From NCBI GenBank assembly GCA_040756035.1, contig JBFLZV010000005.1, positions 147-64,146 of the forward strand: 64,000 nucleotides of DNA, written 5' to 3'. This stretch comes from Pseudomonadota bacterium (GTDB lineage: Bacteria > Pseudomonadota > Gammaproteobacteria > SURF-13). Shown here piece by piece: positions 1 through 64,000 of the stretch. The position numbers were made by a program, and so were the translations under genes. Numbering within the stretch: the stretch's first letter is position 1; each line of letters opens with the position of its first letter. Below the pieces are notes generated by a model. The model ran no database searches and had not been told where the DNA came from. It saw only the letters and a list, made by a program, of their open reading frames with translations.

Positions 1-176
1 GTGAATTGGAGGCGTTGTGCGCCGGCTCGCAGTCGGCGGTGTCGCAATTCCTGGCGCGGATGCGCGCCGAAGGTTTGGTGGCGGCGCGCCGCGAGGGTCA
101 ATTCGTGTTTTACCGAATTTCCGATCCGAAGATTTTCAAATTGATCGAATCATTACGAAAGGTTTTTTGTCACTGA
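1..176 (+). CDS. ArsR/SmtB-family transcriptional regulator, C-terminal part (BigR/SqrR-like persulfide sensor candidate); 5'-truncated by window edge
   Basis: Frame-3 translation ...LCAGSQSAVSQFLARMRAEGLVAARREGQFVFYRISDPKIFKLIESLRKVFCH* is a typical ArsR winged-HTH recognition helix and wing. Stop codon at 174-176. Sits directly upstream of DUF442, SDO and TauE genes. Confidence 0.6.
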   Translation, partial: ELEALCAGSQSAVSQFLARMRAEGLVAARREGQFVFYRISDPKIFKLIESLRKVFCH

Positions 177-186
177 GGAGGTTACG

Positions 187-621
187 ATGCTGTATCGAGT
201 GAATGAGCGTTTCAGTTTCGGCGATGAATCCACGCCGGAGCAATTAAAAAACCTGGCGGCGCAGGGTTACAAGACCGTCATCGATTTGTGCACGCCCGAG
301 GAAGGGCGGCAGATCGCGGCGGCGCAGGCGCAGCAGGCCGGCCTGGCTCTGCGGCAGGTGCCGGTGTCTGTGAACGCGCTAAGCGCGGACACCGTGCAGA
401 AATTTATCGACAGCGCCGGCCATGCGGCGGGGCCGGTATACGTGCGCTGCGCGAGCGGCAAGCGCGCCGGACTGATGACGCTGCTGGCGCTGGCCACCGA
501 GGAGAATTGGCCGGAGGAAAAATTCTTCGAGCAAGTGCATGCGGCGGGCTTTGATTGCTCCAGTGCGCCGGCGCTGGCGCAGTTCGCGCAGGAGTATATG
601 CGGGGTTTGAGAAACCGTTGA
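187..621 (+). CDS. DUF442 domain protein (Blh N-terminal-like, rhodanese/phosphatase-like fold) of the sulfide detox operon
   Basis: 144 aa. Strong RBS GAGGAGG at 174-180. Motif VYVRCASGKRAG resembles a Cys-containing CX5R-type loop. Followed 16 nt later by the MBL-fold dioxygenase, as in a split Blh. Confidence 0.6.
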   Translation: MLYRVNERFSFGDESTPEQLKNLAAQGYKTVIDLCTPEEGRQIAAAQAQQAGLALRQVPVSVNALSADTVQKFIDSAGHAAGPVYVRCASGKRAGLMTLLALATEENWPEEKFFEQVHAAGFDCSSAPALAQFAQEYMRGLRNR

Positions 622-637
622 TGGCGGGAGGTGCGAC

Positions 638-1357
638 GTGATATTTCGGCAATTATTCGATGGTGAATCGAGCACCTATACTTATTTAATAGGCGATGAG
701 CGTACGCGCGAGGCGGTGCTGGTCGATCCGGTGCTGGAGCAGGTGGACAGAGACGTCAAGCTGTTGCAGGAACTCGGGCTCACGCTGAAGTTTTGTCTGG
801 AAACGCACGTGCATGCCGATCACATCACCGGCACGGCGCGGCTGCGCGAGGTGACCGGCTGCCAGGGCATTGTGCCCGCCGGCGCGCAGGTCGATTGCGC
901 GGACCGCTTTATCCGCGACGGCGAAACCGTGCAGATCGGCGACGTGACTGTTCAAGCCATCGCCACGCCGGGGCATACCGATAGCCACATGGCGTACCTG
1001 GTGAACGGCGAACGCGTGCTCACCGGCGACGCGCTGTTGATCCGCGGTTGCGGGCGCACCGACTTTCAAAGCGGCAACGCCGCGCAGCTCTACGATTCCG
1101 TGACCGGACGCTTGTACGCGCTGCCGGAAAATACCGCGGTATATCCGGCGCACGATTACCGTGGCCATACGGTATCCACCGTCGGCGAAGAACGCCGCTG
1201 GAATCCGCGCTTCGCGGGGCGTGACCGCAAGAGCTTCGTCGAGTACATGAACAGCCTCAAGCTGCCGTACCCGAAGAAGATCATGGAGGCGTTGCCCGCG
1301 AATGAGCAATGCGGAAACGTGAAAGACGGCGCGCAGCCGACGCCGCAGGCGGTATAA
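638..1357 (+). CDS. persulfide dioxygenase (ETHE1/SDO family, metallo-beta-lactamase fold)
   Basis: 239 aa. HVHADH metal-binding motif, TPGHT and AHDY motifs typical of glyoxalase-II/ETHE1 enzymes. GTG start with GGGAGG RBS. Confidence 0.8.
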   Translation: MIFRQLFDGESSTYTYLIGDERTREAVLVDPVLEQVDRDVKLLQELGLTLKFCLETHVHADHITGTARLREVTGCQGIVPAGAQVDCADRFIRDGETVQIGDVTVQAIATPGHTDSHMAYLVNGERVLTGDALLIRGCGRTDFQSGNAAQLYDSVTGRLYALPENTAVYPAHDYRGHTVSTVGEERRWNPRFAGRDRKSFVEYMNSLKLPYPKKIMEALPANEQCGNVKDGAQPTPQAV

Positions 1358-1360
1358 GGC

Positions 1361-2140
1361 GTGACGGCGTGGCTCATCGGGCTGACCTTCGCCGGGCTCA
1401 TCGGCGTCAGCATGGGCCTGTTGGGCGGCGGTGGATCGGTGCTGGCCGTGCCGGTGTTCGTGTACGTGCTCGGCGTGCCGCCCAAGCCCGCGATAGCGAT
1501 GACGCTCATCGTCATCGCCGCGGTGAGCTTGATCGCCGCGCTGTATCACTGGCGCGCCGGTAATCTCAATTTCAAGACCGCGCTCAAATTCGGCGCGGCG
1601 ATGGTGCCGGGCTCGTATCTGGGCGCCAAGGCGGCGGCACTGCCGTTTATCACCGGCGAAGTGCAAATGGCGTTGCTGGCCGTTGTGATGCTGGTCGCGG
1701 CGTCGTTTATGATATATCGTAGCCTCCGCGGTTTGCCCGCGGAAGAAAATTTGTTCGGTTTTTACCCGAAGCCGCTGTGCCGGCGCTGCGGATTGTGGAT
1801 GATGACCGAGGGTCTCGGCGTCGGACTGCTGACCGGTCTGGTGGGCGTGGGCGGCGGCTTCGCCATCGTGCCGGCCTTGGTGCTGCTCGGCAATACGCCG
1901 ATGCGCGAGGCCATAGGCACGTCGCTGCTGGTGATCGCGATCAGCGCGGCGGCGGCGTTCACCGGCTATCTCGGCCAAGTGAGCTTGGATATATACCTGA
2001 TGTCCGTTTTTACGATCATCGCCGGCGGGGGCGCGCTGGCCGGCGCGCTGCTGACGCGCGTCCTGCACCCCATGCAGTTACAGCGCGGTTTCGCCTACTT
2101 TCTGGCACTGGTGGCCGTTTTCATTTTATGGAAACTTTAA
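1361..2140 (+). CDS. TauE/SafE (DUF81) sulfite/anion exporter family membrane protein
   Basis: 259 aa, polytopic and Gly-rich (LLGGGGSVLAVPVFVYVLGV, second repeat GVGGGFAIVPALVLLG), a two-repeat 4-TM architecture. Third gene of the BigR-type operon. Confidence 0.75.
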   Translation: MTAWLIGLTFAGLIGVSMGLLGGGGSVLAVPVFVYVLGVPPKPAIAMTLIVIAAVSLIAALYHWRAGNLNFKTALKFGAAMVPGSYLGAKAAALPFITGEVQMALLAVVMLVAASFMIYRSLRGLPAEENLFGFYPKPLCRRCGLWMMTEGLGVGLLTGLVGVGGGFAIVPALVLLGNTPMREAIGTSLLVIAISAAAAFTGYLGQVSLDIYLMSVFTIIAGGGALAGALLTRVLHPMQLQRGFAYFLALVAVFILWKL

Positions 2141-2174
2141 GCAGTCCCCTTTCGCGGCGCACCGGAGCGCCGGC

Positions 2175-2666
2175 ATGATTATTTCGCTGATCGTGGCGAT
2201 GGCGCAAAACCGCGTTATCGGCAGAGACAATGCTCTGCCCTGGCGCTTGCCGGCGGACTTGCACTATTTCAAGCACACCACGCTCGGCAAACCCATCGTC
2301 ATGGGACGCAAGACCTTCGAGTCCATCGGCAAGCCGCTGCCGGGGCGCGCCAATATCATTATTACTCAGGACAAAAACTATCACGCCGCCGGCTGCTGGG
2401 TGGTGCACTCCATCGATGAAGCGTTGCGCGTAACGCAGAGCAACGCGGAGGTAATGGTGATCGGCGGGGCTAAATTATTCGAGCAAATGCTGCCCAGGGC
2501 CACGCGCATTTATCTCACGGAAATTCATCAGGATATTCCCGGCGACACCTACTTCCCGGAATTGAACCGCGATGCGTGGCGCGAGACGCAGCGCATCGAC
2601 TGCGCGCCGGATGAAAAGAACCCTTACGCGTACAGTTTTGTGGTGCTGGAGAAGGCCCCAAAATAG
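2175..2666 (+). CDS. folA: dihydrofolate reductase
   Basis: 163 aa. MIISLIVAMAQNRVIGRDNALPWRLPADLHYFKHTTLGKPIVMGRKTFESIG is a canonical DHFR N-terminus. Confidence 0.9.
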   Translation: MIISLIVAMAQNRVIGRDNALPWRLPADLHYFKHTTLGKPIVMGRKTFESIGKPLPGRANIIITQDKNYHAAGCWVVHSIDEALRVTQSNAEVMVIGGAKLFEQMLPRATRIYLTEIHQDIPGDTYFPELNRDAWRETQRIDCAPDEKNPYAYSFVVLEKAPK

Positions 2667-2694
2667 TGATTGCAGAGCCTGTTTTTTAGGCTTA

Positions 2695-2875
2695 TCTTAA
2701 GGAACCTCTGATTAATTCAGAGGCTCCTCTTTGCTGGGCAGGAAGCCCGAATGCCGCAGGCGGTCGCTCTCGGATCCCTGTCCTCCGCGACACTTGCGTA
2801 TCCCTGCGCATCGCAGGATGCGCAAGAGCGGCGGTGCTCTGATAATTCCTGAGATGGGGTTATTCAGAGTCTCTA
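2695..2875. repeat. Modular palindromic intergenic element, family 1, copy A (degenerate: modules P1, P2, P5 present)
   Basis: AACCTCTGATTAATTCAGAGGCT palindrome at 2703-2725, GTATCCCTGCGCATCGCAGGATGCG hairpin, GCTCTGATAATTCC...GGTTATTCAGAGTCTC palindrome. Same modules recur at 17946-18075, 20937-21087 and 55575-55725. Confidence 0.6.
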
Positions 2876-2949
2876 TTAAATGCGAGAACGGTTATCGGCG
2901 CTACTACCAGTTTGCTTGTCGATGAACGGCTATTAAGCCCGGGAGGTGT

Positions 2950-3162
2950 GTGATGACTTGTAACGTTGGCACGGCGGAAAGAGCCGTGCGCATTGTGTTG
3001 GGCATCGCGCTGTTATCCTTGCTGTTTATCCTGGAGGGTAACGCGAAATACTTGGGCCTGTTTGGGCTGGTGCTGCTGGCTACCGCGGCGGTGCGTTGGT
3101 GTCCGGTTTGGGCCCTATTCGGCGTTAACACATGCGGCGCGCAGAAAAAGTCCGCTACCTGA
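2950..3162 (+). CDS. DUF2892 (YgaP C-terminal-like) small inner-membrane protein
   Basis: 70 aa, two TM helices and the conserved C-terminal CPVWALFGVNTCG motif. GGGAGG RBS 6 nt upstream. Confidence 0.5.
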   Translation: MMTCNVGTAERAVRIVLGIALLSLLFILEGNAKYLGLFGLVLLATAAVRWCPVWALFGVNTCGAQKKSAT

Positions 3163-3232
3163 TGACCTAAGGATTGCAGCAAGTTCGCCAAAATCCGGTC
3201 ATAAATTTTATATCACCGTGAATTTAAGCGCC

Positions 3233-4672
3233 ATGCTTAAACAGATTTTGCTCGTCTCTTTGCTTGCTCTGAGCGGCGCAGCGGCCGTGCAGGCCGCCGT
3301 GCCGGATACCGCGCCTGCGTTGTCCGAAAAAATGGTGGGGCGCGTGGATGTCGCCGGTTGGAAGGACGTCTCGTTTCGCGTGAGTCCGGATGGCAAGCGC
3401 TATGCCTACGTGGTGCAAGCAGGCGAGAAGCAAGCGGTGGTGGTGGACGGCAAGCGCGGCAAATTTTACGACGGCATCGGTGAGCACGCCGGGTTTTTCA
3501 GCCCCGACAGCCGCCGCGTGGCGTACGTTGCGTTGAGTAATGGCGCGTGGCGCGTAGTGCTCGACGGCGTGGAGGGACCGGCCTACGACGCCCTATCGAA
3601 TCCGGTGTTCAGCCCCGACAGCCGCCGCGTCGCCTATAAGGCCAAGCTGAACGGTCAAGCGTTCGTGGTGCTGGACGGTAAGCGCGGCGCGCCGTACGCC
3701 GGCTTGGGCACGCGCGAGCAACCCCTACTGTTCAGTTCCGACAGCCGTCGGTTGGCGTATGTAGCCGCGCAGGACGGCAAGGAATTCGCGGTGATCGACG
3801 GGCGGGCCGGCAAGCCTTATGACTTAATCGGCTCGCGCAGCATAGTATTCAGTCCCGACGGCAAGCGTGTCGCGTACCGCGCCGTGCGCGGCGGTTCCAC
3901 CGTGGTTGTCATCGACGGCGAAGAGCATCAGCCGTATCCCGTGATCGGCATCAGCGCGCCGCGCTTCAGCCCCGACAGTCGGAATTTGGTTTACGTCGCC
4001 GGTGACGGCGTCAAGAAATTCGTAGTGCTCAACGGTGAAGAGCAAGCGGCGTACGATGAAGTGCTTACCTTCTCGCCGGTGTTCAGCCCCGACAGCCGCC
4101 GCGTCGCCTACGTGGTCAGGCACGCGGGCAGGGAGTTCGTGGTGGTCGACGGCAAGGAGGGAAAAAAGTATGATCACATCGCGCAGGAAAGCCCGGTATT
4201 CAGCCCCGATAGCAAGCACGTCGCCTACGTCGCCCAGCAGGATGGCAAGGCCTTCGCCGTAATCGACGGCGCGGAAGGCAAGGCTTATGATTACGTCGGC
4301 GAATTGAAACCGTTTTTCAGTCCCGACGGCAAGCGGGTCGCGTACCGCGCCAGCCGTGATGGGAAGATGCGCGTGGTGGTGGATGGCGTTGAGCAGAAAG
4401 AGTACGATGCCATCGGCAACGGCAATCCGTTGTTCAGCCCGGATGGCGAGCATGTCGCTTATCGCGCGCAGGGGGCTCGCGGCGGCGTGGTGGTGGTGGA
4501 TGGCGCCGAGGGCAAGCCTTACGATTTAATCCTGCCCGAAATCAGATTCGATGCGCCGGACCGGTTGCATTACCTGGCGATAAAAAATGACAATATTTAT
4601 TTAGTCTCGCACAAAGCGGTCAGGACAGGCGCGCATGGATTACGCGCAACTGCGCTATTAACTCGGCGATAA
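3233..4672 (+). CDS. secreted tandem-repeat protein: ten ~40-aa repeats (FSPDGKRVAY...VVVDGxEGKxYD), PD40/TolB-like beta-propeller-blade-like
   Basis: Signal peptide MLKQILLVSLLALSGAAAVQAAV. Ten consecutive repeats are visible in protein and DNA (TTCAGCCCCGACAGCCGCCGCGTCGCCTAC recurs). The ORF-track start at 2966 is an out-of-context N-extension overlapping the DUF2892 gene; trimmed to the in-frame ATG 3233. Confidence 0.6.
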   Translation: MLKQILLVSLLALSGAAAVQAAVPDTAPALSEKMVGRVDVAGWKDVSFRVSPDGKRYAYVVQAGEKQAVVVDGKRGKFYDGIGEHAGFFSPDSRRVAYVALSNGAWRVVLDGVEGPAYDALSNPVFSPDSRRVAYKAKLNGQAFVVLDGKRGAPYAGLGTREQPLLFSSDSRRLAYVAAQDGKEFAVIDGRAGKPYDLIGSRSIVFSPDGKRVAYRAVRGGSTVVVIDGEEHQPYPVIGISAPRFSPDSRNLVYVAGDGVKKFVVLNGEEQAAYDEVLTFSPVFSPDSRRVAYVVRHAGREFVVVDGKEGKKYDHIAQESPVFSPDSKHVAYVAQQDGKAFAVIDGAEGKAYDYVGELKPFFSPDGKRVAYRASRDGKMRVVVDGVEQKEYDAIGNGNPLFSPDGEHVAYRAQGARGGVVVVDGAEGKPYDLILPEIRFDAPDRLHYLAIKNDNIYLVSHKAVRTGAHGLRATALLTRR

Positions 4673-4803
4673 AATATATCTCTATATTATTTTGTCGCCG
4701 TCGCCCAGGCCGGTACATGCCCGGCCTGGTCTCTCGCGGCTTAAGGCCGCAGCAAGGCTCCATGCCTTACTCAACTCGGTAATAAGTACCGCTGAGTTAA
4801 TAG
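4658..4803 (+). repeat. MITE-like structured repeat, family 2, copy 1
   Basis: TTAACTCGGCGATAAAATATATCTCTATATTATTTTGTCGCC hairpin, CCAGGCCGGTACATGCCCGGCCTGG hairpin, GCGGCTTAAGGCCGC hairpin, terminal ...CGCTGAGTTAATAG. Near-identical copies at 12143-12288 (inverted) and 45619-45764. Supplies the last 4 codons and stop of the repeat protein. Confidence 0.6.
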
Positions 4804-4840
4804 TAAAGGGCCGAAAATCCGTTTAGAATTTTCGTCCGGC

Positions 4841-5671
4841 TCAGGCATCCGGCCGCGCGTACGCCGGACACTGCACGCTTGTCCATTCAGGACGGCCGTC
4901 CAGGCGCAGCGCCGTCAATTTACCCCCCCATAAGCATCCGCTGTCCAGTGAATACGCCCCGTCGTCTTCACACGCCCCCAGCGTCGACCAGTGGCCGAAT
5001 AGAATGCGTGCGCCGCGGCTGCGCCGTTCGGGCAACGTAAACCAAGGTCGATACGGCGCGGGCGCGCTGCCGGGCGGCCCTTTTTCCTGCAGCGCCAGGC
5101 AGCCGCGCGCGTCGCAAAAGCGCAGCCGCGTAAAGCAGTTGACGATAAAACGCAATCGTTCCCATCCACCGAGATCGTCCGACCAGCATTGCGGCTGATC
5201 GCCGTACATATGTTGCAAGAATGCGCCATAATTCGGCCCGCGCAACGCAGCCTCGACCTCGGCGGCGCACGCTTGCGCCCGCGCTAAATCCCACTGCGGC
5301 GGCAAGCCGGCGTGGATCAACGTACAGCCCAACGTTTCATCATGATGCAGCAGCGGGCGGCGGCGCAACCAGTCGAGCAGCTCGGCGCGGTCCGGTGCAT
5401 TCAGCACATCGTCGAACGTGTCGCCGGGGCGGCGGTGCTCGCAACCGTGCGCTACCGCCAGCAAATGCAAATCGTGATTGCCCAGCACGGTCACGGCGCG
5501 CTCGCCCAGTCCCTTGACGAAACGCATGACCTCCAGCGAACGCGGCCCGCGGTTTACCAGATCGCCGCAAAACCAAACTTCGTCACGGCGCGCATCGAAG
5601 TCGATGGCCTCGAAAAGCTCGAGCAGCTCATCAAAACAGCCCTGCACGTCGCCGACGGCGTAAACGGCCAT
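4841..5671 (-). CDS. apaH: bis(5'-nucleosyl)-tetraphosphatase (symmetrical), ApaH
   Basis: 276 aa. MAVYAVGDVQGCFDELLELF, GDLVNRGP and GNHD calcineurin-like phosphoesterase motifs. Confidence 0.85.
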   Translation of the reverse strand: MAVYAVGDVQGCFDELLELFEAIDFDARRDEVWFCGDLVNRGPRSLEVMRFVKGLGERAVTVLGNHDLHLLAVAHGCEHRRPGDTFDDVLNAPDRAELLDWLRRRPLLHHDETLGCTLIHAGLPPQWDLARAQACAAEVEAALRGPNYGAFLQHMYGDQPQCWSDDLGGWERLRFIVNCFTRLRFCDARGCLALQEKGPPGSAPAPYRPWFTLPERRSRGARILFGHWSTLGACEDDGAYSLDSGCLWGGKLTALRLDGRPEWTSVQCPAYARPDA

Positions 5672-5857
5672 GGTTCAAACTCCTCGCCGCGGCGGACGCC
5701 GGCCGCGCGGCGCGGCGTTTTTGCCGAAAGGGAGCGGGCGGTGTCCGTTGAACTTGAGAAAGTACACACTGTCTAGAAAGTTGAGTGAATTTTTCAAGGG
5801 ATTAGTCGCCTCAATGGTCATGCTTAACTCTATTTAACCAACTGTGAGGAAAATTTT

Positions 5858-6475
5858 ATGGACAAGAAACTCGCTATTGTCACCACCAGCTTAGTACTGT
5901 TCTCCGGGGCGGCGCTAGCCATACCCACACATAAGGATTTTTTGGCCCTGGACGCCGACAAAGACGGCTATTTGAGCACGGAAGAGTATCAAGGGTATCA
6001 AAACAGTTTGCAAAAGGATTTTGGTCAAGCCGATGTGAGCCAGGACGGCAAGGTCAGCCTGGATGAATTCAAGGCCTCGTCGAAGATTTGGAATGATCCG
6101 TTCGCCGGCGCCGGCAGCCCGTTGACGCCGCCGATGGTTTCAGGGGCTCAAGTCTCAGTGGCACGAACCACCGACGCGGCCGGAGCGGAGACCTCTCAGC
6201 AAATGTCCGGGGCCGTGGCGTCAGGCGACATCCCCGCGTTCGAAGAGTTGGATAAGAACAAGGACGACAAACTGAGCAAGCAGGAGTATGAAGCCGCTGA
6301 AGGTGCGCGAATGAGAGGCGCTGAGACCCAAAAGCAAATCCAGAAAGACATAGATAAACCCGGTATGCTGCAAGAGGAAGTAATGGAGGCCACCGACCCC
6401 AAAATGTTGCAGGATGGGGCGAGCGACGTGGGTAAACCAGCCCAAGGCGGCGGACAATCGGGCGGCGGTCAGTAA
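5858..6475 (+). CDS. secreted EF-hand calcium-binding protein (paralog 1)
   Basis: 205 aa. Signal peptide. EF-hand loops DADKDGYLSTEE, DVSQDGKVSLDE, LDKNKDDKLSKQE. GAGGA RBS. Confidence 0.7.
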   Translation: MDKKLAIVTTSLVLFSGAALAIPTHKDFLALDADKDGYLSTEEYQGYQNSLQKDFGQADVSQDGKVSLDEFKASSKIWNDPFAGAGSPLTPPMVSGAQVSVARTTDAAGAETSQQMSGAVASGDIPAFEELDKNKDDKLSKQEYEAAEGARMRGAETQKQIQKDIDKPGMLQEEVMEATDPKMLQDGASDVGKPAQGGGQSGGGQ

Positions 6476-6616
6476 CGTAAATTGAAAGCCGCTTGGCGAT
6501 TTGTCCCGGCGCGCAACGGAACTTTAATTGCGCCGCCGCTCTCTTAAAGTTAAGAGCATCCGAATGGTGCTCTTAGCCTATCTAATCTTTATTAAAAACT
6601 TAAGGAGGAGTATTTC

Positions 6617-6940
6617 ATGGAAAAGAAATTATTGGCAGCTTTAACTCTGAGCATTTTTTCCGGCGCCGCGTTGGCGGCCAGTATGCCGTCTTTTGACAGC
6701 CTGGATACGAATAAAGACGGCAGCTTGAGCAAGAGCGAGTACGAAGCCGCTAAAACCGTGCGCGGCAGCAGCACCGGCGGCGCATCGGGGAGCGGCGATA
6801 CCACCAGCGGCACCATGGGCGGGGCCGAATCCCCCAGCGGGGGCTCCTCCGGTACGAGTGGTTCCAGCGGCTCTTCCGGTTCGACGGGCGGTTCCAGCGG
6901 GTCGAGCAGCGGCTCTTCTTCCGGAAGTTCCTCACCGTAA
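6617..6940 (+). CDS. secreted EF-hand protein (paralog 2) with Ser/Gly-rich disordered tail
   Basis: 107 aa. Signal peptide. DTNKDGSLSKSE EF loop. C-terminal (SG)n tract SGSSGSSGSTGGSSGSSSGSSSGSSSP. AAGGAGG RBS. Confidence 0.65.
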   Translation: MEKKLLAALTLSIFSGAALAASMPSFDSLDTNKDGSLSKSEYEAAKTVRGSSTGGASGSGDTTSGTMGGAESPSGGSSGTSGSSGSSGSTGGSSGSSSGSSSGSSSP

Positions 6941-6990
6941 ACCAACGTAAACAGTTTGGTTATCGTCTCTCTTCGTTAAACTCCTGAATC

Positions 6991-7036
6991 AGCCCCGCTG
7001 CAGTCGTCATGTGCTGCAAGCGGGGCTGCTTTTTTA
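6991..7036 (+). terminator. rho-independent terminator after EF-hand gene 2
   Basis: AGCCCCGCTGCAGTCGTCATGTGCTGCAAGCGGGGCTG stem followed by CTTTTTT. Confidence 0.6.
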
Positions 7037-7178
7037 AAATGCCGAGATTTTTTTCAAACCGTCTTCATTCGATTGAACTTTGTCGAAGCTCTGACTCTAA
7101 AATTAATACTAAATAAAGATGCGAGTCGATTGCAAAGCGTTCATTAACGGAGTTCAAATTGTCACGGAGGCGTAATGT

Positions 7179-7487
7179 ATGGATATGAATAAAGAGGAAC
7201 CGGAAAATCGCGGCAAGCGCGGCGGTGAAATAGTCAGTCGTGATCGCGAGCACATGGCGGAGATCGGCCGCAAGGGCGGTAAGGCGGTGAGCCAGAATCG
7301 CCAGCACATGGCGGAGATTGGGCGCAGGGGCGGGGTGACGGTGAGTCAGAATCGCGAACACATGGCGCTTATAGGGCGCAAAGGCGGCGCCACGGTCAGC
7401 CGGGATCGCCGGCATATGTCGGAAATCGGCAAAAGAGGCGGCAGGGCGCGGGGCGGCGCGCACGAGTCGGAAGGACGCGCGCAGTAA
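7179..7487 (+). CDS. KGG-repeat general stress protein (YciG/ConJ-like)
   Basis: 102 aa. Four tandem repeats REHMAEIGRKGG-x-VSxxRxHM. KGG-motif stress proteins are commonly sigma-S controlled. Confidence 0.65.
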   Translation: MDMNKEEPENRGKRGGEIVSRDREHMAEIGRKGGKAVSQNRQHMAEIGRRGGVTVSQNREHMALIGRKGGATVSRDRRHMSEIGKRGGRARGGAHESEGRAQ

Positions 7488-7556
7488 AGGAAAGAAAAGT
7501 GCGGCGTGTTGCCGGTTATCATCGTGCAACAGGCCGCGTTTTTATTGGAGGGCGTA

Positions 7557-8327
7557 ATGAAAAGGAAATTCCTGGCCTCGGCCATCATGGGACTATGCGC
7601 CGGCGGCGTGGTTGCCCAGCCTCAGCCCATGAATTTTGATCAATTGGATAAGAATGATGATGGCTTTATCAGCCGTGAAGAAGCGAGCGCCATGGAAGGA
7701 TTGCAAGACAACTTCTCCAGGGCGGATGCGCAGAAGGACGGCAGGCTCAGCATTTCGGAGTATCAGGCGTTCATCAAAGACGTGCACGGCGCCGAGGGGC
7801 CCGGCGATCAATCCGCCAGTCAAATGAGCGGCAGCGCCGCGGGCGGCGGTGGGCAGGCGCCTGTTTTGCCCGGTTTCGATCAGCTCGATATCAACAAAGA
7901 CGGTCTCGTCATCGACACCGAGTATCAGGCTTTCCTGTTGAAGCAGCAACAATCCGGCGGCGGCCAAGTACAAGGCAGCGCAGCCGCCTCCGACAATACC
8001 GTGGCGGCGCCGGTGGCGATCATCTGGGCGGTGGCGGACAGCGCGGACATCAATAAAGATAAACAACTGAGCCAGGATGAGCTGATGAGCGAGTTCAGGC
8101 AGGCGGATCGCAACGGCGACAACACGCTGAACGAGACGGAGCTCAGTAACTTCAGGAAAGAGCTGCGGCAACTGGGTCAATCGCCGCAAGGCGGGTCTTC
8201 GCAAAGAATGCAGGGCGCCGGCTCTTCGGAATCACCCTCGCAAACCATGCCGTCACAGAGCGGGCGGAGTCAGCAAAACGGTATGCAGCAGCAAGGCGGT
8301 TCATCGGGAACGCAGTCCACGCAATAA
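7557..8327 (+). CDS. secreted EF-hand calcium-binding protein (paralog 3) with Gln/Ser/Gly-rich tail
   Basis: Start moved to ATG 7557 (GGAG RBS, signal peptide MKRKFLASAIMGLCAGGVVA). EF loops LDKNDDGFISREE, DAQKDGRLSISE, LDINKDGLVIDTE, ADINKDKQLSQDE, DRNGDNTLNETE. Confidence 0.65.
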   Translation: MKRKFLASAIMGLCAGGVVAQPQPMNFDQLDKNDDGFISREEASAMEGLQDNFSRADAQKDGRLSISEYQAFIKDVHGAEGPGDQSASQMSGSAAGGGGQAPVLPGFDQLDINKDGLVIDTEYQAFLLKQQQSGGGQVQGSAAASDNTVAAPVAIIWAVADSADINKDKQLSQDELMSEFRQADRNGDNTLNETELSNFRKELRQLGQSPQGGSSQRMQGAGSSESPSQTMPSQSGRSQQNGMQQQGGSSGTQSTQ

Positions 8328-8664
8328 AATCGTAAGATGCGCGGCGCAGCCGTAGGCGGCCCCGCATAGATGGTGCGCAGGAGTGTGCGCCAACGCCATG
8401 CCAAGGGCGAAATGCGTAAGTATTGAGCAGGCTACACGGGCAAAGCAGCGAAGCTGCCTTGCGGGTGCGCAGGAGGCACACCCGGGACGTTACGCGCAGC
8501 AGGAAGCGCAGCGTAAAAGTAGCCGTGGGCTTTATGCGTAGCCAGGAGGCGCAGCATAGAGGCGTGGTTAAGCCGGCAAGGGCGGCGCAGGAAGCGCGGC
8601 ATTGCCGGCGCTTTTACTGATATCCGGCAATGAATATTACCGGGTTAGTTCCGTGGCGGTGAGA

Positions 8665-9507
8665 TCACGTAGCGCCGCCGCGGCTCATTTTATATACCGC
8701 CCAGTCCATCATGCGCCCCGGCAGCACGCGCCGTAGCAAGGCGACGAAGTGCGTCGGTAGGCCAACGTAGTAGTGCGCGCACGGATGCGCGGACTCCAGC
8801 GCGTGGATGACTTTTTTCAGCACCGCGCGCGGATGCGACGAAAATAAACCGCCGCGCGGTTTGATCAAGCGTTGTTCCATGCGCGCATAATTGGCCGCGT
8901 GCGCATTGGATTCAGTCTTGGCGTGGCGGCGGTAAGCGGCCAGCGCGTTACTGCGGAAGCGCGTCTCCGTGGGGCCGGGTTCGATCAGCGCCGCATGCAC
9001 GCCGCTGTCGCGCAGCTCCAGGCGCAGCGTGTCCATCAATCCCTCCAGCGCGAACTTGCTGGCGTTGTAGGCGCCGCGATACGGAAACGCCACCAACCCC
9101 AGCAGCGAGCTAATGGTGATGACGCGGCCGTGTCCTTGCGCGCGCAATACCGGCAGCACCAGGTTGGTCAGCTCCAGCGCGCCGAATACGTTGGTCTCGA
9201 ACTGCGCGCGCAGCGCCGCGCGCGTGAGATCCTCCACCGCGCCGGGTTGGCCGTAGCCCGCATTGTTGATAAGCGCATAAAGTTGCCCATTGCCGCGCGC
9301 CAACACCTCCTGCACGGCTTGCCGGATGGATGCGGAATCGTCCAGATCGAGGCGCACCGCTTCGAGCCCCTGCGCCGCCAGTGCGCTTACGTCCTCGGGT
9401 TTGCGCGCGCCGGCGAACACCCGATAGCCGCGCGCTTGCAGGCCCACGGCCAGACACTGACCGATGCCGCTGGAGCAGCCGGTGATGAGCACGGATTTTT
9501 CTTTCAC
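8665..9507 (-). CDS. SDR-family short-chain dehydrogenase/reductase
   Basis: 280 aa. N-terminal TGCSSGIG Rossmann motif, NNAG, and YxxxK catalytic pair (YNASK). Confidence 0.8.
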   Translation of the reverse strand: MKEKSVLITGCSSGIGQCLAVGLQARGYRVFAGARKPEDVSALAAQGLEAVRLDLDDSASIRQAVQEVLARGNGQLYALINNAGYGQPGAVEDLTRAALRAQFETNVFGALELTNLVLPVLRAQGHGRVITISSLLGLVAFPYRGAYNASKFALEGLMDTLRLELRDSGVHAALIEPGPTETRFRSNALAAYRRHAKTESNAHAANYARMEQRLIKPRGGLFSSHPRAVLKKVIHALESAHPCAHYYVGLPTHFVALLRRVLPGRMMDWAVYKMSRGGAT

Positions 9508-9527
9508 GTTGTTATTCTTACAGAGCG

Positions 9528-10196
9528 CTAAGCCAATAATACCGCGACCAAGCCGGTGAGAAAAATCCCGTCGAATGTGCCCGCGCCGCCGATGGAGGCC
9601 AGTGGCGCGCCCATCTTGCGGATGTCCTTGAGGCGCAGCAAGTCGGCGCCGATCAGCACGCCCAGCGTACCGCCGATGTACGCCAGCGGCGCGCTTTGTT
9701 GCGGATCGATGGCGATCGCGGCCAGCGCGGCGGTGACCGGCGCGATGAAGATCGGCATGGTGACGCCAAGGCCGGACACGGGTCGGCTGGCCACGCGGCT
9801 GATCGCCGCCACGATGGTGATCACCAGCACGACGTCGAACGGATGCAGCACATTGTGGCGCATCAGATAAACGGAAAAAAGCAGCGGGATCAGCGCGCCG
9901 CCCACGTTCAGCGCGATCAAGGTTTTACCCTTGAAGTCGCGCTGATTTTTGCGCACCAGTTCGCGCCATGGCGCGGGTACGGTTTCCAAATCGACGGGGC
10001 TGGCCTTCACGCTGAACAGCGGCAGATTGATCATGCTGCCGATCAGCGAAGCGAACAACAGCGTGAAGGCCGAGCTTTGCGAGAGGCCCAGTTTGTCGAA
10101 GGCGATGGTGAGTGCGCCGATCTGCACGAACGCCAGCAAAAAGCCGACCAGGAACACCAGCAGCGCGAATTGCAATGGCGAAAAGGACGGGCGCAT
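9528..10196 (-). CDS. integral membrane protein (possibly DUF1614 family)
   Basis: 222 aa, multiple hydrophobic helices. No catalytic motif recognised. Confidence 0.4.
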   Translation of the reverse strand: MRPSFSPLQFALLVFLVGFLLAFVQIGALTIAFDKLGLSQSSAFTLLFASLIGSMINLPLFSVKASPVDLETVPAPWRELVRKNQRDFKGKTLIALNVGGALIPLLFSVYLMRHNVLHPFDVVLVITIVAAISRVASRPVSGLGVTMPIFIAPVTAALAAIAIDPQQSAPLAYIGGTLGVLIGADLLRLKDIRKMGAPLASIGGAGTFDGIFLTGLVAVLLA

Positions 10197-10214
10197 GGAA
10201 ATAAGTCGGCGGCG

Positions 10215-12020
10215 TTAACCGAGAACGGCGTGATCTTGTTTACGCCGCTCCTCCTGCTGCAATGCCCACATATGAGCATAGACCCTGTCCTGCGTCAGCA
10301 GTTCACGGTGCGTGCCGCGCTCCACGATGCGCCCCTGATCCATCACCAAAATTTGATCGGCGTCGATGACGGTGGACAGCCGATGCGCGATCACCAGCGT
10401 GGTATGGTGCGCCGCCACTTCGCGCAGCGCGTCGAGAATGGCCTGCTCCGATTTAGAATCCAGCGCCGAGGTCGCCTCGTCGAAAATCAAAATGCGCGGG
10501 TCTTTAAGAATGGTGCGCGCGATGGCGACGCGCTGCTTCTCGCCGCCGGACAGTTTCAATCCGCGCTCGCCCACCAGCGTGTCGTAACCGTTTGGCAGGC
10601 TCTCGATGAACTCGTGGATGTGCGCGAGCCGCGCGGCGCGCAGCACTTGCTCGCGGCTCGCCTCGGGACGCGCGTAGGCGATGTTGTAGTAAATGCTGTC
10701 ATTGAACAGCACGGTGTCCTGCGGCACGATGCCGATGGCGGCTCGCAAACTTTTTTGCGTCACGTCGCGGATGTCCTGGCCGTTGATGGTGATGCGCCCG
10801 CGCGTCACGTCATAAAAGCGGAACAATAAGCGCGCCAGGGTGGATTTGCCGGCGCCGCTCGGTCCCACCACCGCGACCTTGTGACCGGGAGGGATGGCGA
10901 AGCTGACGTCGAACAAAATTTGCCGGTTGGCGTCGTAGCCGAAATCGACGTGCTCGAAGGCCACGCGCCCGTCGCCCACCTCGAGCGGCGCGGCGTTTGG
11001 CCGGTCTTGCACTTCGGGATATTGCCGCAGCAGATTGAACATATGCTCCATGTCGGCCAGCGAATTTTTTATTTCGCGGTACACGAAGCCGAGAAAGTTG
11101 AGCGGGATGAACATTTGGATTAAAAACGCATTGACCAGCACCAGGTCACCGAGCGTCATGGTGCCGCGCGTCACCTCGGCGCTGGCCATAATCATCAGCA
11201 CCGTCACGCCCACGGCGATGATGGCGCTCTGCCCGAAGTTGAGCACGGCCAGCGAGGTTTGGTTTTTCACCGCGGCGCGTTCCCACACCTGCATGTTTTC
11301 GTCGTAGCGCCGCGCCTCGTAATCCTCATTGCCGAAATACTTCACGGTTTCATAATTGAGCAGACTGTCAATGGCGCGCGTGTTGGCCTTGGAGTCCATT
11401 TCATTCTTGGCGCGCACGTAGCCCATGCGCCACTCGGTGATGACCAGCGTGAAGCCGACGTACACCAACAGCGCCACGAACGTGACGACGGCGTACCAGA
11501 CGCTGTATTTGGCGAACAGGATGGCCGCCACCATGCCGATTTCCAGCAGCGTGGGCAGGATATTGAACAGCATGAAAGTGAGCAGAAAGCTAATGCCGCG
11601 CGTGCCGCGCTCGATGTCGCGCGACAGGCCGCCGGTTTGGCGCTCCAGGTGAAAGCGCAGCGCCAGCGCGTGCAGATGGCGGAACACCCTGAGCGCCACG
11701 CGGCGGATGGCGCGCTGCGTCACCTTGGCGAACACCGCGTCGCGCAATTCGCCGAACAGGCTGCTGGCCAGGCGCAGCAGGCCGTAGCCGAGCAGCAGCG
11801 CCAATGGCAAAATCAGCACGTCGTGGCGCGCGGCATCCAGGGCATCGACGATTTCCTTGAGCGCCAGCGGCACGCCGACGTTGGCCACTTTCGCCAATAC
11901 CAGGCACGCCATGGCCAGCAGCGCGCGTCCACGGAACTCCCATAAATAAGGAAGCAGGCTGTGGATGGTGGTCCAATCGCCGCGCCCGTCTCTGGGAGTG
12001 GTTGCAGAATAACCGCGCAT
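10215..12020 (-). CDS. ABC transporter permease/ATP-binding fusion, Atm1/HMT1-like exporter
   Basis: 601 aa. N-terminal 6-TM domain. Walker A GPSGAGKST, ABC signature LSGGEKQR, Walker B ILIFDEATSALD. Confidence 0.8.
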   Translation of the reverse strand: MRGYSATTPRDGRGDWTTIHSLLPYLWEFRGRALLAMACLVLAKVANVGVPLALKEIVDALDAARHDVLILPLALLLGYGLLRLASSLFGELRDAVFAKVTQRAIRRVALRVFRHLHALALRFHLERQTGGLSRDIERGTRGISFLLTFMLFNILPTLLEIGMVAAILFAKYSVWYAVVTFVALLVYVGFTLVITEWRMGYVRAKNEMDSKANTRAIDSLLNYETVKYFGNEDYEARRYDENMQVWERAAVKNQTSLAVLNFGQSAIIAVGVTVLMIMASAEVTRGTMTLGDLVLVNAFLIQMFIPLNFLGFVYREIKNSLADMEHMFNLLRQYPEVQDRPNAAPLEVGDGRVAFEHVDFGYDANRQILFDVSFAIPPGHKVAVVGPSGAGKSTLARLLFRFYDVTRGRITINGQDIRDVTQKSLRAAIGIVPQDTVLFNDSIYYNIAYARPEASREQVLRAARLAHIHEFIESLPNGYDTLVGERGLKLSGGEKQRVAIARTILKDPRILIFDEATSALDSKSEQAILDALREVAAHHTTLVIAHRLSTVIDADQILVMDQGRIVERGTHRELLTQDRVYAHMWALQQEERRKQDHAVLG

Positions 12021-12142
12021 AAAAGCACCAAGTATAGGGGAGGGCGGCCGTTACCCGCCGCTGCATTATAGCGTATAATAAACGTTTGACTTTGCCCGTG
12101 TTTGTACGTGGCGCTGTAGCCTTGAAGTTCGAAGATTTATTT

Positions 12143-12288
12143 TATTAACCCGGCGGGATGTATTGCGGGGTTGAGCAAGGCACGGATGCCCTGACGCGGC
12201 CTTAAGCCGCGCGAGACCAGGCCGGGCATGTACCGGCCTGGGCGGCGGCGATAAACTATATGGATATAGTTTATCGCCGAGTTAATAG
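12143..12288 (-). repeat. MITE-like structured repeat, family 2, copy 2 (inverted orientation)
   Basis: The reverse complement matches copy 1/3 modules: CCAGGCCGGGCATGTACCGGCCTGG, GCGGCCTTAAGCCGC, TAAACTATATGGATATAGTTTATCGCC. Lies in the promoter region of fmdB. Confidence 0.6.
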
Positions 12289-12304
12289 CTGTGAAGGTAA
12301 CGCA

Positions 12305-12604
12305 ATGCCTACTTACGAATATCAATGTAATGCTTGCAGTCATCAGTTTGAGGCTCTGCAAAAAATGAGCGATGCGCCGCTCACCGAGTGTCCCGCATGC
12401 GGCAAGCCGCAGTTGCGCAAAATGATGTCGGCCGGCGCGTTCCACTTGAAGGGCAGCGGCTGGTATCAAACCGATTTCAAGAACGCCGGCAAGAAAAAGG
12501 CCGAGGCGGCGGATAAGAAATCGGGAGACGGCGCCGCTCTGCCTACGGCAAGCACCAAGGAAACCGGCGGCGAGGCCAAAACTTCTGCGACTACGGCAGA
12601 GTAG
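12305..12604 (+). CDS. FmdB-family zinc-ribbon protein
   Basis: MPTYEYQCNACSHQFEALQKMSDAPLTECPACG CxxC...CxxC zinc ribbon. The ORF-track N-extension (12260) is a translation of the repeat element; trimmed to the MPTYEY start. Confidence 0.7.
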   Translation: MPTYEYQCNACSHQFEALQKMSDAPLTECPACGKPQLRKMMSAGAFHLKGSGWYQTDFKNAGKKKAEAADKKSGDGAALPTASTKETGGEAKTSATTAE

Positions 12605-12605
12605 C

Positions 12606-13301
12606 GTGTCCACTAAACAACATTCCGGTGAAACAACGTCCACGGTGACGACGCTGCGCCGTTACCTGATCGCCGGCCTACTGGTGTGGCTGCCGCTGGG
12701 TGTCACGGTGCTGGTCATTAAGCTGCTGGTCGACGTGATGGACGGCACGCTGTCGCTGCTGCCCGACGCCTGGCAGCCCGACGCGCTGCTCGGTTTCCAT
12801 TTGCCCGGCCTAGGCGTGGTGCTGTCCATCACCATCGTGCTGGTCACCGGCATGGTGGTGGCCAACCTATTCGGGCGCCGCCTAGTGGAAATTTGGGAAG
12901 GGCTGCTGGCGCGCATTCCACTGGTGCGCTCCATTTATGCGGGTGTGAAGCAAGTCGCGGAAACGCTGTTCTCGCCCGGCGGTCAATCGTTCCGCAAAGT
13001 GGTGCTCATCGAATATCCGCGCCGTGGCCTGTGGACATTGGCGTTCCAAACCGGCAACGGCGTCGGCGAGGCGCAAACACGCACCGGTGAAGATGTGATC
13101 AATGTCTACGTGCCGACCACGCCCAATCCCACCTCCGGATTCTTTCTCATGGTGCCGCGCCAGGACGCGGTGGAGCTGGACATGACGGTGGACGAAGGTC
13201 TCAAGATGATCATCTCCATGGGCGTGGTGGTGCCGGAGTGGCGCAAGCGCGCGCTGATGGTCGGAACATCTTCACGCAAAGACGCAAAGGCGCAAAGTTA
13301 A
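12606..13301 (+). CDS. DUF502-family membrane protein
   Basis: 231 aa. TM segments and conserved VPTTPNPTSGFFLMVP motif. Conserved fmdB-DUF502-aspS gene order. Confidence 0.7.
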   Translation: MSTKQHSGETTSTVTTLRRYLIAGLLVWLPLGVTVLVIKLLVDVMDGTLSLLPDAWQPDALLGFHLPGLGVVLSITIVLVTGMVVANLFGRRLVEIWEGLLARIPLVRSIYAGVKQVAETLFSPGGQSFRKVVLIEYPRRGLWTLAFQTGNGVGEAQTRTGEDVINVYVPTTPNPTSGFFLMVPRQDAVELDMTVDEGLKMIISMGVVVPEWRKRALMVGTSSRKDAKAQS

Positions 13302-13403
13302 AAATCAGTTCAACAGTATCCATAATTTATGATTTTTTTAGTGGACTTAAATCTTTGTGTGTTTTGCGGCTTTGCGTGAGATATATTCTCTAGGATTTTT
13401 CCC

Positions 13404-15203
13404 ATGCGTACTCATTACTGCGGCCACCTCAACGAATCCCTGCTCGATCAGGAGGTCACGCTGTGCGGCTGGGTGCATCGGCGGCGCGACCATGGCGGCG
13501 TGATTTTCATCGACCTGCGCGACCGCGAGGGTTTGGTGCAGATCGTGTTCGACCCCGCCGATCCCGGCACCTTCGCGCAGGCCGAGCGTGTGCGCGGCGA
13601 GTATGTATTGCGCGTCGTAGGCCACGTGCGCCGCCGCCCGCCGGGTACCGAGAACCCGCACCTCGCCAGCGGCCGAGTCGAGGTCGCCTGCCGCGCCGTG
13701 GAAATTCTGAATACCGCGCAGACGCCGCCGTTCCAGCTCGATGAGGAAGGCGTCAGCGAAGAAAACCGCCTGCGCTATCGCTACATCGACCTGCGCCGCC
13801 CGGAGATGCAGGGCCGCCTGCGCATGCGCGCGCACATCACACGCGTGCTGCGCCGCTTTCTCGACGAGCACGGCTTCCTGGACGTGGAGACGCCGTTTCT
13901 CACCAAGGCCACGCCGGAAGGCGCGCGCGACTACCTGGTGCCGAGCCGCACCCACCCCGGCGAATTCTTCGCTCTGCCGCAGTCGCCGCAGTTGTTCAAG
14001 CAGTTGCTCATGATGGGCGGCATCGACCGTTACTACCAAATCGTGCGCTGTTTCCGCGACGAAGACCTGCGCGCCGACCGCCAGCCGGAATTCACGCAGA
14101 TCGACATCGAAACCTCGTTCATGGACGAACAGGCGATCACGCATCTCATGGAGGCGCTGATCCGCGAAGTGTTCGAGCAAGTGCTGCACGTCACGCTGCC
14201 CGAACCCTTCCCGCGCATGACCCATGCCGAGGCCATGGCGCGCTTCGGCGTGGACAAGCCCGATCTGCGCATTCCGTTGGAGCTGGCCGACGTCGGTGAT
14301 CTCATGCGCAACGTTGAATTCAAGGTGTTCTCCGGTCCGGCCAACGATCCCGATGGTCGCGTGGCGGCGCTGCGTCTGCCCGGCGGCGCCGAGCTGAGCC
14401 GCAAGGAACTCGACGATTACACGCAGTTCGTCGCCATCTACGGCGCCAAGGGGCTTGCTTACATCAAGGTCAACGATGCCGCGCAAGGTCGTGATGGATT
14501 GCAGTCGCCGATTCTAAAATTCCTGCCCGACGATGTGATCGCCGCCATCCTGCAACGCACCGGCGCAAAAACCGGCGACTTGATTTTCTTCGGCGCCGAC
14601 CGCGCGCAAATCGTCAACGAGGCGCTCGGCGCGCTGCGCATCAAGCTCGGCCACGACCGTGGCCTGGTGCAAGCCGGCTGGCGTCCGCTGTGGGTGGTCG
14701 ACTTTCCCATGTTCGAGTGGAGCGCCGAGGATAAGCGCTGGCAGGCCCTGCATCACCCGTTCACCGCGCCCAAGGTGGATTCCATCGAAGCGCTGCAAGC
14801 CGACCCCGGCGCGTGCCTGTCGCGCGCCTACGACATGGTGCTGAACGGCACCGAACTCGGCGGCGGCTCGGTGCGCATTCATCGCAGCGAAATGCAGTCC
14901 GTGGTGTTCCGTCTGCTCGGCATCAATGAAACGGAGGCGCAGGAAAAATTCGGCTTCCTGCTCGAGGCGCTTAAATACGGCTGCCCGCCGCACGGCGGTA
15001 TCGCCTTCGGCCTCGACCGGCTTGCCATGCTCATGAGCGGCGCGCACTCCATTCGCGAAGTCATGGCCTTCCCCAAAACCCAAACCGCCGCCTGCCCGCT
15101 CACCAACGCGCCGTCGCCGGTCACCGAGGCGCAGTTGCGCGAACTCGGCATACGCCTGCGCCAGCAGCCGGTTAAAGAAGCGCCGCAAGCAGCGGCTAAA
15201 TAA
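13404..15203 (+). CDS. aspS: aspartate--tRNA ligase
   Basis: 599 aa. [43 protein letters not shown], class II aaRS motifs, [13 protein letters not shown]. Confidence 0.95.
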
Positions 15204-15223
15204 GGCCGCCCCCACGCTTGCTA

Positions 15224-15254
15224 TATGACCATAGTCATATTATTATGGTCATAT
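15224..15254. promoter_or_regulatory. perfect inverted repeat ATATGACCATA-N9-TATGGTCATAT: putative operator/promoter of the Phd-VapC pair
   Basis: 11-bp arms located 20-50 bp upstream of the antitoxin start. Type II TA operons are typically autoregulated at such palindromes. Confidence 0.4.
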
Positions 15255-15274
15255 TTGCAGAGGAGGGTGAACCA

Positions 15275-15499
15275 GTGAAGATACCCGCCGGGCAATTCAA
15301 GGCGCGCTGCCTGAAGCTCATGGAGGAGGTGCGCCTGCGCCGCGCCGAGATCATCATTACCAAGCATGGAAAGCCGGTCGCTAAGCTGGTACCCGCGGAA
15401 GAGCGCGCCGCGCCGCTGCTGGGCTTTTTGAAAGGCACGGTCGATATCAAGGGCGACATCGTGAAGCCCGTCGGCGAGGCATGGGAAGCCGATGGCTAA
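15275..15499 (+). CDS. type II antitoxin, Phd/YefM family
   Basis: GTG start with AGGAGGG RBS at 15261-15267. IPAGQFKARCLKLMEEVRLRRAEIIITKHGKPVAKLVP matches the Phd/YefM fold. Overlaps the toxin start by 8 nt. Confidence 0.6.
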   Translation: MKIPAGQFKARCLKLMEEVRLRRAEIIITKHGKPVAKLVPAEERAAPLLGFLKGTVDIKGDIVKPVGEAWEADG

Positions 15500-15920
15500 G
15501 ACCATCCCGTTGCTGCTCGACACCCACGCCTGGGTGTGGCTCATGAATGGCGACGAGGATAAGTTTTCCGCGGCCAGCCGCAAGATAATTCAGCATGCCG
15601 GTCAACGGGGCCTGCTGCGCGTATCTATTTTATCGGTGTGGGAAGTGGGCATGCTGGAGTCCAAGGGCCGCTTGAAATTTTCGCGGCCCTGTCTGGATTG
15701 GATCAATGCCGCGCTGTCCGCACCGGGCATAGCACTCGCACCGCTCGAGCCGCAGGCGGCCGTCGAAAGCAGCCGCTTGCCCGGCAGCTTTCACGGCGAC
15801 CCGGTGGACCGGATGCTGGTCGCTACGGCGCGACACCTCGGCGCGACGCTGCTCACGCAAGATGATAAGATTATCCGCTACGGCAAACAGCATTCCGTGT
15901 CGGTCATGACTTTGAGCTAG
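15492..15920 (+). CDS. type II toxin, PIN-domain VapC family
   Basis: 142 aa. LLLDTHAWVWL N-terminal acidic-pocket motif, conserved D residues, translational coupling to the antitoxin. Confidence 0.7.
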   Translation: MAKTIPLLLDTHAWVWLMNGDEDKFSAASRKIIQHAGQRGLLRVSILSVWEVGMLESKGRLKFSRPCLDWINAALSAPGIALAPLEPQAAVESSRLPGSFHGDPVDRMLVATARHLGATLLTQDDKIIRYGKQHSVSVMTLS

Positions 15921-15939
15921 CACCGGTCATTAATTTCTT

Positions 15940-17061
15940 ATGGCAACTCTGCCGATCAAATCCGATCCCTATTACCAAGACGACCGCGTCTCCGGCAAGA
16001 TGCGCAGGGAATCGCGCGTGCCGAAAACACCGGCGCCGCCGCTCGCGTACCGTGACGAACGTTTCACCGACGAGGTCGCCGCGGCCACGCAGCCGATCTG
16101 GGAGCAAGTGCACGACCTCATCCCCGACGTGGAGTGGCTGCTCAAGGCGCCGCTGATTTATAAAATCAATCAGCTCAAGCGCGCGCGGCGCGCGATTATC
16201 CTGGCGCACAATTATCAAACGCCGGACATTTTCCACGGCGTGGCGGATTTTCGCGGCGACTCGTTGGAGTTGGCGCGGCGCGCCGCGGCGCTGGGGTCGG
16301 ACGAGGCGCCCATCGTGGTGATGTGCGGCGTGCACTTCATGGCCGAGACGGTGAAAATACTCTCGCCGCGGCGCACCGTGCTGATTCCGGACACGGAGGC
16401 CGGCTGTTCGCTGGCCGAGAGCATTACCGGCGCCGACGTGCGCTTGCTGAAGGAGCGTTATCCCGGCGCGCCGGTGGTGAGTTACGTCAACACTTCGGCG
16501 GAAGTGAAGGCGGAGTCGGATTTTTGCTGCACCTCCAGCAATGCGCTGCAAATCGTGGAGGCCGCGGCGCGCGAGTTCGGCGTGCAGCGCGCTATCATGC
16601 TGCCGGACTATTATCTGGCCAAGAACGTCGCGGCGCAAACCACCATCGAGATCATCGCCTGGGCCGGCACCTGCATGGTGCACGAGCGCTTCACGCCGGA
16701 ACAAATCCGCGAGCTGCGCGCGCAGTTTCCCAACGTGCGCGTGCTGGCGCATCCGGAGTGCCCGCCGGAAGTGTGCGCGGAGGCGGATTTCGTCGGCTCG
16801 ACATCGGGCATGATTAGAGACGTGGGCACGTCGGGCGCGGCCAAGGTGGTGATGATCACCGAATGCGCGATGGCCGACAACGTCGCCGCCGCGCACCCCG
16901 GCGTGGACTTCGTGCGCCCCTGTGTGTTGTGCCCGCACATGCAACGCATCACGTTGGCGAAGATTCTAACCTGCCTGGAAACCTTGCGGCCCGAAGTTCA
17001 CGTCGCGCCCGACGTCGCCGCGCGCGCGCGCCGCGCCGTGGAACGGATGCTATCGGTGTAG
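15940..17061 (+). CDS. nadA: quinolinate synthase A
   Basis: 373 aa. ILAHNYQ, VMCGVHFMAETVKIL, CTSSNALQIVE, MVHERF motifs and Cys ligands for the [4Fe-4S] cluster. Confidence 0.9.
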   Translation: MATLPIKSDPYYQDDRVSGKMRRESRVPKTPAPPLAYRDERFTDEVAAATQPIWEQVHDLIPDVEWLLKAPLIYKINQLKRARRAIILAHNYQTPDIFHGVADFRGDSLELARRAAALGSDEAPIVVMCGVHFMAETVKILSPRRTVLIPDTEAGCSLAESITGADVRLLKERYPGAPVVSYVNTSAEVKAESDFCCTSSNALQIVEAAAREFGVQRAIMLPDYYLAKNVAAQTTIEIIAWAGTCMVHERFTPEQIRELRAQFPNVRVLAHPECPPEVCAEADFVGSTSGMIRDVGTSGAAKVVMITECAMADNVAAAHPGVDFVRPCVLCPHMQRITLAKILTCLETLRPEVHVAPDVAARARRAVERMLSV

Positions 17062-17128
17062 GGTGGGCACGTTGTTTGTGCCCACCGGTCAAGATTACGC
17101 GTGGGCACAAAAGGCGTGCCCACCCTAC
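17058..17128. repeat. REP-like palindromic doublet (GTAGGGTGGGCAC ... GTGCCCACCCTAC) between convergent nadA and an SDR gene
   Basis: Two hairpins GTGGGCAC-N-GTGCCCAC nested in an outer 13-bp inverted repeat. Related single unit at 31238-31266. Likely a bidirectional terminator or REP element. Confidence 0.5.
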
Positions 17129-17133
17129 GTTTT

Positions 17134-17826
17134 TCACCACGGTAATTCCTTGCCCTCGTAACTGAAAAATTTCCCGGTGTCCTTGAGCGTAAAGCCGTCG
17201 ATGATTTTGCGCATGCCGCGCACACTGACTTGCGGGGTGATCTCGGCATTAGGCCCGCCCATGTCTGTCCGCACCCAGCCGGGGTGCAGGAGCAGCGCGC
17301 CGATGCCGTGCGATTTGAGGTCGATGGATAAACTCACCATCACGGCGTTCAGCGCCGCTTTGCTGGAGCGGTAAGGGTAGTAGCCGCCGCTGCGGTTGTC
17401 GGCCATGCTGCCCATCAAGCTGGTGATCGCCGCGATCAGGCGTTTCTGGCTGTGCGCCACGTGCACCAGAAACGCCTCGGCCATTTTCGCCGCGGCCAGC
17501 GTGTTGACGCGAAAACTTTCTATCCACGCTTCATAGTCGAGGTGGCGAAACTCTTCGCCGTGATCGTGATAGATGCCGGCATTGTTGAGCAGTACGTCGA
17601 TGGTTTCGTGCGCGAGGTCGCCGGCCAGGGCGTCGATCTGCCGGTGGTCGCGCACGTCCACGCCATGGTAGCTGAGATTTTTATGCTTTTTGGCGAGATC
17701 GCTGAGCGCGCCGGCGCAGTGCGGGTCGCGGCAACAGGCGTACACGCGCCAGCCATCTTCGGCGTATTGGCGCGCGAATTCCAACCCCAGGCCGCGATTC
17801 GAACCGGTAATGAGGATGCTGGGCAT
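17134..17826 (-). CDS. SDR-family oxidoreductase (CsgA/C-factor-like short-chain dehydrogenase)
   Basis: 230 aa. ITGSNRGLG Rossmann motif, NNAG, YRSSK catalytic Y-x3-K. Confidence 0.8.
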   Translation of the reverse strand: MPSILITGSNRGLGLEFARQYAEDGWRVYACCRDPHCAGALSDLAKKHKNLSYHGVDVRDHRQIDALAGDLAHETIDVLLNNAGIYHDHGEEFRHLDYEAWIESFRVNTLAAAKMAEAFLVHVAHSQKRLIAAITSLMGSMADNRSGGYYPYRSSKAALNAVMVSLSIDLKSHGIGALLLHPGWVRTDMGGPNAEITPQVSVRGMRKIIDGFTLKDTGKFFSYEGKELPW

Positions 17827-17945
17827 GAGAAAAACTCCTTTACTTTATGGAAGCCCTGAAATTCCATCCTAACGCTACGCAATCCTGCTACGCTTGGATA
17901 CCGGGGTTTGCTCTTCATGGCAAACCCACTTGCCGTGTCGCGGCG

Positions 17946-18075
17946 CGCCCATGAAATTTTCAGAGACGAAAGAACAAAAAATATGATTTTTTTCTTAATT
18001 TTCAATTTTTTATGTAATTGAAAAATGGCGATGCATCCCTGCATCGCAGGAATCTCTGAGTAACTCAGAGATTCC
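17946..18075. repeat. Modular palindromic intergenic element, family 1, copy B
   Basis: Modules P5 (half)-P4-P3-P2-P1: GCGATGCATCCCTGCATCGCAGG hairpin and GGAATCTCTGAGTAACTCAGAGATTCC 27-bp palindrome. Abuts the CBS gene stop. Confidence 0.6.
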
Positions 18076-18699
18076 TTACGAAGCAATCAGCCGGCGCTCG
18101 ATTTGATCCTCCATCAATACAGCCTCCAACTCAGCGAAGCTTTGCACCTTGCCGGAAGGCTGGATGTCCACGCCGAGTTGTTTGCCGATTTGCGTGGTGG
18201 AGAATATGCCGCGGATGACGTGTTCGCCGCCGCGCGGATTTTCCAGCACCAGGGCGTGCTGGCGCCCCGCCTCTTTGAGGGTGAGGATAATATCACCCAC
18301 ACTGGCGTGCAAGACGTCGTCGATGTGCAGCGCTTGTATTTTTTCATTCGGCGTCATGACGTGCTCGACCAGTAAATCCTCGCGGCGTATGCGCGTGCGC
18401 GCCAGATAGTGCACCGGTTTCTCGCCGAGGATGTCGCGCGCGGTAATGACGCCGAGCACATTGTCTTCGTTATCGGTCACCAGCAGCAACCGCACCTCGG
18501 CGTGGATCATTTTCTGCAAGGCCGTATCCATGGCGGCGTCGGGTCTGATGGTGACCGCCTTGACGCGCTTCAGGTCGGTCATAACGTCGAGCGCGGAGCT
18601 GTTAGGTTTTACTCTCTCCGGCAGGCCTTGTCCGTAGCGGCAAAACGAGGTGCCGGTGCGCAGGGTGTAAGAAGGGAGCGCTTTATATGACATAGCCAT
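18076..18699 (-). CDS. CBS-domain pair protein
   Basis: 207 aa. Two CBS motifs (DVMTDLKRVKAVTIRPDAAMDTALQKMIHAEVRLLLVTD..., VEHVMTPNEKIQALHIDDVLHASVGDIILTLKEAGRQHALVL). Confidence 0.7.
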   Translation of the reverse strand: MAMSYKALPSYTLRTGTSFCRYGQGLPERVKPNSSALDVMTDLKRVKAVTIRPDAAMDTALQKMIHAEVRLLLVTDNEDNVLGVITARDILGEKPVHYLARTRIRREDLLVEHVMTPNEKIQALHIDDVLHASVGDIILTLKEAGRQHALVLENPRGGEHVIRGIFSTTQIGKQLGVDIQPSGKVQSFAELEAVLMEDQIERRLIAS

Positions 18700-18776
18700 G
18701 TCGCCTCCTCCCGCTGTGCGGGTGTATGCTTTCTATGACCTCCAACTGCACGAATGATTCGCCGCTCCGGCGCGCG

Positions 18777-20162
18777 TTATGTCGGCGTTGCCGCGCGCTG
18801 CGGGCTTTGCGTGAAGGCGAACAGTAAATAGGCCAGCAGCGCCGCCGCCAGCGAGCCGAGATACGTGTAGGGCAGTTCGCCGACGTACTCGCCGTAAAAC
18901 CACACCAGCGCGCCCGCCGCCAATGCGGCGTAAGCGCTCTGCGCGCCGCCGCAGCGCGTGAACAGGCCGAACACGACAATGATGAAAATGCCCGCGCCGC
19001 CGAATGCCGAGGCGTCCGCCACCAGCTCGTAAATGCCGTCCGCCGACAAGGCCAGCACGTAGGCGATTACGCCGAACACGATGACACCCACGCGCGCGAT
19101 GCGCACCTTGGTTTGCTCGGTGACGCGCGGCCACAGCGGCACGATTAAGTTGTGCGAGGCGAGCGCACCGGCGGCGAGCAGCGCGCTGTCGACGGTGGAG
19201 AGTATGGCGGAAATCAACGCGCCGGCGAAAAGAATATACAAAATGGTGGGCAACTGTTGTTGCGCGATCAGCGGCAGAATTTGTTCGCCGTCGCTCACGC
19301 CCGGCATCACGCTGAACGCGGCCAAGCCGATGGTCACCGGGATCAGGCCGACCAGCAGATAAAGGCCGCCGCCCAGCAGCGTGGCGCGCTGCGCGATGGC
19401 CGGCGAGCGGGTGGCGAGGATGCGCGCCACCATTTCCTGCGCGACCACCGAACCGAGCGTGGGCACCGCCCATTTTTCCAGCGTGGCCAGCAACGATGCA
19501 TCCTGGCCGCCGAACAGATTCAAGCGCTCCGGCTTGATGGCTTGTCCGAGTGCTTCCACGCCGCCGATGTTGTGCGTGAACACCACGAATATGATTACCA
19601 ATCCCACGATCAAGACAATGCCCTGCACAAGGTCGGTAACGGCGTCGGCGCGCAGGCCGCCGTACACCGTATAGATAATCACCACCAGCGCGGCGATGGT
19701 GATGGCGATCGCCACGCCGAGTTCCGACGAGGCCGACAGCACTTGCCCGAACGCGCGGATTTGCGCGGCGGCCCACATCACCGAGGTGGGCACCATCATC
19801 AGCACCGCAATGCGCTCCACGCCGGGGGAATAGCGTGCGCGGAATAAATCCGCCAGCGTGGTGAAGCCGCGCCGCCACAGGGGAATGGCGAAGAATAGCC
19901 CCATCAGGATCAGGCACAGCCCGTAGCCGAACGGGTCCGCGGCGCCGCCGGACAAGCCTTCGTCGTACACGCGGCCCGCCGCGCCCATGCAGGTTTCCGC
20001 GCCGAACCAAGTGGCGAAAATCGAAAACGTCGCCAGCCCGTAGCCGAGGCTGCGCCCGGCCAGCAGATAATCGGCTTCGGTCTTGATGCGCCGCGACACC
20101 AGCACGCCGATCAAAAGCTGCGCCAGGATGTAAACGAAAACTCCGATTAATACCGCGTTCAT
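18777..20162 (-). CDS. sodium:solute symporter (SSF) family transporter
   Basis: Trimmed to MNAVLIGVFVYILAQLL start, 462 aa. ~13 TM helices, GRSLG and FGAETCMGAAG motifs typical of SSF. Confidence 0.8.
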   Translation of the reverse strand: MNAVLIGVFVYILAQLLIGVLVSRRIKTEADYLLAGRSLGYGLATFSIFATWFGAETCMGAAGRVYDEGLSGGAADPFGYGLCLILMGLFFAIPLWRRGFTTLADLFRARYSPGVERIAVLMMVPTSVMWAAAQIRAFGQVLSASSELGVAIAITIAALVVIIYTVYGGLRADAVTDLVQGIVLIVGLVIIFVVFTHNIGGVEALGQAIKPERLNLFGGQDASLLATLEKWAVPTLGSVVAQEMVARILATRSPAIAQRATLLGGGLYLLVGLIPVTIGLAAFSVMPGVSDGEQILPLIAQQQLPTILYILFAGALISAILSTVDSALLAAGALASHNLIVPLWPRVTEQTKVRIARVGVIVFGVIAYVLALSADGIYELVADASAFGGAGIFIIVVFGLFTRCGGAQSAYAALAAGALVWFYGEYVGELPYTYLGSLAAALLAYLLFAFTQSPQRAATPT

Positions 20163-20232
20163 TATCGTTTGGCCTAATACATAAAATGCGCATAGTAGCG
20201 CGTAGCGCGGCGATGTTAAACTGCCGTTTTGT

Positions 20233-20883
20233 ATGGCGGCGAGGCGCGGCGTGGTGAAAGAAATCGTGGTGCTCGTGCACGGCTTATGGATGACCGGCTG
20301 GGACATGCTGCTGCTGCGTTGCCGCTTGCGGCGCTGCGGCTTCGACGCGCGGCAGTTTTCGTATCCGTCCGTAAGAAAAAACGTGCGGGAAAACGCCGCC
20401 GCGCTGCAACGCTTCGCGCAAACCCTCGAGGCGCCGACCGTGCACTTCGTCGGCCACAGCCTGGGCGGACTGGTGATTCTGCAACTGTTCCAGGATTTTC
20501 CCACGCAACGCCCCGGTCGCGTCGTGCTGCTCGGCACGCCCTACGGCGGTTGTCACGCGGCGCGGCGCTTGGCGCGCTACGCGCTGTGGCGCCGGTTCAT
20601 GGGGTGCAGCTTGGAAGGCGGGCTGCTCGGCGGCGGACCGGAATGGCGCGCGCAACGCGATCTGGGCGTAATCGCCGGCACGTTCCCGCTGGGCGGCGGG
20701 TTGTGGCTGGGAGGTGTGCCGCGTCCCAACGACGGCACCATAGCCGTGGCGGAGACGCGGGTGCCGAAGATGACCGCGCACTTGACGTTGCCGGTGTCGC
20801 ACATGGGCATGTTGCTTTCCGCCGAAACGGCGCGGCAAACCTGCGCGTTTCTTAAAACCGGACGCTTTGAAACATCGCGCTAA
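20233..20883 (+). CDS. alpha/beta-fold hydrolase (lipase/esterase-like)
   Basis: 216 aa. HG oxyanion motif (VVLVHGLWM), nucleophile elbow GHSLGG. Confidence 0.65.
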   Translation: MAARRGVVKEIVVLVHGLWMTGWDMLLLRCRLRRCGFDARQFSYPSVRKNVRENAAALQRFAQTLEAPTVHFVGHSLGGLVILQLFQDFPTQRPGRVVLLGTPYGGCHAARRLARYALWRRFMGCSLEGGLLGGGPEWRAQRDLGVIAGTFPLGGGLWLGGVPRPNDGTIAVAETRVPKMTAHLTLPVSHMGMLLSAETARQTCAFLKTGRFETSR

Positions 20884-20936
20884 CGCGCGGTGGTTGGGCC
20901 GTGCGCAACACGATGCTACACTATATTATTAGATAA

Positions 20937-21087
20937 GGAATCTCTGATTTATTCAGAGATTCCTGCGCTACAGGGATGTAGCGCCATTTTTCAAATACGT
21001 AAGTATTTGAAAAATGAAGAAAAGCAAAAATCACATTTTTGCTTTTCGTGCTCTGATAATTCCTGGATGGAATTATTCAGAGTTTCC
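20937..21087. repeat. Modular palindromic intergenic element, family 1, copy C (full length: P1-P2-P3-P4-P5)
   Basis: GGAATCTCTGATTTATTCAGAGATTCC, GCGCTACAGGGATGTAGCGC, TTTTCAAATACGTAAGTATTTGAAAA, GAAAAGCAAAAATCACATTTTTGCTTTTC, GCTCTGATAATTCCTGGATGGAATTATTCAGAG: five consecutive hairpins. Confidence 0.65.
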
Positions 21088-21116
21088 ATAATTTATCGGA
21101 GCAGCGTGGAGTTCCT

Positions 21117-21863
21117 ATGGCAGGTCATAGCAAATGGGCCAATATTCAGCATCGCAAGGGCGCGCAAGACGCCAAGCGCGGCAAGATTTTCACCAAGCTG
21201 ATCCGTGAGATCACCGTCGCCGCGCGCATGCAGGGGGCCGATCCGAAGACCAACCCGCGCCTGCGCGCCGCTATCGACAAAGCCCTCGACAATAACATGA
21301 CGCGCGACACCATCGAGCGCGCCATCAAACGCGGCGCGGGCGCGCTGGAAGGCAGCCACTACGAAGAAGTGCGCTACGAAGGCTACGGGCCGGGCGGCGC
21401 GGCGGTCATGGTGGACTGCATGACCGACAATCACGTGCGCACCGTGGCCGAGGTGCGCCACGCTTTCACCAAGTGCGGCGGCAACATGGGCACCGACGGC
21501 TCGGTGGCCTATCTATTCAGCAAGGTCGGCGTGCTGAGTTACGCGCCGGGCAGCGACGAAGACAAAATCATGGAGGTGGCGCTGGAGGCCGGCGCGCAGG
21601 ACGTCGTCAGCAACGATGACGGCTCCATTGACGTGCTCACCGCGCCGGAGGATTTTGCCGCCGTCAAACAGGCCATGCTCGACGCCGACCTGGAACCGGA
21701 ACAAGCCGAACTTACCATGCGCGCCGCCACCAATGTTAAATTGAGCGGCGATGATGCGCTGAAAATGCTGAAGCTGCTGGACATGCTGGAAGATTTGGAC
21801 GATGTGCAGAACGTCTACTCCAACGCGGACATCGACGAAGAGGTAGTCGCCCAAGCGGTATAG
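21117..21863 (+). CDS. yebC: YebC/PmpR-family transcriptional regulator
   Basis: 248 aa. [32 protein letters not shown] canonical N-terminus. Conserved yebC-ruvCAB order. Confidence 0.9.
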
Positions 21864-21874
21864 GGCACCTTCAC

Positions 21875-22399
21875 GTGGCGCAGAGCTTACGCATACTTGG
21901 CATCGACCCCGGCTCGCTCATCACCGGCTTCGGCGTCATCGACGTCAACGGCCACGCCGCCGAGTATGTCGCCAGCGGCTGCGTGCGCATTACGCAGGAG
22001 GCGCTGGCCGATCGCTTAAAAGTCATTTTCGAGGGCGTGCAGGAATTGCTGGCGACCTACCAACCCGCGGAAATAGTCGTTGAACGCGTGTTCCTGCACC
22101 GCAACGCCGACTCGGCGCTCAAACTCGGTCAGGCGCGCGGCGCCGCGATCTGCGCCGCCGCCGTGCAATCCCTGCCGCTGCACGAATACACACCCGCGCA
22201 AATCAAGCAGGCCATCGTCGGCAAGGGTAACGCCGGCAAGGAACAAGTTCAGCACATGGTGAAGATATTGCTCAAGCTGCCCGCCGCGCCGCAGGCCGAC
22301 GCCGCGGACGCGCTGGCCGTGGCGCTGTGCCACTGCCACACGCGCCAGTTGCTCGGTCAGACGGGCGGCGTAGCTTGGCGCAAGGGGCGCACGCGATGA
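21875..22399 (+). CDS. ruvC: crossover junction endodeoxyribonuclease RuvC
   Basis: GTG start. [17 protein letters not shown] (catalytic Asp), EIVVERVF. Confidence 0.9.
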
Positions 22400-23016
22400 T
22401 CGGTCGCCTGCACGGCACCTTGCTGGCGCGCCAGGCGCCGTATTTATTGATCGACGTACACGGCGTGGGCTACGAAGTCGAAGCGCCCATGACCACCTTC
22501 TACGAATTGCCCGCGGTCGGCGCGCAAGTGACCCTGTACACGCATCTCGTGGTGCGCGATGATGCGCACTTATTATACGGTTTCGCCGCCGAATCCGAGC
22601 GCGCGCTGTTCCGCAGCCTTATCAAAGTGAGCGGCGTCGGCGCCAAGCTGGCGCTGACCATCTTGTCCGGCATGTCGGCGGCGGGCTTCGCGCGCTGCGT
22701 GCAACACAACGACAGCGCCAGCCTCACGCGCTTGCCCGGCATCGGCAAAAAAACCGCCGAGCGGTTGATACTGGAAATGCGCGATCGCCTGGCCGATTGG
22801 CAAACCGGCCACGGCGCGGCGCTGCCCGGCGCGCCCGCGCTCGCCGCGGGTCCCGGCGATGCATCGAGCGATGCGATCAGCGCCCTGGTGGCGCTCGGCT
22901 ACAAGCCGCAAGAGGCGAGCCGCATGGTGCACGGTATCGACGCCGAGGGTCTGTCCAGCGAACAAATCATCCGCCGGGCGCTACAATCCTTGGTTAAAGA
23001 AGCGCCGGTGAAATAA
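22396..23016 (+). CDS. ruvA: Holliday junction branch migration protein RuvA
   Basis: [28 protein letters not shown]; HhH motifs [13 protein letters not shown] and [19 protein letters not shown] overlap with ruvC. Confidence 0.9.
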
Positions 23017-23024
23017 CGCTGGAT

Positions 23025-23060
23025 ACGTACGTACATATTTTGTAAAATATGTACGTACGT
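23025..23060. promoter_or_regulatory. perfect 17-bp inverted repeat ACGTACGTACATATTTT-gt-AAAATATGTACGTACGT: putative operator of the inserted TA pair
   Basis: Located immediately after the ruvA stop and 15 bp before the antitoxin RBS (GAGGA). Confidence 0.45.
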
Positions 23061-23074
23061 ATGAGGATGATGTT

Positions 23075-23350
23075 ATGAAAACCGCAAGTGGAAAAAAAAC
23101 CTCGGGCAAGCGCGCGGCGAAAAAGTACACCGCCACGCAACTGCGCCAGGAGATTTATAAAGTGCTCGACACCGTACTGGAAACCGGCGTGCCGGTGGAG
23201 GTGGAGAGGCGCGGGCGGGCACTGAGGATCAGCGCCGTCGAAGCGCCGGACAAGCTCGACCGGCTGGCGCCGCACCCGGACTATATCGTCGGTGATCCGG
23301 AAGAGTTGGTGCATCTAGATTGGTCGGCGAAGTGGCGTCCGTATGTGTAA
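23075..23350 (+). CDS. type II antitoxin (Phd/YefM-like) with basic N-terminal tail
   Basis: 91 aa. TATQLRQEIYKVLDTVLETGVPVEVERRGRALRI resembles the Phd/YefM fold. Precedes a PIN toxin by 12 nt. Confidence 0.55.
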   Translation: MKTASGKKTSGKRAAKKYTATQLRQEIYKVLDTVLETGVPVEVERRGRALRISAVEAPDKLDRLAPHPDYIVGDPEELVHLDWSAKWRPYV

Positions 23351-23362
23351 GCCGCCGAGCGC

Positions 23363-23737
23363 ATGATTTATCTCGACACGCATGTGGTCGCGTGGCTCTA
23401 TCAGGGCGCGCGGGCGCAGTTCAGCAAGCGCGCGCAGGCGCTCATCGCCGATAACGCGCTGAGCATATCGCCCATGGTGGTGTTGGAGTTGGACTATTTA
23501 TATGAGACGAAGCGTGTGCGCGAACCCGCCGCGCGGGTCCTGCGCCATTTGCAAAGACAGCTGGCCTTGTCGATTTGCGATAAACCGTTTGCGGACATTG
23601 TCGCCGCGGCGCACTATTGCGCGTGGACGCGCGACCCCTTCGACCGCCTGATCGTGGCGCACGCGAGCCTGGAAGAAAACACCTTGTTAACAAAAGATAA
23701 AGCGATCCACGCTCACTATCGCGCCGCCGTGTGGTAG
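23363..23737 (+). CDS. PIN-domain toxin (VapC-like)
   Basis: 124 aa. [13 protein letters not shown]-terminus with conserved Asp, [13 protein letters not shown]-terminal PIN motif. Confidence 0.65.
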
Positions 23738-23751
23738 TTTGTGAGGTGCCC

Positions 23752-24816
23752 ATGATACAGAGTGACCGCTTAATTGCCCCACAAAGCCAATCGTGCGAGG
23801 ACGAGGTGATCGAGCACAACGTGCGTCCGGCGCGGCTCGCCGATTACGTGGGCCAGGCCGCGGTGCGCGAGCAGATGGAAATTTTCATCGCCGCCGCCAA
23901 GAGCCGCCGCGAGGCGCTCGACCACGTGCTCATCTTCGGCCCGCCGGGACTCGGCAAGACCACGCTCGCGCACATCATCGCGCACGAACTGGGCGTGAAC
24001 ATCAAATCCACTTCCGGCCCGGTGCTGGAGCGTGCCGGCGATCTCGCGGCGCTGCTCACCAATCTGGAGCCGCACGACGTACTGTTCGTCGACGAGATTC
24101 ACCGCTTGAGTCCGGTGGTGGAGGAGGTGCTGTACCCGGCTCTGGAAGATTACCAACTCGACATCATGATCGGCGAAGGTCCGGCGGCGCGCTCCATCAA
24201 GCTCGACCTGCCACCGTTCACGCTGGTCGGCGCCACCACGCGCGCGGGCCTGCTTACTTCGCCGCTGCGCGACCGTTTCGGCATCGTGCAGCGTTTGGAG
24301 TTTTATTCGACCGAGGAATTGTGTCGCATCGTGAGTCGCTCGGCGCATATCCTGGACGTGAGCATCGACGCGGAAGGCGCCGAGCGCATCGCCGGCCGCT
24401 CGCGCGGCACGCCGCGCATCGCCAATCGCCTATTGCGCCGCGTGCGCGATTACGCGCAGGTGCGCGCCGATGGGCGCGTCACGCGCGACATCGCGGAGCG
24501 CGCGTTGGACATTCTGGACGTGGACAGCAACGGCTTCGACATGATGGACCGCAAACTGCTGCTCGCGGTCATCCAAAAATTCGACGGCGGGCCGGTGGGC
24601 ATCGACAATCTGGCGGCGGCCATCGGCGAAGAGCGCGGCACCATCGAGGACGTGCTGGAACCGTTTCTGATTCAGCAGGGTTTTCTCATGCGCACCCCGC
24701 GCGGACGGCAGGCTACGCGCGCCGCCTACGCGCACTTCGGCCTGCCTTGTCCGAAACTCGATGCCGCCCTGTCGGAAACCGCTCTGCAGCAGACGTTGTT
24801 CGGCGAAAAAGAATAA
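23752..24816 (+). CDS. ruvB: Holliday junction ATP-dependent DNA helicase RuvB
   Basis: Start ATG 23752 (GAGGTG RBS). Walker [10 protein letters not shown], Walker [10 protein letters not shown], sensor residues. The ORF-track start 23731 is an in-frame extension. Confidence 0.95.
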
Positions 24817-24935
24817 ATTGAATTTCGCGTGGCAAGGAATTTTTTGCAATACTCGCAGTCTACGGGGAATACGCACGGGCGGACTTGATCCGGTGTTATT
24901 AAAATGAAAGAATCCCCGCTGCCTGAAAAACTTCC

Positions 24936-25346
24936 ATGAAAGAATTCATCTGGCCGGTGCGCGTCTATTACGAAGACACCGACAGCGGCGGCGTCGTGTA
25001 TTACGCCAACTATCTCAAATTCATGGAGCGCGCGCGCAGCGAATGGCTGCGCAGCCTCGGCTTCGAGCAGGATGAACTGGCGCGCAGCCTCGGCGTGCTG
25101 TTCGTGGTGCGCGCGGTAACGATGAATTTTTGCAAGCCGGGGCGCTTTAATGAATTACTGAACGTCAGCGTCAAAGTCGCGGAGCGCGGCAAGGCCACAT
25201 TGAGTTTCGAGCAGAACGTAATGAATAGTATGGATAACGCCGTGTTGTGCAGCGGGCGCGTCAAGCTGGCCTGCGTCGACGCCGCCACCTGGAACCCGCG
25301 GCCCGTGCCCGCCCCCATCCTCACGGAGATTTCTCGTGACCACTGA
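24936..25346 (+). CDS. ybgC: tol-pal system-associated acyl-CoA thioesterase
   Basis: 136 aa. Hotdog fold, YYEDTDSGGVVYYANYLKF motif. Immediately upstream of tolQ. Confidence 0.85.
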   Translation: MKEFIWPVRVYYEDTDSGGVVYYANYLKFMERARSEWLRSLGFEQDELARSLGVLFVVRAVTMNFCKPGRFNELLNVSVKVAERGKATLSFEQNVMNSMDNAVLCSGRVKLACVDAATWNPRPVPAPILTEISRDH

Positions 25347-26007
25347 TTTGTCCATTGTGCATTTGATCATCAACGCGAGCGTGCTGGTGCAGCTCGTCAT
25401 GCTGTTGTTGCTCGCCGTATCGATGGTGTCATGGACTATGATCTTTCGTAAGCGCGCCGCGCTGCAACAGGCGCGCGCCGCGGCGGATGAATTTGAATCG
25501 CGTTTCTGGTCGGGCAAGGATTTGAACGCGCTGTACGGGCAAATCTCGCGCCGTGAGCGCGCGCAAGGCATGGAGGCCATTTTCGAGGCCGGCTTTCAGG
25601 AGTTCGCGCGCCTGCGCAAGCAGCCGGAGATCGAGCCTATGGCGGTGTTGGAAGGCGCGCAGCGCAGTATGCGCGTGGCGCTGTCGCGCGAGATCGACAC
25701 GCTGGAAGTCAATCTGCCGTTCCTCGCCACGGTTGGTTCCACCAGCCCGTATATCGGATTGTTCGGCACCGTGTGGGGCATCATGAATTCGTTTCGCGGA
25801 CTGGGCAACGTGCACCAAGCCACGCTCGCCATGGTGGCGCCGGGCATCGCCGAGGCGCTGATCGCCACCGCCATGGGCCTGTTCGCCGCCATCCCCGCGG
25901 TGATCGCCTATAACGCCTTCGCCAACGATGTCGAGCGTCTCATCAATCGCTACGACGCGTTCCTCGAAGAATTCTCCACCATTCTGCAACGTCAGGCGCA
26001 CAGCTAA
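25336..26007 (+). CDS. tolQ: Tol-Pal system protein TolQ
   Basis: 223 aa. MotA/ExbB family, 3 TM helices, conserved operon order. Confidence 0.9.
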   Translation: MTTDLSIVHLIINASVLVQLVMLLLLAVSMVSWTMIFRKRAALQQARAAADEFESRFWSGKDLNALYGQISRRERAQGMEAIFEAGFQEFARLRKQPEIEPMAVLEGAQRSMRVALSREIDTLEVNLPFLATVGSTSPYIGLFGTVWGIMNSFRGLGNVHQATLAMVAPGIAEALIATAMGLFAAIPAVIAYNAFANDVERLINRYDAFLEEFSTILQRQAHS

Positions 26008-26447
26008 TGGCCATCACTCGTCAACGCGCGCGCAAGCTGCCCATGGCCGAGATGAACGTCGTGCCGTATATCGACGTGATGTTGGTGCTGCTGGTCATTT
26101 TCATGATTACCGCGCCGCTGCTCGCGCAGGGCGTGAAGGTCGATCTGCCGCAGGCCGCCTCCGAACCGATTCCGCCGGAGCAGAAGGAGCCGCTGCTCGT
26201 CACCGTCGACGCGCAAGGTGCGTATTACCTGAGTGTCGGCGACAACCGCGATCAACCGATCGACGCGGAGACTCTGCAGGCGCGCGTCGGCGCGGTGCTG
26301 CGCAATCAACCCGCCACGCCGATCCTGGTGCGCGGCGACAAAAACGCCAATTACGGCCAAGTGGTCGCGGTGATGTCGCTGCTGCAAGGCGCGGGCGCGC
26401 CGAGCGTGGGCCTGGTCACCGAGACGCCGTCCGCCGTCGCACCGTGA
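26007..26447 (+). CDS. tolR: Tol-Pal system protein TolR
   Basis: 146 aa. MAEMNVVPYIDVMLVLLVIFMITAPLL ExbD/TolR signature. Confidence 0.9.
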   Translation: MAITRQRARKLPMAEMNVVPYIDVMLVLLVIFMITAPLLAQGVKVDLPQAASEPIPPEQKEPLLVTVDAQGAYYLSVGDNRDQPIDAETLQARVGAVLRNQPATPILVRGDKNANYGQVVAVMSLLQGAGAPSVGLVTETPSAVAP

Positions 26448-26457
26448 CGCACCGCTC

Positions 26458-27414
26458 ATGCTAGAAAAACTGCGCGACAACATCCGCCCCATCACCTTCG
26501 CCGTGCTGGTGCATGCGGCGCTCATCGCCCTGCTGGTGGTGGGGCTGGATTGGACGCCCAAGGTGCAGCCGCAGAGCGCGGGCCAGACGCCGGCGGTGCA
26601 GGCCAGCGTGGTCGACGAGGCCAAGGTGCAGGCCGAAATGCGTCGTAAAAAAGAGGAAGACTTGCGCAAGAAACAGCAGGAGCAAGAACGCCAGAAGAAA
26701 TTGGAAGAGCAGGCCAAGCAGGCCGAGAAGGCGCGCGTCGACGAGGAGAAACGCTTGGCGGAGGCGGAGGCGCAGCGCAAAAAGGCCGTCGAGGAGGCCG
26801 CCCGGCAGCAACGCGAGGAGGCCGAGCGCCTGGAGAAACTGAAGCAGGAGCAAGTGGCCATCGAGCAAAAGCGCCAGCAGGAAGAAAAGCGCCTCGCCGA
26901 AATAAAAGAAAAGCAGGCCGCGGAAGAGAAGCGTCACCAGGAGCTGGAGCAAAAACGCATCGCCGAAGAAAAGCGTTTGGCGGAAGAAGAAACTAAACGT
27001 AAAATCGAAGCGGAGAAAAAGCAAAAGGCCGAGGAAGAGGAAAGGAAGCGCCGCGAGGCCAAGAAGCTGCTGGAGGAACAAATCGCCGCCGAAGAGCAAG
27101 CCGCCGCCGCGGCGGCGCGCGAGCAGGAGGTGCGCAGCCTGCTCGCCCAGTACACCGCTTTGATAAAGCAAAAGGTCACGCGCAACTGGATCAAGCCGCC
27201 GAGCGCGCGGCCCGGCATGTCGTGCACGGTGCGGGTACGCCTGATCCCCGGCGGCGAAGTCACCGGCGCGCAAGTCACCGTGAGCAGCGGCGACGCGGTA
27301 TTCGACCGCTCCGTGGAAAGCGCGGTGCTCAGGTCTTCGCCGCTGCCCTTGCCGCCCGACCCGGCCGTGCTGGAATCGATCAACCGGGAAATCGAATTTG
27401 TATTTAGACCCTAA
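26458..27414 (+). CDS. tolA: Tol-Pal system protein TolA
   Basis: 318 aa. N-terminal TM helix, long E/K/A/Q-rich helical domain, C-terminal TolA domain. Confidence 0.85.
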   Translation: MLEKLRDNIRPITFAVLVHAALIALLVVGLDWTPKVQPQSAGQTPAVQASVVDEAKVQAEMRRKKEEDLRKKQQEQERQKKLEEQAKQAEKARVDEEKRLAEAEAQRKKAVEEAARQQREEAERLEKLKQEQVAIEQKRQQEEKRLAEIKEKQAAEEKRHQELEQKRIAEEKRLAEEETKRKIEAEKKQKAEEEERKRREAKKLLEEQIAAEEQAAAAAAREQEVRSLLAQYTALIKQKVTRNWIKPPSARPGMSCTVRVRLIPGGEVTGAQVTVSSGDAVFDRSVESAVLRSSPLPLPPDPAVLESINREIEFVFRP

Positions 27415-27418
27415 AAAC

Positions 27419-27490
27419 TAGTAACAAGTGACAAGTTTCAAGTAACAAGAGAAACCTTTTCTTGCAACTTGTAACTTGCTACTTGTAACT
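27419..27490. repeat. tolA-tolB intergenic extended hairpin built from heptamer repeats (xACAAGT x4 / CTTGxAA x4)
   Basis: GTAACAAGTGACAAGTTTCAAGTAACAAGAG ... CTTGCAACTTGTAACTTGCTACTTGTAACT. The left arm repeats ACAAGT, the right arm repeats its complement ACTTG. Ends 6 nt before the tolB RBS AGGAGG. Confidence 0.5.
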
Positions 27491-27507
27491 CCTTTCAGGA
27501 GGTTAGC

Positions 27508-28806
27508 GTGTTAAAACAATTTTTCTTAGCTTGCATGATAGCGTTGCTGGCGCCCGCCGCCCACGCCGCTCTTACCATCGAGATCACCGAGGGCGTGGAG
27601 GGCGCGCTGCCTATCGCCATCGTGCCGTTCGGTTTGGAAGGCGGCGCGCCGCCGGAAGATATTTCCGCCATCGTGGCCGCCGACCTCAAGCGCAGCGGAC
27701 GCTTCGCGCCGCTGCCGGAGCGGGATTTGCTGGCGCGCCCGCACGAATCCGGGCAGGTCAACTTCGCCGATTGGCGCGTGCTGGGCACCGATAATCTGGT
27801 GATCGGCAAAGTGCGCGCCGTCGGCCCCGGCCAATATGCGGTCCAATTCAAATTGTTCGACGTGTTTCGCGGCGCGGAATTGACCGGCTACAACTTCACC
27901 GCCGGCGCGCAGGAACTGCGCACCGTGGCGCATCAAATCAGCGACATTATTTATGAAACGCTGACCGGCGAGCGCGGCGCGTTCAACACGCGCATCGCTT
28001 ATATCACCGCCTCGCCCATCGTCAAGAAATCGCGCACTTACATGCTGCAAGTCGCCGACTCCGACGGTTTCAACGCGCAGACCATCATGACTTCCAAGCA
28101 GCCGGTGCTGTCGCCGGCCTGGTCACCGGACGGCACGCGGCTCGCGTATTTGTCGTTCGAGAATCGCCGTCCGCAAATTTTCATTCAGGACATCGCCAGC
28201 GGGCGGCGCGAATTGCTCGCCTCGTATCCGGGCCTGAACGGCGCGCCGGCCTGGTCGCCGGATGGGCGGCGCCTGGCGCTCACTTTATCCAAAGACGGTA
28301 ATCCGGAAATCTATGTGTTAAACTTAGCGTCCAAGGCGCTCACCCGCCTGACGACCAATCCGGCCATCGATACCGAACCGGCGTGGTCGCCGGACGGGAC
28401 CACCATCGTATTCACGTCCGATCGCGGCGGGCGCCCGCAGTTATATAAGATGTCAGCCGAAGGGGGCAACGCGCAGCGCGTCACCTTTCAGGGGGACTAC
28501 AACGCCAGGGGGAGATTTTCACCCAACGGAGAGCTGCTCGCCATGGTGCAAGGCCAGGGCGGCGCCTACCGTATCGCGGTGCTGGACCTCAAGACCGGTG
28601 AGTCGCGCACGTTGACCGGACGGGCCCTGGACGAATCGCCCAGTTTCGCTCCCAACGGCAGTATGATAATTTACGCCACCAACAACGCCCAGGGCGAACT
28701 GGCGGCGGTGTCCATCGACGGCCGCGTGCATCAGCGCCTGGCCGTGCAGGAAGGCGACGTGCGTGAACCGGCTTGGTCGCCGTTCAGTCAGGATACGTTA
28801 CGTTAA
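27508..28806 (+). CDS. tolB: Tol-Pal system beta-propeller protein TolB
   Basis: 432 aa, GTG start. Signal peptide, repeated PAWSPDG PD40 repeats. Confidence 0.95.
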
Positions 28807-28848
28807 ATCCATAGCAACTTTAATTTAATAGAAAGATAGGAGTGCGTC

Positions 28849-29367
28849 ATGAAAGTGTTTTCCCATTTACTGCTGGTTACCCTGTCCGTGCTCGTGCTGT
28901 ACGGTTGCGCGAGCACTACTACCAAGGACGGCGCGGCGGTGGAAGATAAGAGCGCCCCGGGCGCGGAGACGAGCGGCGCCGGACAAGGCGGCGTGGCGGG
29001 CGACATGGACAACCCGGCCAGCCCGCTGTACAAGCGCGTCGTCTATTTCGACTTCGACAGCAGCGAAGTCAAGGCGGAAGACCGCCCCACGCTTTCCGCG
29101 CACGCCAAGCACCTCGCGGCCAACCCCGACGAGCTGGTCACGCTGGAAGGCCACGCCGACGAGCGCGGCTCGCGCGAGTATAACCTGGCGCTGGGCGAGC
29201 GCCGCGCCAACGCCGTTCGGCAGTTGTTGATGGCCGAAGGCGTTGCCGCCAACCAGATTCAAACCGTCAGCTACGGCGAGGAAAAGCCGGTGGCGACCGG
29301 GCACGATGAAGAGTCCTGGGGCCAGAACCGCCGCGTCGAGCTGGTCTACAGCAACCGCGGTCAGTAG
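28849..29367 (+). CDS. pal: peptidoglycan-associated lipoprotein Pal
   Basis: 172 aa. Lipobox LYGCAS. OmpA-like domain VYFDFDSSEV...GHADERGSREYNLALGERRA. Confidence 0.9.
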   Translation: MKVFSHLLLVTLSVLVLYGCASTTTKDGAAVEDKSAPGAETSGAGQGGVAGDMDNPASPLYKRVVYFDFDSSEVKAEDRPTLSAHAKHLAANPDELVTLEGHADERGSREYNLALGERRANAVRQLLMAEGVAANQIQTVSYGEEKPVATGHDEESWGQNRRVELVYSNRGQ

Positions 29368-30392
29368 TGACGTTGCGCACGGGCAAGCGGCGGCCGCTCC
29401 GCGTTATCGCGGCAGGACTGCTGCTTGCCTGCGCGCCGCTGGCGTGGGCCGCGGACGAAAAACTTTCCGATAAGGAACGCATCGCGCGGCTCGAGCAGCT
29501 CTGGGAGAGCCAGGGTCTCGCTGAGATCGTGGCGCGCCTTCAAGCCTTGCAGCAGGAAATGCAGCGCATGCACGGCGAACTCGAGGTGCAGGCGCACAAC
29601 CTCGAACAACTGCAACGCAGCCAGCGCGAGGCCGCGCAGGATTTCGATCGGCGGCTGCGCCTGATCGAGGAGCGGCAGGAGCGGCTGACGTCACAAGGTA
29701 GCGTGGTCGCGCCGACGCTGGACACAACGGCGGCCATGGCCCCCGCGGTGTCGGACGCGCCGCTTGCGGCTAACGCCGCGCCCACGCCTCCCGCATCAGC
29801 CGGTGTAACGCCGCCGTCCGCGCCGACGCCCGACTCCGCCGAATCGGTTGCCCCACAGCAACCGATCCCGGAAACAGCCCCTGGCGCGTCCTCGCTCGGC
29901 AATCCCGTCGAGCCTGCCGCCCCAGCCTCGCCATCCATGGCGAGTCGTTCGCCGTCTTCAACGGCTCACCCCTCCGACGCCACGGCGGTCTCCCCGGACG
30001 GCGGCGAACAGACCGCGTACCAACAGGCGTTCAATCTCCTCAAGGACGGCCGTTACGACAAGGCCATCGCCGGTTTTCAGGATTTCCTCACGCGTTACCC
30101 CAACGCGGCCAACGCCCCCAACGCGCAGTACTGGATGGGCGAAGCCTATTACGTCAAGCGCGATTTCAAGAACGCGCAACAGGCGTTCCAAGCCCTGCTC
30201 GAACGCTACCCCACCACCGCCAAACGTCCCGACGCCACGCTCAAGATCGGTTTCGTCCACTATGAGCTGGGCCAATGGAACGACGCGCGCAAAGTGCTGA
30301 GCGAAGTGCAGAACGCCTATCCCGGCACGCCCGCCGCCAAGCTCGCCGCGAATCGTTTGGAGAAGATGAAGAAGGAAGGGCGAGGCGGCTAA
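29367..30392 (+). CDS. cpoB: cell division coordinator CpoB (YbgF)
   Basis: 341 aa, GTG start overlapping the pal stop. Signal peptide, N-terminal coiled coil, P/A/S-rich linker, C-terminal TPR repeats (YWMGEAYY..., LKIGFVHYELGQW). Confidence 0.85.
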   Translation: MTLRTGKRRPLRVIAAGLLLACAPLAWAADEKLSDKERIARLEQLWESQGLAEIVARLQALQQEMQRMHGELEVQAHNLEQLQRSQREAAQDFDRRLRLIEERQERLTSQGSVVAPTLDTTAAMAPAVSDAPLAANAAPTPPASAGVTPPSAPTPDSAESVAPQQPIPETAPGASSLGNPVEPAAPASPSMASRSPSSTAHPSDATAVSPDGGEQTAYQQAFNLLKDGRYDKAIAGFQDFLTRYPNAANAPNAQYWMGEAYYVKRDFKNAQQAFQALLERYPTTAKRPDATLKIGFVHYELGQWNDARKVLSEVQNAYPGTPAAKLAANRLEKMKKEGRGG

Positions 30393-30554
30393 GCCGCCGA
30401 GCGCCGGTGCAGGAAGTGCCGGCCGGGGTTTAAAGGAACTATTAAGTCGCGCCAAGGATGGCAAAATGCGGTGCGGTGATTCCGGTAAGAGTAGGTCGGC
30501 TCAAGCCGAAGACGGAGCCGACGTCGGTAGTCCAAGTCGTAGTAAAATACTTTC

Positions 30555-31229
30555 ATGTCCTCGGCAACCTCCCAACTAGCCGCGGCGGATCAGACGCTGC
30601 GCATCACCGAAATCTTCTATTCCCTGCAAGGCGAAACCCGCACCGTAGGCCTGCCCACCGTGTTCGTGCGCCTCACCGGTTGCCCGCTGCGCTGTGGCTA
30701 TTGCGACACCGCCTATGCTTTTTACGGCGGGCGGAAAATGACGCTCGATGAAGTGCTCGATCAAGTCGCCGCTCACCAACCACGCTATGTCACCGTCACC
30801 GGCGGCGAGCCGCTCGCGCAGAAAACGTGCTTAACGCTGCTCAGCCGCTTGTGCAACGCCGGCTATGAGGTATCGCTGGAGACCAGCGGCGCGTTGGACG
30901 TGTCGACGGTCGACGCGCGCGTCGTCAAAATCGTCGATTTCAAAACGCCCGGCTCCGGCGAACAGGAAAAAAATCTTTACGCCAACGTCGCGCATCTCCT
31001 GCCGCACGATCAAGTCAAATTCGTATTGTGCGATCGCCGCGATTATGAATGGGCAAAAGACATGCTCGCGCGCCACAATCTGGCCGCGCGCTGCGAGATA
31101 TTGTTCTCACCGAGCTATCAGCAACTCAAAGCCGCCGATCTAGCGAACTGGATACTCGAAGACCGTTTGCCGGTGCGTTTACAAATACAGTTGCACAAAT
31201 ATTTATGGGGCGATGTGCCGGGGAGATAG
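30555..31229 (+). CDS. queE: 7-carboxy-7-deazaguanine synthase QueE (radical SAM)
   Basis: 224 aa. LRITEIFYSLQGE, CPLRCGYCDT radical-SAM Cys motif. Confidence 0.85.
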   Translation: MSSATSQLAAADQTLRITEIFYSLQGETRTVGLPTVFVRLTGCPLRCGYCDTAYAFYGGRKMTLDEVLDQVAAHQPRYVTVTGGEPLAQKTCLTLLSRLCNAGYEVSLETSGALDVSTVDARVVKIVDFKTPGSGEQEKNLYANVAHLLPHDQVKFVLCDRRDYEWAKDMLARHNLAARCEILFSPSYQQLKAADLANWILEDRLPVRLQIQLHKYLWGDVPGR

Positions 31230-31237
31230 TGGCGAGC

Positions 31238-31266
31238 AGGGTAGGGTGGGCACGGTTTTTGTACCC
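31238..31266. repeat. REP-like single unit (GTAGGGTGGGCACGG ... CGTGCC) between queE and queC
   Basis: Shares the GTAGGGTGGGCAC core with the doublet at 17058-17128. GGCACG/CGTGCC stem. Confidence 0.35.
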
Positions 31267-31296
31267 ACGTGCCGTCTTACCGTTACCTAACCTTTT

Positions 31297-31995
31297 ATGA
31301 AAATGGCCCACACCAAACCAAAAGCCGTCGTGCTGGTCTCCGGCGGACTCGATTCCGCCGTCACGCTGGCTATTGCGGGAGAACAAGGCTTTGTCTGTCA
31401 CGCCTTAAGTTTCGATTACGGCCAGCGCCACCGCGCCGAGCTGGCCGCCGCCGTGCGCGTTGCCGCGAGTCTGGACGCGATCGAGCATAAAGTCATCACG
31501 CTCGACCTCGGCGCCATCGGCGGTTCGGCGCTCACCGATCCCGCCATCGCCGTGCCGCATACGCCGCAAAGCGGTATTCCCGTCACCTACGTGCCGGCGC
31601 GCAATGCAGTGTTTTTGGCGCTGGCGCTCGGCTGGGCTGAGGTGCTGGACGCCGCCGATTTGTTCATCGGCGTCAACGCCGTGGACTATTCCGGCTATCC
31701 GGATTGCCGCCCGGAATTCATCGCCGCCTTCGAAAACCTGGCGCGGCTCGCCACCAAGGCAGGTGTCGAGGGGCGGCGCTTCACCTGCCATACGCCGCTG
31801 ATCCGTTTGAGCAAGGCCGAGATCATCAAGGAGGGCGCGCGCCTCGGCGTGGACTTCGCGCAAACCGTGTCTTGTTACAGCGCCGACACGCAAGGCCGCG
31901 CCTGCGGCCGCTGCGACGCCTGCCGCCTGCGCGCCGCGGGTTTTCAGGCAGCGGGTATCGCCGACCCCACGCGGTACAAAACGGCTGCACAGTAA
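31297..31995 (+). CDS. queC: 7-cyano-7-deazaguanine synthase QueC
   Basis: 232 aa. [14 protein letters not shown]-loop; C-terminal zinc Cys cluster [10 protein letters not shown]. Confidence 0.9.
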
Positions 31996-32141
31996 ATTTT
32001 CCATGGCGTTCGAAGTGTATAAATATTAAAATAATAGGCTTTCCAACAGGAATGGTCACGCAGCGTTACCCTCACCCGCATCTCTTCTCCCATGGGGAGA
32101 TGGGACGAGCCGAGGCGCTTGCGCGCATCTATGTTTACTTG

Positions 32142-32217
32142 GGGCCGTTAGCTCAGCCGGTAGAGCAGCAGACTTTTAATCTGTTGGTCGTGCGTTCGAT
32201 CCGCACACGGCCCACCA
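32142..32217 (+). tRNA. tRNA-Lys (anticodon UUU)
   Basis: GGGCCGTTAGCTCAGCCGGTAGAGCAGCAGACTTTTAATCTGTTGGTCGTGCGTTCGATCCGCACACGGCCCACCA. 7-bp acceptor stem GGGCCGT/ACGGCCC, D arm, anticodon loop CTTTTAA, T-loop GTTCGATCC, encoded CCA. Confidence 0.9.
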
Positions 32218-32232
32218 CTAAATTATTTTTGA

Positions 32233-32958
32233 TTACTTCCGCACCAGGATGTTGTTGATGACTTGATTTACGCCCGCCACGTACCAAGCATCCCATTCCG
32301 CCATTTTCCTATCCTCTTCCGTGTTCACAAAACCTTCCAGCGTCACCACGCGGTCGCGCGTGCTGACGCGAATCTGATCGGCGTCCAGCAGCGGGTCTTT
32401 TTCCAACACCAGTAGCAGCGCGTCGGTGATCTCGTCGTCGCTGTCGCGCTCGGGTGGCTCCACGCGCAGATTGTTGACCACGTCGCGGCAGCCGGGCGCC
32501 CACCACGCCAGTACGCCGGCCAGACGTCGGTGCGAAAGACTGATGACCCAGCCGTCCAAGGTGGCGACGCCGTCTTGTAAGGAAATCTCGATGGAGCCGC
32601 CGGGATCGACGCTGATATCACGCAACGTTTCCAGCCGCCCTTTGTCGTGCACCTTTACGCTGCAATTCCGCAAAGCCGGTTCTTGCAGCAGAAAATTGCA
32701 TACCGCGTCGCGCGTGGCGCCGTCGCCTTTGCGCTGCGCCGGCGCCACGCGCAGCCTATCCGTCACGCGCCTCACACCGTCGGTTGCGGCGGCCAACTGC
32801 GCGGCCAATCTTTTTACGGCGATATTTTCCACTTCGCCGTCTAAAAATGCCGTGCCGCCAAACACGTTCACGCGGATCGGATGGCTGTGCAGGTTGATGC
32901 GCGGCTCATGCTCCAGCGCCGATTGAATTTGCTTTACGATACTTTCCGCAGTGGTCAT
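32233..32958 (-). CDS. BON-domain protein (OsmY-like, three BON repeats)
   Basis: 241 aa. Three repeats of the DxxIxxxVxxAL...V-V-V-xxGxVTLxGxV pattern. Confidence 0.7.
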   Translation of the reverse strand: MTTAESIVKQIQSALEHEPRINLHSHPIRVNVFGGTAFLDGEVENIAVKRLAAQLAAATDGVRRVTDRLRVAPAQRKGDGATRDAVCNFLLQEPALRNCSVKVHDKGRLETLRDISVDPGGSIEISLQDGVATLDGWVISLSHRRLAGVLAWWAPGCRDVVNNLRVEPPERDSDDEITDALLLVLEKDPLLDADQIRVSTRDRVVTLEGFVNTEEDRKMAEWDAWYVAGVNQVINNILVRK

Positions 32959-32967
32959 GTGCGCTGC

Positions 32968-33297
32968 TTAAACTATGATACCGGACGATTGCTTCGCGTC
33001 GGACATGGCGCCGATCATTTGCTTATAGCGCTTCCATTCGGTGGCCGGCCAAGCTTCCGCATGAGAATGGCCGTACGCACGAATCAGCGTGCACACCTTG
33101 GCCGCAGTCTCGTTGTCCGGCGCATCGAACACGTCCACATAATCATAAGGCCCAAGCACGGCGTAATCATGCAGCCATTTCACTTGCGGGCACTGGCTGC
33201 GGATATTACTCATCGCTTGGCGCTCCAAGTCTTCCAGCGAGCGGGGCGAGCGTAGCGCATCGGGCGACACGCGGGTAAGCATGATGAAAACGGACAT
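32968..33297 (-). CDS. GYD-domain protein
   Basis: Trimmed to [10 protein letters not shown] start (AGGAGG RBS 33305-33310), 110 aa. [24 protein letters not shown] signature. The ORF-track 176-aa form is an upstream extension. Confidence 0.6.
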
Positions 33298-33542
33298 GAT
33301 GTGTTCCTCCTTGGTTTGGGATGGGGGCGGTATGGTGTGGGGATTCCGTTGACCTCTCCCCCGCGGCTTCATTGCCGCGCCCATTATCAGTATAACATCG
33401 CGAAAAAGCACGGATGGGAAGAAATTAGGGGGGTTAACAATCTCGCGCGAGCTTTGATTTAAATCAAGGCGCCATGAAATATATGTATTTATATTCAAAG
33501 CTCAAACCAGATATTTTCCATGTGACTTAAGGAGGAACAGCT

Positions 33543-34061
33543 ATGGCGACGGAAAAGGCGAACAAGCAGGAGATATCCATTTCTCACAGGGGGCAAGAGG
33601 CGCAAAGGATCACGCCCGCCCGTTTGTTGAGTCCGTTTGAGGAAATGGACCGTATTTTTGAGAATTTTTTCTCGCGCGGCTGGCTACAGCCATTCCAGTG
33701 GCGGCCCAGGTGGGGCGAATTGGCAATGCCCCTCAACGGCAATATACCGCACGTGGACGTGATCGATCGCGATAACGAAATTGTGGTGCGCGCCGAGGTG
33801 CCCGGCGTGGATAAAAAAGACCTGGATGTTTCAATGACCGACAACACCATCACCATCAAAGGTGAAACCAAGTACGAGGAAGAGGAGGAAAAGGGCGACT
33901 ATTACCGCTGCGAACTCACGCACGGCGCGTTTGCGCGCACCATCCCGCTGCCCGGCGCGGTGGATGCTTCCAAGGCCAAGGCAACGTATCACGAAGGGGT
34001 GTTGGAAATGAACCTGCCCAAGCTGGAGAAGTCCAAGCGGCACAGCATCAAAGTGGAGTAA
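33543..34061 (+). CDS. Hsp20/alpha-crystallin family small heat-shock protein
   Basis: 172 aa. AAGGAGG RBS. Alpha-crystallin domain (VDVIDRDNEIVVRAEVPGVDKKDLDVSMTDNTITIKGE...GVLEMNLPK). Confidence 0.85.
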   Translation: MATEKANKQEISISHRGQEAQRITPARLLSPFEEMDRIFENFFSRGWLQPFQWRPRWGELAMPLNGNIPHVDVIDRDNEIVVRAEVPGVDKKDLDVSMTDNTITIKGETKYEEEEEKGDYYRCELTHGAFARTIPLPGAVDASKAKATYHEGVLEMNLPKLEKSKRHSIKVE

Positions 34062-34098
34062 GGCTAGCGATACTTATCAAGATCGGCACAGGAGGTGA

Positions 34099-34329
34099 TT
34101 GATGGCCAGACCCAAAAAGGCCCTAAGCATAGTCGAGAATTCCGCTGCCGCGGAGGCGGAAATCCATAAAACGGTCACGCCCGAAGAGCGCGAGCGCATG
34201 ATCGCCGAGGCCGCCTATTACCGCGCGGAGCGCCGCGCCTTCCAGGGCGGCGACCCCGATCTGGACTGGCTGGAAGCGGAGGCCGAGATCGACCGCAAGC
34301 TGGGTATAGAAAGCGTAGAAGAGGAATGA
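34099..34329 (+). CDS. DUF2934-family small protein
   Basis: 76 aa. ERMIAEAAYYRAERRAFQGGDPDLDWLEAEAEI matches the DUF2934 core. ACAGGAGG RBS. Confidence 0.6.
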   Translation: MMARPKKALSIVENSAAAEAEIHKTVTPEERERMIAEAAYYRAERRAFQGGDPDLDWLEAEAEIDRKLGIESVEEE

Positions 34330-34620
34330 CCGCAACGGCGGGACGTTAATCTAAACATCTGAAGTTACTGCCGCATTACAGAATGGAGGCCAAATCCGTC
34401 GCTCCCGCGCAAGCGGGAGCCCGGAAAGAGATTCCGGATTCCCGCGGAGTTTACCCCGTACTCCGATATGGGGCGGGAATGACGACCGATGAGTACCTTA
34501 TTTTGTCGCCATGGATGGATTACGTGTACAGGTTCCGTTTTTCCGGCGGAGGGGTGGTTTCGCGGACCAAAACCGACTATGCTAATGGGCAGTGAATGAG
34601 TAGCGTGAATTCGTAAGCCT

Positions 34621-34779
34621 ATGCCCGCCAAAACGCAGAACACCTTGTGGATTGTCCTTACCGTCTCATTGATCGTTACCCTGTTGCTGATGCTCGGCGC
34701 CTATTTGATGACGCAGACCACCATGATGGACGGCATTATGGGTGTATTGTTTCATCACACCGCTATGCAGGAACGTTAG
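34621..34779 (+). CDS. hypothetical 52-aa single-TM small protein (not in ORF track, <60 aa)
   Basis: MPAKTQNTLWIVLTVSLIVTLLLMLGAYLMTQTTMMDGIMGVLFHHTAMQER. One hydrophobic helix, no convincing RBS. Follows a 290-bp hairpin-rich untranslated region. Confidence 0.25.
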   Translation: MPAKTQNTLWIVLTVSLIVTLLLMLGAYLMTQTTMMDGIMGVLFHHTAMQER

Positions 34780-34791
34780 CTAGTCCTCGGC

Positions 34792-35445
34792 TTAGGTCTT
34801 TCCGTAAAATTTGACGCCGAGTTTAATTTTTCCCCTGCCGGTGGCGCGGCGGTGGCGGTTGGTGTCGCGCAGCGAGTAGACGCAGCCGCAGTATTCCTGC
34901 TGATAAAAATTTTCCTGCTTGGAGATTTCCACGGTGCGCTGGCTGCCGCCGCCCTTGCGCCAGTTGAAGGTCCAATACGTCAGGCCCGCATGACGCGCCG
35001 CGGCGCGCTCGCCGCAGCGGTTGATTTGCTCCATATCCTTCCAGCGCGAAATGCCCAGGGAACTGGTGAACACCGGGAAGCCGTGTTCCACGGCGTACAG
35101 CGCGGCGCGCTCGAAGCGCATATCGAAGCAGGCCGTGCAGCGCGCGCCGCGCTCCGGCTCGTATTCCAATCCCTTGACGCGCGCAAACCAGTTGTCCGTG
35201 TCATAGTCGAGATCGACGAACGGCACGCCGAGCTTGTCCGCGTAGCGCATATTTTCCGACTTGCGCAGCAAATACTCCTGCCGCGGATGGATGTTCGGGT
35301 TGTAGAACAAAATGGTGTAGTCGATGCCGGAGCGGTGCATCTCGCTCATGATGTCCGCCGCGCACGGCGCGCAGCAGGAGTGCAGCAGTACGCGCGACGC
35401 GCCGTGCGGAGCGGCCAGCGCGGGACGCGGGGTGGGGGATTTCAT
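34792..35445 (-). CDS. queH: epoxyqueuosine reductase QueH (DUF208)
   Basis: Trimmed to MKSPTP start (217 aa). LLHSCCAPC and later CGC Cys motifs for the [4Fe-4S] cluster. Confidence 0.8.
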
Positions 35446-35773
35446 GGATGAGCGCCTCTGCGTGTCGAATACTATTTTCAGGCTACTACGCCGCCCCGGC
35501 GGATACAATCCGGGGTGGTAAGTTTACCGAGAGGGCGCATCGGCGTCCACGCCGGGCGCCGCCCGGCACAGTGTTCACACCATGAACACGGCTGTGACGG
35601 GCGCGCAGGCGGGCTGGCGCGTTGCCGCCCGTTATTGCGTTCATTAAAAGAATATTATAGGATCGGAACAGTTTGGCTTGAACTTGCCGTTCAATGGCTG
35701 AATCCGGCATGGCGCCGACTGCCGCTAAACAATACAGGCTTGCCGTTAATAACGATAATTATGAGGATTTTAA

Positions 35774-37048
35774 ATGGGTGAAATCCGTCCGGCTGGGCAA
35801 ATAATAAAAGCATGTCTGTTCGGTGCGCTGTGCGTGGCGTCCTGGTCGAGCCAGGCTGCGCCGGAAAGCGCCGCGCAGGCTGACGTCATACAGCCCCACA
35901 TCTCCGCCAGCACCCTGCACGATAGCAATATATTCCGCCTTTCCAAGAGCAGTAATCCGCAGACCACGCTCGGCACCAGCGAAAAATCCGACACCGTCAA
36001 TCGTTTGGAGGCGGGCCTCGACGTCAACCTGCCGATCAGCCGGCAACGATTGCTGCTGGGCGCCAGCATAGGCCGTAATTGGTACGACCGCTTTAGTTTC
36101 CTGAATAACACCGACAAGAGGGCGAACGGCACGCTGCTGTGGGAAATCGGTAACCAGTGGAGCGGCGATCTCGGCACTACCTACGAAGAAACCATCGCCA
36201 GCTTCGGCGATTTGCAAACCCGGGTGCGCGATGAGATTACGCGCAAGAGAAATTTCGTCAACGCCGCCTATCTGTTCCATCCCAGTTGGCAACTGCACGG
36301 CGGCGTGGAAACCTACGACCTGGACCGCTCGCGCCTGCCCGACCGTAATCGCGAGGAAACGCTCAGCAAACTGGGCCTGCGCTACATCAGCCGCGCCGAC
36401 AACTATATCGACCTGGAAGCGCGCTACACCGACGCCGATTTCCCCAACCGCACCACGTCCGGGTCCTTATCCGGAACGGTGGGCCCCGGCGAGGAATTTT
36501 TACTGACAGTCACACCGATCGACAACGCTTTTGACCAGACCGAACTGCGCGGCGAAGTCGATTGGCGTTACAGCAAGTCGCACGTCAACGCGCGCCTGGG
36601 CTACTTGAAGCGCGATCACGAACAATTCCCGGCCCGCGATTTCAGCGGCGGCGTGGCGCGCCTGACCTACGACTGGAACATAACGGGCAAAACGCTGCTG
36701 AATTTCGCCGCATGGCGCGAAGTGCGCTCCACCGAAGACCTGCTTTCCAGTTATGTCGTGAGCAAGGGTTTTAGTTTCACGCCGACTTGGGATGCCACGT
36801 CCAAAATCAGTTTGCGGCTGCGGCTGGCGCGCGAAGAAGTGGATTTCCGCGGCGATCCCGGCGTGGCGGCGGGCGTGTCCACGCTCCGCGAAGACACGGT
36901 GCGCACCGCCACCTTGTCGCTCAACTACGCGCCGTTTGATAACACGCAATTTATTTTGGGCTATGAGAGGCAAAAGCGCGAATCGACGCGTAATCTCGCC
37001 GACTACACCTACGACAACGTAAACGCATCGGTGAGAGTGGATTTTTAA
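35774..37048 (+). CDS. PEP-CTERM-system-associated outer-membrane beta-barrel protein (TIGR03016-like)
   Basis: 424 aa. Signal peptide, alternating amphipathic beta-strand pattern, C-terminal aromatic residue (…VRVDF). First gene of the EPS locus. Confidence 0.55.
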   Translation: MGEIRPAGQIIKACLFGALCVASWSSQAAPESAAQADVIQPHISASTLHDSNIFRLSKSSNPQTTLGTSEKSDTVNRLEAGLDVNLPISRQRLLLGASIGRNWYDRFSFLNNTDKRANGTLLWEIGNQWSGDLGTTYEETIASFGDLQTRVRDEITRKRNFVNAAYLFHPSWQLHGGVETYDLDRSRLPDRNREETLSKLGLRYISRADNYIDLEARYTDADFPNRTTSGSLSGTVGPGEEFLLTVTPIDNAFDQTELRGEVDWRYSKSHVNARLGYLKRDHEQFPARDFSGGVARLTYDWNITGKTLLNFAAWREVRSTEDLLSSYVVSKGFSFTPTWDATSKISLRLRLAREEVDFRGDPGVAAGVSTLREDTVRTATLSLNYAPFDNTQFILGYERQKRESTRNLADYTYDNVNASVRVDF

Positions 37049-37216
37049 ATCACTACTCTTGACTTACCTTGATGGGGGAGCTAAGTTAGCAAGCACGAAC
37101 TGATAAATTACATTATGAAAAATATGTATCGTTAGCTTAACACTTCGCCGCAACACTCGGCGGGCTCAGCGCGTATAGCCGGTCCGCTTACCGATGAACG
37201 AATTTTCATATGGATA

Positions 37217-38887
37217 ATGAAAATGCTCACACAACATGGAACGTTGCACACCGATGTTTTTCCTCTCCCCTTACAAGCTGACGCGCCGGCGCTCATCGCC
37301 CCTTACGGCGGCGAACTGGTTAATTTGCTGGCCGATGAATCACAGGTCCAGCGCTTAAAACGGGAGGCCATCGCTCTCCCCTCCCTCGAACTCAATCCCT
37401 GGCAGCTCGCCGATCTGGAATTGCTGCTCAACGGCGGATTTTCGCCGCTGCGCGGTTTCATGAATCAAGCCGACTACGAGAGCGTGCTAAGTCGTATGCG
37501 CACCGGCGACGGCTTGTTTTGGCCCGTGCCGCTGGTGCTGGACGTCACCGCGGAAGCGGCTCGGCAACTCGCGCCGGAAAGCCGAGCCGCGTTACGCGAC
37601 GCGGAGGGCGTGTTGCTGGCGATACTCAATGTCAGCGACGTGTGGCAAGCGGATAAAGAGCGCGAGGCGCGCTTATTCCACGGCGCATCCGCTGCCGCTC
37701 GTCCCGGCGCGGTGCGGCCTAGGCGCGACTATTACGTGGGCGGCGCGGTGCAGGGTCTTGCGTTACCGGTGCGCTATGATTACCGCGCGCTGCGCCGGAC
37801 GCCCGCGCAATTACGCAAAGCGTTCACGGCGCGCGGCTGGACGCGCATCGCCGCTTTCCAGGCGGACGATCCGCTTCACGATGCGGCCCTCAGGGAAGCG
37901 CTGCGCGCGGCGCACCAGTGTGAGGCGAAATTACTGATCCATCCGCTCACCGGAACCCCAACCAGCGAGGACATCCATCACTTTCATCGCGTGCGCTGCT
38001 ATCAGAACATGGTGGCGCAACTTCCCAAATCAGAGGCCGCGCTGGCGCTGTTGCCGCTGGCGTCTCACCATGGCGCCGACGCGCGTACCACACTGTGGCA
38101 CGCCATTATTCACCGCAACCACGGATGCTCGCATTTTATCGCCGACACCGGCACGCTTGCACCGCGCATGGACGGCGTGCGCGCGGATGCCGAAGCGGCG
38201 CAAACGCCGGCGGCGCGTTGCCGGGAGCTTACCGGCGTCGAGTTGCTTCCCCTCGAAGCCATGGGGCGTGACGCAACTAATGCGGCGATCAACGTGTACA
38301 CCAGCCCATCGCTCGGCGATTGGCAGCCGCACAAACTTTATGTCCCGCGCGCCACGCGCGGCTTCACGGTGTTTTTCACGGGGCTGTCCGGCGCGGGAAA
38401 ATCCACATTGGCCAAGGCGCTCGCGGCGCACCTCATGGAATCGAGCGAACGCCAAGTGTCGTTGCTGGACGGCGACATTGTACGCAAACACCTCTCTAAC
38501 GAGCTGGGTTTCTCCAAAGAGCATCGAGACATCAACGTGCTGCGCATCGGTTACGTCAGCAGCGAAATCACCAAGCATCGCGGCATAGCCATTTGCGCGC
38601 CGATCGCTCCCTACCGGGCCACACGGCGCGCGGTGCGCGCCATGATCGAGCCGTACGGCGGATTTTTCGAAATCTACGTCGCCACCCCGCTCACGGTGTG
38701 CGAGCGGCGCGACGGCAAAGGGCTGTACGCCAAGGCGCGCGCCGGAATCATCAAGGAATTTACCGGTATCAGCGACCCGTATGAGACGCCCGAGTCTCCC
38801 GATTTGACGGTCGACACCTCGAATCAGTCGCCGGAACAAACGGTGCAGCGTATTCTGGATAAATTATGCGAGGAGGGTTTTATCTAA
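37217..38887 (+). CDS. cysC: adenylylsulfate (APS) kinase CysC with N-terminal motif-degenerate ATP-sulfurylase-like domain
   Basis: 556 aa. C-terminal APS-kinase P-loop GLSGAGKST, LLDGDIVR, and C-terminal FTGISDPYE. The N-terminal ~380 aa has the Sat fold, but canonical motifs are replaced: QTRN->QADD, HxxH->HDAA, GRDHAG->HRNHGC. Confidence 0.8.
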   Translation: MKMLTQHGTLHTDVFPLPLQADAPALIAPYGGELVNLLADESQVQRLKREAIALPSLELNPWQLADLELLLNGGFSPLRGFMNQADYESVLSRMRTGDGLFWPVPLVLDVTAEAARQLAPESRAALRDAEGVLLAILNVSDVWQADKEREARLFHGASAAARPGAVRPRRDYYVGGAVQGLALPVRYDYRALRRTPAQLRKAFTARGWTRIAAFQADDPLHDAALREALRAAHQCEAKLLIHPLTGTPTSEDIHHFHRVRCYQNMVAQLPKSEAALALLPLASHHGADARTTLWHAIIHRNHGCSHFIADTGTLAPRMDGVRADAEAAQTPAARCRELTGVELLPLEAMGRDATNAAINVYTSPSLGDWQPHKLYVPRATRGFTVFFTGLSGAGKSTLAKALAAHLMESSERQVSLLDGDIVRKHLSNELGFSKEHRDINVLRIGYVSSEITKHRGIAICAPIAPYRATRRAVRAMIEPYGGFFEIYVATPLTVCERRDGKGLYAKARAGIIKEFTGISDPYETPESPDLTVDTSNQSPEQTVQRILDKLCEEGFI

Positions 38888-38959
38888 GGTCACAGACGTA
38901 CAAAACGCGTGAGCAGGAAGCTCATGCCTTATAGCCGTCGCTAAGGATCGGCGATAAAA

Positions 38960-40348
38960 ATGATTAGTGATGAACTACCGCATATCTCTCTCTGGGAGCG
39001 CTTGATAAATCCCGTGGTGGTGGTAAGCACTTTGCCGGCGGCAACGTTGTTCTACGGAAAGACGTTCGACGGTTACTATTTGGTGCTGGCCATCATCGTC
39101 TTTTTCATTTCATCACAGCTCTTCGAAAAAGTCACGCTGTTACGCTCACTGCGCAAGGTGCATCTTTTGACCCATGCGCAGGATATCCTCTTTGCATGGT
39201 CGACCGTCGTCGTCATCATTTTCATCCTGGGCTACGCAACCAAGCTCAATACCCAATACTCACAAGACGTTATTTTGCTGTGGCTGATCGCCTCTCCCAT
39301 AGCGTTGCTCGCGGCGCACGTCATTACCCGCGCTTGCCTCGCCAGACTTACGCGGCTGACCGATAAAAAGCGTAGCGTGGTCATCGCCGGCGCCAACGAA
39401 CTGGCCAGACAACTGGTAAAGACCATCAAAAACGAGCCTTATCTGGGCATGGAGATAAAGGGGCTGTTCGATGACCGCAGCCGCGAGCGCCTGAACGGCT
39501 GCAACGGCGAGATTGCGCTGTGCGGGCGCATCAAGGATTTGCCGGAATTCGTCGCCAAAAAGAAAATCAACATCATCTACATTACGCTGCCCATGTCGTC
39601 ACGCCCGCAGATCATGAAGCTGTTACAGGATTTGTATGACAGCACGGCGTCCATCTACTTCGTGCTCGATATTTTCGTCTTTGACCTCATTCAGCCGCGC
39701 ATCGACACCATTAAAGGCATACCGGTGGTGGCCATTTGCGAGAGCCCGTTTTGCGGCGTGAACGGCGTTATAAAGAACGCCAGCGACATACTCATCGCAG
39801 CCGTTATTTTACTGCTGATTTCACCATTGATGCTGTTAATCGCGTTGGGAGTGAAGCTAAGTTCGCCCGGGCCGGTGCTGTTCAAGCAGCGCCGTTACGG
39901 ACTGAACGGTGAAGAGATCAAGGTATATAAGTTCCGTACCATGACGGTGTGCGAAGACGGTGACTGCGTCGCGCAGGCAACCAAGAACGACCAGCGCGTG
40001 ACCCGCTTCGGCGCCTTCCTGCGCAAAACGTCGCTCGACGAACTGCCGCAGTTCATCAACGTGCTGCGCGGCGAAATGAGCATCGTCGGCCCGCGCCCGC
40101 ACGCGGTGGCGCACAACGAGCTGTACAGAAAATACATCCGAGGGTACATGCTGCGCCACAAGGTCAAGCCCGGCATCACCGGTTGGGCGCAGGTGCACGG
40201 TTTGCGCGGCGAAACAGAAACCATGGACAAGATGCGCGCACGCATCGATTACGACCTCGATTATTTAAGAAATTGGTCGTTGTCTCTGGACGTGTGGATA
40301 ATCATCAGAACCATCATGGTCATGTTCAAGCAACCCAATGCATATTGA
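38960..40348 (+). CDS. undecaprenyl-phosphate sugar phosphotransferase (EPS priming glycosyltransferase, WbaP/WcaJ/EpsB-2 family)
   Basis: 462 aa. N-terminal TM helices, central Rossmann-like domain, C-terminal bacterial sugar-transferase domain ([26 protein letters not shown]...SIVGPRP). Confidence 0.85.
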
Positions 40349-40409
40349 TGGTAAAGAGGGTTGTGCGAGCATTCTAGAGGGAGAGGTGCATATCAAGGGA
40401 GTATGCAAA

Positions 40410-41048
40410 ATGACAATAGTGAAGACTATGAAAGAAAGAGTGATGCAGGCATCGCGGGGTAAAAAGCTGGAGCACTTTTGCTCGCTTTACAAAGGCGGGA
40501 CCATACTCGACGTGGGTGTTTCATCTCACGCTCGTATCCAGCGGGAAAACCTATTTCTGGAGAAACTCAGGTACAGCCCGGAACTCTACACGGGACTGGG
40601 CGTGGAGGATTTGACCGAAATAGCCGCCGCGCATCCCGGCAAGCACTTTATTCGCTATGGCGGAGGCAGATTCCCGTTTAAGGATAAAGAGTTTGATTGG
40701 GCTCCCTCCAACGCCGTAATCGAGCAAGTCGGCGATGATAGTGCGCAGCTTTTGTTCATTAACGATATGCTGCGCGTGGCAAAGCAAGTATTCTTTGCAA
40801 CGCCTAATAAATTTTTCCACGTGGAAAGCCATACTAACGTTGTTCTGTTGCATCGGCTGCCTGGGCGAGTGTTTTATCAATGGCGCGATCGCCGTAAGAA
40901 GTATTGGGATGAAAACAATATTCGTTTGTTGGGCTATGGAAAGTTATGTAGCCTTATGAAGAATTCCAATGCAGAAACATACCGGATATATAAAAACCAT
41001 ATGTTCGGATGGCCCATGATGTTCACGGTTACTTGCACGGCCGCCTGA
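40410..41048 (+). CDS. putative SAM-dependent methyltransferase (lower-GC block)
   Basis: Start set at MTIVKT (AAGGGA RBS). GTILDVGVSSH resembles SAM-binding motif I. Local GC is markedly lower than the flanks. Confidence 0.45.
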   Translation: MTIVKTMKERVMQASRGKKLEHFCSLYKGGTILDVGVSSHARIQRENLFLEKLRYSPELYTGLGVEDLTEIAAAHPGKHFIRYGGGRFPFKDKEFDWAPSNAVIEQVGDDSAQLLFINDMLRVAKQVFFATPNKFFHVESHTNVVLLHRLPGRVFYQWRDRRKKYWDENNIRLLGYGKLCSLMKNSNAETYRIYKNHMFGWPMMFTVTCTAA

Positions 41049-41127
41049 TGAGCCATTTTAACGTGATCTAGTCAAGGGCATATTCCCTTGGGTTTGGTGG
41101 AAGACAAGGTTATACGGAGCGGTATTT

Positions 41128-41967
41128 ATGCCTACCATGCATGACGTATTGACGGAAGAAGAAATGTCCGAATTTAGGATAAATCCGGAAATTTCGAGAT
41201 ATTTGGAACTGGTTAGAGAGAAGTCGGGACTGGAAAAGGATCAATTCCGCATTTTGGATTGGGGATGCGGCCGGGGCCGGGCGGTGGGTTTGCTTAGAAA
41301 TCTCGGCTACGACGCTTACGGTGTGGATATTAGCCAGGAATTTTTGAGCAAGGGTAAGCAATATTTTATAAACAGGGAAGAAAATCCGGATGATTTTCTC
41401 TTTCTGATAAGCGAGGAGTGCAAGACGTGCTTCCACAATGATTTTTTTCACTTTATCTTCTCTTACCAAGTGCTCGAGCATGTGCAGGCTGTTGATCTTC
41501 TGTCCGAAGAAATAAGCAGGGTGTTGGCGCCGAACGGCGTATGTTTACACATCTATCCGGCTCACAAGCATATTATAGAAGGACATTTATTTATGCCTTT
41601 TGTCCACTGGCTGCCTAAAAGCGCTATACGGAAAGCAGCGATTTTAATGTTCGTGGCCCTCGGTATTGAGCCTCGCTGGCAGCGGTTGCAGGGTAAGGGC
41701 ATCCTCGAGAAAGCCAGGGCCTACTATGAGTTCAGCAAGAACGAGACGTTCTATCGCAGCTATGGCGTAAATAAGAATATCTTTGAGAAGAACGGCTTCA
41801 ACGTGGACTTCGTTACTATAGATAATCCACTGTTATATAAATACGGACCGCTTCGTAAATTAATGAAATTACCTTTCATTAAGAGACTGATTGGCTGGGG
41901 CTTGCTCAATTTTAAGTCGGTAGAGCTGTTGTTAACCAAGGGGAATCTACCGGTCGTCCGGCGTTGA
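41128..41967 (+). CDS. class I SAM-dependent methyltransferase
   Basis: 279 aa. Motif I ILDWGCGRGRAV, acidic motif II DAYGVDIS, motif III-like VLEHV. Lower GC. Confidence 0.65.
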   Translation: MPTMHDVLTEEEMSEFRINPEISRYLELVREKSGLEKDQFRILDWGCGRGRAVGLLRNLGYDAYGVDISQEFLSKGKQYFINREENPDDFLFLISEECKTCFHNDFFHFIFSYQVLEHVQAVDLLSEEISRVLAPNGVCLHIYPAHKHIIEGHLFMPFVHWLPKSAIRKAAILMFVALGIEPRWQRLQGKGILEKARAYYEFSKNETFYRSYGVNKNIFEKNGFNVDFVTIDNPLLYKYGPLRKLMKLPFIKRLIGWGLLNFKSVELLLTKGNLPVVRR

Positions 41968-42194
41968 GTTAGTGCCGCCGGCCTATTTTCTTTCTCTCAC
42001 AAGGCGACACATTTTGTCACATAGTGACGCATAGCCATCCCTCCGCACGTGCGCGGGTTGCGCATAATTTCCAACGCCGCGTCGAAAATAAACATAATTT
42101 TTGTTTTCAAAAACCGCTAATACCGCAGCAGGACTAGCTCTGCGCGCAAATTTCATTTCACCCGCCGGTTCTGGGTGGGTCTCGCATCCCTTTT

Positions 42195-42210
42195 TGGCAC
42201 GCATCATGCT
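42195..42210 (+). promoter_or_regulatory. sigma-54 (RpoN) -24/-12 promoter TGGCACG-N4-ATGCT
   Basis: TGGCACGCATCATGC. GG and GC are spaced exactly as in the consensus TGGCACG-N4-TTGCW. It lies 54 nt upstream of the secreted-protein start; predicted TSS ~42221. Confidence 0.5.
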
Positions 42211-42263
42211 CTTATCCTCCGCGAGAAGCAGGCAGCTTTTGTCTTGCATATTCGGAGGAGATT

Positions 42264-43274
42264 GTGATGAAGAATGTTATTTCCCGGCTCGCTTCTATGC
42301 TGTTGGGTCTTGTCTTAATAATGGGGGTGGCGGCGCCGGCGCAGGCCGCGTTCCCAAACAAGTATCATCCGGGTCACTACATGTTGACCTATTTCGGCGC
42401 CACAGAGCTTAACGCCTTTAAGCCTATTATTAATAATCCGAATTTTGTGGGTGTGCAGAAGCGCTACAAATGGCGCACCCTGGAGCCCACGCGCGGCAAA
42501 TACGATTTTTCCATGATTATCCGGGATCTTAATTATCTGCGCAGCTTACCTATGCCTAAGCGGCTAATTATCCAAGTTACCGTTACCGGAGATGAAAAGG
42601 GGCTGCCGCACGCCCCCGATTATTTGAGAACGCCTGAATTTGACGGCGGCGTATACACGTCAACGTTCCCAGTGCGCTACGTTAGGACCAAACAGTGGAA
42701 TACGGCCGTGCAGGATAGGCTCATAGCCCTGTTCCGCGCCTTAGGGGCGCGTTTTGACAAAGAGCCTTACTTCGAGGGCGTAGTGTTGGATGAAACCGCT
42801 ACGGGTATTCGTCTCCATCAGTGGACGGCGGCTAACTATACGGCCGAGAAGGCATATAATGGCCACAAACGCATCATGGCCGGCTTGAAGGCGGCCTTTC
42901 CGAATACTATGTGCATTCAATTCATTAATTTCTTTTCCGGTGCAAACGCTAAGGATGGATTGAATAAAATCGCCGGACTGATTCAATATGCGCATCAGAT
43001 CGGCATGGGCATCGGCGGCCCGGACATCCATGTGGGCGGCACCGAGCCGAGTTACCCTTACTTCACTACTTATAACGGCAGTATGCCGTTGACCGCCGCC
43101 GTACAGTGGGAAGACTACGACTGGGTCAGCCCCACGGGTAGCATCGCCACGGTGCCGAAAATTTTCGACTTCGCACGCAATAAATTGCACCTGAATTATA
43201 TCTTCTGGCTGCAAAGAGAGCCCTACTTCTCAACGCAAGTGGTGCCGCTGGTGCGGCGCATGGGCGCTCCTTAA
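42264..43274 (+). CDS. secreted hypothetical protein (possible polysaccharide-active TIM-barrel enzyme)
   Basis: 336 aa. Signal peptide ending AAPAQAAF. No diagnostic motif recognised. GGAGG RBS. Driven by the sigma-54 promoter above. Confidence 0.5.
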   Translation: MMKNVISRLASMLLGLVLIMGVAAPAQAAFPNKYHPGHYMLTYFGATELNAFKPIINNPNFVGVQKRYKWRTLEPTRGKYDFSMIIRDLNYLRSLPMPKRLIIQVTVTGDEKGLPHAPDYLRTPEFDGGVYTSTFPVRYVRTKQWNTAVQDRLIALFRALGARFDKEPYFEGVVLDETATGIRLHQWTAANYTAEKAYNGHKRIMAGLKAAFPNTMCIQFINFFSGANAKDGLNKIAGLIQYAHQIGMGIGGPDIHVGGTEPSYPYFTTYNGSMPLTAAVQWEDYDWVSPTGSIATVPKIFDFARNKLHLNYIFWLQREPYFSTQVVPLVRRMGAP

Positions 43275-43304
43275 GCGTAGGAGCCAAGGTTGGCAAGGGG
43301 GGGG

Positions 43305-43345
43305 GGGGCTTTGTCCCCCCCTTTGTTTTTTTCGGCTATGTTTCC
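43305..43345. terminator. bidirectional terminator with G12/C8 homopolymer stem and T-run
   Basis: GGGGGGGGGGGGCTTTGTCCCCCCCCTTTGTTTTTTTCGG between convergent genes (42264-43274 + and 43336-45609 -). Confidence 0.5.
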
Positions 43346-45609
43346 GGTATGGCGGCCAATTCGAAGTAGGTCGTCGGTCCATGGCTGAGTTGGGTGGTAT
43401 CCAGAGTGAAACGGACGGCGCCCGGCGATTTCTCGATGGGAATGGCGTCCATGCGGTTACCGTTTAACGTCGTTGAAAACAGGCGCATGTCGTCCGCGGC
43501 CTCATGTTCTAAAGTGATTTTTACCCGTGCTGCGCGCATGAGCACCGGCAGTGTGCCCAACTCGTATAATTCTGTTCTGTCATCCGAAAATCGCATCTTG
43601 GAATTTAGCGCATCGGTAGCAAGAATAACAAGGATGCGTTTGCTGTCGGACAAAGGATGTCCATCGACCGACGATACCGCAACCAAGGCCGGCGTGCTGG
43701 CCGATTCAATTTTAAGCTGATTCAGCTTAAGCGGCAGCCCACCATCGAAAACCACTGCTTCCGTATTGGGCGTGATGACGCGCATGCGCCGTTCATGGGT
43801 TTCCAATAGGATTTCTCCGGTATCGCTGTGGTAAATACCTTTTTCCGGATCGGTAAGGTTATTTGTGGAGATAATTTTAGATTTTTTTAACAATGCTGTT
43901 TTCTCCATCAAAGGCGATGTGTTTTTTTTACCCAGCTTAACGGCCGCTTTATCGACGGCGGTTTTTATGGCGCCGGCAGGCGATGACGGGAGGGCCAGTG
44001 TTAAATCGGACCCCGAGGCCGGCGATTTTTTAACTTCTTCACTTCCCGTCCAACGTAAGCCGATGCCGGTGATGAATGCCAGCGTGCTAATATCTTCGGG
44101 TATGGGCCGCCAGCGCCCGCGCCCTTCGTTGAATACCGATTGCGGCGTCATTTCGATGTTTATTTTGGATTGTGCGGGCTGGACATCGGTGCGCCGGAAT
44201 AGTAACGTGGCTAGCGTTTCGCCGGCGCGCGCCACCGGGTCCATGCCCACGCCGAAGGGGTAAATGGCGGTATATCTTTTCGGTGCGTGCTTGTCATAGG
44301 TCAGCACGACTGGTGTTGCATAGCGGGCGATGCCGTCCCAGTCTTGCAGCGCCGCATAAGCGGGGATGGTGATGCCGGCCTCGCGCCGCCAGGGGTTCCA
44401 GAAGGGGTGGTCGTATTCATCGACGAGAAAGGGTTTTCCGATGTAGCGCGAGGAGGCGAAGTTGCGCGCGTAGGGTATCTCGTCGGAAATCGAGCTGGTC
44501 GCCGCCTGTTTGGTGCCGGGGCGTACGAAGTTGGACGGATGGTCGTAATAGCCGTGCTGCGTGACGAGTTCGAGCTCGTGCTCCACTACCCGTGAATATA
44601 CGCTTCTACCGTTGTTGTAGTTGGTGATCAAGCCACGGTAGCCTTCTTTACGCAGAAAGTCGGTTGCCCAGCGCAGGGTGCGGACTTCGAGGTCCGCGAA
44701 GAATCTTAATAGATCGGTGTGGCGCGGCGACGATTCCTTCAATTCGGGTAGGGTTACCTGCTCTATGCCGGTAATGCTCTCGTCTCCCCAGGCGCGGCGG
44801 ATGCTCGAGGCATTCCCGTATTTATTCAACAGCCATCGCCTGAAGGGGTCGAGAAGATCATCCTGATAACCGCTCTTGGTTAAATATTCCAGCCCGCTTT
44901 CGTTCACCAAGGTGAGTATCGCCAAGGCGGGATCCTGCAACGTTGCTAGTTTGGTATAGGGATTCTTTTTGCCCAGAATGGTCGTAACCATTCTTTTCCA
45001 ATGTTTCTGGGCGGACTCGTGTAAGTGAACGTCCAGTCGGAGATTGCGCTTGCTGGCGGGATTGCTCGGCGCATAGACGCCTCCCCAGTTGGTGGCGGCG
45101 TCGATCATCCAGTAAATGCCTTGGCGCTTCAATGCCGCGAGTAAGTAGTGGAAGCGATTCAACGCTTCCGGCCCGTAATCGAAATCTTTTTTACGACCTT
45201 CCATTAATACAGTGTCTATAAAATGGAATCTAACCAAATTATACCCGCGCATACGTAATTGTTCGGCCAGATCATCGGCGGCGGCGTGATCAGGAAACGG
45301 ACCAAAGGGGCCTCCGAACAGCATCGGTGCGCACAAAAAACGCACGCGCGGTCCCGAACCATTATCGAGGGCGAGATGGCCACGGTCGTTGACGCCGATA
45401 AAGCTCATGCCGGACTTTGGCGAAGGGCCGAATAAACCGGAAAAATCCAAAATGCTTCCCTGTTCAATTTGTAAATTAGTATCCTTGACGGCGAGCCACT
45501 CATCCTTATTCACCTGATCATCGGCAAATGTGACCGGGGTCTGGAATAGTAGCGCAGAAATTGCAAAGGCATAGGCAATTAGGTGCTGTTTCATATTTGT
45601 TCGATCCAT
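43336..45609 (-). CDS. secreted glycoside-hydrolase-like protein (GH5/GH42-type TIM barrel, NE and E catalytic candidates)
   Basis: 757 aa. Signal peptide (MKQHLIAYAFAISALLFQTPVTFA). LVNESG (acid/base NE) and VDEYDHPFW (nucleophile E) motifs. Sits in the EPS locus. Confidence 0.5.
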   Translation of the reverse strand: MDRTNMKQHLIAYAFAISALLFQTPVTFADDQVNKDEWLAVKDTNLQIEQGSILDFSGLFGPSPKSGMSFIGVNDRGHLALDNGSGPRVRFLCAPMLFGGPFGPFPDHAAADDLAEQLRMRGYNLVRFHFIDTVLMEGRKKDFDYGPEALNRFHYLLAALKRQGIYWMIDAATNWGGVYAPSNPASKRNLRLDVHLHESAQKHWKRMVTTILGKKNPYTKLATLQDPALAILTLVNESGLEYLTKSGYQDDLLDPFRRWLLNKYGNASSIRRAWGDESITGIEQVTLPELKESSPRHTDLLRFFADLEVRTLRWATDFLRKEGYRGLITNYNNGRSVYSRVVEHELELVTQHGYYDHPSNFVRPGTKQAATSSISDEIPYARNFASSRYIGKPFLVDEYDHPFWNPWRREAGITIPAYAALQDWDGIARYATPVVLTYDKHAPKRYTAIYPFGVGMDPVARAGETLATLLFRRTDVQPAQSKINIEMTPQSVFNEGRGRWRPIPEDISTLAFITGIGLRWTGSEEVKKSPASGSDLTLALPSSPAGAIKTAVDKAAVKLGKKNTSPLMEKTALLKKSKIISTNNLTDPEKGIYHSDTGEILLETHERRMRVITPNTEAVVFDGGLPLKLNQLKIESASTPALVAVSSVDGHPLSDSKRILVILATDALNSKMRFSDDRTELYELGTLPVLMRAARVKITLEHEAADDMRLFSTTLNGNRMDAIPIEKSPGAVRFTLDTTQLSHGPTTYFELAAIPET

Positions 45610-45618
45610 TTTGGTTAG

Positions 45619-45764
45619 TTATTAACTCGGCGACAAAATATATCCCTATATTTTGTCGCCCTCGACCAGGCGGTACCTGCCCGGCCTGGTCTCGCGCGGC
45701 TTAAGGCCGCGTCAAGGCATCCGTGCCTTGCTCAACCCGGCAATAAATCCCGCCTGGTTAATAT
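45619..45764 (+). repeat. MITE-like structured repeat, family 2, copy 3
   Basis: TTATTAACTCGGCGACAAAATATATCCCTATATTTTGTCGCC, CCAGGCGGTACCTGCCCGGCCTGG, GCGGCTTAAGGCCGC, terminal CGCCTGGTTAATA. Sits between the GH gene start and the wzx stop. Confidence 0.6.
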
Positions 45765-45771
45765 TCCACGG

Positions 45772-47355
45772 TTACCATACGATCCAGTTACGGCCTATGA
45801 AGCGGTTTAGCAGCGCTCTCTCGGAAGGCAGGAAAGGTTTCCAGAGGTATCCGAAGAGTAAAAACAGCCCGACGGTGGCAAGTCCGGCCAGCAAGGAGCC
45901 TATAAGACCCGGAATTAATAACGTTATGGAGGCGCCCAGTATTCCGGATGCCAGGGCAAGCACCATGATGCGGACGATGCCTTGCCAGTGCGGATGATAA
46001 GGATGGTTTTTCGCGCGCAGCCGCTTTACGATGTATACGTTTTCAAACCATGCAATAAGCAATATGCCGGCTAACATTCCGGGCAGGCCGTACAGCAGCA
46101 TGGCGGCGATTTGCAGCATCCCCGCCAGCGAAGCCCACAGGTTGGCCACAAGCAGCAGCCAACTTTCCTCCACGGCGTTGAGTATGAGTTTCAAGACTAG
46201 CCCGTGACTGTAAAACATCAGGCTCACCATTAGTCCGGTAAGCAGCCACACGGTGTTCGTATATTTCCCCGCGGTAATGAAGTCGATAACGGGAGCGCCG
46301 CATAGGGCGAGCCAAACGGTGGCCGGCGCAAGCACAAAGAGGTTGATCTTTACTATGATAGAACCCATTTCGTTGAGGGTGGAAAACTCGCGCCGCTCGG
46401 CGTAGCGGGCCATGAACACGGGTTCGATAAGGCCCAGCATTAGAATGGCGGGCAGGTAGTTCCGCATCATTCCGGTAATGGCGAAAGCAAAACCCAGAGC
46501 CGCGGTTTGAATGCTCCCTAAATAGGCGGCGCTGATCAGTTTCATAGTGTTGGAGCTGACGATCAGGCCGATCAAATTTGGAAGATAATTGTGCCAGCCG
46601 AAGCGCCATAAGCGTGCCGGAGAAATATCAAATCTTTTTGCGGCGGTATCCGTGCTCTTAAATAAGCCGAGATGGGCGTGCAATATAACCAGCATATACA
46701 ATGCGGCCAAGCTGACCGCGATGGTTTGCACCCGCACCACTTGCATAAGCGACAGACCGCCCATCAAGGCGAGTATCAGCAGCAAGGCCGCCAATTTGGT
46801 GAGCCACTCCAGGGCCATGGCGCGCGTGGCGTTCCTTTGCAACAACAGGGCTTGCAAAGTACGGGATAGATGAACCGCTATGCACGCAAGGAAAATGTAC
46901 AGTGCGAAAGGCCATATCACGTTGCTGTGGTTGTCCAGTGACAGGAAACCGGAAATGGAATCCGAGAACAGCAGTATCGGAATAAGTGCGACCCCTATAA
47001 AAATCGCGCGCAGTCCAAGAAGTTTCCATGATAATCCGGCTAGCTGGGCTTCCGCTCTTTGCGTTCTAAGGGCGGGGAGAAATTTTGGGATAACGCGATC
47101 CAGGCCGCCGTCGCTGATGATTCCGAGCGTAACGAGCAGGCCGGTCAGGGCCGTGTAGGCTCCGTAGGTCTCCACCGGCAGAATACGAACCAGCAGAATG
47201 GCCACGGTGAACGACACAATGGCGGTCATGCCGCGTCCCAGAAGATAATGCCACATGCTGGCGCGAACCTTTCTGCCGCTGTAGTAGGATGTTTTTGACA
47301 TTGAAATTGCGTCGGCGGATTTTTCCATAACGAATAATGTGCTTCCTTTTGGCAT
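45772..47355 (-). CDS. wzx: Wzx-type polysaccharide flippase (MOP superfamily)
   Basis: 527 aa (start may be the internal MEKSADAISM at 47328), ~12-14 TM helices. Confidence 0.7.
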   Translation of the reverse strand: MPKGSTLFVMEKSADAISMSKTSYYSGRKVRASMWHYLLGRGMTAIVSFTVAILLVRILPVETYGAYTALTGLLVTLGIISDGGLDRVIPKFLPALRTQRAEAQLAGLSWKLLGLRAIFIGVALIPILLFSDSISGFLSLDNHSNVIWPFALYIFLACIAVHLSRTLQALLLQRNATRAMALEWLTKLAALLLILALMGGLSLMQVVRVQTIAVSLAALYMLVILHAHLGLFKSTDTAAKRFDISPARLWRFGWHNYLPNLIGLIVSSNTMKLISAAYLGSIQTAALGFAFAITGMMRNYLPAILMLGLIEPVFMARYAERREFSTLNEMGSIIVKINLFVLAPATVWLALCGAPVIDFITAGKYTNTVWLLTGLMVSLMFYSHGLVLKLILNAVEESWLLLVANLWASLAGMLQIAAMLLYGLPGMLAGILLIAWFENVYIVKRLRAKNHPYHPHWQGIVRIMVLALASGILGASITLLIPGLIGSLLAGLATVGLFLLFGYLWKPFLPSERALLNRFIGRNWIVW

Positions 47356-47423
47356 GGTCTTTGTTATGCGGCCGCGGAGTTGCCCAACAATGCTTGAACA
47401 ACCTCATGTGATTTCGCCGAATC

Positions 47424-48635
47424 CTATATTCTCGGATAAGCGTTAAACGCCCACTGAACGGCCTGATAAAATGTCGTGGCGGGCTCCAGGATTTCCTTGC
47501 CGGCCTGTTGGGCGCCTTGCCTCAAGCGCGTATAAAGCACGCGATCATGAACAAGCTCGTGAATTTTTTTTCTAAGATCGGGAACCGAGTCGGGGATGAA
47601 TAACAAGCCGTTAATGCGGTCTTTCACAAGATACGGAAACGGACCGAACGCGGGGGCTATAACCGGTATGCCCATGGCCAGGCCCTCCATGGCGGCCATG
47701 CAGCGGCCTTCCGGAAAGCAGCTTTTGGTGGGAGTGACCACAATATAACTGTTGCGGATAACGCCGGCCAGCTCGTCACGCCCCAGCGTTCCGCGGAGAA
47801 CGACTCGATTGCCCAAGCTCAGGATGGATATCCGGTCCTTCAGCCCGTTGAGATCGTATCCACCGCCAACGTAAACCAGCCTTATATCAGCGCATGACTC
47901 AAGCAGCTCACGGCAGGCTTCGAGCAGATCGAACACGCCCTTGGTATAATCTATTCTGCCGATGTAGGTAATGGACTTGTAATGATTATCACCGTGGGCC
48001 GGCGCGTTGTCGTTAGCCCCCGGCCGCTCCCATAGATCTTTGAGCCCGCAATCGAATTCCTTGATGCGATGCTCCGGAATGCCGATATCCAAAAGCTGCT
48101 GTCGCAGATAAGGCCCATGGCAGATGGCGGTATTCACCCTGCGCAATATGTATTTGTTGATTTTAGCGATCAGCCGTTTGCGCGGACCGTGGCCGCTGTA
48201 TTCCAGGCGATTATGCAGTGAAAAAACCAGCGGCACGGAAAACAGCTTCGAGTAGATGAACGCCGCCCACAAAGGGTAACCGAGGCTGCCGCACAAGGCT
48301 CTGGTCGGCTTAAAGCGGGCAAGATGCAAAAGTATCCCGCCGAATGACAGCGTGCGCGCTACGGCCGCACCCATCGCTCCCAGCGCGGGAATGCTCATGC
48401 GCATAACGTATGCTCGTATATTCCTATGCCTGTAGTAGTCGCTGTATTTTTGGCTGGAGATGAGCAGTAGGGGACAATCTCCGACATGGGATAAAAAATC
48501 GGCAATGAAAGCATTGGGGCCACCGCTCGGAATGGCCGCCGGGTTTTTTATGAGCGATTTAAGCTGGAGAATTACATCGCCGTTTTTGATATATGCGTAC
48601 CGATGTTTAATTTCCATGCGCCTATCCTTGGACAT
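47424..48635 (-). CDS. GT4-family glycosyltransferase
   Basis: 403 aa (start may be MEIKHRY at 48617, avoiding overlap). C-terminal E-x7-E motif EGRCMAAMEGLAMGIPVIA. Confidence 0.8.
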   Translation of the reverse strand: MSKDRRMEIKHRYAYIKNGDVILQLKSLIKNPAAIPSGGPNAFIADFLSHVGDCPLLLISSQKYSDYYRHRNIRAYVMRMSIPALGAMGAAVARTLSFGGILLHLARFKPTRALCGSLGYPLWAAFIYSKLFSVPLVFSLHNRLEYSGHGPRKRLIAKINKYILRRVNTAICHGPYLRQQLLDIGIPEHRIKEFDCGLKDLWERPGANDNAPAHGDNHYKSITYIGRIDYTKGVFDLLEACRELLESCADIRLVYVGGGYDLNGLKDRISILSLGNRVVLRGTLGRDELAGVIRNSYIVVTPTKSCFPEGRCMAAMEGLAMGIPVIAPAFGPFPYLVKDRINGLLFIPDSVPDLRKKIHELVHDRVLYTRLRQGAQQAGKEILEPATTFYQAVQWAFNAYPRI

Positions 48636-49542
48636 TCTTTTGCACGGCTTGGAGATGGCTTGGACTTGTCAAGTAGCCGTAACGAATAAGCATATCTTTA
48701 AGGCTGGATTCGATCTCCGCCAGTTGCGTAGGCGCTAAATCCCGCTCATAAGCGTTTTTCCTGTCGCTGACCAGTGCTAATTTTTCAAAATGCTTGTTGA
48801 AGCGGCTGCTCCAAGGCAGGCCGCAGAACTGCATGGCGGCTCTTAGCGTGCTGTGTGGATTTTCTAAAAAGTCCTCGTAGCGCATCAAGAAATACTTATC
48901 TTTTCCCAACGGCCGGCCGGAGCGCTCGTACGAGTCTATGAGCAGTTTCCAATTAATGGCGGCCAGGCGCGGAAAAGACTGGGCGCCGGCATTCCATTCG
49001 TCCAGGTAATGTTGAGGGAGCGCACCCCACAGCCAATTTTCCGGGCCGCGATAGCCGTCCCACCATGGCATCTGTAGCCAGGAATTCGCCACGGCGCGAC
49101 CATCCCGAATGACGTGAATGAATTTCGCCTCGGGAAATATTTTCGAAAAAAAGCCTAGGCGCGGCCAGCCGGTATATTTATGTATGAAAAATTCCTTACC
49201 CTGACTGACATAGCGCTCGTTGAAGAAGTTTTGAAACTTGCCTTGCAGCCACGGCGTCACGTCATCGGCTTCCAAGTCGCGGCAGGGGCTTGCATAGATC
49301 GTGGATACGTTTCGTGAAATCAGTCTGTAGGCTTCCGAAGGCGCAAAGCGTATGCGTCCCTTGGCCGTCCAGCGAGACGGTAAATTTCTAAATAGAGGGT
49401 TATTCCATTTTCCCGATAAGTTCAGGAGCGGCAGATTATCTTCGACGTTCGATATAAATCCGACGTCTTCGTGCCTGGCCAGCACCTCGTGGATCAGCGA
49501 GGAGCCGCAGCGGCCCGTCCCCACGATAAACACCAGATTCAT
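48622..49542 (-). CDS. sulfotransferase-family protein (PAPS-dependent)
   Basis: Trimmed to MNLVFIVGTGRCGSS start (ATGA overlap with the upstream GT2 stop). 5'-PSB-like P-loop GTGRCGSS, 3'-PB-like RDGRAVANS. Confidence 0.7.
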   Translation of the reverse strand: MNLVFIVGTGRCGSSLIHEVLARHEDVGFISNVEDNLPLLNLSGKWNNPLFRNLPSRWTAKGRIRFAPSEAYRLISRNVSTIYASPCRDLEADDVTPWLQGKFQNFFNERYVSQGKEFFIHKYTGWPRLGFFSKIFPEAKFIHVIRDGRAVANSWLQMPWWDGYRGPENWLWGALPQHYLDEWNAGAQSFPRLAAINWKLLIDSYERSGRPLGKDKYFLMRYEDFLENPHSTLRAAMQFCGLPWSSRFNKHFEKLALVSDRKNAYERDLAPTQLAEIESSLKDMLIRYGYLTSPSHLQAVQKNVQG

Positions 49543-50603
49543 GCGTCGGACTCCGCTCGTGTACCGGGACTGCGTATGGCCGCGGGAGAGAGTAAAATTT
49601 TGTGGCTGATAGCTTCTTCCGGGCCGCGTTGTTTGCGTATGAATCCGAGCAGGGTGGCCAGGCCGAATACATGCCATGCGGCAATGGCGTATATGCCGCA
49701 TTTAATGCCCTTCTTCAAGACCGCGAATAATGCGGCGAGCAGAGCGGCCGCGAGCAGAAGGTAAGTAACCGGCGCAGGCAGAAAAGCAACGGATAGCCCC
49801 AACGACAACCAGAAAAATACAACCGCCAGGAAGACCTTGAATTCCCGGGCTGCCCTGTAGAAGTAGGGCTTGCCTAGGGCCGAGCGCAGCAGCTCGCCCG
49901 GGCCCCGCGCGTAGCGTGTGCGGAAGCGCCGTATAAGCAGTTTGTATTCCGGCAGGGTATGGCCATAGTGCAGCACGGACACGCTGGGGATGCGTACTAA
50001 AAGCCAATTTTTGGCGCGTAGCCGCAGCGCAAGCTCCAGTTCTTCAAACGAGTGTAAGTTTCTATTGGAAAAGTAACCGACCGACACCAGCGCATCGCGC
50101 CGGTAAAGTCCGCCCATATTCAGGCGATCCACAATCCCAGGCCTCATATGTGATGGGGGATTGTATTTTCTGGCCAAGAATATCAGGTTGGCGGCGTTTA
50201 CTTCCTCCACCATGCCGCCGACGCCGGCGACGTTGGCGTGGTTTTCCAGGTAGTGCAGGGCCTTGCGTATAAAGTCCGCGCGTAATTCCATATCGCCGTC
50301 CATGAGATAGATGTATTCGCCGCGGCAAATTTGAAAGCCGAGTTGCGGAGCGATGCCGCAACTGCGCTCCCCGGCGTCGAACAGCTGCACGACGGTAACG
50401 GGAAAGCCTAACGCGATCTGCGCCGTCTTGTCGGTGGACAGGCAATCCACGACAATGACTTCGGCATCCCATCCCGCTACGGCGGACAACGCGGAGCCGA
50501 CGGCGTTCGCGATGTTATTTTCCTCGTTGAACGCCTTGATAATGATGCTGACAAGGCAGTCGTGGGCGCCGCGCCGAGTGTTGGGATTTATTAAAAGCTT
50601 CAT
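49539..50603 (-). CDS. GT2-family glycosyltransferase with C-terminal TM helices
   Basis: 354 aa. VSIIIKAFNEENNI N-terminal GT-A motif, DGD (LMDGDMEL) DxD motif, C-terminal hydrophobic segment. Confidence 0.75.
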   Translation of the reverse strand: MKLLINPNTRRGAHDCLVSIIIKAFNEENNIANAVGSALSAVAGWDAEVIVVDCLSTDKTAQIALGFPVTVVQLFDAGERSCGIAPQLGFQICRGEYIYLMDGDMELRADFIRKALHYLENHANVAGVGGMVEEVNAANLIFLARKYNPPSHMRPGIVDRLNMGGLYRRDALVSVGYFSNRNLHSFEELELALRLRAKNWLLVRIPSVSVLHYGHTLPEYKLLIRRFRTRYARGPGELLRSALGKPYFYRAAREFKVFLAVVFFWLSLGLSVAFLPAPVTYLLLAAALLAALFAVLKKGIKCGIYAIAAWHVFGLATLLGFIRKQRGPEEAISHKILLSPAAIRSPGTRAESDA

Positions 50604-50627
50604 GGCATCCTTGCGCAGATGTGGTGT

Positions 50628-52199
50628 TTAATTTCGATACAAAGCGTTTTTCTTATGGGCTTGTTTCTCCAGCCAGGCCAGCAATCCGAACGCCGTCATG
50701 AATATGAACATCGCCGGTGGCGCGTACGGTATGTCAGGGCGGTAGAATAGCGAAACGACAAACAGCGGTATAATTGCATGCAGTCCTCGAGCGAGGGATT
50801 TCTGCCACGGATTTAGATTATCGGAACGTGACAGCCTGCGCGCGGATCGATATCCACATATAATCAGCAGCAAGAAGGCGCAAAGGCCGAGGATTCCGGT
50901 TTCCCATAGAATAACGGCAGCGCCGCTGCCGTCTATGCGCAGCGGAACATAGCGCGCCGCAACGTTTCCGATTCCCAGCCCCTGCGTGCGCGAGGCGCCG
51001 AGTCCATGCCCGATTAACAGGCGGGCGTCTTTGTTGGTCTTGTGTTGTCCCCACCAGAATTCCAGAACTTCGCGGCGCGTCATAAGCCCCAGCTCGCGGT
51101 GCTCGACGCCGGCGCGTTTGTTGAAGCTGTAGCTCGACAGGTGTTTTATGTTGTCTTCGAGACTGCGCCCGGTGGCGGACCAGTGGAACGCCTGATAGGC
51201 GAGCAATACCACGCTCAGGGACAACACTACCAACAGGCTGCCCACGATGAATGAACCGGGCCGCTGATACAGATTGTCTTTGTACAAGATCAATAGGGCC
51301 AGCGGCAGGTAAATAAAAATAACTTTAACCTCCATGAGCAATAACGGGCTTCCGAGCAAGAATATCGCCAAACCGAGTTTACGCTTTGCGATTACGCCGT
51401 GCTTATAAAGGCTCAGCATCACAATAATCAGGATGACTAAATACAGCGCCAAGACGGCGGTAAGTCCGCCGGCCTCCATGCTGCCGCCGAACGTTCCGAC
51501 TACGCTGTCGGATGCCTCGACTGTGCCGAGTCCCATTTCCAGACGCGACGATCTTACGAACAGGTATTGATACAGCACCGGAATAAACTGCGCCAGTCCT
51601 ATAAGCGCAAAACCCAGCAGCCAACGCCTTACGGTGTCTTTATCGAGCGGCACAAGGGCGAGGGCGGCCCACACGCCGCCGAAAAGCAGGATGCTCTTCA
51701 TCGAGAGAATGATCTGCCACGTTGGAGGCCGGTTGATCAAGGTGGATAGCAGGGCGATTGCCAGCAACAGCCACGCGCTGGTTGCCGTTGAGGAAAGGCC
51801 CGTTCTGGCCGGGGCTTGGGAAAGGCGCGAGGTCACGGCCGGTACGAACAGCATGGCCGCCAAGCCGTAGGTAATCCACCATGCCTGGTGCAGGGTGGGT
51901 ATGAAATATTGCACCGTACCGGCCAGCACTAGGGTGCCGATCAGCGTCAGCCAGAGCAGCGTGACCGGCTGCGTGGATAGGAGTAATCCGGTTAGCGCGC
52001 CGGCGAATAATATTGTGTAGAGCGGTTGCCCGCTCGCGGCGAGGAGACCCATCATGGCGGCGCTGAATAGCGCCAACATATAAGGTCCGACATTCCACAA
52101 AATATCAGTGCGATTATTCACAGGGCGGCCTGATTCGGTAGACCATGCTTTGAGTTGATTACGAATTTGTATTTGACGGCCCGTTCCCAAATCGGCCAC
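50628..52199 (-). CDS. Wzy/O-antigen-ligase-family membrane protein (exosortase-system-associated)
   Basis: 523 aa, >10 TM helices with a large periplasmic loop. N-terminus overlaps the sulfotransferase gene by 82 nt, so the true start may be an internal Met (e.g. MLALFSAAMMG, ~52079). Confidence 0.6.
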   Translation of the reverse strand: MADLGTGRQIQIRNQLKAWSTESGRPVNNRTDILWNVGPYMLALFSAAMMGLLAASGQPLYTILFAGALTGLLLSTQPVTLLWLTLIGTLVLAGTVQYFIPTLHQAWWITYGLAAMLFVPAVTSRLSQAPARTGLSSTATSAWLLLAIALLSTLINRPPTWQIILSMKSILLFGGVWAALALVPLDKDTVRRWLLGFALIGLAQFIPVLYQYLFVRSSRLEMGLGTVEASDSVVGTFGGSMEAGGLTAVLALYLVILIIVMLSLYKHGVIAKRKLGLAIFLLGSPLLLMEVKVIFIYLPLALLILYKDNLYQRPGSFIVGSLLVVLSLSVVLLAYQAFHWSATGRSLEDNIKHLSSYSFNKRAGVEHRELGLMTRREVLEFWWGQHKTNKDARLLIGHGLGASRTQGLGIGNVAARYVPLRIDGSGAAVILWETGILGLCAFLLLIICGYRSARRLSRSDNLNPWQKSLARGLHAIIPLFVVSLFYRPDIPYAPPAMFIFMTAFGLLAWLEKQAHKKNALYRN

Positions 52200-53026
52200 G
52201 GCAGGGTGTCTCTGCCCAGCAAGTCCGCCAGATCCAAGACTTCACCGGTCAGCTCGCGTTCAAGATAACGCCTGGTTTCCGGTAGCATAGGCGGCGCAAG
52301 GCTGCGCAGCGAAACAGTGTTGGCGCGAAGTATGCCGGCAATCAATCGACTATGCTTCAGGCGCGCGACCGCTCCATGAAAGCCGGCATTGCGTCCCCAT
52401 CGAGCGGTTTCTTTAAATAACATGTTCAGGGATTGTAGGCGCGGCTTGCGGCTTTCATTGGCGCGCTTCTCGGCGAAGCTGGACGTGTGGCGGGCGTCTA
52501 TTTCGAGGAACTGATAAAGCCGCCGCGCCTGTTCATCGGCGGCAAGTTCGATTTCTTCCTGAAACATTACTAGAATCTGATCGCGCCGGAAACGCGCCAG
52601 CCAGCGCTTGAGGTGTGTGGCGTAGCGTGATTGTTCAAGGTACATGGGATTATTGGCGAGGCCGGCCTCGAAGCTCAGGTTGTCCCCTCGGTGGTGGCCC
52701 GCGCGAATCTCGTGGAGATGATTGGAATAAGCCCTCTCCAGGGGATCGCGCAACGCTACGATGATTTTAAAATGCGGGTTGTACTGCCATGCACGCAGCG
52801 GCGCTTCGCTGTCGTAAAAGTACGAAGGTGAGATTTCTCCGGCCGCGATGCAGCCGCCAAGGTCGAAGTGCCGCTCATACCATTGAAAGCCGCGATCGTA
52901 GTAGTGGGAGAAAAAATCGAGTTCCTTGGGCGTGCTGACGCAAACCTGCGGGTGATCCTGCAGGATGCGGTGTATCCACGTGGAGGCGCACTTCTGCGCC
53001 CCGATGCCGAGGTACGTGGGCTTCAT
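52118..53026 (-). CDS. sulfotransferase (PAPS-dependent)
   Basis: 302 aa. 5'-PSB motif GIGAQKCASTW (K-x-x-T-W type), 3'-PB motif VALRDPLERAYS. Confidence 0.75.
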   Translation of the reverse strand: MKPTYLGIGAQKCASTWIHRILQDHPQVCVSTPKELDFFSHYYDRGFQWYERHFDLGGCIAAGEISPSYFYDSEAPLRAWQYNPHFKIIVALRDPLERAYSNHLHEIRAGHHRGDNLSFEAGLANNPMYLEQSRYATHLKRWLARFRRDQILVMFQEEIELAADEQARRLYQFLEIDARHTSSFAEKRANESRKPRLQSLNMLFKETARWGRNAGFHGAVARLKHSRLIAGILRANTVSLRSLAPPMLPETRRYLERELTGEVLDLADLLGRDTLPWPIWERAVKYKFVINSKHGLPNQAAL

Positions 53027-53709
53027 GCCTTGTGGACTCCCAGCAGTCGCGCAAGGGCCGGCTCACTCAGCGCGGACAGCAGCGCGTCGAGAAACTCCTG
53101 TTGCAGCCGGTAGGCCGCGTCGGCGTCGTTGCCGATGCTGGATACGCGCATCAGCAGGCCGTCCGGAATGCGTCCGCTCAAGCTGTAACGCATTTGCGCG
53201 AGTTTCTGTTGCAGGCCGCTGATCACCACTCGGTCGCCGGTGGTGATCCAGTACGTGATCGGTTCGACGCGCTCGCCGCGCACGGCGATCAACCGGCGCG
53301 CCGGAACTTGGCGCTGCGCGACGCGCAGTACCGTGTCATGGCGCCGGCTGATTTGAAAACCTTGCACGGCGTAACAGGTCTCCGGGCGGTGTACACGCAG
53401 CGTGTCGCTTTGGTCGCCGCCGTATGCGATGGACAGCATTACGCGCATGCCGCGGCCGTCGACATAGATGCGCGCCAGCGTCTGCTGATAATATTTTGCG
53501 ATCGTGGCCTGCGCGGCCGGGTTCACCATGAGCGGCCGGATGCTTTGGTCCTCGCGCCACGCGCCGAATTGCCTGGGGATTAAACTTTCCAAATCCCCGG
53601 GTGATCTTTGCGCCGCCAGCTTTTGCGTGGGCGTCAGCAGCAAGGCCAAGCCGGCCGCCGTAAACAGCGCCATGCTCACCCACCAGGATTTTACGCCGCA
53701 CGCATTCAC
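53023..53709 (-). CDS. epsI: EpsI-family exosortase-associated protein
   Basis: 228 aa. N-terminal signal/TM. Overlaps the exosortase stop by 4 nt, the usual exosortase-EpsI pairing. Confidence 0.7.
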   Translation of the reverse strand: MNACGVKSWWVSMALFTAAGLALLLTPTQKLAAQRSPGDLESLIPRQFGAWREDQSIRPLMVNPAAQATIAKYYQQTLARIYVDGRGMRVMLSIAYGGDQSDTLRVHRPETCYAVQGFQISRRHDTVLRVAQRQVPARRLIAVRGERVEPITYWITTGDRVVISGLQQKLAQMRYSLSGRIPDGLLMRVSSIGNDADAAYRLQQEFLDALLSALSEPALARLLGVHKA

Positions 53710-54581
53710 GCCGTGCGCCCCCTATTTACCGCGGAAAGCATCTGATCCATTAAAAAGAGGCAGGACAGAGTGATGCTAAATTCTACGAGACCCGCGAGGT
53801 CGTGTAGAAAACCCTGTCCCGCCTCATCGCCCAAATGGTAAGTGACGAGCACCAGCGCTATCACGCGCAAGGTGTTGGCCAGCAGCGCGATAGGCAGGAT
53901 ACCGATGAGTAAGGCGGCGTTGTGCCAAGTGCTCATCCGCCCGCGTAAATGGATGAACAGCGCGCCCAAGGCGCTCAGCGCAAACAACGAATAAATGCCG
54001 GAACAGGCATCGTCGACCAACAGCTGATAAGGGCCGATGCTCAGCGTTACGCCGCTGCGCGCCACGGGATAGCCGAACCAGTAAAGCAATTGTTCGGCCC
54101 ACAGAGAGATATAATGCTTAAGCGGGCCGGTGAAATAATCGATGATGAACGAGGGCAGGGGCACGAGGAACACTAAAAACATTACCGGAAACAAAAGTTC
54201 ACGCAGCGTCTTTGCGCCCTTGAGGAGCAGGATAACGCCGCTGAATACCGCGAGCTGCGATCCCACCTCCAGGAGCAGAATATCCTGGGAGCGCCCCAGC
54301 ACGTACATTAGCAATCCCGGCCCGAGCAACAGTGCGCCGAGCGTCGTGCGCTGCGCATCGTCCGCCAGGAGCAGCGCGCGGCGTTTTTTCCACAGCAGAC
54401 CCAGCGCCACGACGAGTATGATGAAGCCGTGCGCGTATTCCGGTTTTTGCCACGCCCCGGTGGCTAGCTTGAAATAAGTGGGCGCGTAAAGCGCCGCCAA
54501 GCCGAGCGCCACCGGCCACGCGGCGCCCGCGCCGATAAGGCGATGCGGCAAGGTCGGCGTAATGTTGATGGCGGCCGTCAT
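53706..54581 (-). CDS. xrtA: exosortase (XrtA-type)
   Basis: 291 aa, 8 TM helices. Catalytic Cys motif DDACSGIYSL and conserved Arg motif LANTLRVIAL. Confidence 0.8.
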   Translation of the reverse strand: MTAAINITPTLPHRLIGAGAAWPVALGLAALYAPTYFKLATGAWQKPEYAHGFIILVVALGLLWKKRRALLLADDAQRTTLGALLLGPGLLMYVLGRSQDILLLEVGSQLAVFSGVILLLKGAKTLRELLFPVMFLVFLVPLPSFIIDYFTGPLKHYISLWAEQLLYWFGYPVARSGVTLSIGPYQLLVDDACSGIYSLFALSALGALFIHLRGRMSTWHNAALLIGILPIALLANTLRVIALVLVTYHLGDEAGQGFLHDLAGLVEFSITLSCLFLMDQMLSAVNRGRTA

Positions 54582-54652
54582 GGAAGGTCAGCGATCCTTG
54601 TGTATGCGTAAACTGTAATGCGGCGCATGAGTCGCTGCGCGCAGCTCCTGGA

Positions 54653-55549
54653 TTAAAATTGGTTGAACACCGCACCGGCCACTTCCACGTTGGCCGCTCT
54701 TATTCTCTTGAGAAAATTTTTCGCTCGGGCAAGGTGCGTCGTATTCTTGCGCACCACCACCAGCGCCGTGGCGTACGCGGCGGCGGCCTGCGCCATGATA
54801 GCCTGGGCGTCGGCGTTATACTCGCCCGCCGGCGTGTCGATCAGGATGGCGTCGTAGTGATTGGATAATTCGTGCATCAACTGGCCAAAGGCGGCGCGGC
54901 TCAGCAGTTCCAACGGATTCGGCGGGATAGGACCGGCGGTCAACACGGAAAGATTCATAAAAAACGGCACGTTCTGTATGGTCTCGGCGCCCATGCGGCC
55001 GCTCAGCACGGTGGACAAGCCGATACCGTTGTTCAAGTTGAAAATGTTGTGCTGCCGCGGATTGCGTAAGTCGGCGTCGATGAGCAGGGTGTTGCCGCCG
55101 AGCTGCGCAAAGGCCACGGCGAGATTGGCGGCGACGTAGCTGCGGCCCTCGCCGCGCTCCGGGCTGATCACCACCCGCGTCTTGTATTCCACGCTGAACT
55201 TGCGCAGCAGCAACTGATTGCGCAGGCTGCGCAGCGCCTCGGATTGCGGGCTGAACGGTTCGTAGGCGGCGACCAGTTCTTTACTGAAGTCGCCGTCCTG
55301 TTTCTCCAGATAGGGATACTCGAACTGGCGGGCCAAGGCGAACTGAATGTCTTGCTTGGACAGCAGGCGCAGCTTGAGCGCCGCCTCGCCGAAGCGTACG
55401 CCGCGCTCTTTTTGGAAGCGCGCGATACGCTCGGCGTTTTCCTGCTTGAGCCTGCCGGCATCCATGAGAATTTTGCCGATGCTGCGGTCGTGAGTGCTGA
55501 CCACCATGCGCGGCGCATTGGAGCGGCTGTTCAATAAGGGCTGGTTCAT
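54653..55549 (-). CDS. BY-kinase-like P-loop ATPase (PEP-CTERM-locus tyrosine autokinase family)
   Basis: 298 aa. Walker A SPERGEGRSYVAANLAVAFAQ, Walker A' LLIDADLR, Walker B AILIDTPAG. Confidence 0.7.
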   Translation of the reverse strand: MNQPLLNSRSNAPRMVVSTHDRSIGKILMDAGRLKQENAERIARFQKERGVRFGEAALKLRLLSKQDIQFALARQFEYPYLEKQDGDFSKELVAAYEPFSPQSEALRSLRNQLLLRKFSVEYKTRVVISPERGEGRSYVAANLAVAFAQLGGNTLLIDADLRNPRQHNIFNLNNGIGLSTVLSGRMGAETIQNVPFFMNLSVLTAGPIPPNPLELLSRAAFGQLMHELSNHYDAILIDTPAGEYNADAQAIMAQAAAAYATALVVVRKNTTHLARAKNFLKRIRAANVEVAGAVFNQF

Positions 55550-55574
55550 AAAATTAAGTCTCCGTGATTTCTAT

Positions 55575-55725
55575 GGAAACTCTGAAAATTCCATCCATGG
55601 AATTTTCAGAGACGAAAAACGAAAATGTGTTTTCGTTTCTCTTCATTTTTCAATCGCCCGAAGCGATTGAAAAATAGCGATGCATCCCTGCGCTGCAAAA
55701 TCTCTGAATAAATTCAGAGATTTCC
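55575..55725. repeat. Modular palindromic intergenic element, family 1, copy D (P5-P4-P3-P2-P1, inverted relative to copy C)
   Basis: CTCTGAAAATTCCATCCATGGAATTTTCAGAG perfect palindrome, GAAAAACGAAAATGTGTTTTCGTTTCTC, TTTTCAATCGCCCGAAGCGATTGAAAA, GCATCCCTGCGCTGCAA, AATCTCTGAATAAATTCAGAGATTTCC. Abuts the wzz stop. Confidence 0.65.
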
Positions 55726-57161
55726 TAGGCGGCACGGAGTAGACGCTCCAGGCCGGGTATAAATTTTCCTGGATGCTTCTTCGCCTTTACATTGGCCTGT
55801 CTCTTGACCAGCACGCCAACCACGGGCAGCCCCAGGTCCTCGCTCACATCTTCCTCGGAGCGGATGTAGCGGTTGGCCATTTCGGTCATCAGTGCCAGCC
55901 CCACCCCAAGAAGACCGCCGAAGAAAATGGCCAAAGCGACATTCAGCAGAGCCTTCGGATGCGATGGTTCGATCGGCTCGATGGCCGGCGTGAGCAGCGT
56001 CACGTTGGTTTGGCTTAGCTGGCTTTCCATGTTGGTTTCGTTGAAGCGCTGCAACGCCGTGTCATAGGCGCGCTGCGCGTTTTCTACGTCGCGCATGAGC
56101 ACGGAAATATCGTCGCGCTGCTTGCGCAACTCCAGGACGCGCGCCTTTTGCGCAGCGAGCATGGCCTTCAGGGCTGCTTCGCGCTGCGTGGCGAGCTGCG
56201 CGTTGTTGACGATTCCGCCCGTAGCATTGATGATTTCCGCGTTTATTTTTTTGCGCATATTCTCGATGTCCGCGAGCGCACGCTGATACTGCGGATGATT
56301 TTTGCCTACCCCGGATAATTCCGAAAGCCGCGCCTCTTGTCTGGCCAGCTCGGCCTTTAGACCTTGAATATAGGGATTGGCGATGACCTCCGGCAGAGAC
56401 TCCAGCGCAATGCCCTTGTCCGGAGAACTCTGCGCCTGGTTTTGGCGCGACAACGTATCCTGGGTTTGCGCCTGCGCAGTAACCAACTGCGTGGAAAGTT
56501 CCGCCAGCCGAGCGTTCTCGATATCCAAGCGCTCATCGGTCGCTACGATGCCGTTTTGTTGCTGATAGGACGATAGCTTGGTCTGCGCCGTTTCCAAATT
56601 ACTCCGCAATATTTTTAGCTGTTCGTTGAACCAGCCGGCCACTTCGCGCGCCGGCTCGATGCGCAATTCCAAGCTGGTTTTTATATAAGCCTGCGCAAAG
56701 GCGTTGGCCACGGCGCTGGCGAAGCGCGGATCGGTGGAGGTATAGCTTAAATTGATCATGCTGCTGTCGGCGGAGGGTTCCACTTCGACATCTTTTAGAA
56801 GCATGTCGGCCAACCAATCGCGGATGGAACCTCTCCCCTCTGTCGCCTTCTCGAACTGCTCCTGTGCGTCGGGGTTGGCGTCGAGCTGTAGGCTGTCCAC
56901 CACCTTCAGGGCCACCCGATGGCTCAAGAGAATATCCTTCTGCGTAGCCATCTGACCGGACAGTAACTGCGCGTGCGGCGCCGTGCCGGCGCCGGTGATC
57001 GGATCGCTGTGCTTGAAATCCACCACGAGCTGCACGTTCGCCGTGTAGGATTTCGGCAGCAAATAACTGACGAGAGCGGCGGAGGCCACGGTTACGACCA
57101 GGGTGAATAAAACAATCCACACGCGGGCGCGTAATATAAGTAAAAGTCTTTGCAGATTCAT
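55725..57161 (-). CDS. polysaccharide chain-length determinant protein (Wzz/PCP family, PEP-CTERM-locus subtype)
   Basis: 478 aa. N- and C-terminal TM helices flanking a long coiled-coil periplasmic domain. Confidence 0.8.
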   Translation of the reverse strand: MNLQRLLLILRARVWIVLFTLVVTVASAALVSYLLPKSYTANVQLVVDFKHSDPITGAGTAPHAQLLSGQMATQKDILLSHRVALKVVDSLQLDANPDAQEQFEKATEGRGSIRDWLADMLLKDVEVEPSADSSMINLSYTSTDPRFASAVANAFAQAYIKTSLELRIEPAREVAGWFNEQLKILRSNLETAQTKLSSYQQQNGIVATDERLDIENARLAELSTQLVTAQAQTQDTLSRQNQAQSSPDKGIALESLPEVIANPYIQGLKAELARQEARLSELSGVGKNHPQYQRALADIENMRKKINAEIINATGGIVNNAQLATQREAALKAMLAAQKARVLELRKQRDDISVLMRDVENAQRAYDTALQRFNETNMESQLSQTNVTLLTPAIEPIEPSHPKALLNVALAIFFGGLLGVGLALMTEMANRYIRSEEDVSEDLGLPVVGVLVKRQANVKAKKHPGKFIPGLERLLRAA

Positions 57162-57188
57162 GTTGTGACCTCGATGTTATGTCCGCGG

Positions 57189-57989
57189 CTAGAACAGGCT
57201 TTCCTTCACGTATACCACGTCATCGGCCTGCAATGCGTCGGTTAGGCCAACCTGCAGCGTCTGCTGCTGGCCGTCGGCGCCGCGCCGGTTTATCTTCAAT
57301 CCGCGTTCCGTGCCGCGTTCCGATAGTCCGCCGCCCATGGACAGCGCCTGCATAACCGTCATGTTGCGCTCCAAGCGGTAGGCGCCGGAACGCTGCACCT
57401 CGCCGTAAATGTAAAACACCGGGGCGCGCGGAATGTAGATAATGTCGCCGTCGGAAACCTGAATGTTATTTTTCAAACTTGCGGAGTGAAACAAGTCGGC
57501 CAGATCGATATCGTACTTGACGGTTTTTCCGCCCTCATGCTTGATGAGCGTAACGTAATCCGCCCCGTTCTCGCCCACACCGCCGGCCAGTGAAATAAGA
57601 TCGAGCACGGCGGCGCCCGGGCCGTCGATGGGGTATTTGCCCGGTTTGCTGACTTGGCCAAGCACCGAAACCTGCTGACTGCGGTATTCCATAATGCTGA
57701 TGTTGACTTGTGGCTGCTCGACGTAACCGCCCTGCTTCAACAACGTCGCCAGTTTCGCTTCCGCCGCACTGCGCGACAGCCCGCCGACCGTCACTTCGCC
57801 GAGCAGCGGGAAGGTGACATTGCCGGCTCCCGTCAACTGCGTTTCGGTGGTCATGTCGGGATGTTCGTACACGGTGATTTTCACGATATCGCCGGGACCC
57901 AATTTATATTCATCCACCGCATACGTCGGCGCGACGGCGAGCATAAGTGCGAAGCCTACAAAATAGAGTAATGATTTCAGAACTTTCAT
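57189..57989 (-). CDS. polysaccharide export protein (Wza/EpsA-like, PEP-CTERM-system-associated)
   Basis: 266 aa. Signal peptide. YKLGPGDIVKITVYEHPD Poly_export motif, SLBB domain. Confidence 0.85.
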   Translation of the reverse strand: MKVLKSLLYFVGFALMLAVAPTYAVDEYKLGPGDIVKITVYEHPDMTTETQLTGAGNVTFPLLGEVTVGGLSRSAAEAKLATLLKQGGYVEQPQVNISIMEYRSQQVSVLGQVSKPGKYPIDGPGAAVLDLISLAGGVGENGADYVTLIKHEGGKTVKYDIDLADLFHSASLKNNIQVSDGDIIYIPRAPVFYIYGEVQRSGAYRLERNMTVMQALSMGGGLSERGTERGLKINRRGADGQQQTLQVGLTDALQADDVVYVKESLF

Positions 57990-58030
57990 GATTGCACCCC
58001 TGAGTATCTGTAATGAAAAATTAAACCCGG

Positions 58031-58933
58031 TTACTTGTTGCCTTGCGGCGTGTCCACTACCAGCGTCTGCCGCGCTGCGGCAGGCTGGATGTGAGCAAAC
58101 TTTCCTACGTACTCAATCGACGCCATGCTGCGCAGGCGTTGCAGCTCACGGCGCACGGCCTCTTTGCGCTTCTCATTCAACAGAAAACCCTCTATCAGCG
58201 GAAACGCCTGCGCCTCGCTGAGAGGATGTTCAACGGCATCGACGAGTTCGAATACCGTGGAATCAGAATCTTCCTTGATAAACAAAATTTCTCCCTTTCC
58301 CATGGGATAAATTTTTTCTAATAGCTCGAAAGGCAGCATCCCCGCCGGCTTCATGACGCTCATTTCTTGAAACGGAATATTTTGCATGCGCAGCCAAGCG
58401 GTAATTTCATCGGCGGATTGCAGCGTGCGCACTTTTTCATCGAGCACGGGCGTCAACGCGGAGCTTTTCCACGTGATGCTGCGCAGCGTGTAAATCTTGC
58501 TTTTGGAAAATAGTTCGGGATGGCCGGTAAAGTAACTTTTTATTTCCTCGCGCGTGGGTTGCGGCACACTGGAGGTGCGCCTGCTCAAATACGCCTGCGC
58601 TAGGATTTGCTGTTCGGCCTTGGCAAAGCTGCGCAACACGTGCGGATCGCGATGTAAGTTCTCGGCGCGCGCCTTTTGCGCGGCGAGATTTTGATCGATC
58701 AGCGCATCGACTATTTGCAGAGAAGGTTTTTCCGAATTTGCGTCGATTTCCGCGCCCAGCAAGGCAATCTCATCATTGACTTGATGAATGGTGATTTCCT
58801 CGCCGTTCACCCTCACGACGCTTTGGCTTGCGACGCGCGGCTTTTCCGGGCGCTGTTCGCACCCGCCGGCGGTAAGCAGCAGTGCGGCGCATAACAGCGG
58901 CGCGCTGTATTTTGAATGTGTATTCCTAATCAT
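58031..58933 (-). CDS. epsD: EpsD-family lipoprotein, SurA/PPIase-like
   Basis: Start set at MIRNTHSKYSAPLLCAALLLTAGGC (lipobox LTAGGC). SurA-N-like chaperone domain. Confidence 0.6.
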   Translation of the reverse strand: MIRNTHSKYSAPLLCAALLLTAGGCEQRPEKPRVASQSVVRVNGEEITIHQVNDEIALLGAEIDANSEKPSLQIVDALIDQNLAAQKARAENLHRDPHVLRSFAKAEQQILAQAYLSRRTSSVPQPTREEIKSYFTGHPELFSKSKIYTLRSITWKSSALTPVLDEKVRTLQSADEITAWLRMQNIPFQEMSVMKPAGMLPFELLEKIYPMGKGEILFIKEDSDSTVFELVDAVEHPLSEAQAFPLIEGFLLNEKRKEAVRRELQRLRSMASIEYVGKFAHIQPAAARQTLVVDTPQGNK

Positions 58934-59094
58934 GTGCAACAGATCCCCGGTTGCAAACCCCAAAGAAATGTTCGACCCGGCGCGGCTAGTGTGCCCGCCG
59001 CCGGGTGAACAATGGACGTCCCTGTCCTGTTACCTCGCCGTTGTTCCCTAGGCGAGTGTCCACTCATGCTCTCCCTATGGCCGCGTGGCGATCG

Positions 59095-59577
59095 TTAAGC
59101 CAATCCGAGCTTGGGCGCCGACCTGGCGCTGCGACGTAACTGATAAGCGATCAAACCCAACCCCACCAACAATAACGCCCACTCATGGGGCTCGGGTACG
59201 GGGGGTACAGGAACCGTACCTTCAAAGATTAATGATTTTCCTAATACACCGGCAAAATGGTTGCCGCTTCCGTTGGCTCGGAATATAAAACTTCCGGGAC
59301 CTTCATGGCTTCTTATAATGTTGTAGCCGCCGTTACCGTTGCTTGTCCCGACCCAAAAACCTAAAAACGTACGCGCGGGATTATAATTAGTGACGGTTAG
59401 CTTAACTTCGTAAAGACCATCCAGGTTGCCCACGTTAAAGTCACTGTTAATGATCTTCCAGATGTTTAGCTTGACAGTGTTTGAGTGATGTGAATTGTTT
59501 GCAGCTTGCGCCGTGCCGGCGAGTGAAATGAACAAACTTACAATAACTGCTTTCCATAGCATGTTCGTTTTATTCAT
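59095..59577 (-). CDS. PEP-CTERM sorting-domain protein (exosortase substrate)
   Basis: 160 aa. Signal peptide. C-terminal VPEPHEWALLLVGLGLIAYQLRRSAR = PEP motif + TM helix + basic cluster. Confidence 0.8.
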   Translation of the reverse strand: MNKTNMLWKAVIVSLFISLAGTAQAANNSHHSNTVKLNIWKIINSDFNVGNLDGLYEVKLTVTNYNPARTFLGFWVGTSNGNGGYNIIRSHEGPGSFIFRANGSGNHFAGVLGKSLIFEGTVPVPPVPEPHEWALLLVGLGLIAYQLRRSARSAPKLGLA

Positions 59578-59619
59578 GACGCAATTCCCTTTGAATTAAT
59601 TATGAGTAATCAATAAAGA

Positions 59620-59634
59620 GCAACAGTTGTGCCA
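59620..59634 (-). promoter_or_regulatory. sigma-54 promoter TGGCAC-N5-TTGC driving the PEP-CTERM gene
   Basis: Plus strand GCAACAGTTGTGCCA; reverse complement TGGCACAACTGTTGC is a consensus -24/-12 element. Lies 43-57 nt upstream of the ATG (59577). Confidence 0.6.
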
Positions 59635-59761
59635 AGTTAACAAGGCAATGATTTTTTTATAGTTTTTATAAAATTTTTTGGATTTTAAAATAAATATGTA
59701 TCGTTATATTTACAAATAAAGCCGAGCTTGAGGAAAAAGCCCTACAGTAAAAACAAAATGA

Positions 59762-59781
59762 TTTACAAAGTGTTTTGTAAA
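59762..59781. promoter_or_regulatory. inverted repeat TTTACAAA-GTGT-TTTGTAAA: candidate enhancer (UAS) for a sigma-54 activator
   Basis: 8-bp arms, ~130-150 bp upstream of the -24 element, within a 280-bp AT-rich region. Confidence 0.35.
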
Positions 59782-59862
59782 GCTTTTGAAACAGCGATGA
59801 AAAGCGGGGGAGGGAGCCGGAAGTGAATAGAATACGCCCTTCCATGGCGTGAAGATTAAGCG

Positions 59863-60675
59863 CTACAGACGGATGATTTTTTTATCCGTCGCGGCAGAGC
59901 CTTGGGTTTTAATAGCAGCGCCCGGCCAGACACCCGACCAGAAAACGGAAATTTTGCCGTCCGGCCCGGGTGCGCCGAGCCAGGACAAGGCTTGTAGTAA
60001 CTCGGATTGCTTGGCGCCGGGTTGCGCGGAGAAGGAGCCGGTGAATTGATAATTTCCGTCCGGTTTCAGCGTGAGCACGCCTTGCGCCTTGAGCGGCCCG
60101 CCCTTATCGAGCAGGGTGCCTTTCACGCCCGTGTTGTCCGTGACGATGTTCATAGTAAACGCGCCGAGCGTAACCGGCTGCGGTGTTATAAACGCAGCAT
60201 TTTCCCAGTTGAGCGTGCCGCGCGCCGCGACCACGGCGCCGTCGATTTCTATTTCATCAAGCCGTGCGCGCAGCACGCCTTCCGGTTTGGCGGCAAGCGC
60301 CGTGAACAGCGGAGCGAGTTCGCCTACCGCGAATTGGCCTGCTACATCGGTGAAACGTGTGGCGCCGGTCAAGGTGCGCGTCACGTGGCCACGCGCGTCG
60401 GTGAGACCATCGCGTGCCGCCCAGCTTGCCTCGATACGGCCCAGCAGCAATGTCCAGGGATGTGCTTCCCAAGTCACTTTCCCAAGCCGATAATAACCAC
60501 TGAGTTCGGCGTCCTGCGCGCGTCCTGACCATACGCTGCCTTCCAAGCCGTAGAGGCGCAGCGGCGTCAAGCTGTTTTTAAACCAGTCGTAGGCGTGCGC
60601 CGCGGGCAGGGTGGCGATAAGGAAAATACCGTACGCGACAAGTGCAAGCAGCGCGTAGCGCAACCAGGATTTCAC
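59863..60675 (-). CDS. gspN: type II secretion system protein N
   Basis: 270 aa. N-terminal TM helix, periplasmic domain. Last gene of a gspJKLMN run. Confidence 0.7.
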   Translation of the reverse strand: MKSWLRYALLALVAYGIFLIATLPAAHAYDWFKNSLTPLRLYGLEGSVWSGRAQDAELSGYYRLGKVTWEAHPWTLLLGRIEASWAARDGLTDARGHVTRTLTGATRFTDVAGQFAVGELAPLFTALAAKPEGVLRARLDEIEIDGAVVAARGTLNWENAAFITPQPVTLGAFTMNIVTDNTGVKGTLLDKGGPLKAQGVLTLKPDGNYQFTGSFSAQPGAKQSELLQALSWLGAPGPDGKISVFWSGVWPGAAIKTQGSAATDKKIIRL

Positions 60676-61163
60676 GCGCCCGCTCCTTGCAGCGATACGC
60701 GCGCGTTGATCAAGCCGGGCGCGGCTTGCCGCTCCACTACGATGTTTTGCACGCGCACGCCGTTGTTGCGCTGCAAGTTATCCAGCCACAGTACCGTATC
60801 GTCGAAGCTGGCCTGTTCCAGCCATACGCGCACGGTGTTGCGCCCTTCCGGCTCGACGCGCTTCACGGCGCCGCCCAAGCGTCCGCTCTTGGCCGATTGA
60901 TCGACCACCGCGAGCAGCGATTGGCCGTCGCTGACTTGCGCGGCGCCGGGATGCGCGGCGCGCAACTGCGCGGCTTGTTGCGCGGCCTGTTGCATCCACG
61001 CAAGCAGTGCTTGATTTTCCTTCACGCTTTGGCGCAACTGCTGTGCGTGGCTGGTGACGGGTTGCCAGACGAGGAAATAAATCGACGCCAGCAACAGCAC
61101 CGCGGCGCCGATGAGTAGGGCGCGGCGGTCATTAGGGCGCAGTTGCATGAACCATTTCTTCAT
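60672..61163 (-). CDS. gspM: type II secretion system protein M
   Basis: 163 aa. Single TM helix (ALLIGAAVLLLASIYFLVW). 4-nt overlap with gspL. Confidence 0.75.
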   Translation of the reverse strand: MKKWFMQLRPNDRRALLIGAAVLLLASIYFLVWQPVTSHAQQLRQSVKENQALLAWMQQAAQQAAQLRAAHPGAAQVSDGQSLLAVVDQSAKSGRLGGAVKRVEPEGRNTVRVWLEQASFDDTVLWLDNLQRNNGVRVQNIVVERQAAPGLINARVSLQGAGA

Positions 61164-62383
61164 GATTTTTTCGCTTGTATTTGCAAGCGGCTTTGCACTT
61201 TGTCTTCCTGCGAGGTGGCGGATTGAATGTCCACGTTGAGTTGCGCGGCCAGGCGTTGCTTGAGCTGGTCCAGCGCCTGCAAGTCCTTGATCTCGAGATC
61301 GACGTTGAGCTGGCCGTCCTTGTAGCTCACGGTGCGCAAATCCAGATTAGGCGTATCTTTGAATGGTGCGCCGCTACGCGCCAGCAACTCCAAAAAGCCT
61401 TGGTCGCCTTGTCCGGCGCCGCGCAGCGCGTCCAACTGACGCTGCATTTGCACGCGCGGGTTCACCACCTTGCGTGATTCCGGGAAGGTTTGCAGATAGA
61501 CGCGCTGGATTTGCTGTTGCAACGCCTGATTTTCGCGGCTTAGGCGGTATATTTCATGTGCCGTCATGCCGCCTTGCAGAATCAGCCACGCTCCCAGCAG
61601 CGCCGCCGCCGCGCGCCACGGTCGCCACAGTTTGCCGAGTTGTTCGCGGCGGCTGTAGTCGCCTTGCATTAAATTAACGGCGTCTTGCTCGTCGAAGCCT
61701 CGCGCCAGCAGCAGCAACGGCTCCTCGGTGACGGCCTTGCCGATCACTTCCACGCCGAGTTCCCCGGAGAGACGCGGCGCATCGGAGCCGTAATGTAAAA
61801 TCTGAATACGCGCGGGCTTGGCGGATTCCGCCGCGCCGAGCAGGCTGGTCAGCATGAGTTCCAAGCTAATTAAATCCGCGGCCAGCCCGGATTGCGCGCC
61901 GTTGCGCACCAGGGCGCCGCGCTCGGGAAGAATGAGCACCGTCCACGCGTCCGGCGTGAGCGGTACGCCGAGCGTTTCCGGCGTCAGCACGTCGGGCTGG
62001 ATGCCGGCCTCGCGCAGCGCGCCCAGCCAGCGCTCCATGCGCGTGCGCGCCACCACGGCGGCGTTGATTTGCTTGTCTGCGTTGCGCCGGCCCACGGCGA
62101 AGTGCAGGTCTTCCACGTCGCAGGCGAGTTGTTCCTCCAGCACGAAGGGCAGCGCCTGGGCGATGCGCGCGCGATTTTGGCTGGGTATCGCGACGCGCGT
62201 GAGCAGCACGTCGCCGCCCGGCGCGAACACGATGACTCGGCAGCCGGCGGCAGAAGCCGCCGCGTCCGCGAGCGCGCCGTGCGCGACCGCGCCGAGCGGC
62301 TGGCCGGATGCGGAGTAGCGCACCCAGCTTGCGGGAGCATCGTCGGACGCGCCGAGACGGATGAAGAGTTTGTCACGCATCAA
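61160..62383 (-). CDS. gspL: type II secretion system protein L
   Basis: 407 aa. Cytoplasmic actin-like domain, TM helix (LGKLWRPWRAAAALLGAWLILQ), periplasmic domain. Confidence 0.8.
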   Translation of the reverse strand: MMRDKLFIRLGASDDAPASWVRYSASGQPLGAVAHGALADAAASAAGCRVIVFAPGGDVLLTRVAIPSQNRARIAQALPFVLEEQLACDVEDLHFAVGRRNADKQINAAVVARTRMERWLGALREAGIQPDVLTPETLGVPLTPDAWTVLILPERGALVRNGAQSGLAADLISLELMLTSLLGAAESAKPARIQILHYGSDAPRLSGELGVEVIGKAVTEEPLLLLARGFDEQDAVNLMQGDYSRREQLGKLWRPWRAAAALLGAWLILQGGMTAHEIYRLSRENQALQQQIQRVYLQTFPESRKVVNPRVQMQRQLDALRGAGQGDQGFLELLARSGAPFKDTPNLDLRTVSYKDGQLNVDLEIKDLQALDQLKQRLAAQLNVDIQSATSQEDKVQSRLQIQAKKS

Positions 62384-63327
62384 TAGCTACCTTGACCACG
62401 TTCGATGACCTTTACTTTACCTTCCAAACTGCGTTGCACCACGCTATATAACTGTACCTGGCCGCGCCCCGCCTGGCTACTGGACACGACCAGAAAATAA
62501 CGGCTCGATACCGCAAGCTTATCGACCGGCAATGCTCGTCCGGCCAGCGCCGGATGCGCGCGAAACTCGTCGACGTTGGCGTACGGTTTGACCTTGCGCG
62601 CGTTCAGCAGCGCATTGGCGTCCGAGGCGCTGACGCCGTCGGCCAGCGCCGCCAGCACCGGCGCGGGCGCGGTGTTGACGTTGATTTTTGTGGACTCCGG
62701 CAGGGTCGGCAGGGCCGTAACGAACGGCGCGAGAGCCTGATAAACCTGCGGCGTGTAGCCTTTCACGAGCAGCAATTCAGTTACGCTCACCAGCGGCCTG
62801 TTGGCCGCGCGATACGGCGGCGTGCGCTTTAGATATTCCGCGTCTTCCGCGCCGCTGGGGATGGTCAGCTCCACGTTTTTATCGATCCAATCCACCAGCG
62901 GCTGCGCCAACTCCGGCTCCAGTTTCAAGCTGCTCAGCAGGCGCTGAAAAATTTTTACGTCTTCCGCGCTGGGTTGATCGTCCGGACCTACCAAATTATT
63001 TAAATTAAAACGCCCTTGTAAGTCTTCGATTTGCCCGGCCACTTTGCCGCCTTCGACCTCGATCGGCGCCAGCGCGGTGGCCCAGTCCTCGTTCAAATTA
63101 TCGGCCTGCGCATTCTTGACCATGTCCTTGGCGAGCAGTCCGCGCGCCCAGTTCTCCACGCCCAGCGCGTACAAATACGTCTGACCGCTGTCGAAGATGT
63201 TGCCGGTGCGGCGAATGTCCAACTGCTGGCGCGAGGCCATGCCGACCGCCAGCACCGCGACGATGGCGGTGATGAGCAGCGCGGTGATCAGCGCCACGCC
63301 GCGTTGTTGCGAGCGCCGCGCGGTCAT
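62380..63327 (-). CDS. gspK: type II secretion system minor pseudopilin K
   Basis: Trimmed to MTARRSQQRGVALITALLITAIVAVLAVGMA (GspK-type N-terminus lacking the Glu5 pilin residue). The ORF-track 356-aa form is an Arg-rich upstream extension. Confidence 0.8.
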   Translation of the reverse strand: MTARRSQQRGVALITALLITAIVAVLAVGMASRQQLDIRRTGNIFDSGQTYLYALGVENWARGLLAKDMVKNAQADNLNEDWATALAPIEVEGGKVAGQIEDLQGRFNLNNLVGPDDQPSAEDVKIFQRLLSSLKLEPELAQPLVDWIDKNVELTIPSGAEDAEYLKRTPPYRAANRPLVSVTELLLVKGYTPQVYQALAPFVTALPTLPESTKINVNTAPAPVLAALADGVSASDANALLNARKVKPYANVDEFRAHPALAGRALPVDKLAVSSRYFLVVSSSQAGRGQVQLYSVVQRSLEGKVKVIERGQGSY

Positions 63328-64000
63328 GCGCCGTCCGCGACGCGGAACAGCCGCGTAATGCGCCCCCAGCCTTCCACGTCGATACTGAATTCGACGGCGC
63401 GCGGCAGCGGTTCCGTCACCGTATTGCTGGCGCGGTCGATGAGCGGCCACTGCCGCTGCGCGGCGAACTTGGCGTCGAAGAAACGCACCTCGACGGCGTT
63501 GACGTTTTCCAACAGCACGGCGTCTTGCGGCGCGCTGTTCGGCGCGCGGTCCAGCGCGACCCAGGTGCTGCGCAGCAGTTGTTGATCTTTTACCGCATAT
63601 GCCACGCGCTGCAAACCGCTGCGCGCCGCCAGCCCCGGATTGCGCCAGCCCGTGCGTGTGAACTCCAGCAGCGGCTCGCCTTGCTCCACGCCGCGCATGG
63701 CGGGTTGTTCGCTGTCGTAGTTATCGCGGATTTTGCGATTCACCGCCTGTTCGATGTCGCGCTCCATCAGCGTAAACGCCAGTTGCAGCGCGGCCAGTTG
63801 CGCGGCTTGCTGTTCGACGCGCGCGCGTGTATCGAGCGCGTTGCGCAGTCCGCCGTAGGCCATGGCGGCCAGCACGGCGAAGATGGCGACAGCCACCAGC
63901 AACTCCAGCAATGTAAAACCGCATGAGGAGTGAGGCGTGAGGTGTGAGGCGCGGCCTATGGCCGGTGAGGAGTGAGGAGTTAGGGGTGAGGGGTAAAACC
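63324..64000 (-). CDS. gspJ: type II secretion system minor pseudopilin J, 5' end unresolved (runs to window edge in frame)
   Basis: Prepilin N-methylation motif G-FTLLELLVAVAIFAVLAAMAYGG encoded at 63840-63920. No in-frame ATG before it within the window; the upstream in-frame sequence is encoded by GTGAGG heptamer arrays. Confidence 0.65.
   Translation of the reverse strand, partial: FYPSPLTPHSSPAIGRASHLTPHSSCGFTLLELLVAVAIFAVLAAMAYGGLRNALDTRARVEQQAAQLAALQLAFTLMERDIEQAVNRKIRDNYDSEQPAMRGVEQGEPLLEFTRTGWRNPGLAARSGLQRVAYAVKDQQLLRSTWVALDRAPNSAPQDAVLLENVNAVEVRFFDAKFAAQRQWPLIDRASNTVTEPLPRAVEFSIDVEGWGRITRLFRVADGA
63922..63998. repeat. two arrays of four GTGAGGN heptamers flanking a CGGCC-TAT-GGCCG hairpin
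   Basis: ATGAGGA GTGAGGC GTGAGGT GTGAGGC gcggcctatggccg GTGAGGA GTGAGGA GTTAGGG GTGAGGG, at the 5' end of gspJ. Confidence 0.5.

Follow-up and report, generated by a model that had tools for sequence, protein, structure and literature searches.

A predicted sulfation cassette in an exosortase B-type exopolysaccharide locus of an uncultured betaproteobacterium-like organism

The window analysed here is a 64,000-nucleotide stretch of DNA from an uncultured betaproteobacterium-like organism (MAG). An exopolysaccharide (EPS) gene cluster of ~24 kb occupies positions 35774–59577 and is probably a Wzx/Wzy-dependent exosortase B locus, the variable middle of which is a sulfation cassette and the product of which is sulfated. 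A sulfated product is predicted because an EPS locus that is linked to an exosortase contains a gene for PAPS supply together with two PAPS-type sulfotransferases, both intact, and the same genes support the core idea of the original prediction, that of a sulfated EPS. The boundaries of the cluster, an exosortase with ACSG and NTLRV motifs and nearly all of the earlier gene calls were also borne out. The genes are listed below, with each profile score followed by the cut-off of the profile.

35774–37048, + strand: EpsL, XrtB-associated outer-membrane protein (TIGR03014, 334.6 > 275)
37217–38887, + strand: APS kinase with a degenerate, inactive-type ATP-sulfurylase-like N-terminal domain (PF01583, TIGR00455)
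38960–40348, + strand: priming polyprenyl-phosphate hexose-1-phosphate transferase, WcaJ type (TIGR03023, 537.2 > 410.75)
40338–41048, + strand: 236-residue ORF with no assigned family (no NCBIfam, Pfam or PDB match)
41128–41967, + strand: SAM-dependent methyltransferase (PF08241, 55.8 > 21.2)
42264–43274, + strand: secreted 336-residue protein with no assigned family (single N-terminal signal-like hydrophobic segment)
43336–45609, − strand: secreted glycoside-hydrolase-like protein with a signal peptide and weak GH42/GH5 similarity (PF02449, 32.5 > 21)
45772–47355, − strand: Wzx-type flippase (PF01943, 35.3 > 28.2; ~11 hydrophobic segments)
47424–48635, − strand: GT4 glycosyltransferase (several GT4 families matched, all sub-threshold; 50% identity to the copy in locus L085)
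48622–49542, − strand: ST1, PAPS-dependent sulfotransferase of the Sulfotransfer_3 type (PF13469, 81.2 > 27)
49539–50603, − strand: GT2 glycosyltransferase (sub-threshold GT2 matches; three C-terminal hydrophobic segments)
50628–52079, − strand: polytopic membrane protein, candidate Wzy polymerase (~9 hydrophobic segments; public gene call of 483 residues)
52118–53026, − strand: ST2, PAPS-dependent carbohydrate sulfotransferase, heparan-sulfate-sulfotransferase-like (PF00685, 53.9 > 22)
53023–53709, − strand: EpsI, B-type exosortase-associated (NF045609, 280.7 > 220)
53706–54581, − strand: exosortase B, XrtB (TIGR03113, 303.2 > 275; DACSG and NTLRV motifs)
54653–55549, − strand: EpsG tyrosine autokinase, BY-kinase (TIGR03029, 340.5 > 313.8)
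55725–57161, − strand: EpsF chain-length determinant, Wzz-like (TIGR03017, 557.1 > 422.75)
57189–57989, − strand: EpsE outer-membrane polysaccharide export protein, Wza-like (TIGR03028, 327.4 > 262.65)
58031–58963, − strand: EpsD family, peptidyl-prolyl isomerase-like (TIGR02925, 169.8 > 108.9)
59095–59577, − strand: small secreted PEP-CTERM protein, presumed XrtB substrate (PF07589, 23.1 > 20.7)

The exosortase had been labelled XrtA, an identity that is ruled out by its score on TIGR03109 (152.1, below the cut-off of 208), the profile that the original prediction had itself named as a test of this call. It passes the XrtB profile and falls short of that for XrtV (274 < 313), and residues C193, R239 and H260 are invariant in an alignment with 20 homologues. 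The XrtA-type partner profiles are likewise below their cut-offs for the priming transferase (TIGR03013, 227.1 < 393.35), the Wzz protein (TIGR03007, 124 < 278.85), the kinase (TIGR03018, 85.7 < 230.65), the exporter (TIGR03027, 109 < 180) and the outer-membrane protein (TIGR03016, 22.9 < 90.85); the last of these, previously described as a TIGR03016-like barrel, is EpsL. EpsI, EpsL, EpsD, EpsE, EpsF and EpsG all exceed their own NCBIfam equivalog cut-offs. By these profiles the locus belongs to the exosortase B (methanolan-type Eps) class and is B-type, not A-type. Apart from the subtype, the predicted EpsI, Wza-like exporter, Wzz, BY-kinase, priming transferase, Wzx, EpsD and PEP-CTERM substrate were each found in their expected places. 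The PEP-CTERM protein ends in VPEPHEWALLLVGLGLIAYQLRRS, which comprises the PEP motif, a hydrophobic helix and RR; it has the only such tail within the 64 kb window, and L085 has an orthologue in the corresponding place.

The sulfate-activation gene lies 168 bp 3' of EpsL and 72 bp 5' of the priming transferase, on the same strand as both. Its 556-residue product matches the APS kinase profiles (PF01583, 194 > 21.1; TIGR00455, 194.9 > 138.7), and the kinase motifs are intact (P-loop GLSGAGKST, LDGD within LLDGD, and FTG). In the N-terminal domain, from which ~30 residues are deleted, QADD, HDAA and IADTG stand in place of the sulfurylase motifs QTRN, HRAH and GRD. An identity as bifunctional Sat-CysC was rejected, as QxRN, HxxH and GRD are lost and the scores on NF004040 (637.3 < 669) and TIGR00339 (228.3 < 322.95) are too low. 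The earlier label of CysC-type APS kinase is thus functionally right, and it is the HMM name 'bifunctional' that is wrong. The protein is predicted from its motifs to make PAPS from APS. Since the sulfurylase motifs are lost, the locus encodes only this step and APS must come from elsewhere, so that the claim of an own sulfate-activation gene stands for the conversion of APS to PAPS and not for the sulfurylase step. No cys genes that would indicate the APS source or the type of assimilatory reductase are present in the 64 kb window.

The degenerate domain could be read as a sign that the locus is decayed or silent and yields no sulfated product, as could the two ORFs without a recognisable family. 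However, none of the ORFs of the locus is broken, the catalytic and PAPS-binding motifs are kept, and identical XrtB–EpsI–ST2 contigs were obtained from several independent sequencing runs. The degenerate domain is itself widespread: all three sulfurylase motifs are missing in 107 of the 150 nearest cluster representatives. The best PDB match (E 1.7e-134) is the two-domain APS kinase of Thiobacillus denitrificans (PDB entry 3CR8), reportedly the subject of a 2009 study by Gay, Segel and Fisher. Both proteins combine a PUA-like domain with a sulfurylase-like domain that lacks the catalytic motifs and an APS kinase domain of the active type; the window protein is the more degenerate, with QADD/HDAA in place of QARQ/HRAQ and ~30 fewer residues. 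The pairing of a degenerate sulfurylase domain with a kinase is widespread and stable as an architecture, and the structure of an active kinase homologue has been solved; there is only a very slight chance that the locus is decayed or silent. Two papers cite the T. denitrificans homologue as a documented APS kinase that has no sulfurylase activity (PMC13213808, PMC4373884).

The two sulfotransferases were found exactly where they had been predicted, at 48622–49542 and 52118–53026. The PAPS-binding residues, on which the original prediction had been made to depend, are intact in both, and the 5'-phosphosulfate-binding (5'-PSB) and 3'-phosphate-binding (3'-PB) motifs and a candidate catalytic base are kept among 120 homologues of each enzyme. 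In ST2 these motifs are GAQKCAST and RDPLERAYS, and K12, E35 and RDPxxRxxS are conserved. The closest PDB sequences are 3-OST/NDST enzymes (E about 1e-13), and the top 21 PDB fold matches of the AF2 model (pLDDT 93.4) are heparan sulfate sulfotransferases and 3RNL, with TM-scores of up to 0.80. As modelled, ST2 is structurally a heparan-sulfate-type carbohydrate sulfotransferase. It shares the fold, the 5'-PSB lysine, the ExxFF glutamate and the RDPxxRxxS 3'-PB motif with the heparan sulfate 3-OSTs and the NDST sulfotransferase domain; identity is ~20%, and the animal enzymes are membrane-anchored whereas the bacterial ST2 has no membrane segment. A deacetylase partner for ST2 is absent from the 64 kb window and present beside ST2 relatives in L091 and L092.

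ST1 carries GTGRCGSS as its 5'-phosphosulfate loop and RDGRAVANS at the 3'-phosphate; GxGRCGS and RDGRAVANS are invariant or nearly so. Its 306-residue start agrees with homologue lengths, and the AF2 model (pLDDT 89.5) has a sulfotransferase fold. The nearest PDB matches by both sequence and fold are the human and tick tyrosylprotein sulfotransferases (TPSTs), and the 3'-PB segment IRDGRAVANS resembles VRDGRASVHS of the TPSTs. As the operon opens with a PEP-CTERM gene, ST1 or both enzymes might modify protein, either tyrosine or glycans on XrtB-sorted PEP-CTERM protein(s). However, the TPST matches are weak (E ~1e-8, TM-score ~0.54, 17–20% identity), and polyketide and mycobacterial glycolipid sulfotransferases follow close behind, so the fold of ST1 does not name the acceptor. 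ST1-family genes also lie between glycosyltransferase genes in L089 and L090, with no exosortase or PEP-CTERM gene seen in 20 kb, and no signal peptide is present in ST1, whereas its would-be targets, the PEP-CTERM proteins, are exported. From its sequence, ST1 is best described as a generic Sulfotransfer_3 enzyme. Protein sulfation is quite improbable, and the suggestion of PEP-CTERM glycoprotein sulfation found no specific support. Neither ST1 nor ST2 has a signal peptide or membrane segment; both open directly with strand 1 and the P-loop, which suggests that they are cytoplasmic.

The sulfotransferase genes are set in a region of assembly genes. The G+C content is 0.48–0.54 in the 40–50 kb stretch of the window, against about 0.60–0.65 in the flanks, which suggests acquired DNA. 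The predicted GT4 and GT2 transferases are present. The Wzy/ligase call at 50628–52079 drew no match in NCBIfam or Pfam; its basis is the hydrophobic segments and a conserved position, as the gene follows EpsI/ST2 in 12 of the 80 XrtB loci as well as in L085 and L088, and we regard the protein as a candidate Wzy polymerase. The secreted glycoside hydrolase was recovered as a weak GH42-like match with a signal peptide; it has a PDB β-galactosidase match (1.7e-4) and is 47% identical to the L088 copy and 40% identical to the L057 and L027 copies. One of two predicted methyltransferases stands (41128–41967), while the 236-residue ORF lacks any such match. The 336-residue secreted protein, for which NCBIfam and Pfam gave no family, has a homologue (28% identity) adjoining an ST1-family gene in L089. 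A G/C-rich, terminator-like hairpin with a 14-pair stem and a T-run (43292–43327) lies between two convergent gene sets.

Polysaccharide loci are mosaics, and with the low G+C content this would allow the sulfation genes to be mere neighbours whose acceptor is not the EPS but LPS/O-antigen, a lipid or a small molecule, the kinase belonging to ordinary sulfur assimilation. L002, for example, has a homologous kinase beside XrtB and no sulfotransferase within 10 kb. Against this, ATGA start/stop overlaps couple ST2 translationally to EpsI and ST1 to the GT2 gene, the kinase has EpsL on one side and the priming transferase on the other, and both sulfotransferases are embedded among Wzy-like, glycosyltransferase, Wzx and hydrolase genes in an order kept over three backbones. 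We therefore consider another acceptor unlikely.

The gene block ST2–Wzy-like–GT–ST1–(GT4)–Wzx–secreted hydrolase is found again, with identities of 43–60%, in L085, where the backbone has XrtB, and in L088, where it is XrtA-like; with the window these make up the three backbones. Relatives of ST1 and ST2 always have GT4, Wzx, Wzy and Wzc genes around them, and in L087 their neighbours include cysD, cysNC and a sulfate ABC transporter; for both families, the relatives in EPS clusters number from hundreds to thousands. By gene content, the sulfation genes form a cassette that can be reused and that many other environmental bacteria also carry. Sulfation in an exosortase locus had been called unusual, which holds only moderately: of 57 species-representative XrtB loci from other species, 8 have a sulfotransferase gene no more than 10 kb from the exosortase, and other backbones carry this cassette too. 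In 1 of 80 XrtB loci, an APS kinase lies within that distance of the exosortase.

Taken together, these results are best explained by a sulfated Wzx/Wzy exopolysaccharide, and we infer that the polymer carries the sulfate, as its acceptor, and that sulfation precedes flipping. The WcaJ-type transferase would prime undecaprenyl phosphate, and the repeat unit would be built on the cytoplasmic membrane face by GT4, GT2 and possibly other enzymes. The dedicated kinase would divert APS from housekeeping sulfate activation, encoded elsewhere, to PAPS, from which cytoplasmic ST1 and ST2 would each add a sulfate ester (less likely an N-sulfate) to the lipid-linked unit, which the methyltransferase may also methylate. 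Wzx would then flip the decorated unit for polymerization by the Wzy-like protein, with EpsF, EpsG, EpsE and EpsL controlling chain length and export and the secreted hydrolase-like protein trimming or releasing the polymer. In parallel, the neighbouring PEP-CTERM protein would enter the same matrix after processing by XrtB/EpsI.

Chemical analyses have revealed sulfated, glycosaminoglycan-like polymers in environmental biofilms, sludge granules among them. We tentatively raise the possibility that ST2–Wzy-like–GT–ST1–Wzx–hydrolase is a horizontally exchanged 'sulfated repeat-unit' cassette for different exosortase-linked backbones that underlies these polymers, and that the deacetylase-paired ST2 relatives are a split bacterial NDST. 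If so, the cassette and the very large ST1 and ST2 families would give genes to the chemically detected polymers.

The closest known relative in organization is the methanolan-type eps locus of Methylobacillus sp. 12S (XrtB), reportedly described by Yoshida in 2003. It shares the EpsD-E-F-G-H(XrtB)-I core, EpsL, a Wzx/Wzy variable region and an adjacent PEP-CTERM substrate; the window adds two sulfotransferases in the variable region and an APS kinase in the left arm. The exosortase B system itself has been described previously (Haft 2006; PMC1569441). Sulfotransferase-bearing polysaccharide clusters are already known from Synechocystis and Vibrio, in Vibrio with PAPS-synthesis genes alongside. 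The xss cluster of Synechocystis sp. PCC 6803, the product of which, synechan, is chemically and genetically proven to be a sulfated EPS, also combines a Wzx/Wzy-type system with two sulfotransferases of different subfamilies, but is cyanobacterial and plasmid-borne and has no exosortase, PEP-CTERM or PAPS-supply gene (PMC8205485). The sulfated CPS cluster of Vibrio sp. KMM 8419, for which sulfation is chemically proven, is proteobacterial and has extra PAPS-synthesis genes and several sulfotransferases, but differs in its ABC-transporter (Kps) export, a full cysNDC rather than a kinase alone and the lack of an exosortase (PMC11641403). Its authors regard PAPS-synthesis genes with sulfotransferases as a hallmark of sulfated polysaccharide synthesis (PMC11641403), and the window locus holds assembly and export genes, sulfotransferases and a PAPS-supply gene in one cluster.

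The polysaccharide locus runs uninterrupted over 35774-59577, and ORF listing and HMM scans placed its genes, both sulfotransferases included, where the original prediction had put them; the observation is genuine and the locus clearly bounded. Its genes form two convergent sets, and a strong G/C hairpin (43292-43327) marks their meeting point.

Genes of the locus, in order within each arm
Left arm, + strand: EpsL
37217-38887, + strand: 556-aa PUA/sulfurylase-like/APS-kinase protein
Left arm, + strand: WcaJ-type priming transferase
40338-41048, + strand: 236-aa ORF, no family
Left arm, + strand: SAM methyltransferase
Left arm, + strand: secreted 336-aa ORF, no family
59095-59577, - strand: PEP-CTERM protein, opening the right arm
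Right arm, - strand: EpsD, EpsE and EpsF
54653-55549, - strand: EpsG
Right arm, - strand: exosortase, then EpsI
52118-53026, - strand: sulfotransferase ST2
Right arm, - strand: polytopic Wzy-like protein, then GT2
48622-49542, - strand: sulfotransferase ST1
Right arm, - strand: GT4, Wzx, then secreted GH42-like protein

In the hairpin a run of about 12 G is paired with a C-run; the structure is terminator-like, and its homopolymer could also be prone to slippage. Start and stop codons overlap as ATGA at EpsI/ST2 and GT2/ST1. The 285 bp intergenic stretch upstream of the PEP-CTERM gene (59578-59862) is very A+T-rich and probably holds the promoter or regulatory elements of the long minus-strand operon; among the genes of the locus, none was identified as a regulator. 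Both flanks are unrelated to it: Hsp20, OsmY-like and housekeeping genes on the left (the latter at 1-35 kb: QueC/E, Tol-Pal, RuvAB, NadA and AspS) and the type II secretion genes gspK-L-M(-N) on the right (59.8-63.5 kb), with no cys genes elsewhere in the window. The gspK, L and M genes and an N-like 270-aa ORF (59863-63450) abut the PEP-CTERM end, a neighbourhood kept in comparison locus L085 (3-1661). The ORF at 40338-41048, previously taken as a second methyltransferase, gave no match in Pfam, NCBIfam or PDB searches, and that assignment was set aside. The secreted 336-aa ORF gave only non-significant hints of GH35, and the Wzy-like protein had no family match in the searches.

The exosortase subtype was decided by the curated NCBIfam cut-offs, comparing the exosortase-B/Eps set with the XrtA set. 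The backbone proteins pass the former throughout (XrtB 303.2 against a cut-off of 275, EpsI-B 280.7 against 220, EpsL 334.6 against 275, EpsD 169.8 against 108.9, EpsE 327.4 against 262.65, EpsF 557.1 against 422.75 and EpsG 340.5 against 313.8) and fail every XrtA counterpart scored (exosortase 152.1 against 208, TIGR03016 22.9 against 90.85, TIGR03013 227.1 against 393.35, TIGR03007 124 against 278.85, TIGR03018 85.7 against 230.65 and TIGR03027 109 against 180). The XrtA membership originally proposed is thereby ruled out, and the locus is a methanolan-type system. NCBI annotates the identical exosortase protein as exosortase B; the closest XrtB proteins of species-representative genomes, from Burkholderiales, Thiobacillus or Hydrogenophilales, share only 57% identity with it. 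The methanolan-type system was first found in Methylobacillus sp. 12S, where polysaccharide is still made after disruption of EpsH, which fits an exosortase that sorts proteins alongside EPS assembly (PMC1569441).

The tail of the PEP-CTERM protein (PEPHEWA) is of the 'PEPxxWA' flavour and scores 29.4 against the NF035944 cut-off of 35, which its L085 orthologue (2129-2572) passes with 39.5. Despite this tail, it is the XrtB cut-off that the exosortase clears, and not that of XrtV (274 against 313). Residues 24-75 of EpsG give a sub-threshold match to the MshE-type cyclic-di-GMP-binding domain (NF053729, 24.9 against 38), which hints at cyclic-di-GMP control of export.

Both sulfotransferases, ST1 (Sulfotransfer_3 type, 306 aa, ATG at 49542) and ST2 (PF00685, 302 aa), pass their Pfam thresholds. 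A longer start for ST1 (359 aa, from 49701) was ruled out: a typical homologue measures about 291 aa, the publicly called gene product has 306 aa, and it is the ATG at 49542 that overlaps with the stop codon of GT2. Both proteins keep their PAPS-binding motifs, so the original prediction passes its own refutation test on these residues. In ST1, residues G8, G10-S14 (the 5'-PSB loop), P68-S69-E70, H121-K122 and R146...S154 (the 3'-PB motif) are conserved across 120 homologues, as are K12, K34-E35-x-x-F38-F39 and R93-D94-P95...R98...S101 across 120 homologues of ST2.

ST2 matches the sulfotransferase domains of heparan-sulfate 3-OST and NDST enzymes in sequence (E of about 1e-13). The first 21 PDB fold matches of its AF2 model (pLDDT 93.4) are exclusively these enzymes and the bacterial structure 3RNL, and the other sulfotransferase classes come after these, beyond an E-value gap of some three orders of magnitude. 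The ST1 model (pLDDT 89.5) likewise folds as a sulfotransferase and matches tyrosylprotein sulfotransferases best (TM of about 0.54, 17-20% identity), closely followed by the curacin PKS sulfotransferase (CurM) and mycobacterial Stf1/Stf9. Naming the ST1 acceptor by fold proved uninformative, as all of these lie alike at a TM of about 0.54.

PAPS is a cytoplasmic metabolite, and sequence inspection found no signal peptide or membrane segment in ST1 or ST2. The most parsimonious reading is therefore that sulfation of the undecaprenyl-diphosphate-linked repeat unit would precede its flipping by Wzx.

HMM names point to a bifunctional Sat/CysC for the 556-aa kinase protein, yet it falls below the cut-offs for both that family (637.3 against 669) and sulfurylase (228.3 against 322.95). 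Among solved structures it is closest to the two-domain APS kinase of Thiobacillus denitrificans (PDB entry 3CR8; E of 1.7e-134), whose sulfurylase-like domain is without sulfurylase activity according to passages of PMC13213808 and PMC4373884 that cite Gay, Segel and Fisher (2009). Aligned with the active Penicillium enzyme, the protein has lost the sulfurylase motifs (QTRN to QADD, HRAH to HDAA and VGRDHAG to IADTGTL), and its sulfurylase-like domain is about 30 residues short relative to a homologue. The kinase domain retains GLSGAGKST, LLDGD and FTG. The locus thus encodes the step from APS to PAPS only: the 'CysC-type APS kinase' label was functionally right, whereas a sulfate-activation capacity of its own was half true, lacking the sulfurylase step. 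The name 'bifunctional sulfate adenylyltransferase/APS kinase' is ruled out by the cut-offs and the lost motifs, and the locus exposes how easily the annotation 'bifunctional Sat/CysC' is given to an APS kinase whose sulfurylase domain is dead. Among the 150 nearest 50%-cluster representatives, all three sulfurylase motifs are absent in 107 and all are kept in 26, with the kinase motifs kept in almost all members inspected; judged from these motifs, the sulfurylase-dead, kinase-intact design is a common architecture.

ST1- and ST2-family HMMs were used to scan 80 XrtB loci from species-representative genomes, each with 10 kb of flank on either side. Sulfotransferase-like ORFs were found in eight of the 80, all eight among the 57 loci whose sequence reaches 8 kb or more downstream of XrtB; the four ORFs that were re-checked were all confirmed by Pfam. 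The hosts are Thiobacillus (three), Sulfuritalea, Rubrivivax, two Burkholderiales MAGs and one MAG labelled Gammaproteobacteria. Among these loci, a Rubrivivax MAG is the only one with an ST1 orthologue (46%), and L002, a Hydrogenophilales MAG, the only one with an APS kinase. In L002 (10904-13611) the genes after XrtB encode a DHHA1-domain protein, whose weak Pfam match stays just below the cut-off, and then the kinase, which is of the T. denitrificans type and likewise has degenerate sulfurylase motifs (QAGQ/HRPQ); within 10 kb there is no sulfotransferase. L024 and L040, the XrtB loci of T. denitrificans, have neither kinase nor sulfotransferase within 10 kb. Adjoining the Thiobacillus XrtB locus L004, which has at least one further sulfotransferase, is a 674-aa fusion of SEC-C motif, TPR repeats and Sulfotransfer_3 (1169-3190). 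Among the metagenomic contexts, a Burkholderiales/Nitrosomonas MAG (L092) has an XrtB locus with two sulfotransferases.

The cassette of ST2, Wzy-like protein, glycosyltransferase, ST1, Wzx and secreted hydrolase, with or without an additional GT4, also recurs. L085 has the same order as the window (type II secretion genes, PEP-CTERM protein, EpsD-G, XrtB, EpsI, ST2, Wzy-like, GT4, ST1 and a GT4-like gene truncated where the contig ends) at 42-72% identity. In L088 the cassette comprises ST2 (55%), Wzy-like (50%), GT4, ST1 (56%), Wzx (43%) and hydrolase (47%), on a backbone with only 22-30% identity to EpsF and EpsG of the window. That backbone best matches XrtA-type families, just under cut-off (TIGR03007 262.8/278.85, TIGR03018 190.1/230.65 and TIGR03015 287.2/324.5). 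By these identities the cassette is more conserved than the backbones carrying it. Across the variable part of the locus (40001-50000) G+C dips to 0.48-0.54, whereas the housekeeping DNA on either side has about 0.60-0.65, a pattern that fits horizontal acquisition of the cassette; together, the conservation and the dip point to modular exchange. The rarity first claimed was thus overstated.

Among the candidates scored, 903 relatives of ST2 and 2230 of ST1 were found at E <= 1e-5. All contexts examined place them among glycosyltransferase genes, mostly together with Wzx, Wzz or kinase genes, and clusters hold as many as seven sulfotransferases; on an Azospirillum contig they adjoin cysD, cysNC and sulfate-transporter genes. 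In L091 (10001-11694) and L092 (10001-11671) an ST2-family gene is directly followed by a PF01522 polysaccharide deacetylase, a pair that resembles the animal N-deacetylase/N-sulfotransferase (NDST) split into two genes. Three more sulfotransferases and a heparinase II/III-like gene lie in L091 as well; no PF01522-type deacetylase occurs in the window.

Taken together, the intact PAPS-binding motifs and the APS kinase uphold the original prediction in substance, that of a predicted sulfated EPS, while its XrtA subtype was wrong and it overstated rarity and sulfate activation. Exosortase loci of both types appear able to carry sulfation cassettes, which bears on models of floc assembly by PEP-CTERM proteins and an anionic matrix. 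Sulfated glycoconjugates are reported as common, and are routinely measured, in the EPS of wastewater granular sludge, with no genes yet assigned to them (PMC10483923); this gives the finding some practical relevance. Concrete candidates for such sulfation come from the locus and its cassette, namely two families of sulfotransferases and a PAPS branch with the kinase only; the lineages concerned are betaproteobacterial and typical of such habitats.

The literature that could be searched contains no description of a sulfation module inside exosortase loci (co-mentions of exosortase/PEP-CTERM and sulfotransferase are incidental only), of a kinase-only PAPS branch in this context or of the recurring cassette. 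Sulfated polysaccharides are valued biomaterials, treated as rare in bacteria other than cyanobacteria; for synechan of Synechocystis, polysaccharide assembly genes and sulfotransferases in one cluster are established (PMC8205485). A Vibrio capsule cluster with extra PAPS-synthesis genes makes a polymer proven to be sulfated, and its authors regard the joint presence of such PAPS-synthesis genes and sulfotransferases as the hallmark of sulfated polysaccharide synthesis (PMC11641403). The present locus has the same pairing of polysaccharide assembly genes with sulfotransferases as the synechan and Vibrio capsule clusters.

Follow-up and report, generated by a model that had tools for sequence, protein, structure and literature searches.

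An XrtB exopolysaccharide locus encodes a probable APS kinase fused to a degenerate sulfurylase-like domain

The locus described here raises the question of whether a gene with the layout of a bifunctional sulfate adenylyltransferase/adenylylsulfate kinase still provides both activities, and which pathway its product serves. The gene lies in a 64-kb window, the whole stretch of DNA that was analyzed. Its product (the fusion protein) is probably an APS kinase of the Tbd_0210/3CR8 type that carries an inactive sulfurylase-like domain and acts as dedicated PAPS supplier to the sulfotransferases of the locus, with APS being made elsewhere. A single ORF of 556 aa fills positions 37217..38887 of the plus strand exactly and is real; an alternative ATG two codons in, at 37223, is the start of the public 554-aa call (P0001). 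An earlier note on this DNA had divided the ORF into a Sat-like N-terminal part and an APS kinase C-terminal part, and the Pfam matches to PUA_2, ATP-sulfurylase, and APS_kinase within this one frame confirm the division:

37217..38887, plus strand: sulfurylase-like/APS kinase fusion gene, whole (556 aa; alternative ATG 37223)
37295..37759, plus strand: PUA-like domain, aa 27-181, well conserved (Pfam PUA_2 PF14306, E 7e-45; pLDDT mostly >90)
37787..38263, plus strand: ATP-sulfurylase-like Rossmann domain, aa 191-349, catalytic motifs lost (Pfam PF01747, E 8e-32; TIGR00339; Foldseek 1r6x)
38264..38356, plus strand: eroded sulfurylase-like C-terminal remnant and linker, aa 350-380 (relatives have about 30 residues more; modeled with low confidence)
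38357..38815, plus strand: APS kinase domain, aa 381-533, intact (Pfam APS_kinase PF01583 full length, E 1.9e-57; P-loop GLSGAGKST at 38381-38407)

The kinase domain is intact, as the note had stated. The motifs GLSGAGKST, LLDGDIVR, and FTGISDPYE are all present, PF01583 is matched over its full length, and TIGR00455 is passed with 195 bits (cutoff 138.7). The PF01747 match is confined to positions 2-156 of the 212 in the profile, and the protein fails both the Sat equivalog TIGR00339 (228 bits, cutoff 323) and the bifunctional Sat/CysC equivalog NF004040 (637.3 bits, cutoff 669). The AF2 monomer model predicts that the PUA and sulfurylase-like domain retains its fold, with N-domain pLDDT values mostly >85. 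A Foldseek search with this model recovers 1m8p, 3cr8, and 2gks, and the rmsd values are 3.8 Å for the N-domain against 1r6x and about 2.7 Å for the kinase domain against APS kinases.

The state of the sulfurylase active site was read from alignments with P. chrysogenum 1I2D, A. aeolicus 2GKS, and 41 intact homologs:

37859..37888, plus strand: QADDPLHDAA, aa 215-224, in place of QTRNPMHRAH (sulfate/phosphate-binding QTRN and HxxH)
37952..37972, plus strand: GTPTSED, aa 246-252, in place of GxTKPGD (VGxTKPGD to TGTPTSED over aa 245-252)
38063..38089, plus strand: SHHGADART, aa 283-291, in place of MRM-GGPRE
38111..38128, plus strand: HRNHGC, aa 299-304, retained conserved RKN(H/Y)GC element upstream of the GRDHAG position
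38144..38161, plus strand: DTGTLA, aa 310-315, the true GRDHAG counterpart

The fusion protein keeps none of QTRNPMHRAH, GxTKPGD, MRMGGPRE, and GRDHAG, all of which are at least 95% conserved in the 41 intact enzymes. The replacements of QTRN by QADD, which places acidic residues at two positions, and of HxxH (HRAH in intact enzymes) by HDAA had been proposed earlier and are borne out. The third proposal, a change of GRDHAG to HRNHGC, was right about the loss of the motif but wrong in register, because GRDHAG aligns to DTGTLA and HRNHGC is the element that precedes it. The note had asked whether the motifs might be merely shifted yet intact; in the alignment they are lost, the one shifted call included. 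Two of the losses (TKPGD and MRM..PRE) go beyond the three motifs named before, as does a deletion of about 30 residues, in which the '..SGTELRRRL.EG..IP.WF..' segment is missing ahead of the linker.

Conservation is distributed unevenly between the two halves of the protein. Compared with Tbd_0210 (3CR8), the kinase domain is 70% and the N-domain 42% identical. When near-invariant positions are defined as those at least 95% conserved among the 41 intact enzymes, the fusion protein keeps 86 of 95 in the kinase domain (91%) and 93 of 149 in the N-domain (62%). Judged from these sequences, the motif replacements and the deletion in the N-domain far exceed chance differences. The N-domain is still under constraint, with a ratio of N-domain to kinase distance of 2.8 in the clade of degenerate proteins versus 1.6 in intact enzymes. 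In this clade the N-domains are only 42-49% identical and many columns are invariant throughout. Within the species, a comparison with 99%-identical copies (L086-L089) gave 10 nucleotide differences (7 synonymous, 3 nonsynonymous), a number too small for a selection test.

The degenerate proteins appear to share a common history. Trees were built by neighbor-joining only (numpy NJ, 200 bootstraps), one per domain, and they place the fusion protein, its relatives, and 3CR8 in one clade in 200/200 bootstraps for the N-domain and 144/200 for the kinase domain; the N-domain grouping could be inflated by long-branch attraction, and the kinase-domain support is 72%. The derived states T216A, K300R, and S51A, and N400K in the kinase domain, are common to the clade, which supports common descent of the fusion protein and Tbd_0210. 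Two sets of relatives can be distinguished. Group A comprises the fusion protein and its four nearest relatives and forms a sister subgroup; its members are found in XrtB polysaccharide loci. Group B comprises Nitrotoga and metagenome contigs, has motifs that match the Tbd_0210 pattern, and is found in unrelated contexts. A scan of reference genomes with a profile of the degenerate-clade N-domain returned, among the matches listed, almost exclusively intact enzymes (Acidobacteriota, Verrucomicrobiota) with a best identity of 49%, together with one Nitrotoga locus (L014); further group A genomes were not found among these matches. The possibility that inactivation was recent and independent, confined to this lineage, was rejected, as Tbd_0210 and the nearest relatives show the losses as well and have several derived residues in common with the fusion protein.

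The genes around the fusion gene identify the pathway:

35774..37048, plus strand: epsL, XrtB-associated outer-membrane beta-barrel, upstream neighbor conserved in group A (TIGR03014 334.6 bits, cutoff 275; synteny)
38960..40348, plus strand: priming undecaprenyl-phosphate glucose phosphotransferase, conserved downstream neighbor (TIGR03023 537 bits, cutoff 411)
48622..49701, minus strand: sulfotransferase 1, likely true start Met54 near 49542 (PF13469 E 1.7e-22; loops GTGRCGSS, IRDGRAVANS)
52118..53026, minus strand: sulfotransferase 2 (PF00685 E 2.3e-14; loops GAQKCAST, LRDPLERAYS)
53023..57989, minus strand: EpsI (B-type), exosortase XrtB, EpsG tyrosine kinase, EpsF chain-length determinant, and polysaccharide export protein, the system core (curated models)

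This is an XrtB (exosortase B)/PEP-CTERM polysaccharide system. XrtB (303 bits, cutoff 275), B-type EpsI (281, cutoff 220), EpsL (335, cutoff 275), EpsF (557, cutoff 423), and EpsG (340, cutoff 314) all score above their curated cutoffs. The order epsL, fusion gene, priming glycosyltransferase is conserved in the nearest relatives, and group A members adjoin epsL and/or the priming glycosyltransferase, whose product is 72% identical to the matching neighbor in one relative (L085). The two sulfotransferases lie 10-14 kb from the fusion gene on the opposite strand and are linked to it by locus, not by operon; in one nearest relative, a sulfotransferase stands directly upstream of the fusion gene. 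Their loop pairs GTGRCGSS/IRDGRAVANS and GAQKCAST/LRDPLERAYS are taken here to be the 5'-PSB and 3'-PB PAPS-binding loops. A scan of 35.4-41.2 kb for promoters and terminators gave sites no more numerous than in shuffled sequences and speaks neither for nor against an operon. A DHH-like partner has no homolog in the 64-kb window and no relative by sequence in the PDB, so the locus cannot be explained through it.

From these elements a reaction sequence can be proposed. The C-terminal domain would phosphorylate APS to PAPS. With all four active-site elements replaced, the N-terminal PUA and sulfurylase-like domain would keep its fold but not produce APS. It may serve as oligomerization scaffold and/or modulator of the kinase, by analogy with the role proposed in T. 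denitrificans and with what mutagenesis has shown in E. histolytica. Neither cysDN nor sat was found within the window or in the approximately 5 kb before its start, which carries DHFR, TauE, ThyA, and Lgt and no sulfate-activation genes. Since no APS-producing enzyme was found in this range, the supply step is assumed; APS presumably comes from elsewhere in the cell, made by CysDN or a separate Sat. The PAPS formed is most likely dedicated to the two sulfotransferases, which would use it in sulfating the exopolysaccharide. Both proposals of the note on function gain support: the reading of a dead sulfurylase domain beside an active kinase agrees with the closeness to 3CR8, the clade, and the literature, with the activities assigned by homology, and the delivery of PAPS to the locus sulfotransferases fits the presence of two Sulfotransfer_1/3 genes with PAPS-binding loops in an exosortase-B locus.

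If the protein were a true bifunctional PAPS synthetase of the A. aeolicus 2GKS kind (Sat/CysC), with APS made at a divergent active site, the absence of another APS source in the window would be accounted for. Full-length similarity to NF004040 (637 bits) and 2GKS (E 9e-105) and the public naming of clade members as bifunctional point the same way. This reading is nonetheless highly improbable, as both scores stay under the equivalog cutoffs (637 versus 669; Sat domain 228 versus 323), four active-site elements are replaced with two positions turned acidic and GRDHAG gone, and the closest characterized relative is reported to lack sulfurylase activity (Gay et al. 2009). The N-terminal domain could instead be a functionless relic in neutral decay, with the kinase alone being of importance. 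The faster evolution of the N-domain relative to the kinase (2.8 versus 1.6 in intact enzymes), the extra substitutions and deletion of the fusion protein beyond its clade, and the fact that stand-alone APS kinases (CysC) function without such a domain would fit. This is quite unlikely, however, given that about 370 codons have stayed open without frameshift in a clade old enough for 42-49% N-domain identity, that the domain retains 62% of its near-invariant positions and has many columns that do not vary anywhere in the clade, and that the fold is predicted with pLDDT >85-95; in EhAPSK from E. histolytica, kinase activity changes when the equivalent domain is deleted or mutated, which by analogy also speaks against a relic.

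The dead domain might also sense a ligand (APS, PAPS, PAP, or sulfate) or dock a sulfotransferase, and thereby tune PAPS to polysaccharide synthesis. A mirror precedent exists in P. chrysogenum ATP sulfurylase, where a dead kinase-like domain is the allosteric site for PAPS; the EhAPSK domain enhances kinase activity, and the association of group A with its locus is strict. But the lost residues are those that contact nucleotide and sulfate, and the EhAPSK domain is reported to lack substrate-binding capacity, which makes such a role distinctly improbable. A related proposal, that group A is a distinct dead-sulfurylase/APS-kinase lineage fixed in XrtB loci whose eroded N-domain may dock sulfotransferases or sense PAP/PAPS, is speculative and unlikely. 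If it were true, polysaccharide sulfation would be coupled to PAPS output, and an uncharacterized class of sulfated exopolysaccharides would exist in non-cyanobacterial Pseudomonadota.

An APS kinase with an inactive sulfurylase-like domain, the preferred reading, has consequences for annotation. Relatives in the clade are publicly labeled 'bifunctional sulfate adenylyltransferase/adenylylsulfate kinase' or 'dissimilatory-type sulfate adenylyltransferase', names that would wrongly credit those genomes with the sulfate-activating step; the motif states at the four sites cleanly separate dead from live forms. The fusion gene also marks the XrtB locus around it as a probable route to sulfated exopolysaccharide, one that has a dedicated source of PAPS.

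As a concept, a dead sulfurylase joined to an active kinase is not new: the T. denitrificans protein was solved and assayed in 2009 and that of E. histolytica was studied in 2019-2026. The fusion protein is a more eroded example, and what is specific here is the XrtB exopolysaccharide context. Its best PDB sequence match is 3CR8 (E 1.7e-134), the T. denitrificans protein Tbd_0210 (UniProt Q3SM86), which is reported to be a hexameric APS kinase with an inactive AS-like domain and an active kinase (Gay, Segel & Fisher 2009, Acta Cryst D65:1021; Gay et al. 2009, ABB 489:110). The dead domain of TdAPSK is assigned a scaffold role in stabilizing the hexamer, a D3 assembly in which this domain touches adjacent kinase domains. 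Both proteins share domain order, clade, derived substitutions, and the loss of QTRN, HxxH, and GRDHAG (QARQPMHRAQ and ...IAGG in T. denitrificans). The N-domain of the fusion protein is more eroded, with HDAA versus HRAQ, an acidic QADD, the loss of MRM..PRE, and the deletion of about 30 residues; R222D, E226R, R284H, and G288D are among its substitutions. Because of this erosion, the hexamer-scaffold role may not transfer to the fusion protein. The deleted linker region lies near the interdomain junction. Such a naturally more eroded variant offers material for studying the contribution of the dead domain to kinase function.

EhAPSK (EHI_179080) likewise carries a non-catalytic AS-like domain N-terminal to an active APS kinase, as seen in crystal structures from 2026 (PMC13213808). 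The AS-like domain enhances kinase activity, which its deletion or mutation alters, and it has lost its substrate-binding capacity; its inactivation is put down to the shortness of the linker and the lack of a substrate-binding loop (PMC13213808). EhAPSK is a eukaryotic, mitosomal, and dimeric protein with flexible domains (PMC13213808), and it is far more distant from the fusion protein than 3CR8. The PDB entry 23vk ('adenylyl-sulfate kinase'), which probably corresponds to EhAPSK, matches with E 2.9e-72, mostly via the kinase domain.

Bifunctional Sat/CysC of A. aeolicus (2GKS) shares the three-domain layout and about 50% overall identity and belongs to the sister lineage in the trees; enzymes of this type keep all four motifs that the fusion protein has lost. 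The ATP sulfurylases of P. chrysogenum and yeast (1I2D, 1M8P, 1G8F) share fold and domain order and are the mirror image, in that catalysis resides in the sulfurylase and the kinase-like domain is dead (GYMNSGKD versus GLSGAGKST). The earlier comparison with the fungal case in reverse therefore holds as a pattern, with sulfurylase motifs lost and the kinase P-loop intact, although the concept has been in print since 2009. The rhizobial NodP/NodQ and NodH genes place dedicated sulfate activation within a glycoconjugate-sulfation locus, which resembles the pathway-dedicated PAPS supply proposed here beside the consuming sulfotransferases. NodPQ, in which a CysDN-type sulfurylase is joined to CysC, produces APS itself, whereas the fusion protein, to judge from its motifs, would contribute the kinase step only.

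The fusion gene is a single ORF (37217..38887, plus strand, 556 aa); an alternative ATG two codons downstream corresponds to the start of the public 554-aa protein P0001 (99% identical). Its product consists of three Pfam domains, the first two of which together form the N-domain:

aa 27-181, PUA-like domain (E 7e-45)
aa 191-349, ATP-sulfurylase domain (E 8e-32; profile positions 2-156 of 212 only)
aa 381-533, APS kinase domain (E 1.9e-57; full-length)

The NCBIfam kinase model TIGR00455 scores 195 (cut-off 138.7), whereas the Sat model TIGR00339 (228, cut-off 323) and the bifunctional Sat/CysC equivalog NF004040 (637, cut-off 669) both fail, so that curated thresholds alone would read "kinase yes, sulfurylase doubtful". 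The intact C-terminal APS kinase claimed in the earlier note is borne out by the full-length domain, the TIGR00455 score, and the presence of all signature elements (TGLSGAGKS, LLDGDIVR, GFSKEHRDINVLR, KGLYAKA, FTGISDPYE).

The sulfurylase motifs were assigned from HMMER alignments to the characterized enzymes of P. chrysogenum (1I2D/1M8P) and A. aeolicus (2GKS), a MAFFT alignment with homologs, and a column comparison with 41 intact enzymes. QTRNPMHRAH is replaced by QADDPLHDAA (aa 215-224), GxTKPGD by GTPTSED (aa 246-252), MRM-GGPRE by SHHGADART (aa 283-291), and GRDHAG by DTGTLA (aa 310-315). The loss of QTRN (to QADD) and HxxH (to HDAA) was thus read correctly from the sequence, and the fusion with lost sulfurylase motifs is real. 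One motif had been mis-registered: HRNHGC (aa 299-304), taken for the remnant of GRDHAG, is the retained counterpart of the conserved RKN(H/Y)GC element, which lies just upstream of that motif. About 30 residues are also missing from the "..SGTELRRRL.EG..IP.WF.." segment ahead of the linker, a stretch that even the protein's degenerate relatives keep. Of the positions that are at least 95% conserved among the 41 intact enzymes, the N-domain retains 93 of 149 (62%) and the kinase domain 86 of 95 (91%).

The top solved-structure match is 3CR8 (E 1.7e-134), the product of Thiobacillus denitrificans Tbd_0210; fungal sulfurylases and the bifunctional 2GKS rank below it. Identity with 3CR8 is 70% in the kinase domain and 42% in the N-domain. 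In the literature Tbd_0210 is described as an "AS-like domain/APSK": its sulfurylase-like domain is without activity and is proposed to stabilize the hexamer, and its kinetics were published in 2009 (Gay et al. 2009). Among 205 homologs from a 5.8-billion-protein collection, about 19 carry degenerate motifs and 182 are intact. The degenerate proteins form two groups. Group A (P0002-P0005, motif QA[ACS]NPL..) is closest to the window protein yet only 49-54% identical; group B, which includes Candidatus Nitrotoga proteins, carries QA(H/R)QPLHRAQ and GGE(Y/H), the pattern also found in Tbd_0210. In neighbor-joining trees (200 bootstraps, domains treated separately), the window protein, both groups, and 3CR8 are set apart from intact enzymes in 200/200 replicates for the N-domain and 144/200 for the kinase domain. 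The latter tree carries weight because the kinase domain is not under relaxed selection and is less open to long-branch artefacts. Derived states common to the clade (T216A, K300R, S51A, loss of GRDHAG, and N400K in the kinase) point the same way. Together, trees and residues indicate an old inactivation, common to this protein and Tbd_0210, with further erosion in the window lineage.

Degenerate sulfurylase-like domains are common, as judged from motif content. When 1.84 billion 50%-identity representatives were searched with a profile, 107 of the top matches covered all motifs (P0212-P0360); 31 of these are degenerate (without both QTRN/HxxH and GRDHAG) and 17 mixed (without one). Many of the degenerate domains are still joined to a P-loop kinase, and motif loss seems to have arisen many times. 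Several of these representatives are long multidomain proteins (800-1135 aa). Dead-motif clade members (among them P0017, P0019, and further proteins of group B) are publicly named [quoted passage not shown] or "Sulfate adenylyltransferase, dissimilatory-type" (Candidatus Nitrotoga); these are likely systematic mis-annotations.

The fusion gene lies in an exosortase-B (XrtB) polysaccharide locus at 35.7-58 kb of the window, which comprises (NCBIfam score, cut-off):

EpsL (334.6, 275)
WcaJ-type priming glucose-phosphotransferase (537, 411)
EpsI, B-type (281, 220)
XrtB (303, 275)
EpsG (340, 314)
EpsF (557, 423)
GT1 and GT2 glycosyltransferases and two sulfotransferases
fusion gene, methyltransferase, GH-like protein, flippase, polysaccharide export protein

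Both sulfotransferases show recognizable 5'-PSB and 3'-PB PAPS-binding loops in their sequences. Translation of the first (mechanical ORF 48622-49701, minus strand) likely starts 53 codons into that ORF, at Met54 (MNLVFIVGTGRCGSS, near 49542); the mechanically listed GT2 ORF has its low-coordinate end at 49539, only 3 nt away. The placement of the fusion gene near PAPS-type sulfotransferases in XrtB loci is conserved. In the loci of the nearest relatives the order is epsL - fusion - priming GT (L090), fusion - priming GT (72% identical) - conserved 336-aa gene (L085), or epsL - sulfotransferase - fusion amid glycosyltransferases (L001). In the neighborhoods examined, group B genes lie outside polysaccharide loci. 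The 336-aa ORF (window 42264-43274, plus strand; no Pfam match; 63% identical in L085, two copies of 38-40% in L001) is an unannotated, recurrent member of group A loci. A 523-aa ORF (50628-52199, minus strand) between the GT2 and second sulfotransferase genes matches no Pfam or NCBIfam model; its location would fit a polymerase or a ligase-like membrane protein.

A gene of about 320 aa with weak DHH/DHHA1 matches (E ~1e-3) directly adjoins the fusion gene in four loci, one of group A and three of group B (L001:12003-12962; L002:9043-10020; L014:5856-6830; L091:2495-3457; copies 60-85% identical). The scan covered 79 further loci, almost all with intact enzymes, and none of those has the gene. 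It has neither a homolog in the window nor a sequence relative in the PDB. DHH/DHHA1 proteins include NrnA-type pAp phosphatases, so the gene may encode a PAP-recycling partner.

The evidence supports the proposal that the kinase is the active part, with a regulatory or scaffolding sulfurylase-like domain, and supplies the locus sulfotransferases. APS itself would come from another source in the cell, CysDN or a standalone Sat. The search for these found no cysD/cysN, sat, cysH, or cysQ domains in the ORFs scanned over the 64-kb window, and no sulfate-activation genes in about 5 kb past its start. The kinase domain would convert APS to PAPS, with which the two sulfotransferases would sulfate the locus polysaccharide. 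In many Pseudomonadota, APS is reduced without prior conversion to PAPS, which assimilation there does not require; this would explain a dedicated kinase travelling with sulfotransferases.

A true bifunctional enzyme is contradicted by the sub-threshold scores, the loss of all motifs, and the inactivity of the characterized relative. The view of the dead domain as a functionless relic is weakened by several observations. In an AlphaFold2 monomer model (60-sequence alignment, mean pLDDT 77.9), N-domain blocks mostly exceed 85-95, and confidence is low only at residues 1-22 and the eroded linker 350-380. Foldseek against the PDB matches the whole chain to 1M8P/1I2D, 3CR8, and 2GKS with a large global rmsd, which shows that the modeled domain orientation is unreliable. 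Taken singly, the domains fit better: the N-domain matches truncated yeast sulfurylase 1R6X at 3.8 Å (TM 0.72), and the kinase domain matches APS kinases at about 2.7 Å (TM about 0.85). The frame has stayed open across an old clade. Within the degenerate clade the N-domain's rate of evolution is about 2.8x that of the kinase domain, compared with about 1.6x in intact enzymes, so that constraint is relaxed but clearly not absent. The four 99%-identical metagenomic copies offer only 10 differences, too few for a useful synonymous/nonsynonymous comparison. Mutagenesis of the Entamoeba histolytica enzyme (EhAPSK) also speaks against a relic. A ligand sensor or docking module is possible, but the usual ligand-contact residues are those lost. 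By analogy with Tbd_0210 and EhAPSK, the dead domain is more likely an oligomerization scaffold, a positive modulator of the kinase, or both.

Elsewhere in the window, GC falls to 0.48 (40001-42000; priming glycosyltransferase gene end, unannotated 236-aa ORF, methyltransferase) and 0.50 (58001-60000; rotamase-like gene, 160-aa ORF without family match, type II secretion gene junction) against 0.54-0.65 in the remainder; both dips may be horizontally acquired inserts. Two neighboring multi-EF-hand (calcium-binding motif) proteins (5858-6475 and 7506-8327, plus strand) are encoded upstream of a housekeeping block. A 460-aa ORF without family match (686-2068, minus strand) is probably spurious; it lies opposite publicly annotated Lactamase_B, TauE sulfite-exporter family, and DHFR genes (638-2666, plus strand).

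The window protein joins an intact-looking APS kinase to a folded sulfurylase-like domain without any catalytic element, the reverse of the fungal case. This arrangement is not new, having been known since 2009 from Tbd_0210, in whose clade the protein falls and which likewise combines lost sulfurylase motifs with an active kinase. EhAPSK is a second example, in which a noncatalytic AS-like domain has lost its substrate-binding capacity and raises kinase activity via interdomain contacts (PMC13213808). Compared to Tbd_0210, the window lineage is more eroded (R222D, E226R, R284H, G288D, and the deletion before the linker). Specific to this case are the stronger erosion of the copy and the setting of its subclade in exosortase-B polysaccharide loci with sulfotransferases.

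Follow-up and report, generated by a model that had tools for sequence, protein, structure and literature searches.

What controls the transcription of the PEP-CTERM gene that lies between a type II secretion operon and an exosortase locus in the 64,000-nt stretch of DNA analysed here (the window)? A preliminary description had assigned the gene to an XrtA system and had proposed a complete sigma-54/enhancer unit upstream of it, with a conspicuous 8-4-8 inverted repeat serving as the enhancer. The features of the region are listed in the table, together with the corresponding sequences of two related loci, L007 and L090.

Features of the PEP-CTERM gene and its flanking DNA, with homologous sequences in L007 and L090
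Feature	Position	Strand	Window	L007	L090	Remarks
PEP-CTERM gene, 160 aa	59095..59577	-				signal peptide; tail VPEPHEWALLLVGLGLIAYQLRR; RBS AAGGGA 59591-59586
Two-hairpin element followed by a U-rich stretch	59005..59056	-				between the PEP-CTERM stop and epsD; CUCGCC...GGCGAG, then GGAC...GUCC
Predicted sigma-54 -24/-12 promoter core	59634..59620	-	TGGCACAACTGTTGC	TGGCATGGCTCTTGC	TGGCATAACTCTTGC	GG 59633-59632, GC 59621-59620
AT-rich spacer, box B to promoter, 62 nt	59635..59696	-				
IHF-like sequence in spacer	59653..59641	-	AATCATTGCCTTG			
Box B, proximal candidate activator box	59697..59714	-	TGTAAATATAACGATACA	TGTAAAGCTAGCGATACA	TGTAAATTAATAGTTACA	TGT-N12-ACA, centre ~-97
Box A, distal candidate activator box	59776..59793	-	TGTTTCAAAAGCTTTACA	TGTAACAAAAAATTTACA	TGTTGCAGAAACCTTACA	TGT-N12-ACA, centre ~-176
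8-4-8 inverted repeat	59762-59781		TTTACAAAgtgtTTTGTAAA			arms TTTACAAA-N4-TTTGTAAA; exact, unique in window
Right arm of inverted repeat	59762-59769		TTTGTAAA	CTTTTACC	ACTCTCTC	
Terminator-like hairpin directly 3' of the gspN stop	59834..59850	-				from terminator scan; between type II secretion operon and PEP-CTERM gene

The product of the gene was identified as a PEP-CTERM protein by Pfam model PF07589, with a score of 23.1 bits against a cut-off of 20.7. The NCBIfam PEPxxWA-CTERM model scored 29.4 bits, under its cut-off of 35; the tail motif in the window is PEPHEWA (59131-59199). Only two homologues with the same N-terminal domain were found, namely P0002, which is 42% identical over its full length and is the sole full-length relative in the protein database, and a 176-aa protein encoded in L090. 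For a third database hit, P0003, the match was confined to the C-terminal tail.

The window corresponds to the reverse complement of ~186-250 kb of contig JBMOPP010000006.1, part of GCA_049322975.1, a MAG labelled Pseudomonadota. Upstream of the gene, on the same strand, is a type II secretion operon with gspK-L-M-N as its last genes. The operon is complete (gspC to gspN), 285 bp separate its end from the PEP-CTERM gene (59863-64000; L212 1739-13465), and the order gspM-gspN-PEP-epsD is common to the window and L007 (L007 370-1661). Downstream, the encoded proteins are, in order, EpsD (a peptidyl-prolyl isomerase), EpsE, EpsF, EpsG, XrtB and a B-type EpsI, after which come two sulfotransferases, glycosyltransferases and a flippase, and farther away a priming transferase, a PAPS synthase and EpsL. 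The exosortase (53706-54581) scored 303.2 bits against the XrtB model TIGR03113 (cut-off 275) and 152.1 bits against the XrtA model TIGR03109 (cut-off 208). The locus is consequently of the XrtB type and not the XrtA system originally proposed, and the genes neighbouring the exosortase encode the B-type EpsI, EpsD, EpsE, EpsF, EpsG and EpsL.

Within the XrtB locus (35774-53026) there are genes for two sulfotransferases (48622-49701, 52118-53026) and for a sulfate adenylyltransferase/APS kinase that is bifunctional (37217-38887), which suggests that the product is a sulfated exopolysaccharide. EpsL (35774-37048) and the priming glucose-phosphotransferase (38960-40348) are encoded on the opposite strand. 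The PEP-CTERM proteins adjoining epsD in XrtB loci carried a PEPxxW[AT] tail (window, L007, L090, L091, L013, L022, L028, L036, L058 and L060), and the other PEP-CTERM genes of those loci encoded PEPETYAM-type tails.

The -24/-12 element reported for the region was recovered by pattern scan. The exact pattern TGGCAC-N5-TTGC had a single occurrence in the 64-kb window, on the minus strand at 59620-59634, matching 10/10 core positions and with GG and GC exactly 10 nt apart. The core is intergenic and on the same strand as the PEP-CTERM gene. Its placement upstream of the gene was as described, although the distance from the C of the -12 GC to the ATG at 59577 was measured as 42 nt and not ~45 nt. 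From base composition, exact matches would be expected ~0.15 times per 64 kb, and 8e-5 times on the coding strand of the 285-bp intergenic region. Sites with one mismatch were not enriched (4 in the window versus 6.9 expected), so the case for the promoter rests on the exactness, position and conservation of this core. The predicted transcription start is at ~59608. A sigma-70 promoter had been named as the alternative, and no sigma-70-like match was found in the scan of 58800-59950, where 1.5 would be expected by chance.

A second sigma-54-like site, TGGCACGCATCATGC, was seen in another intergenic region of the window (42195-42209, +), 55 nt before a 336-aa ORF (42264-43274) with a hydrophobic N-terminus and no match to known families. 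A palindrome, GTCAC-ATA-GTGAC, is located at 42016-42028, ~175 nt upstream of that site.

The AT-rich tract noted previously corresponds to the intergenic region at 59578-59862, which is 285 bp long and 34% GC compared to 58.7% for the window, with a core of 27% GC. A small ORF within it (59666-59845) was dismissed, being AT-rich and overlapping the conserved boxes described below. Footprinting based on the PEP-CTERM protein was limited by its single full-length homologue, and EpsD was taken as the anchor instead. Loci were retrieved with a 7-sequence EpsD alignment, a 27-sequence alignment being too divergent. Two syntenic relatives were found in all. L007, the home of the 42%-identity homologue, has the order gspM-gspN-PEP-epsD-epsE-epsF-epsG-xrtB, and L090, a third lineage that is separate from the set of 80 loci considered further on, was reached via an EpsD homologue of 49% identity. 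The EpsD and PEP-CTERM proteins of the three lineages share just 40-49% identity.

When the three upstream regions were aligned, four conserved blocks emerged: box A, box B, the -24/-12 core and the ribosome-binding site. Unassigned intergenic columns were invariant at 38 of 189 positions (~20%), compared to 11 of 15 in the promoter core and 12 of 18 in box A, including every TGT and ACA position. The core in both L007 and L090 takes the form TGGCAT-N5-TTGC, 61 and 65 nt before the respective ATGs. All six boxes (A and B in each lineage) are 18-bp TGT-N12-ACA sequences; in the window, box A has TTTACA at its 3' end, and box B GATACA rather than TTTACA. The spacing was also maintained, with 62, 65 and 65 nt from the end of box B to the TGG of the core, and 79, 78 and 78 nt from the start of box A to that of box B, in the window, L007 and L090 respectively. 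The 79-bp offset in the window corresponds to ~7.5 helical turns. Together, these data support a -24/-12 sigma-54 promoter that is predicted to serve the PEP-CTERM gene, the transcription of which would then depend on RpoN. The promoter call made initially is upheld in that the element is conserved in two diverged syntenic loci and fits the layout of Haft et al. 2006.

Within the spacer, wwCAwT-N3-TTG immediately upstream of TTGGCA and a central TTTTWTAWA block were common to all three lineages. Between the strain variants L007 and L009, four SNPs were found, 4/4 of them in the spacer and none in the boxes or promoter. From its sequence, the spacer is presumed to be a bending region that would allow DNA looping, possibly with IHF bound. 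Two copies of a 9-mer, TTTGTAAAT, form a direct repeat on the minus strand (59708-59716 and 59761-59769), 53 nt or about five helical turns apart.

The two-hairpin element that follows the gene was also kept in L007 (2626-2670) and L090 (838-885). No compensatory changes were found in it across the window, L007 and L090, and Rfam gave no match in the region, this element included. A possible role for the element is that of a leaky terminator or attenuator, which would decide read-through into epsDEFG-xrtB and may hence set the ratio of substrate to machinery.

The reach of the arrangement was then assessed in EpsD-bearing loci and in metagenomic DNA. The composite of TGT-N12-ACA and sigma-54 core was present in 0/80 EpsD-bearing loci from reference genomes, indicating that XrtB loci do not generally possess it. 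Many of the 80 have a PEPxxW-type PEP-CTERM gene immediately upstream of epsD, and few of these genes have a sigma-54-like core (e.g. TGGCAGATTTCTTGC in L036, L058 and L060). In three gammaproteobacterial MAGs (L010 952-966, L011 3841-3855 and L012 1826-1840), TGGCAT-N5-TTGC was seen ~70-90 nt before epsD with no intervening PEP-CTERM gene, which hints that the eps operon itself can be sigma-54-driven in that clade.

For the metagenome scan, the pattern was TGTAAA-N7/8-TACA followed at 55-75 nt by TGGCAY-N5-TTGC, and the sample comprised at least 123 matches in at least 120 stretches. A match was scored positive when an ORF with a PEP-CTERM tail began at most 250 nt downstream, with random positions in the same DNA as the control. 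Such an ORF followed 13 of the 123 matches listed, compared to 59 of 3600 random positions (1.6%; odds ratio 7, p = 4e-7). At spacers of 60-65 nt, 10 of the 42 matches listed preceded a PEP-CTERM ORF (p = 3e-9), and at 66-75 nt, 2 of the 62 listed. Both box variants were represented before PEP-CTERM genes among the matches listed, N11 in 10/80 and N12 in 3/43 (L098, L109 and L188). This enrichment indicates that a box-B-like palindrome ~62 nt from a sigma-54 core is a real PEP-CTERM signature and that the 18-bp variant has precedent. In the metagenome examples listed, a second box was found 6-22 nt from the first. PspF, encoded beside the N12-box locus L098, was considered as a candidate activator and rejected as unrelated.

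The same scan also caught other apparent sigma-54 regulons, including Flp pilin and transporter genes with similar palindromes at 71-75 nt. Flp-type pilin genes were preceded by TGTAAAC-N4-GTTTACA located 73-75 nt before TGGCAC, and a repeated unit of TGTAAAGTTTCTTTACA, 74/75 nt and TGGCACGGCGATTGC was found before large proteins, at times twice per contig (loci L119, L152, L164 and L168; L092, L096, L114 and L148). As other regulons use similar palindromes, the palindrome type alone does not identify PrsR.

The arrangement was compared to three known systems. According to Haft et al. 2006 (PMC1569441), the majority of PEP-CTERM genes in proteobacteria form single-gene units, and the regions upstream of them are long. 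In their PEP-CTERM box, a 17-nt motif 1 with TTTACA at its 3' end, in some cases repeated, is separated by 62.8 +/- 10.6 nt (range 32-92) from a sigma-54 motif 2, which is 71 +/- 38 nt from the start codon with a minimum of 23 (PMC1569441). The box was found before 99 of 167 proteobacterial PEP-CTERM genes, and its distribution matches that of PrsK, PrsR and PrsT, to which it was assigned (PMC1569441). The gene in the window likewise has its own 285-bp upstream region and is followed by a terminator-like element; upstream it has a motif (box A) that ends in TTTACA and is repeated, a box B spacer to GG-N10-GC of 62 nt, and 42 nt between promoter and start codon. It differs in that the boxes are 18 bp (N12) instead of 17, motif 1 having been compared by its description; GATACA is the end of the proximal box; the second box, instead of being adjacent, is at a distance of 79 bp; and the gene sits in an XrtB locus beside a type II secretion operon.

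In Desulfovibrio vulgaris, the predicted sites of the PrsR orthologue DVUA0057 are 17-mers (N11) of the TGTCGG-N5-TTTACA type, e.g. TGTCGGAGAACTTTACA and TGTAAAAAAAGCTGACA (Rajeev 2011 PMC3333781; Kazakov 2015 PMC4641369). As in the window, sigma-54 promoters precede PEP-CTERM genes, there also exopolysaccharide genes (PMC3333781, PMC4641369), and TGT...ACA palindromes occur, often two per promoter, with halves TGTAAA/TTTACA and TGTCGG/CCGACA. Unlike in the window, the DVUA0057 sites are N11 17-mers with more variable distances and TGTCGG as the dominant half-site. Binding of DVUA0057 to upstream regions was measured by DAP-chip, whereas binding in the window is predicted from the DNA sequence. 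The third system, pepA of Aquincola tertiaricarbonis RN12, is a PEP-CTERM gene with RpoN-dependent transcription and a mapped start behind TGGCAC/CTGCTT (PMC9850573). It shares with the window gene the TGGCAC -24 element and an upstream enhancer-like sequence, noted by its authors, but its -12 region is CTGCTT, it is linked to prsK-prsR-prsT and floc formation, and the evidence for it is experimental (PMC9850573).

The activator itself was searched for nearby. The GAFTGA signature, by which sigma-54 activators are recognised, was found in none of the ORFs of the 64-kb window, and no sigma-54 activator (bEBP) family within 10 kb beyond either window end. Neither the window nor the 10 kb on each side of it encodes PrsK (TIGR02916), PrsR (TIGR02915) or PrsT (TIGR02917), in line with the earlier statement that prsK/prsR are not in the window. 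The RpoN-box pattern had no match in the 64-kb window.

The explanation that we favour, and consider probable, is an enhancer-dependent sigma-54 unit of the type known for proteobacterial PEP-CTERM genes, in which a PrsR-type activator is likely to act through boxes A and B. What was observed here is the set of motifs with their geometry and conservation, and the statistical association of the composite with PEP-CTERM genes; dependence on sigma-54, the activator's identity, a part played by IHF and read-through are inferred. In outline, sigma-54 RNA polymerase would bind at 59634..59620 as a closed complex that does not initiate unaided. Boxes B and A would be bound by dimers of an NtrC-family activator, for which the most likely candidate is a response regulator of the PrsR type whose gene is elsewhere in the genome, and bending of the AT-rich spacer with its IHF-like sequence would bring this activator into contact with the polymerase. 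ATP hydrolysis by the activator would open the promoter, with transcription starting near 59608. The transcript would yield a small protein that is secreted and bears a PEPxxWA-type sorting tail; its sorting enzyme is probably the XrtB/EpsI exosortase, whose gene is 4.5 kb downstream, and the weak hairpin element after the gene would probably let some transcripts continue into epsD-epsG-xrtB. The missing sigma-70-like match is compatible with a gene that stays silent until it is activated, and so is the hairpin after gspN.

Several observations count against this explanation. The boxes are 18 bp, in contrast to the 17-bp Desulfovibrio PrsR-type sites and Haft motif 1, with the GATACA end and 79-bp offset as further departures. 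The window contains no GAFTGA activator and its 10-kb flanks no activator family. Most PEP-CTERM genes beside epsD in the 80 other XrtB loci were without the composite, and TGT-N11/12-ACA palindromes serve other NtrC-family activators too.

An alternative reading retains the sigma-54 promoter and assigns the boxes to a different protein, a non-PrsR NtrC-family activator dedicated to the XrtB/sulfated-polysaccharide locus that would read 18-bp boxes 78-79 bp apart. The N12 spacing as against N11 at the Desulfovibrio PrsR-type sites, a box layout that departs from the adjacent tandem boxes before other PEP-CTERM genes, the XrtB rather than XrtA system and the similar palindromes in other activator regulons of the same scan all fit such a protein. 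We nevertheless regard it as unlikely. The TGTAAA/TTTACA half-sites and the 62-65-nt spacer are features of the PEP-CTERM box, N12 boxes precede PEP-CTERM genes elsewhere (L098, L109 and L188), and no candidate activator is encoded near the locus, the 10-kb flanks included. In addition, the genomes with two exosortases in Table 1 of Haft et al. carry a single PrsK/PrsR pair (PMC1569441). A broader form of the proposal, to which we give slightly less credence again, holds that a distinct non-PrsR activator serves XrtB-linked, type-II-secretion-adjacent sulfated-polysaccharide loci in general and that one promoter controls both the PEPxxWA substrate and, via the hairpin element, epsD-xrtB. If so, substrate and sorting machinery would be coupled by attenuation.

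The inverted repeat put forward in the preliminary description was confirmed as exact and unique. It has no second copy in the window, both its arms contain a TGTAAA/TTTACA half-site, and TTTGTAAAT of the palindrome recurs 53 nt downstream within box B. That the palindrome is itself the activator-bound enhancer site is, even so, very improbable. At 59776-59781 it overlaps box A, its left arm being the TTTACA half of that box. Its right arm, which coincides with the other TTTGTAAAT copy, was not kept in L007 or L090; with 2/8 columns invariant compared to 20% for unassigned columns, this arm is at background conservation and is lineage-specific. Known boxes read TGTAAA..TTTACA, and relative to them the half-sites here are everted (TTTACA..TGTAAA). 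Between the end of the palindrome and the -24 element there are 127 nt, which exceeds the published range of 32-92 nt. Among mononucleotide shuffles of the intergenic region, a perfect 8-bp inverted repeat arose in 6.4% with a 0-10-nt loop and in 0.8% with a 4-nt loop, so that the palindrome, taken alone, is only modestly unusual. The conserved units are boxes A and B, and box B, at the canonical 62 nt, had gone unmentioned.

Least probable of all is that the -24/-12 match is coincidental or inactive and the gene is served by an unrecognised sigma-70-type promoter or by read-through from gspN: weak sigma-70 promoters can hide in AT-rich DNA from a simple scan and one-mismatch sigma-54-like sites were not enriched, but the core and two boxes are kept at fixed spacing in three diverged lineages, a sigma-70 consensus match is missing, a hairpin follows gspN, and the gene class offers strong precedent in Haft 2006 and Aquincola pepA.

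Of the complete sigma-54/enhancer unit first proposed, the sigma-54 call and the regulatory class therefore stand, and the enhancer element and the exosortase type do not. When such regions are annotated, the activator site should be assigned to the conserved box at the canonical distance of ~62 nt rather than to the most striking palindrome. The arrangement was already described for PEP-CTERM genes in 2006; this is a clean new example with no new mechanism, and it opens no new question for specialists. With this example, the PEP-CTERM box model of 2006 comes to cover a PEPxxWA substrate embedded in an XrtB locus, and a box variant of 18 bp. A regulatory class is thereby assigned to an orphan secreted protein, and probably also to the sulfated-exopolysaccharide/XrtB locus, of an uncultured proteobacterium, in which expression would depend on an enhancer and be switched tightly by a two-component system.
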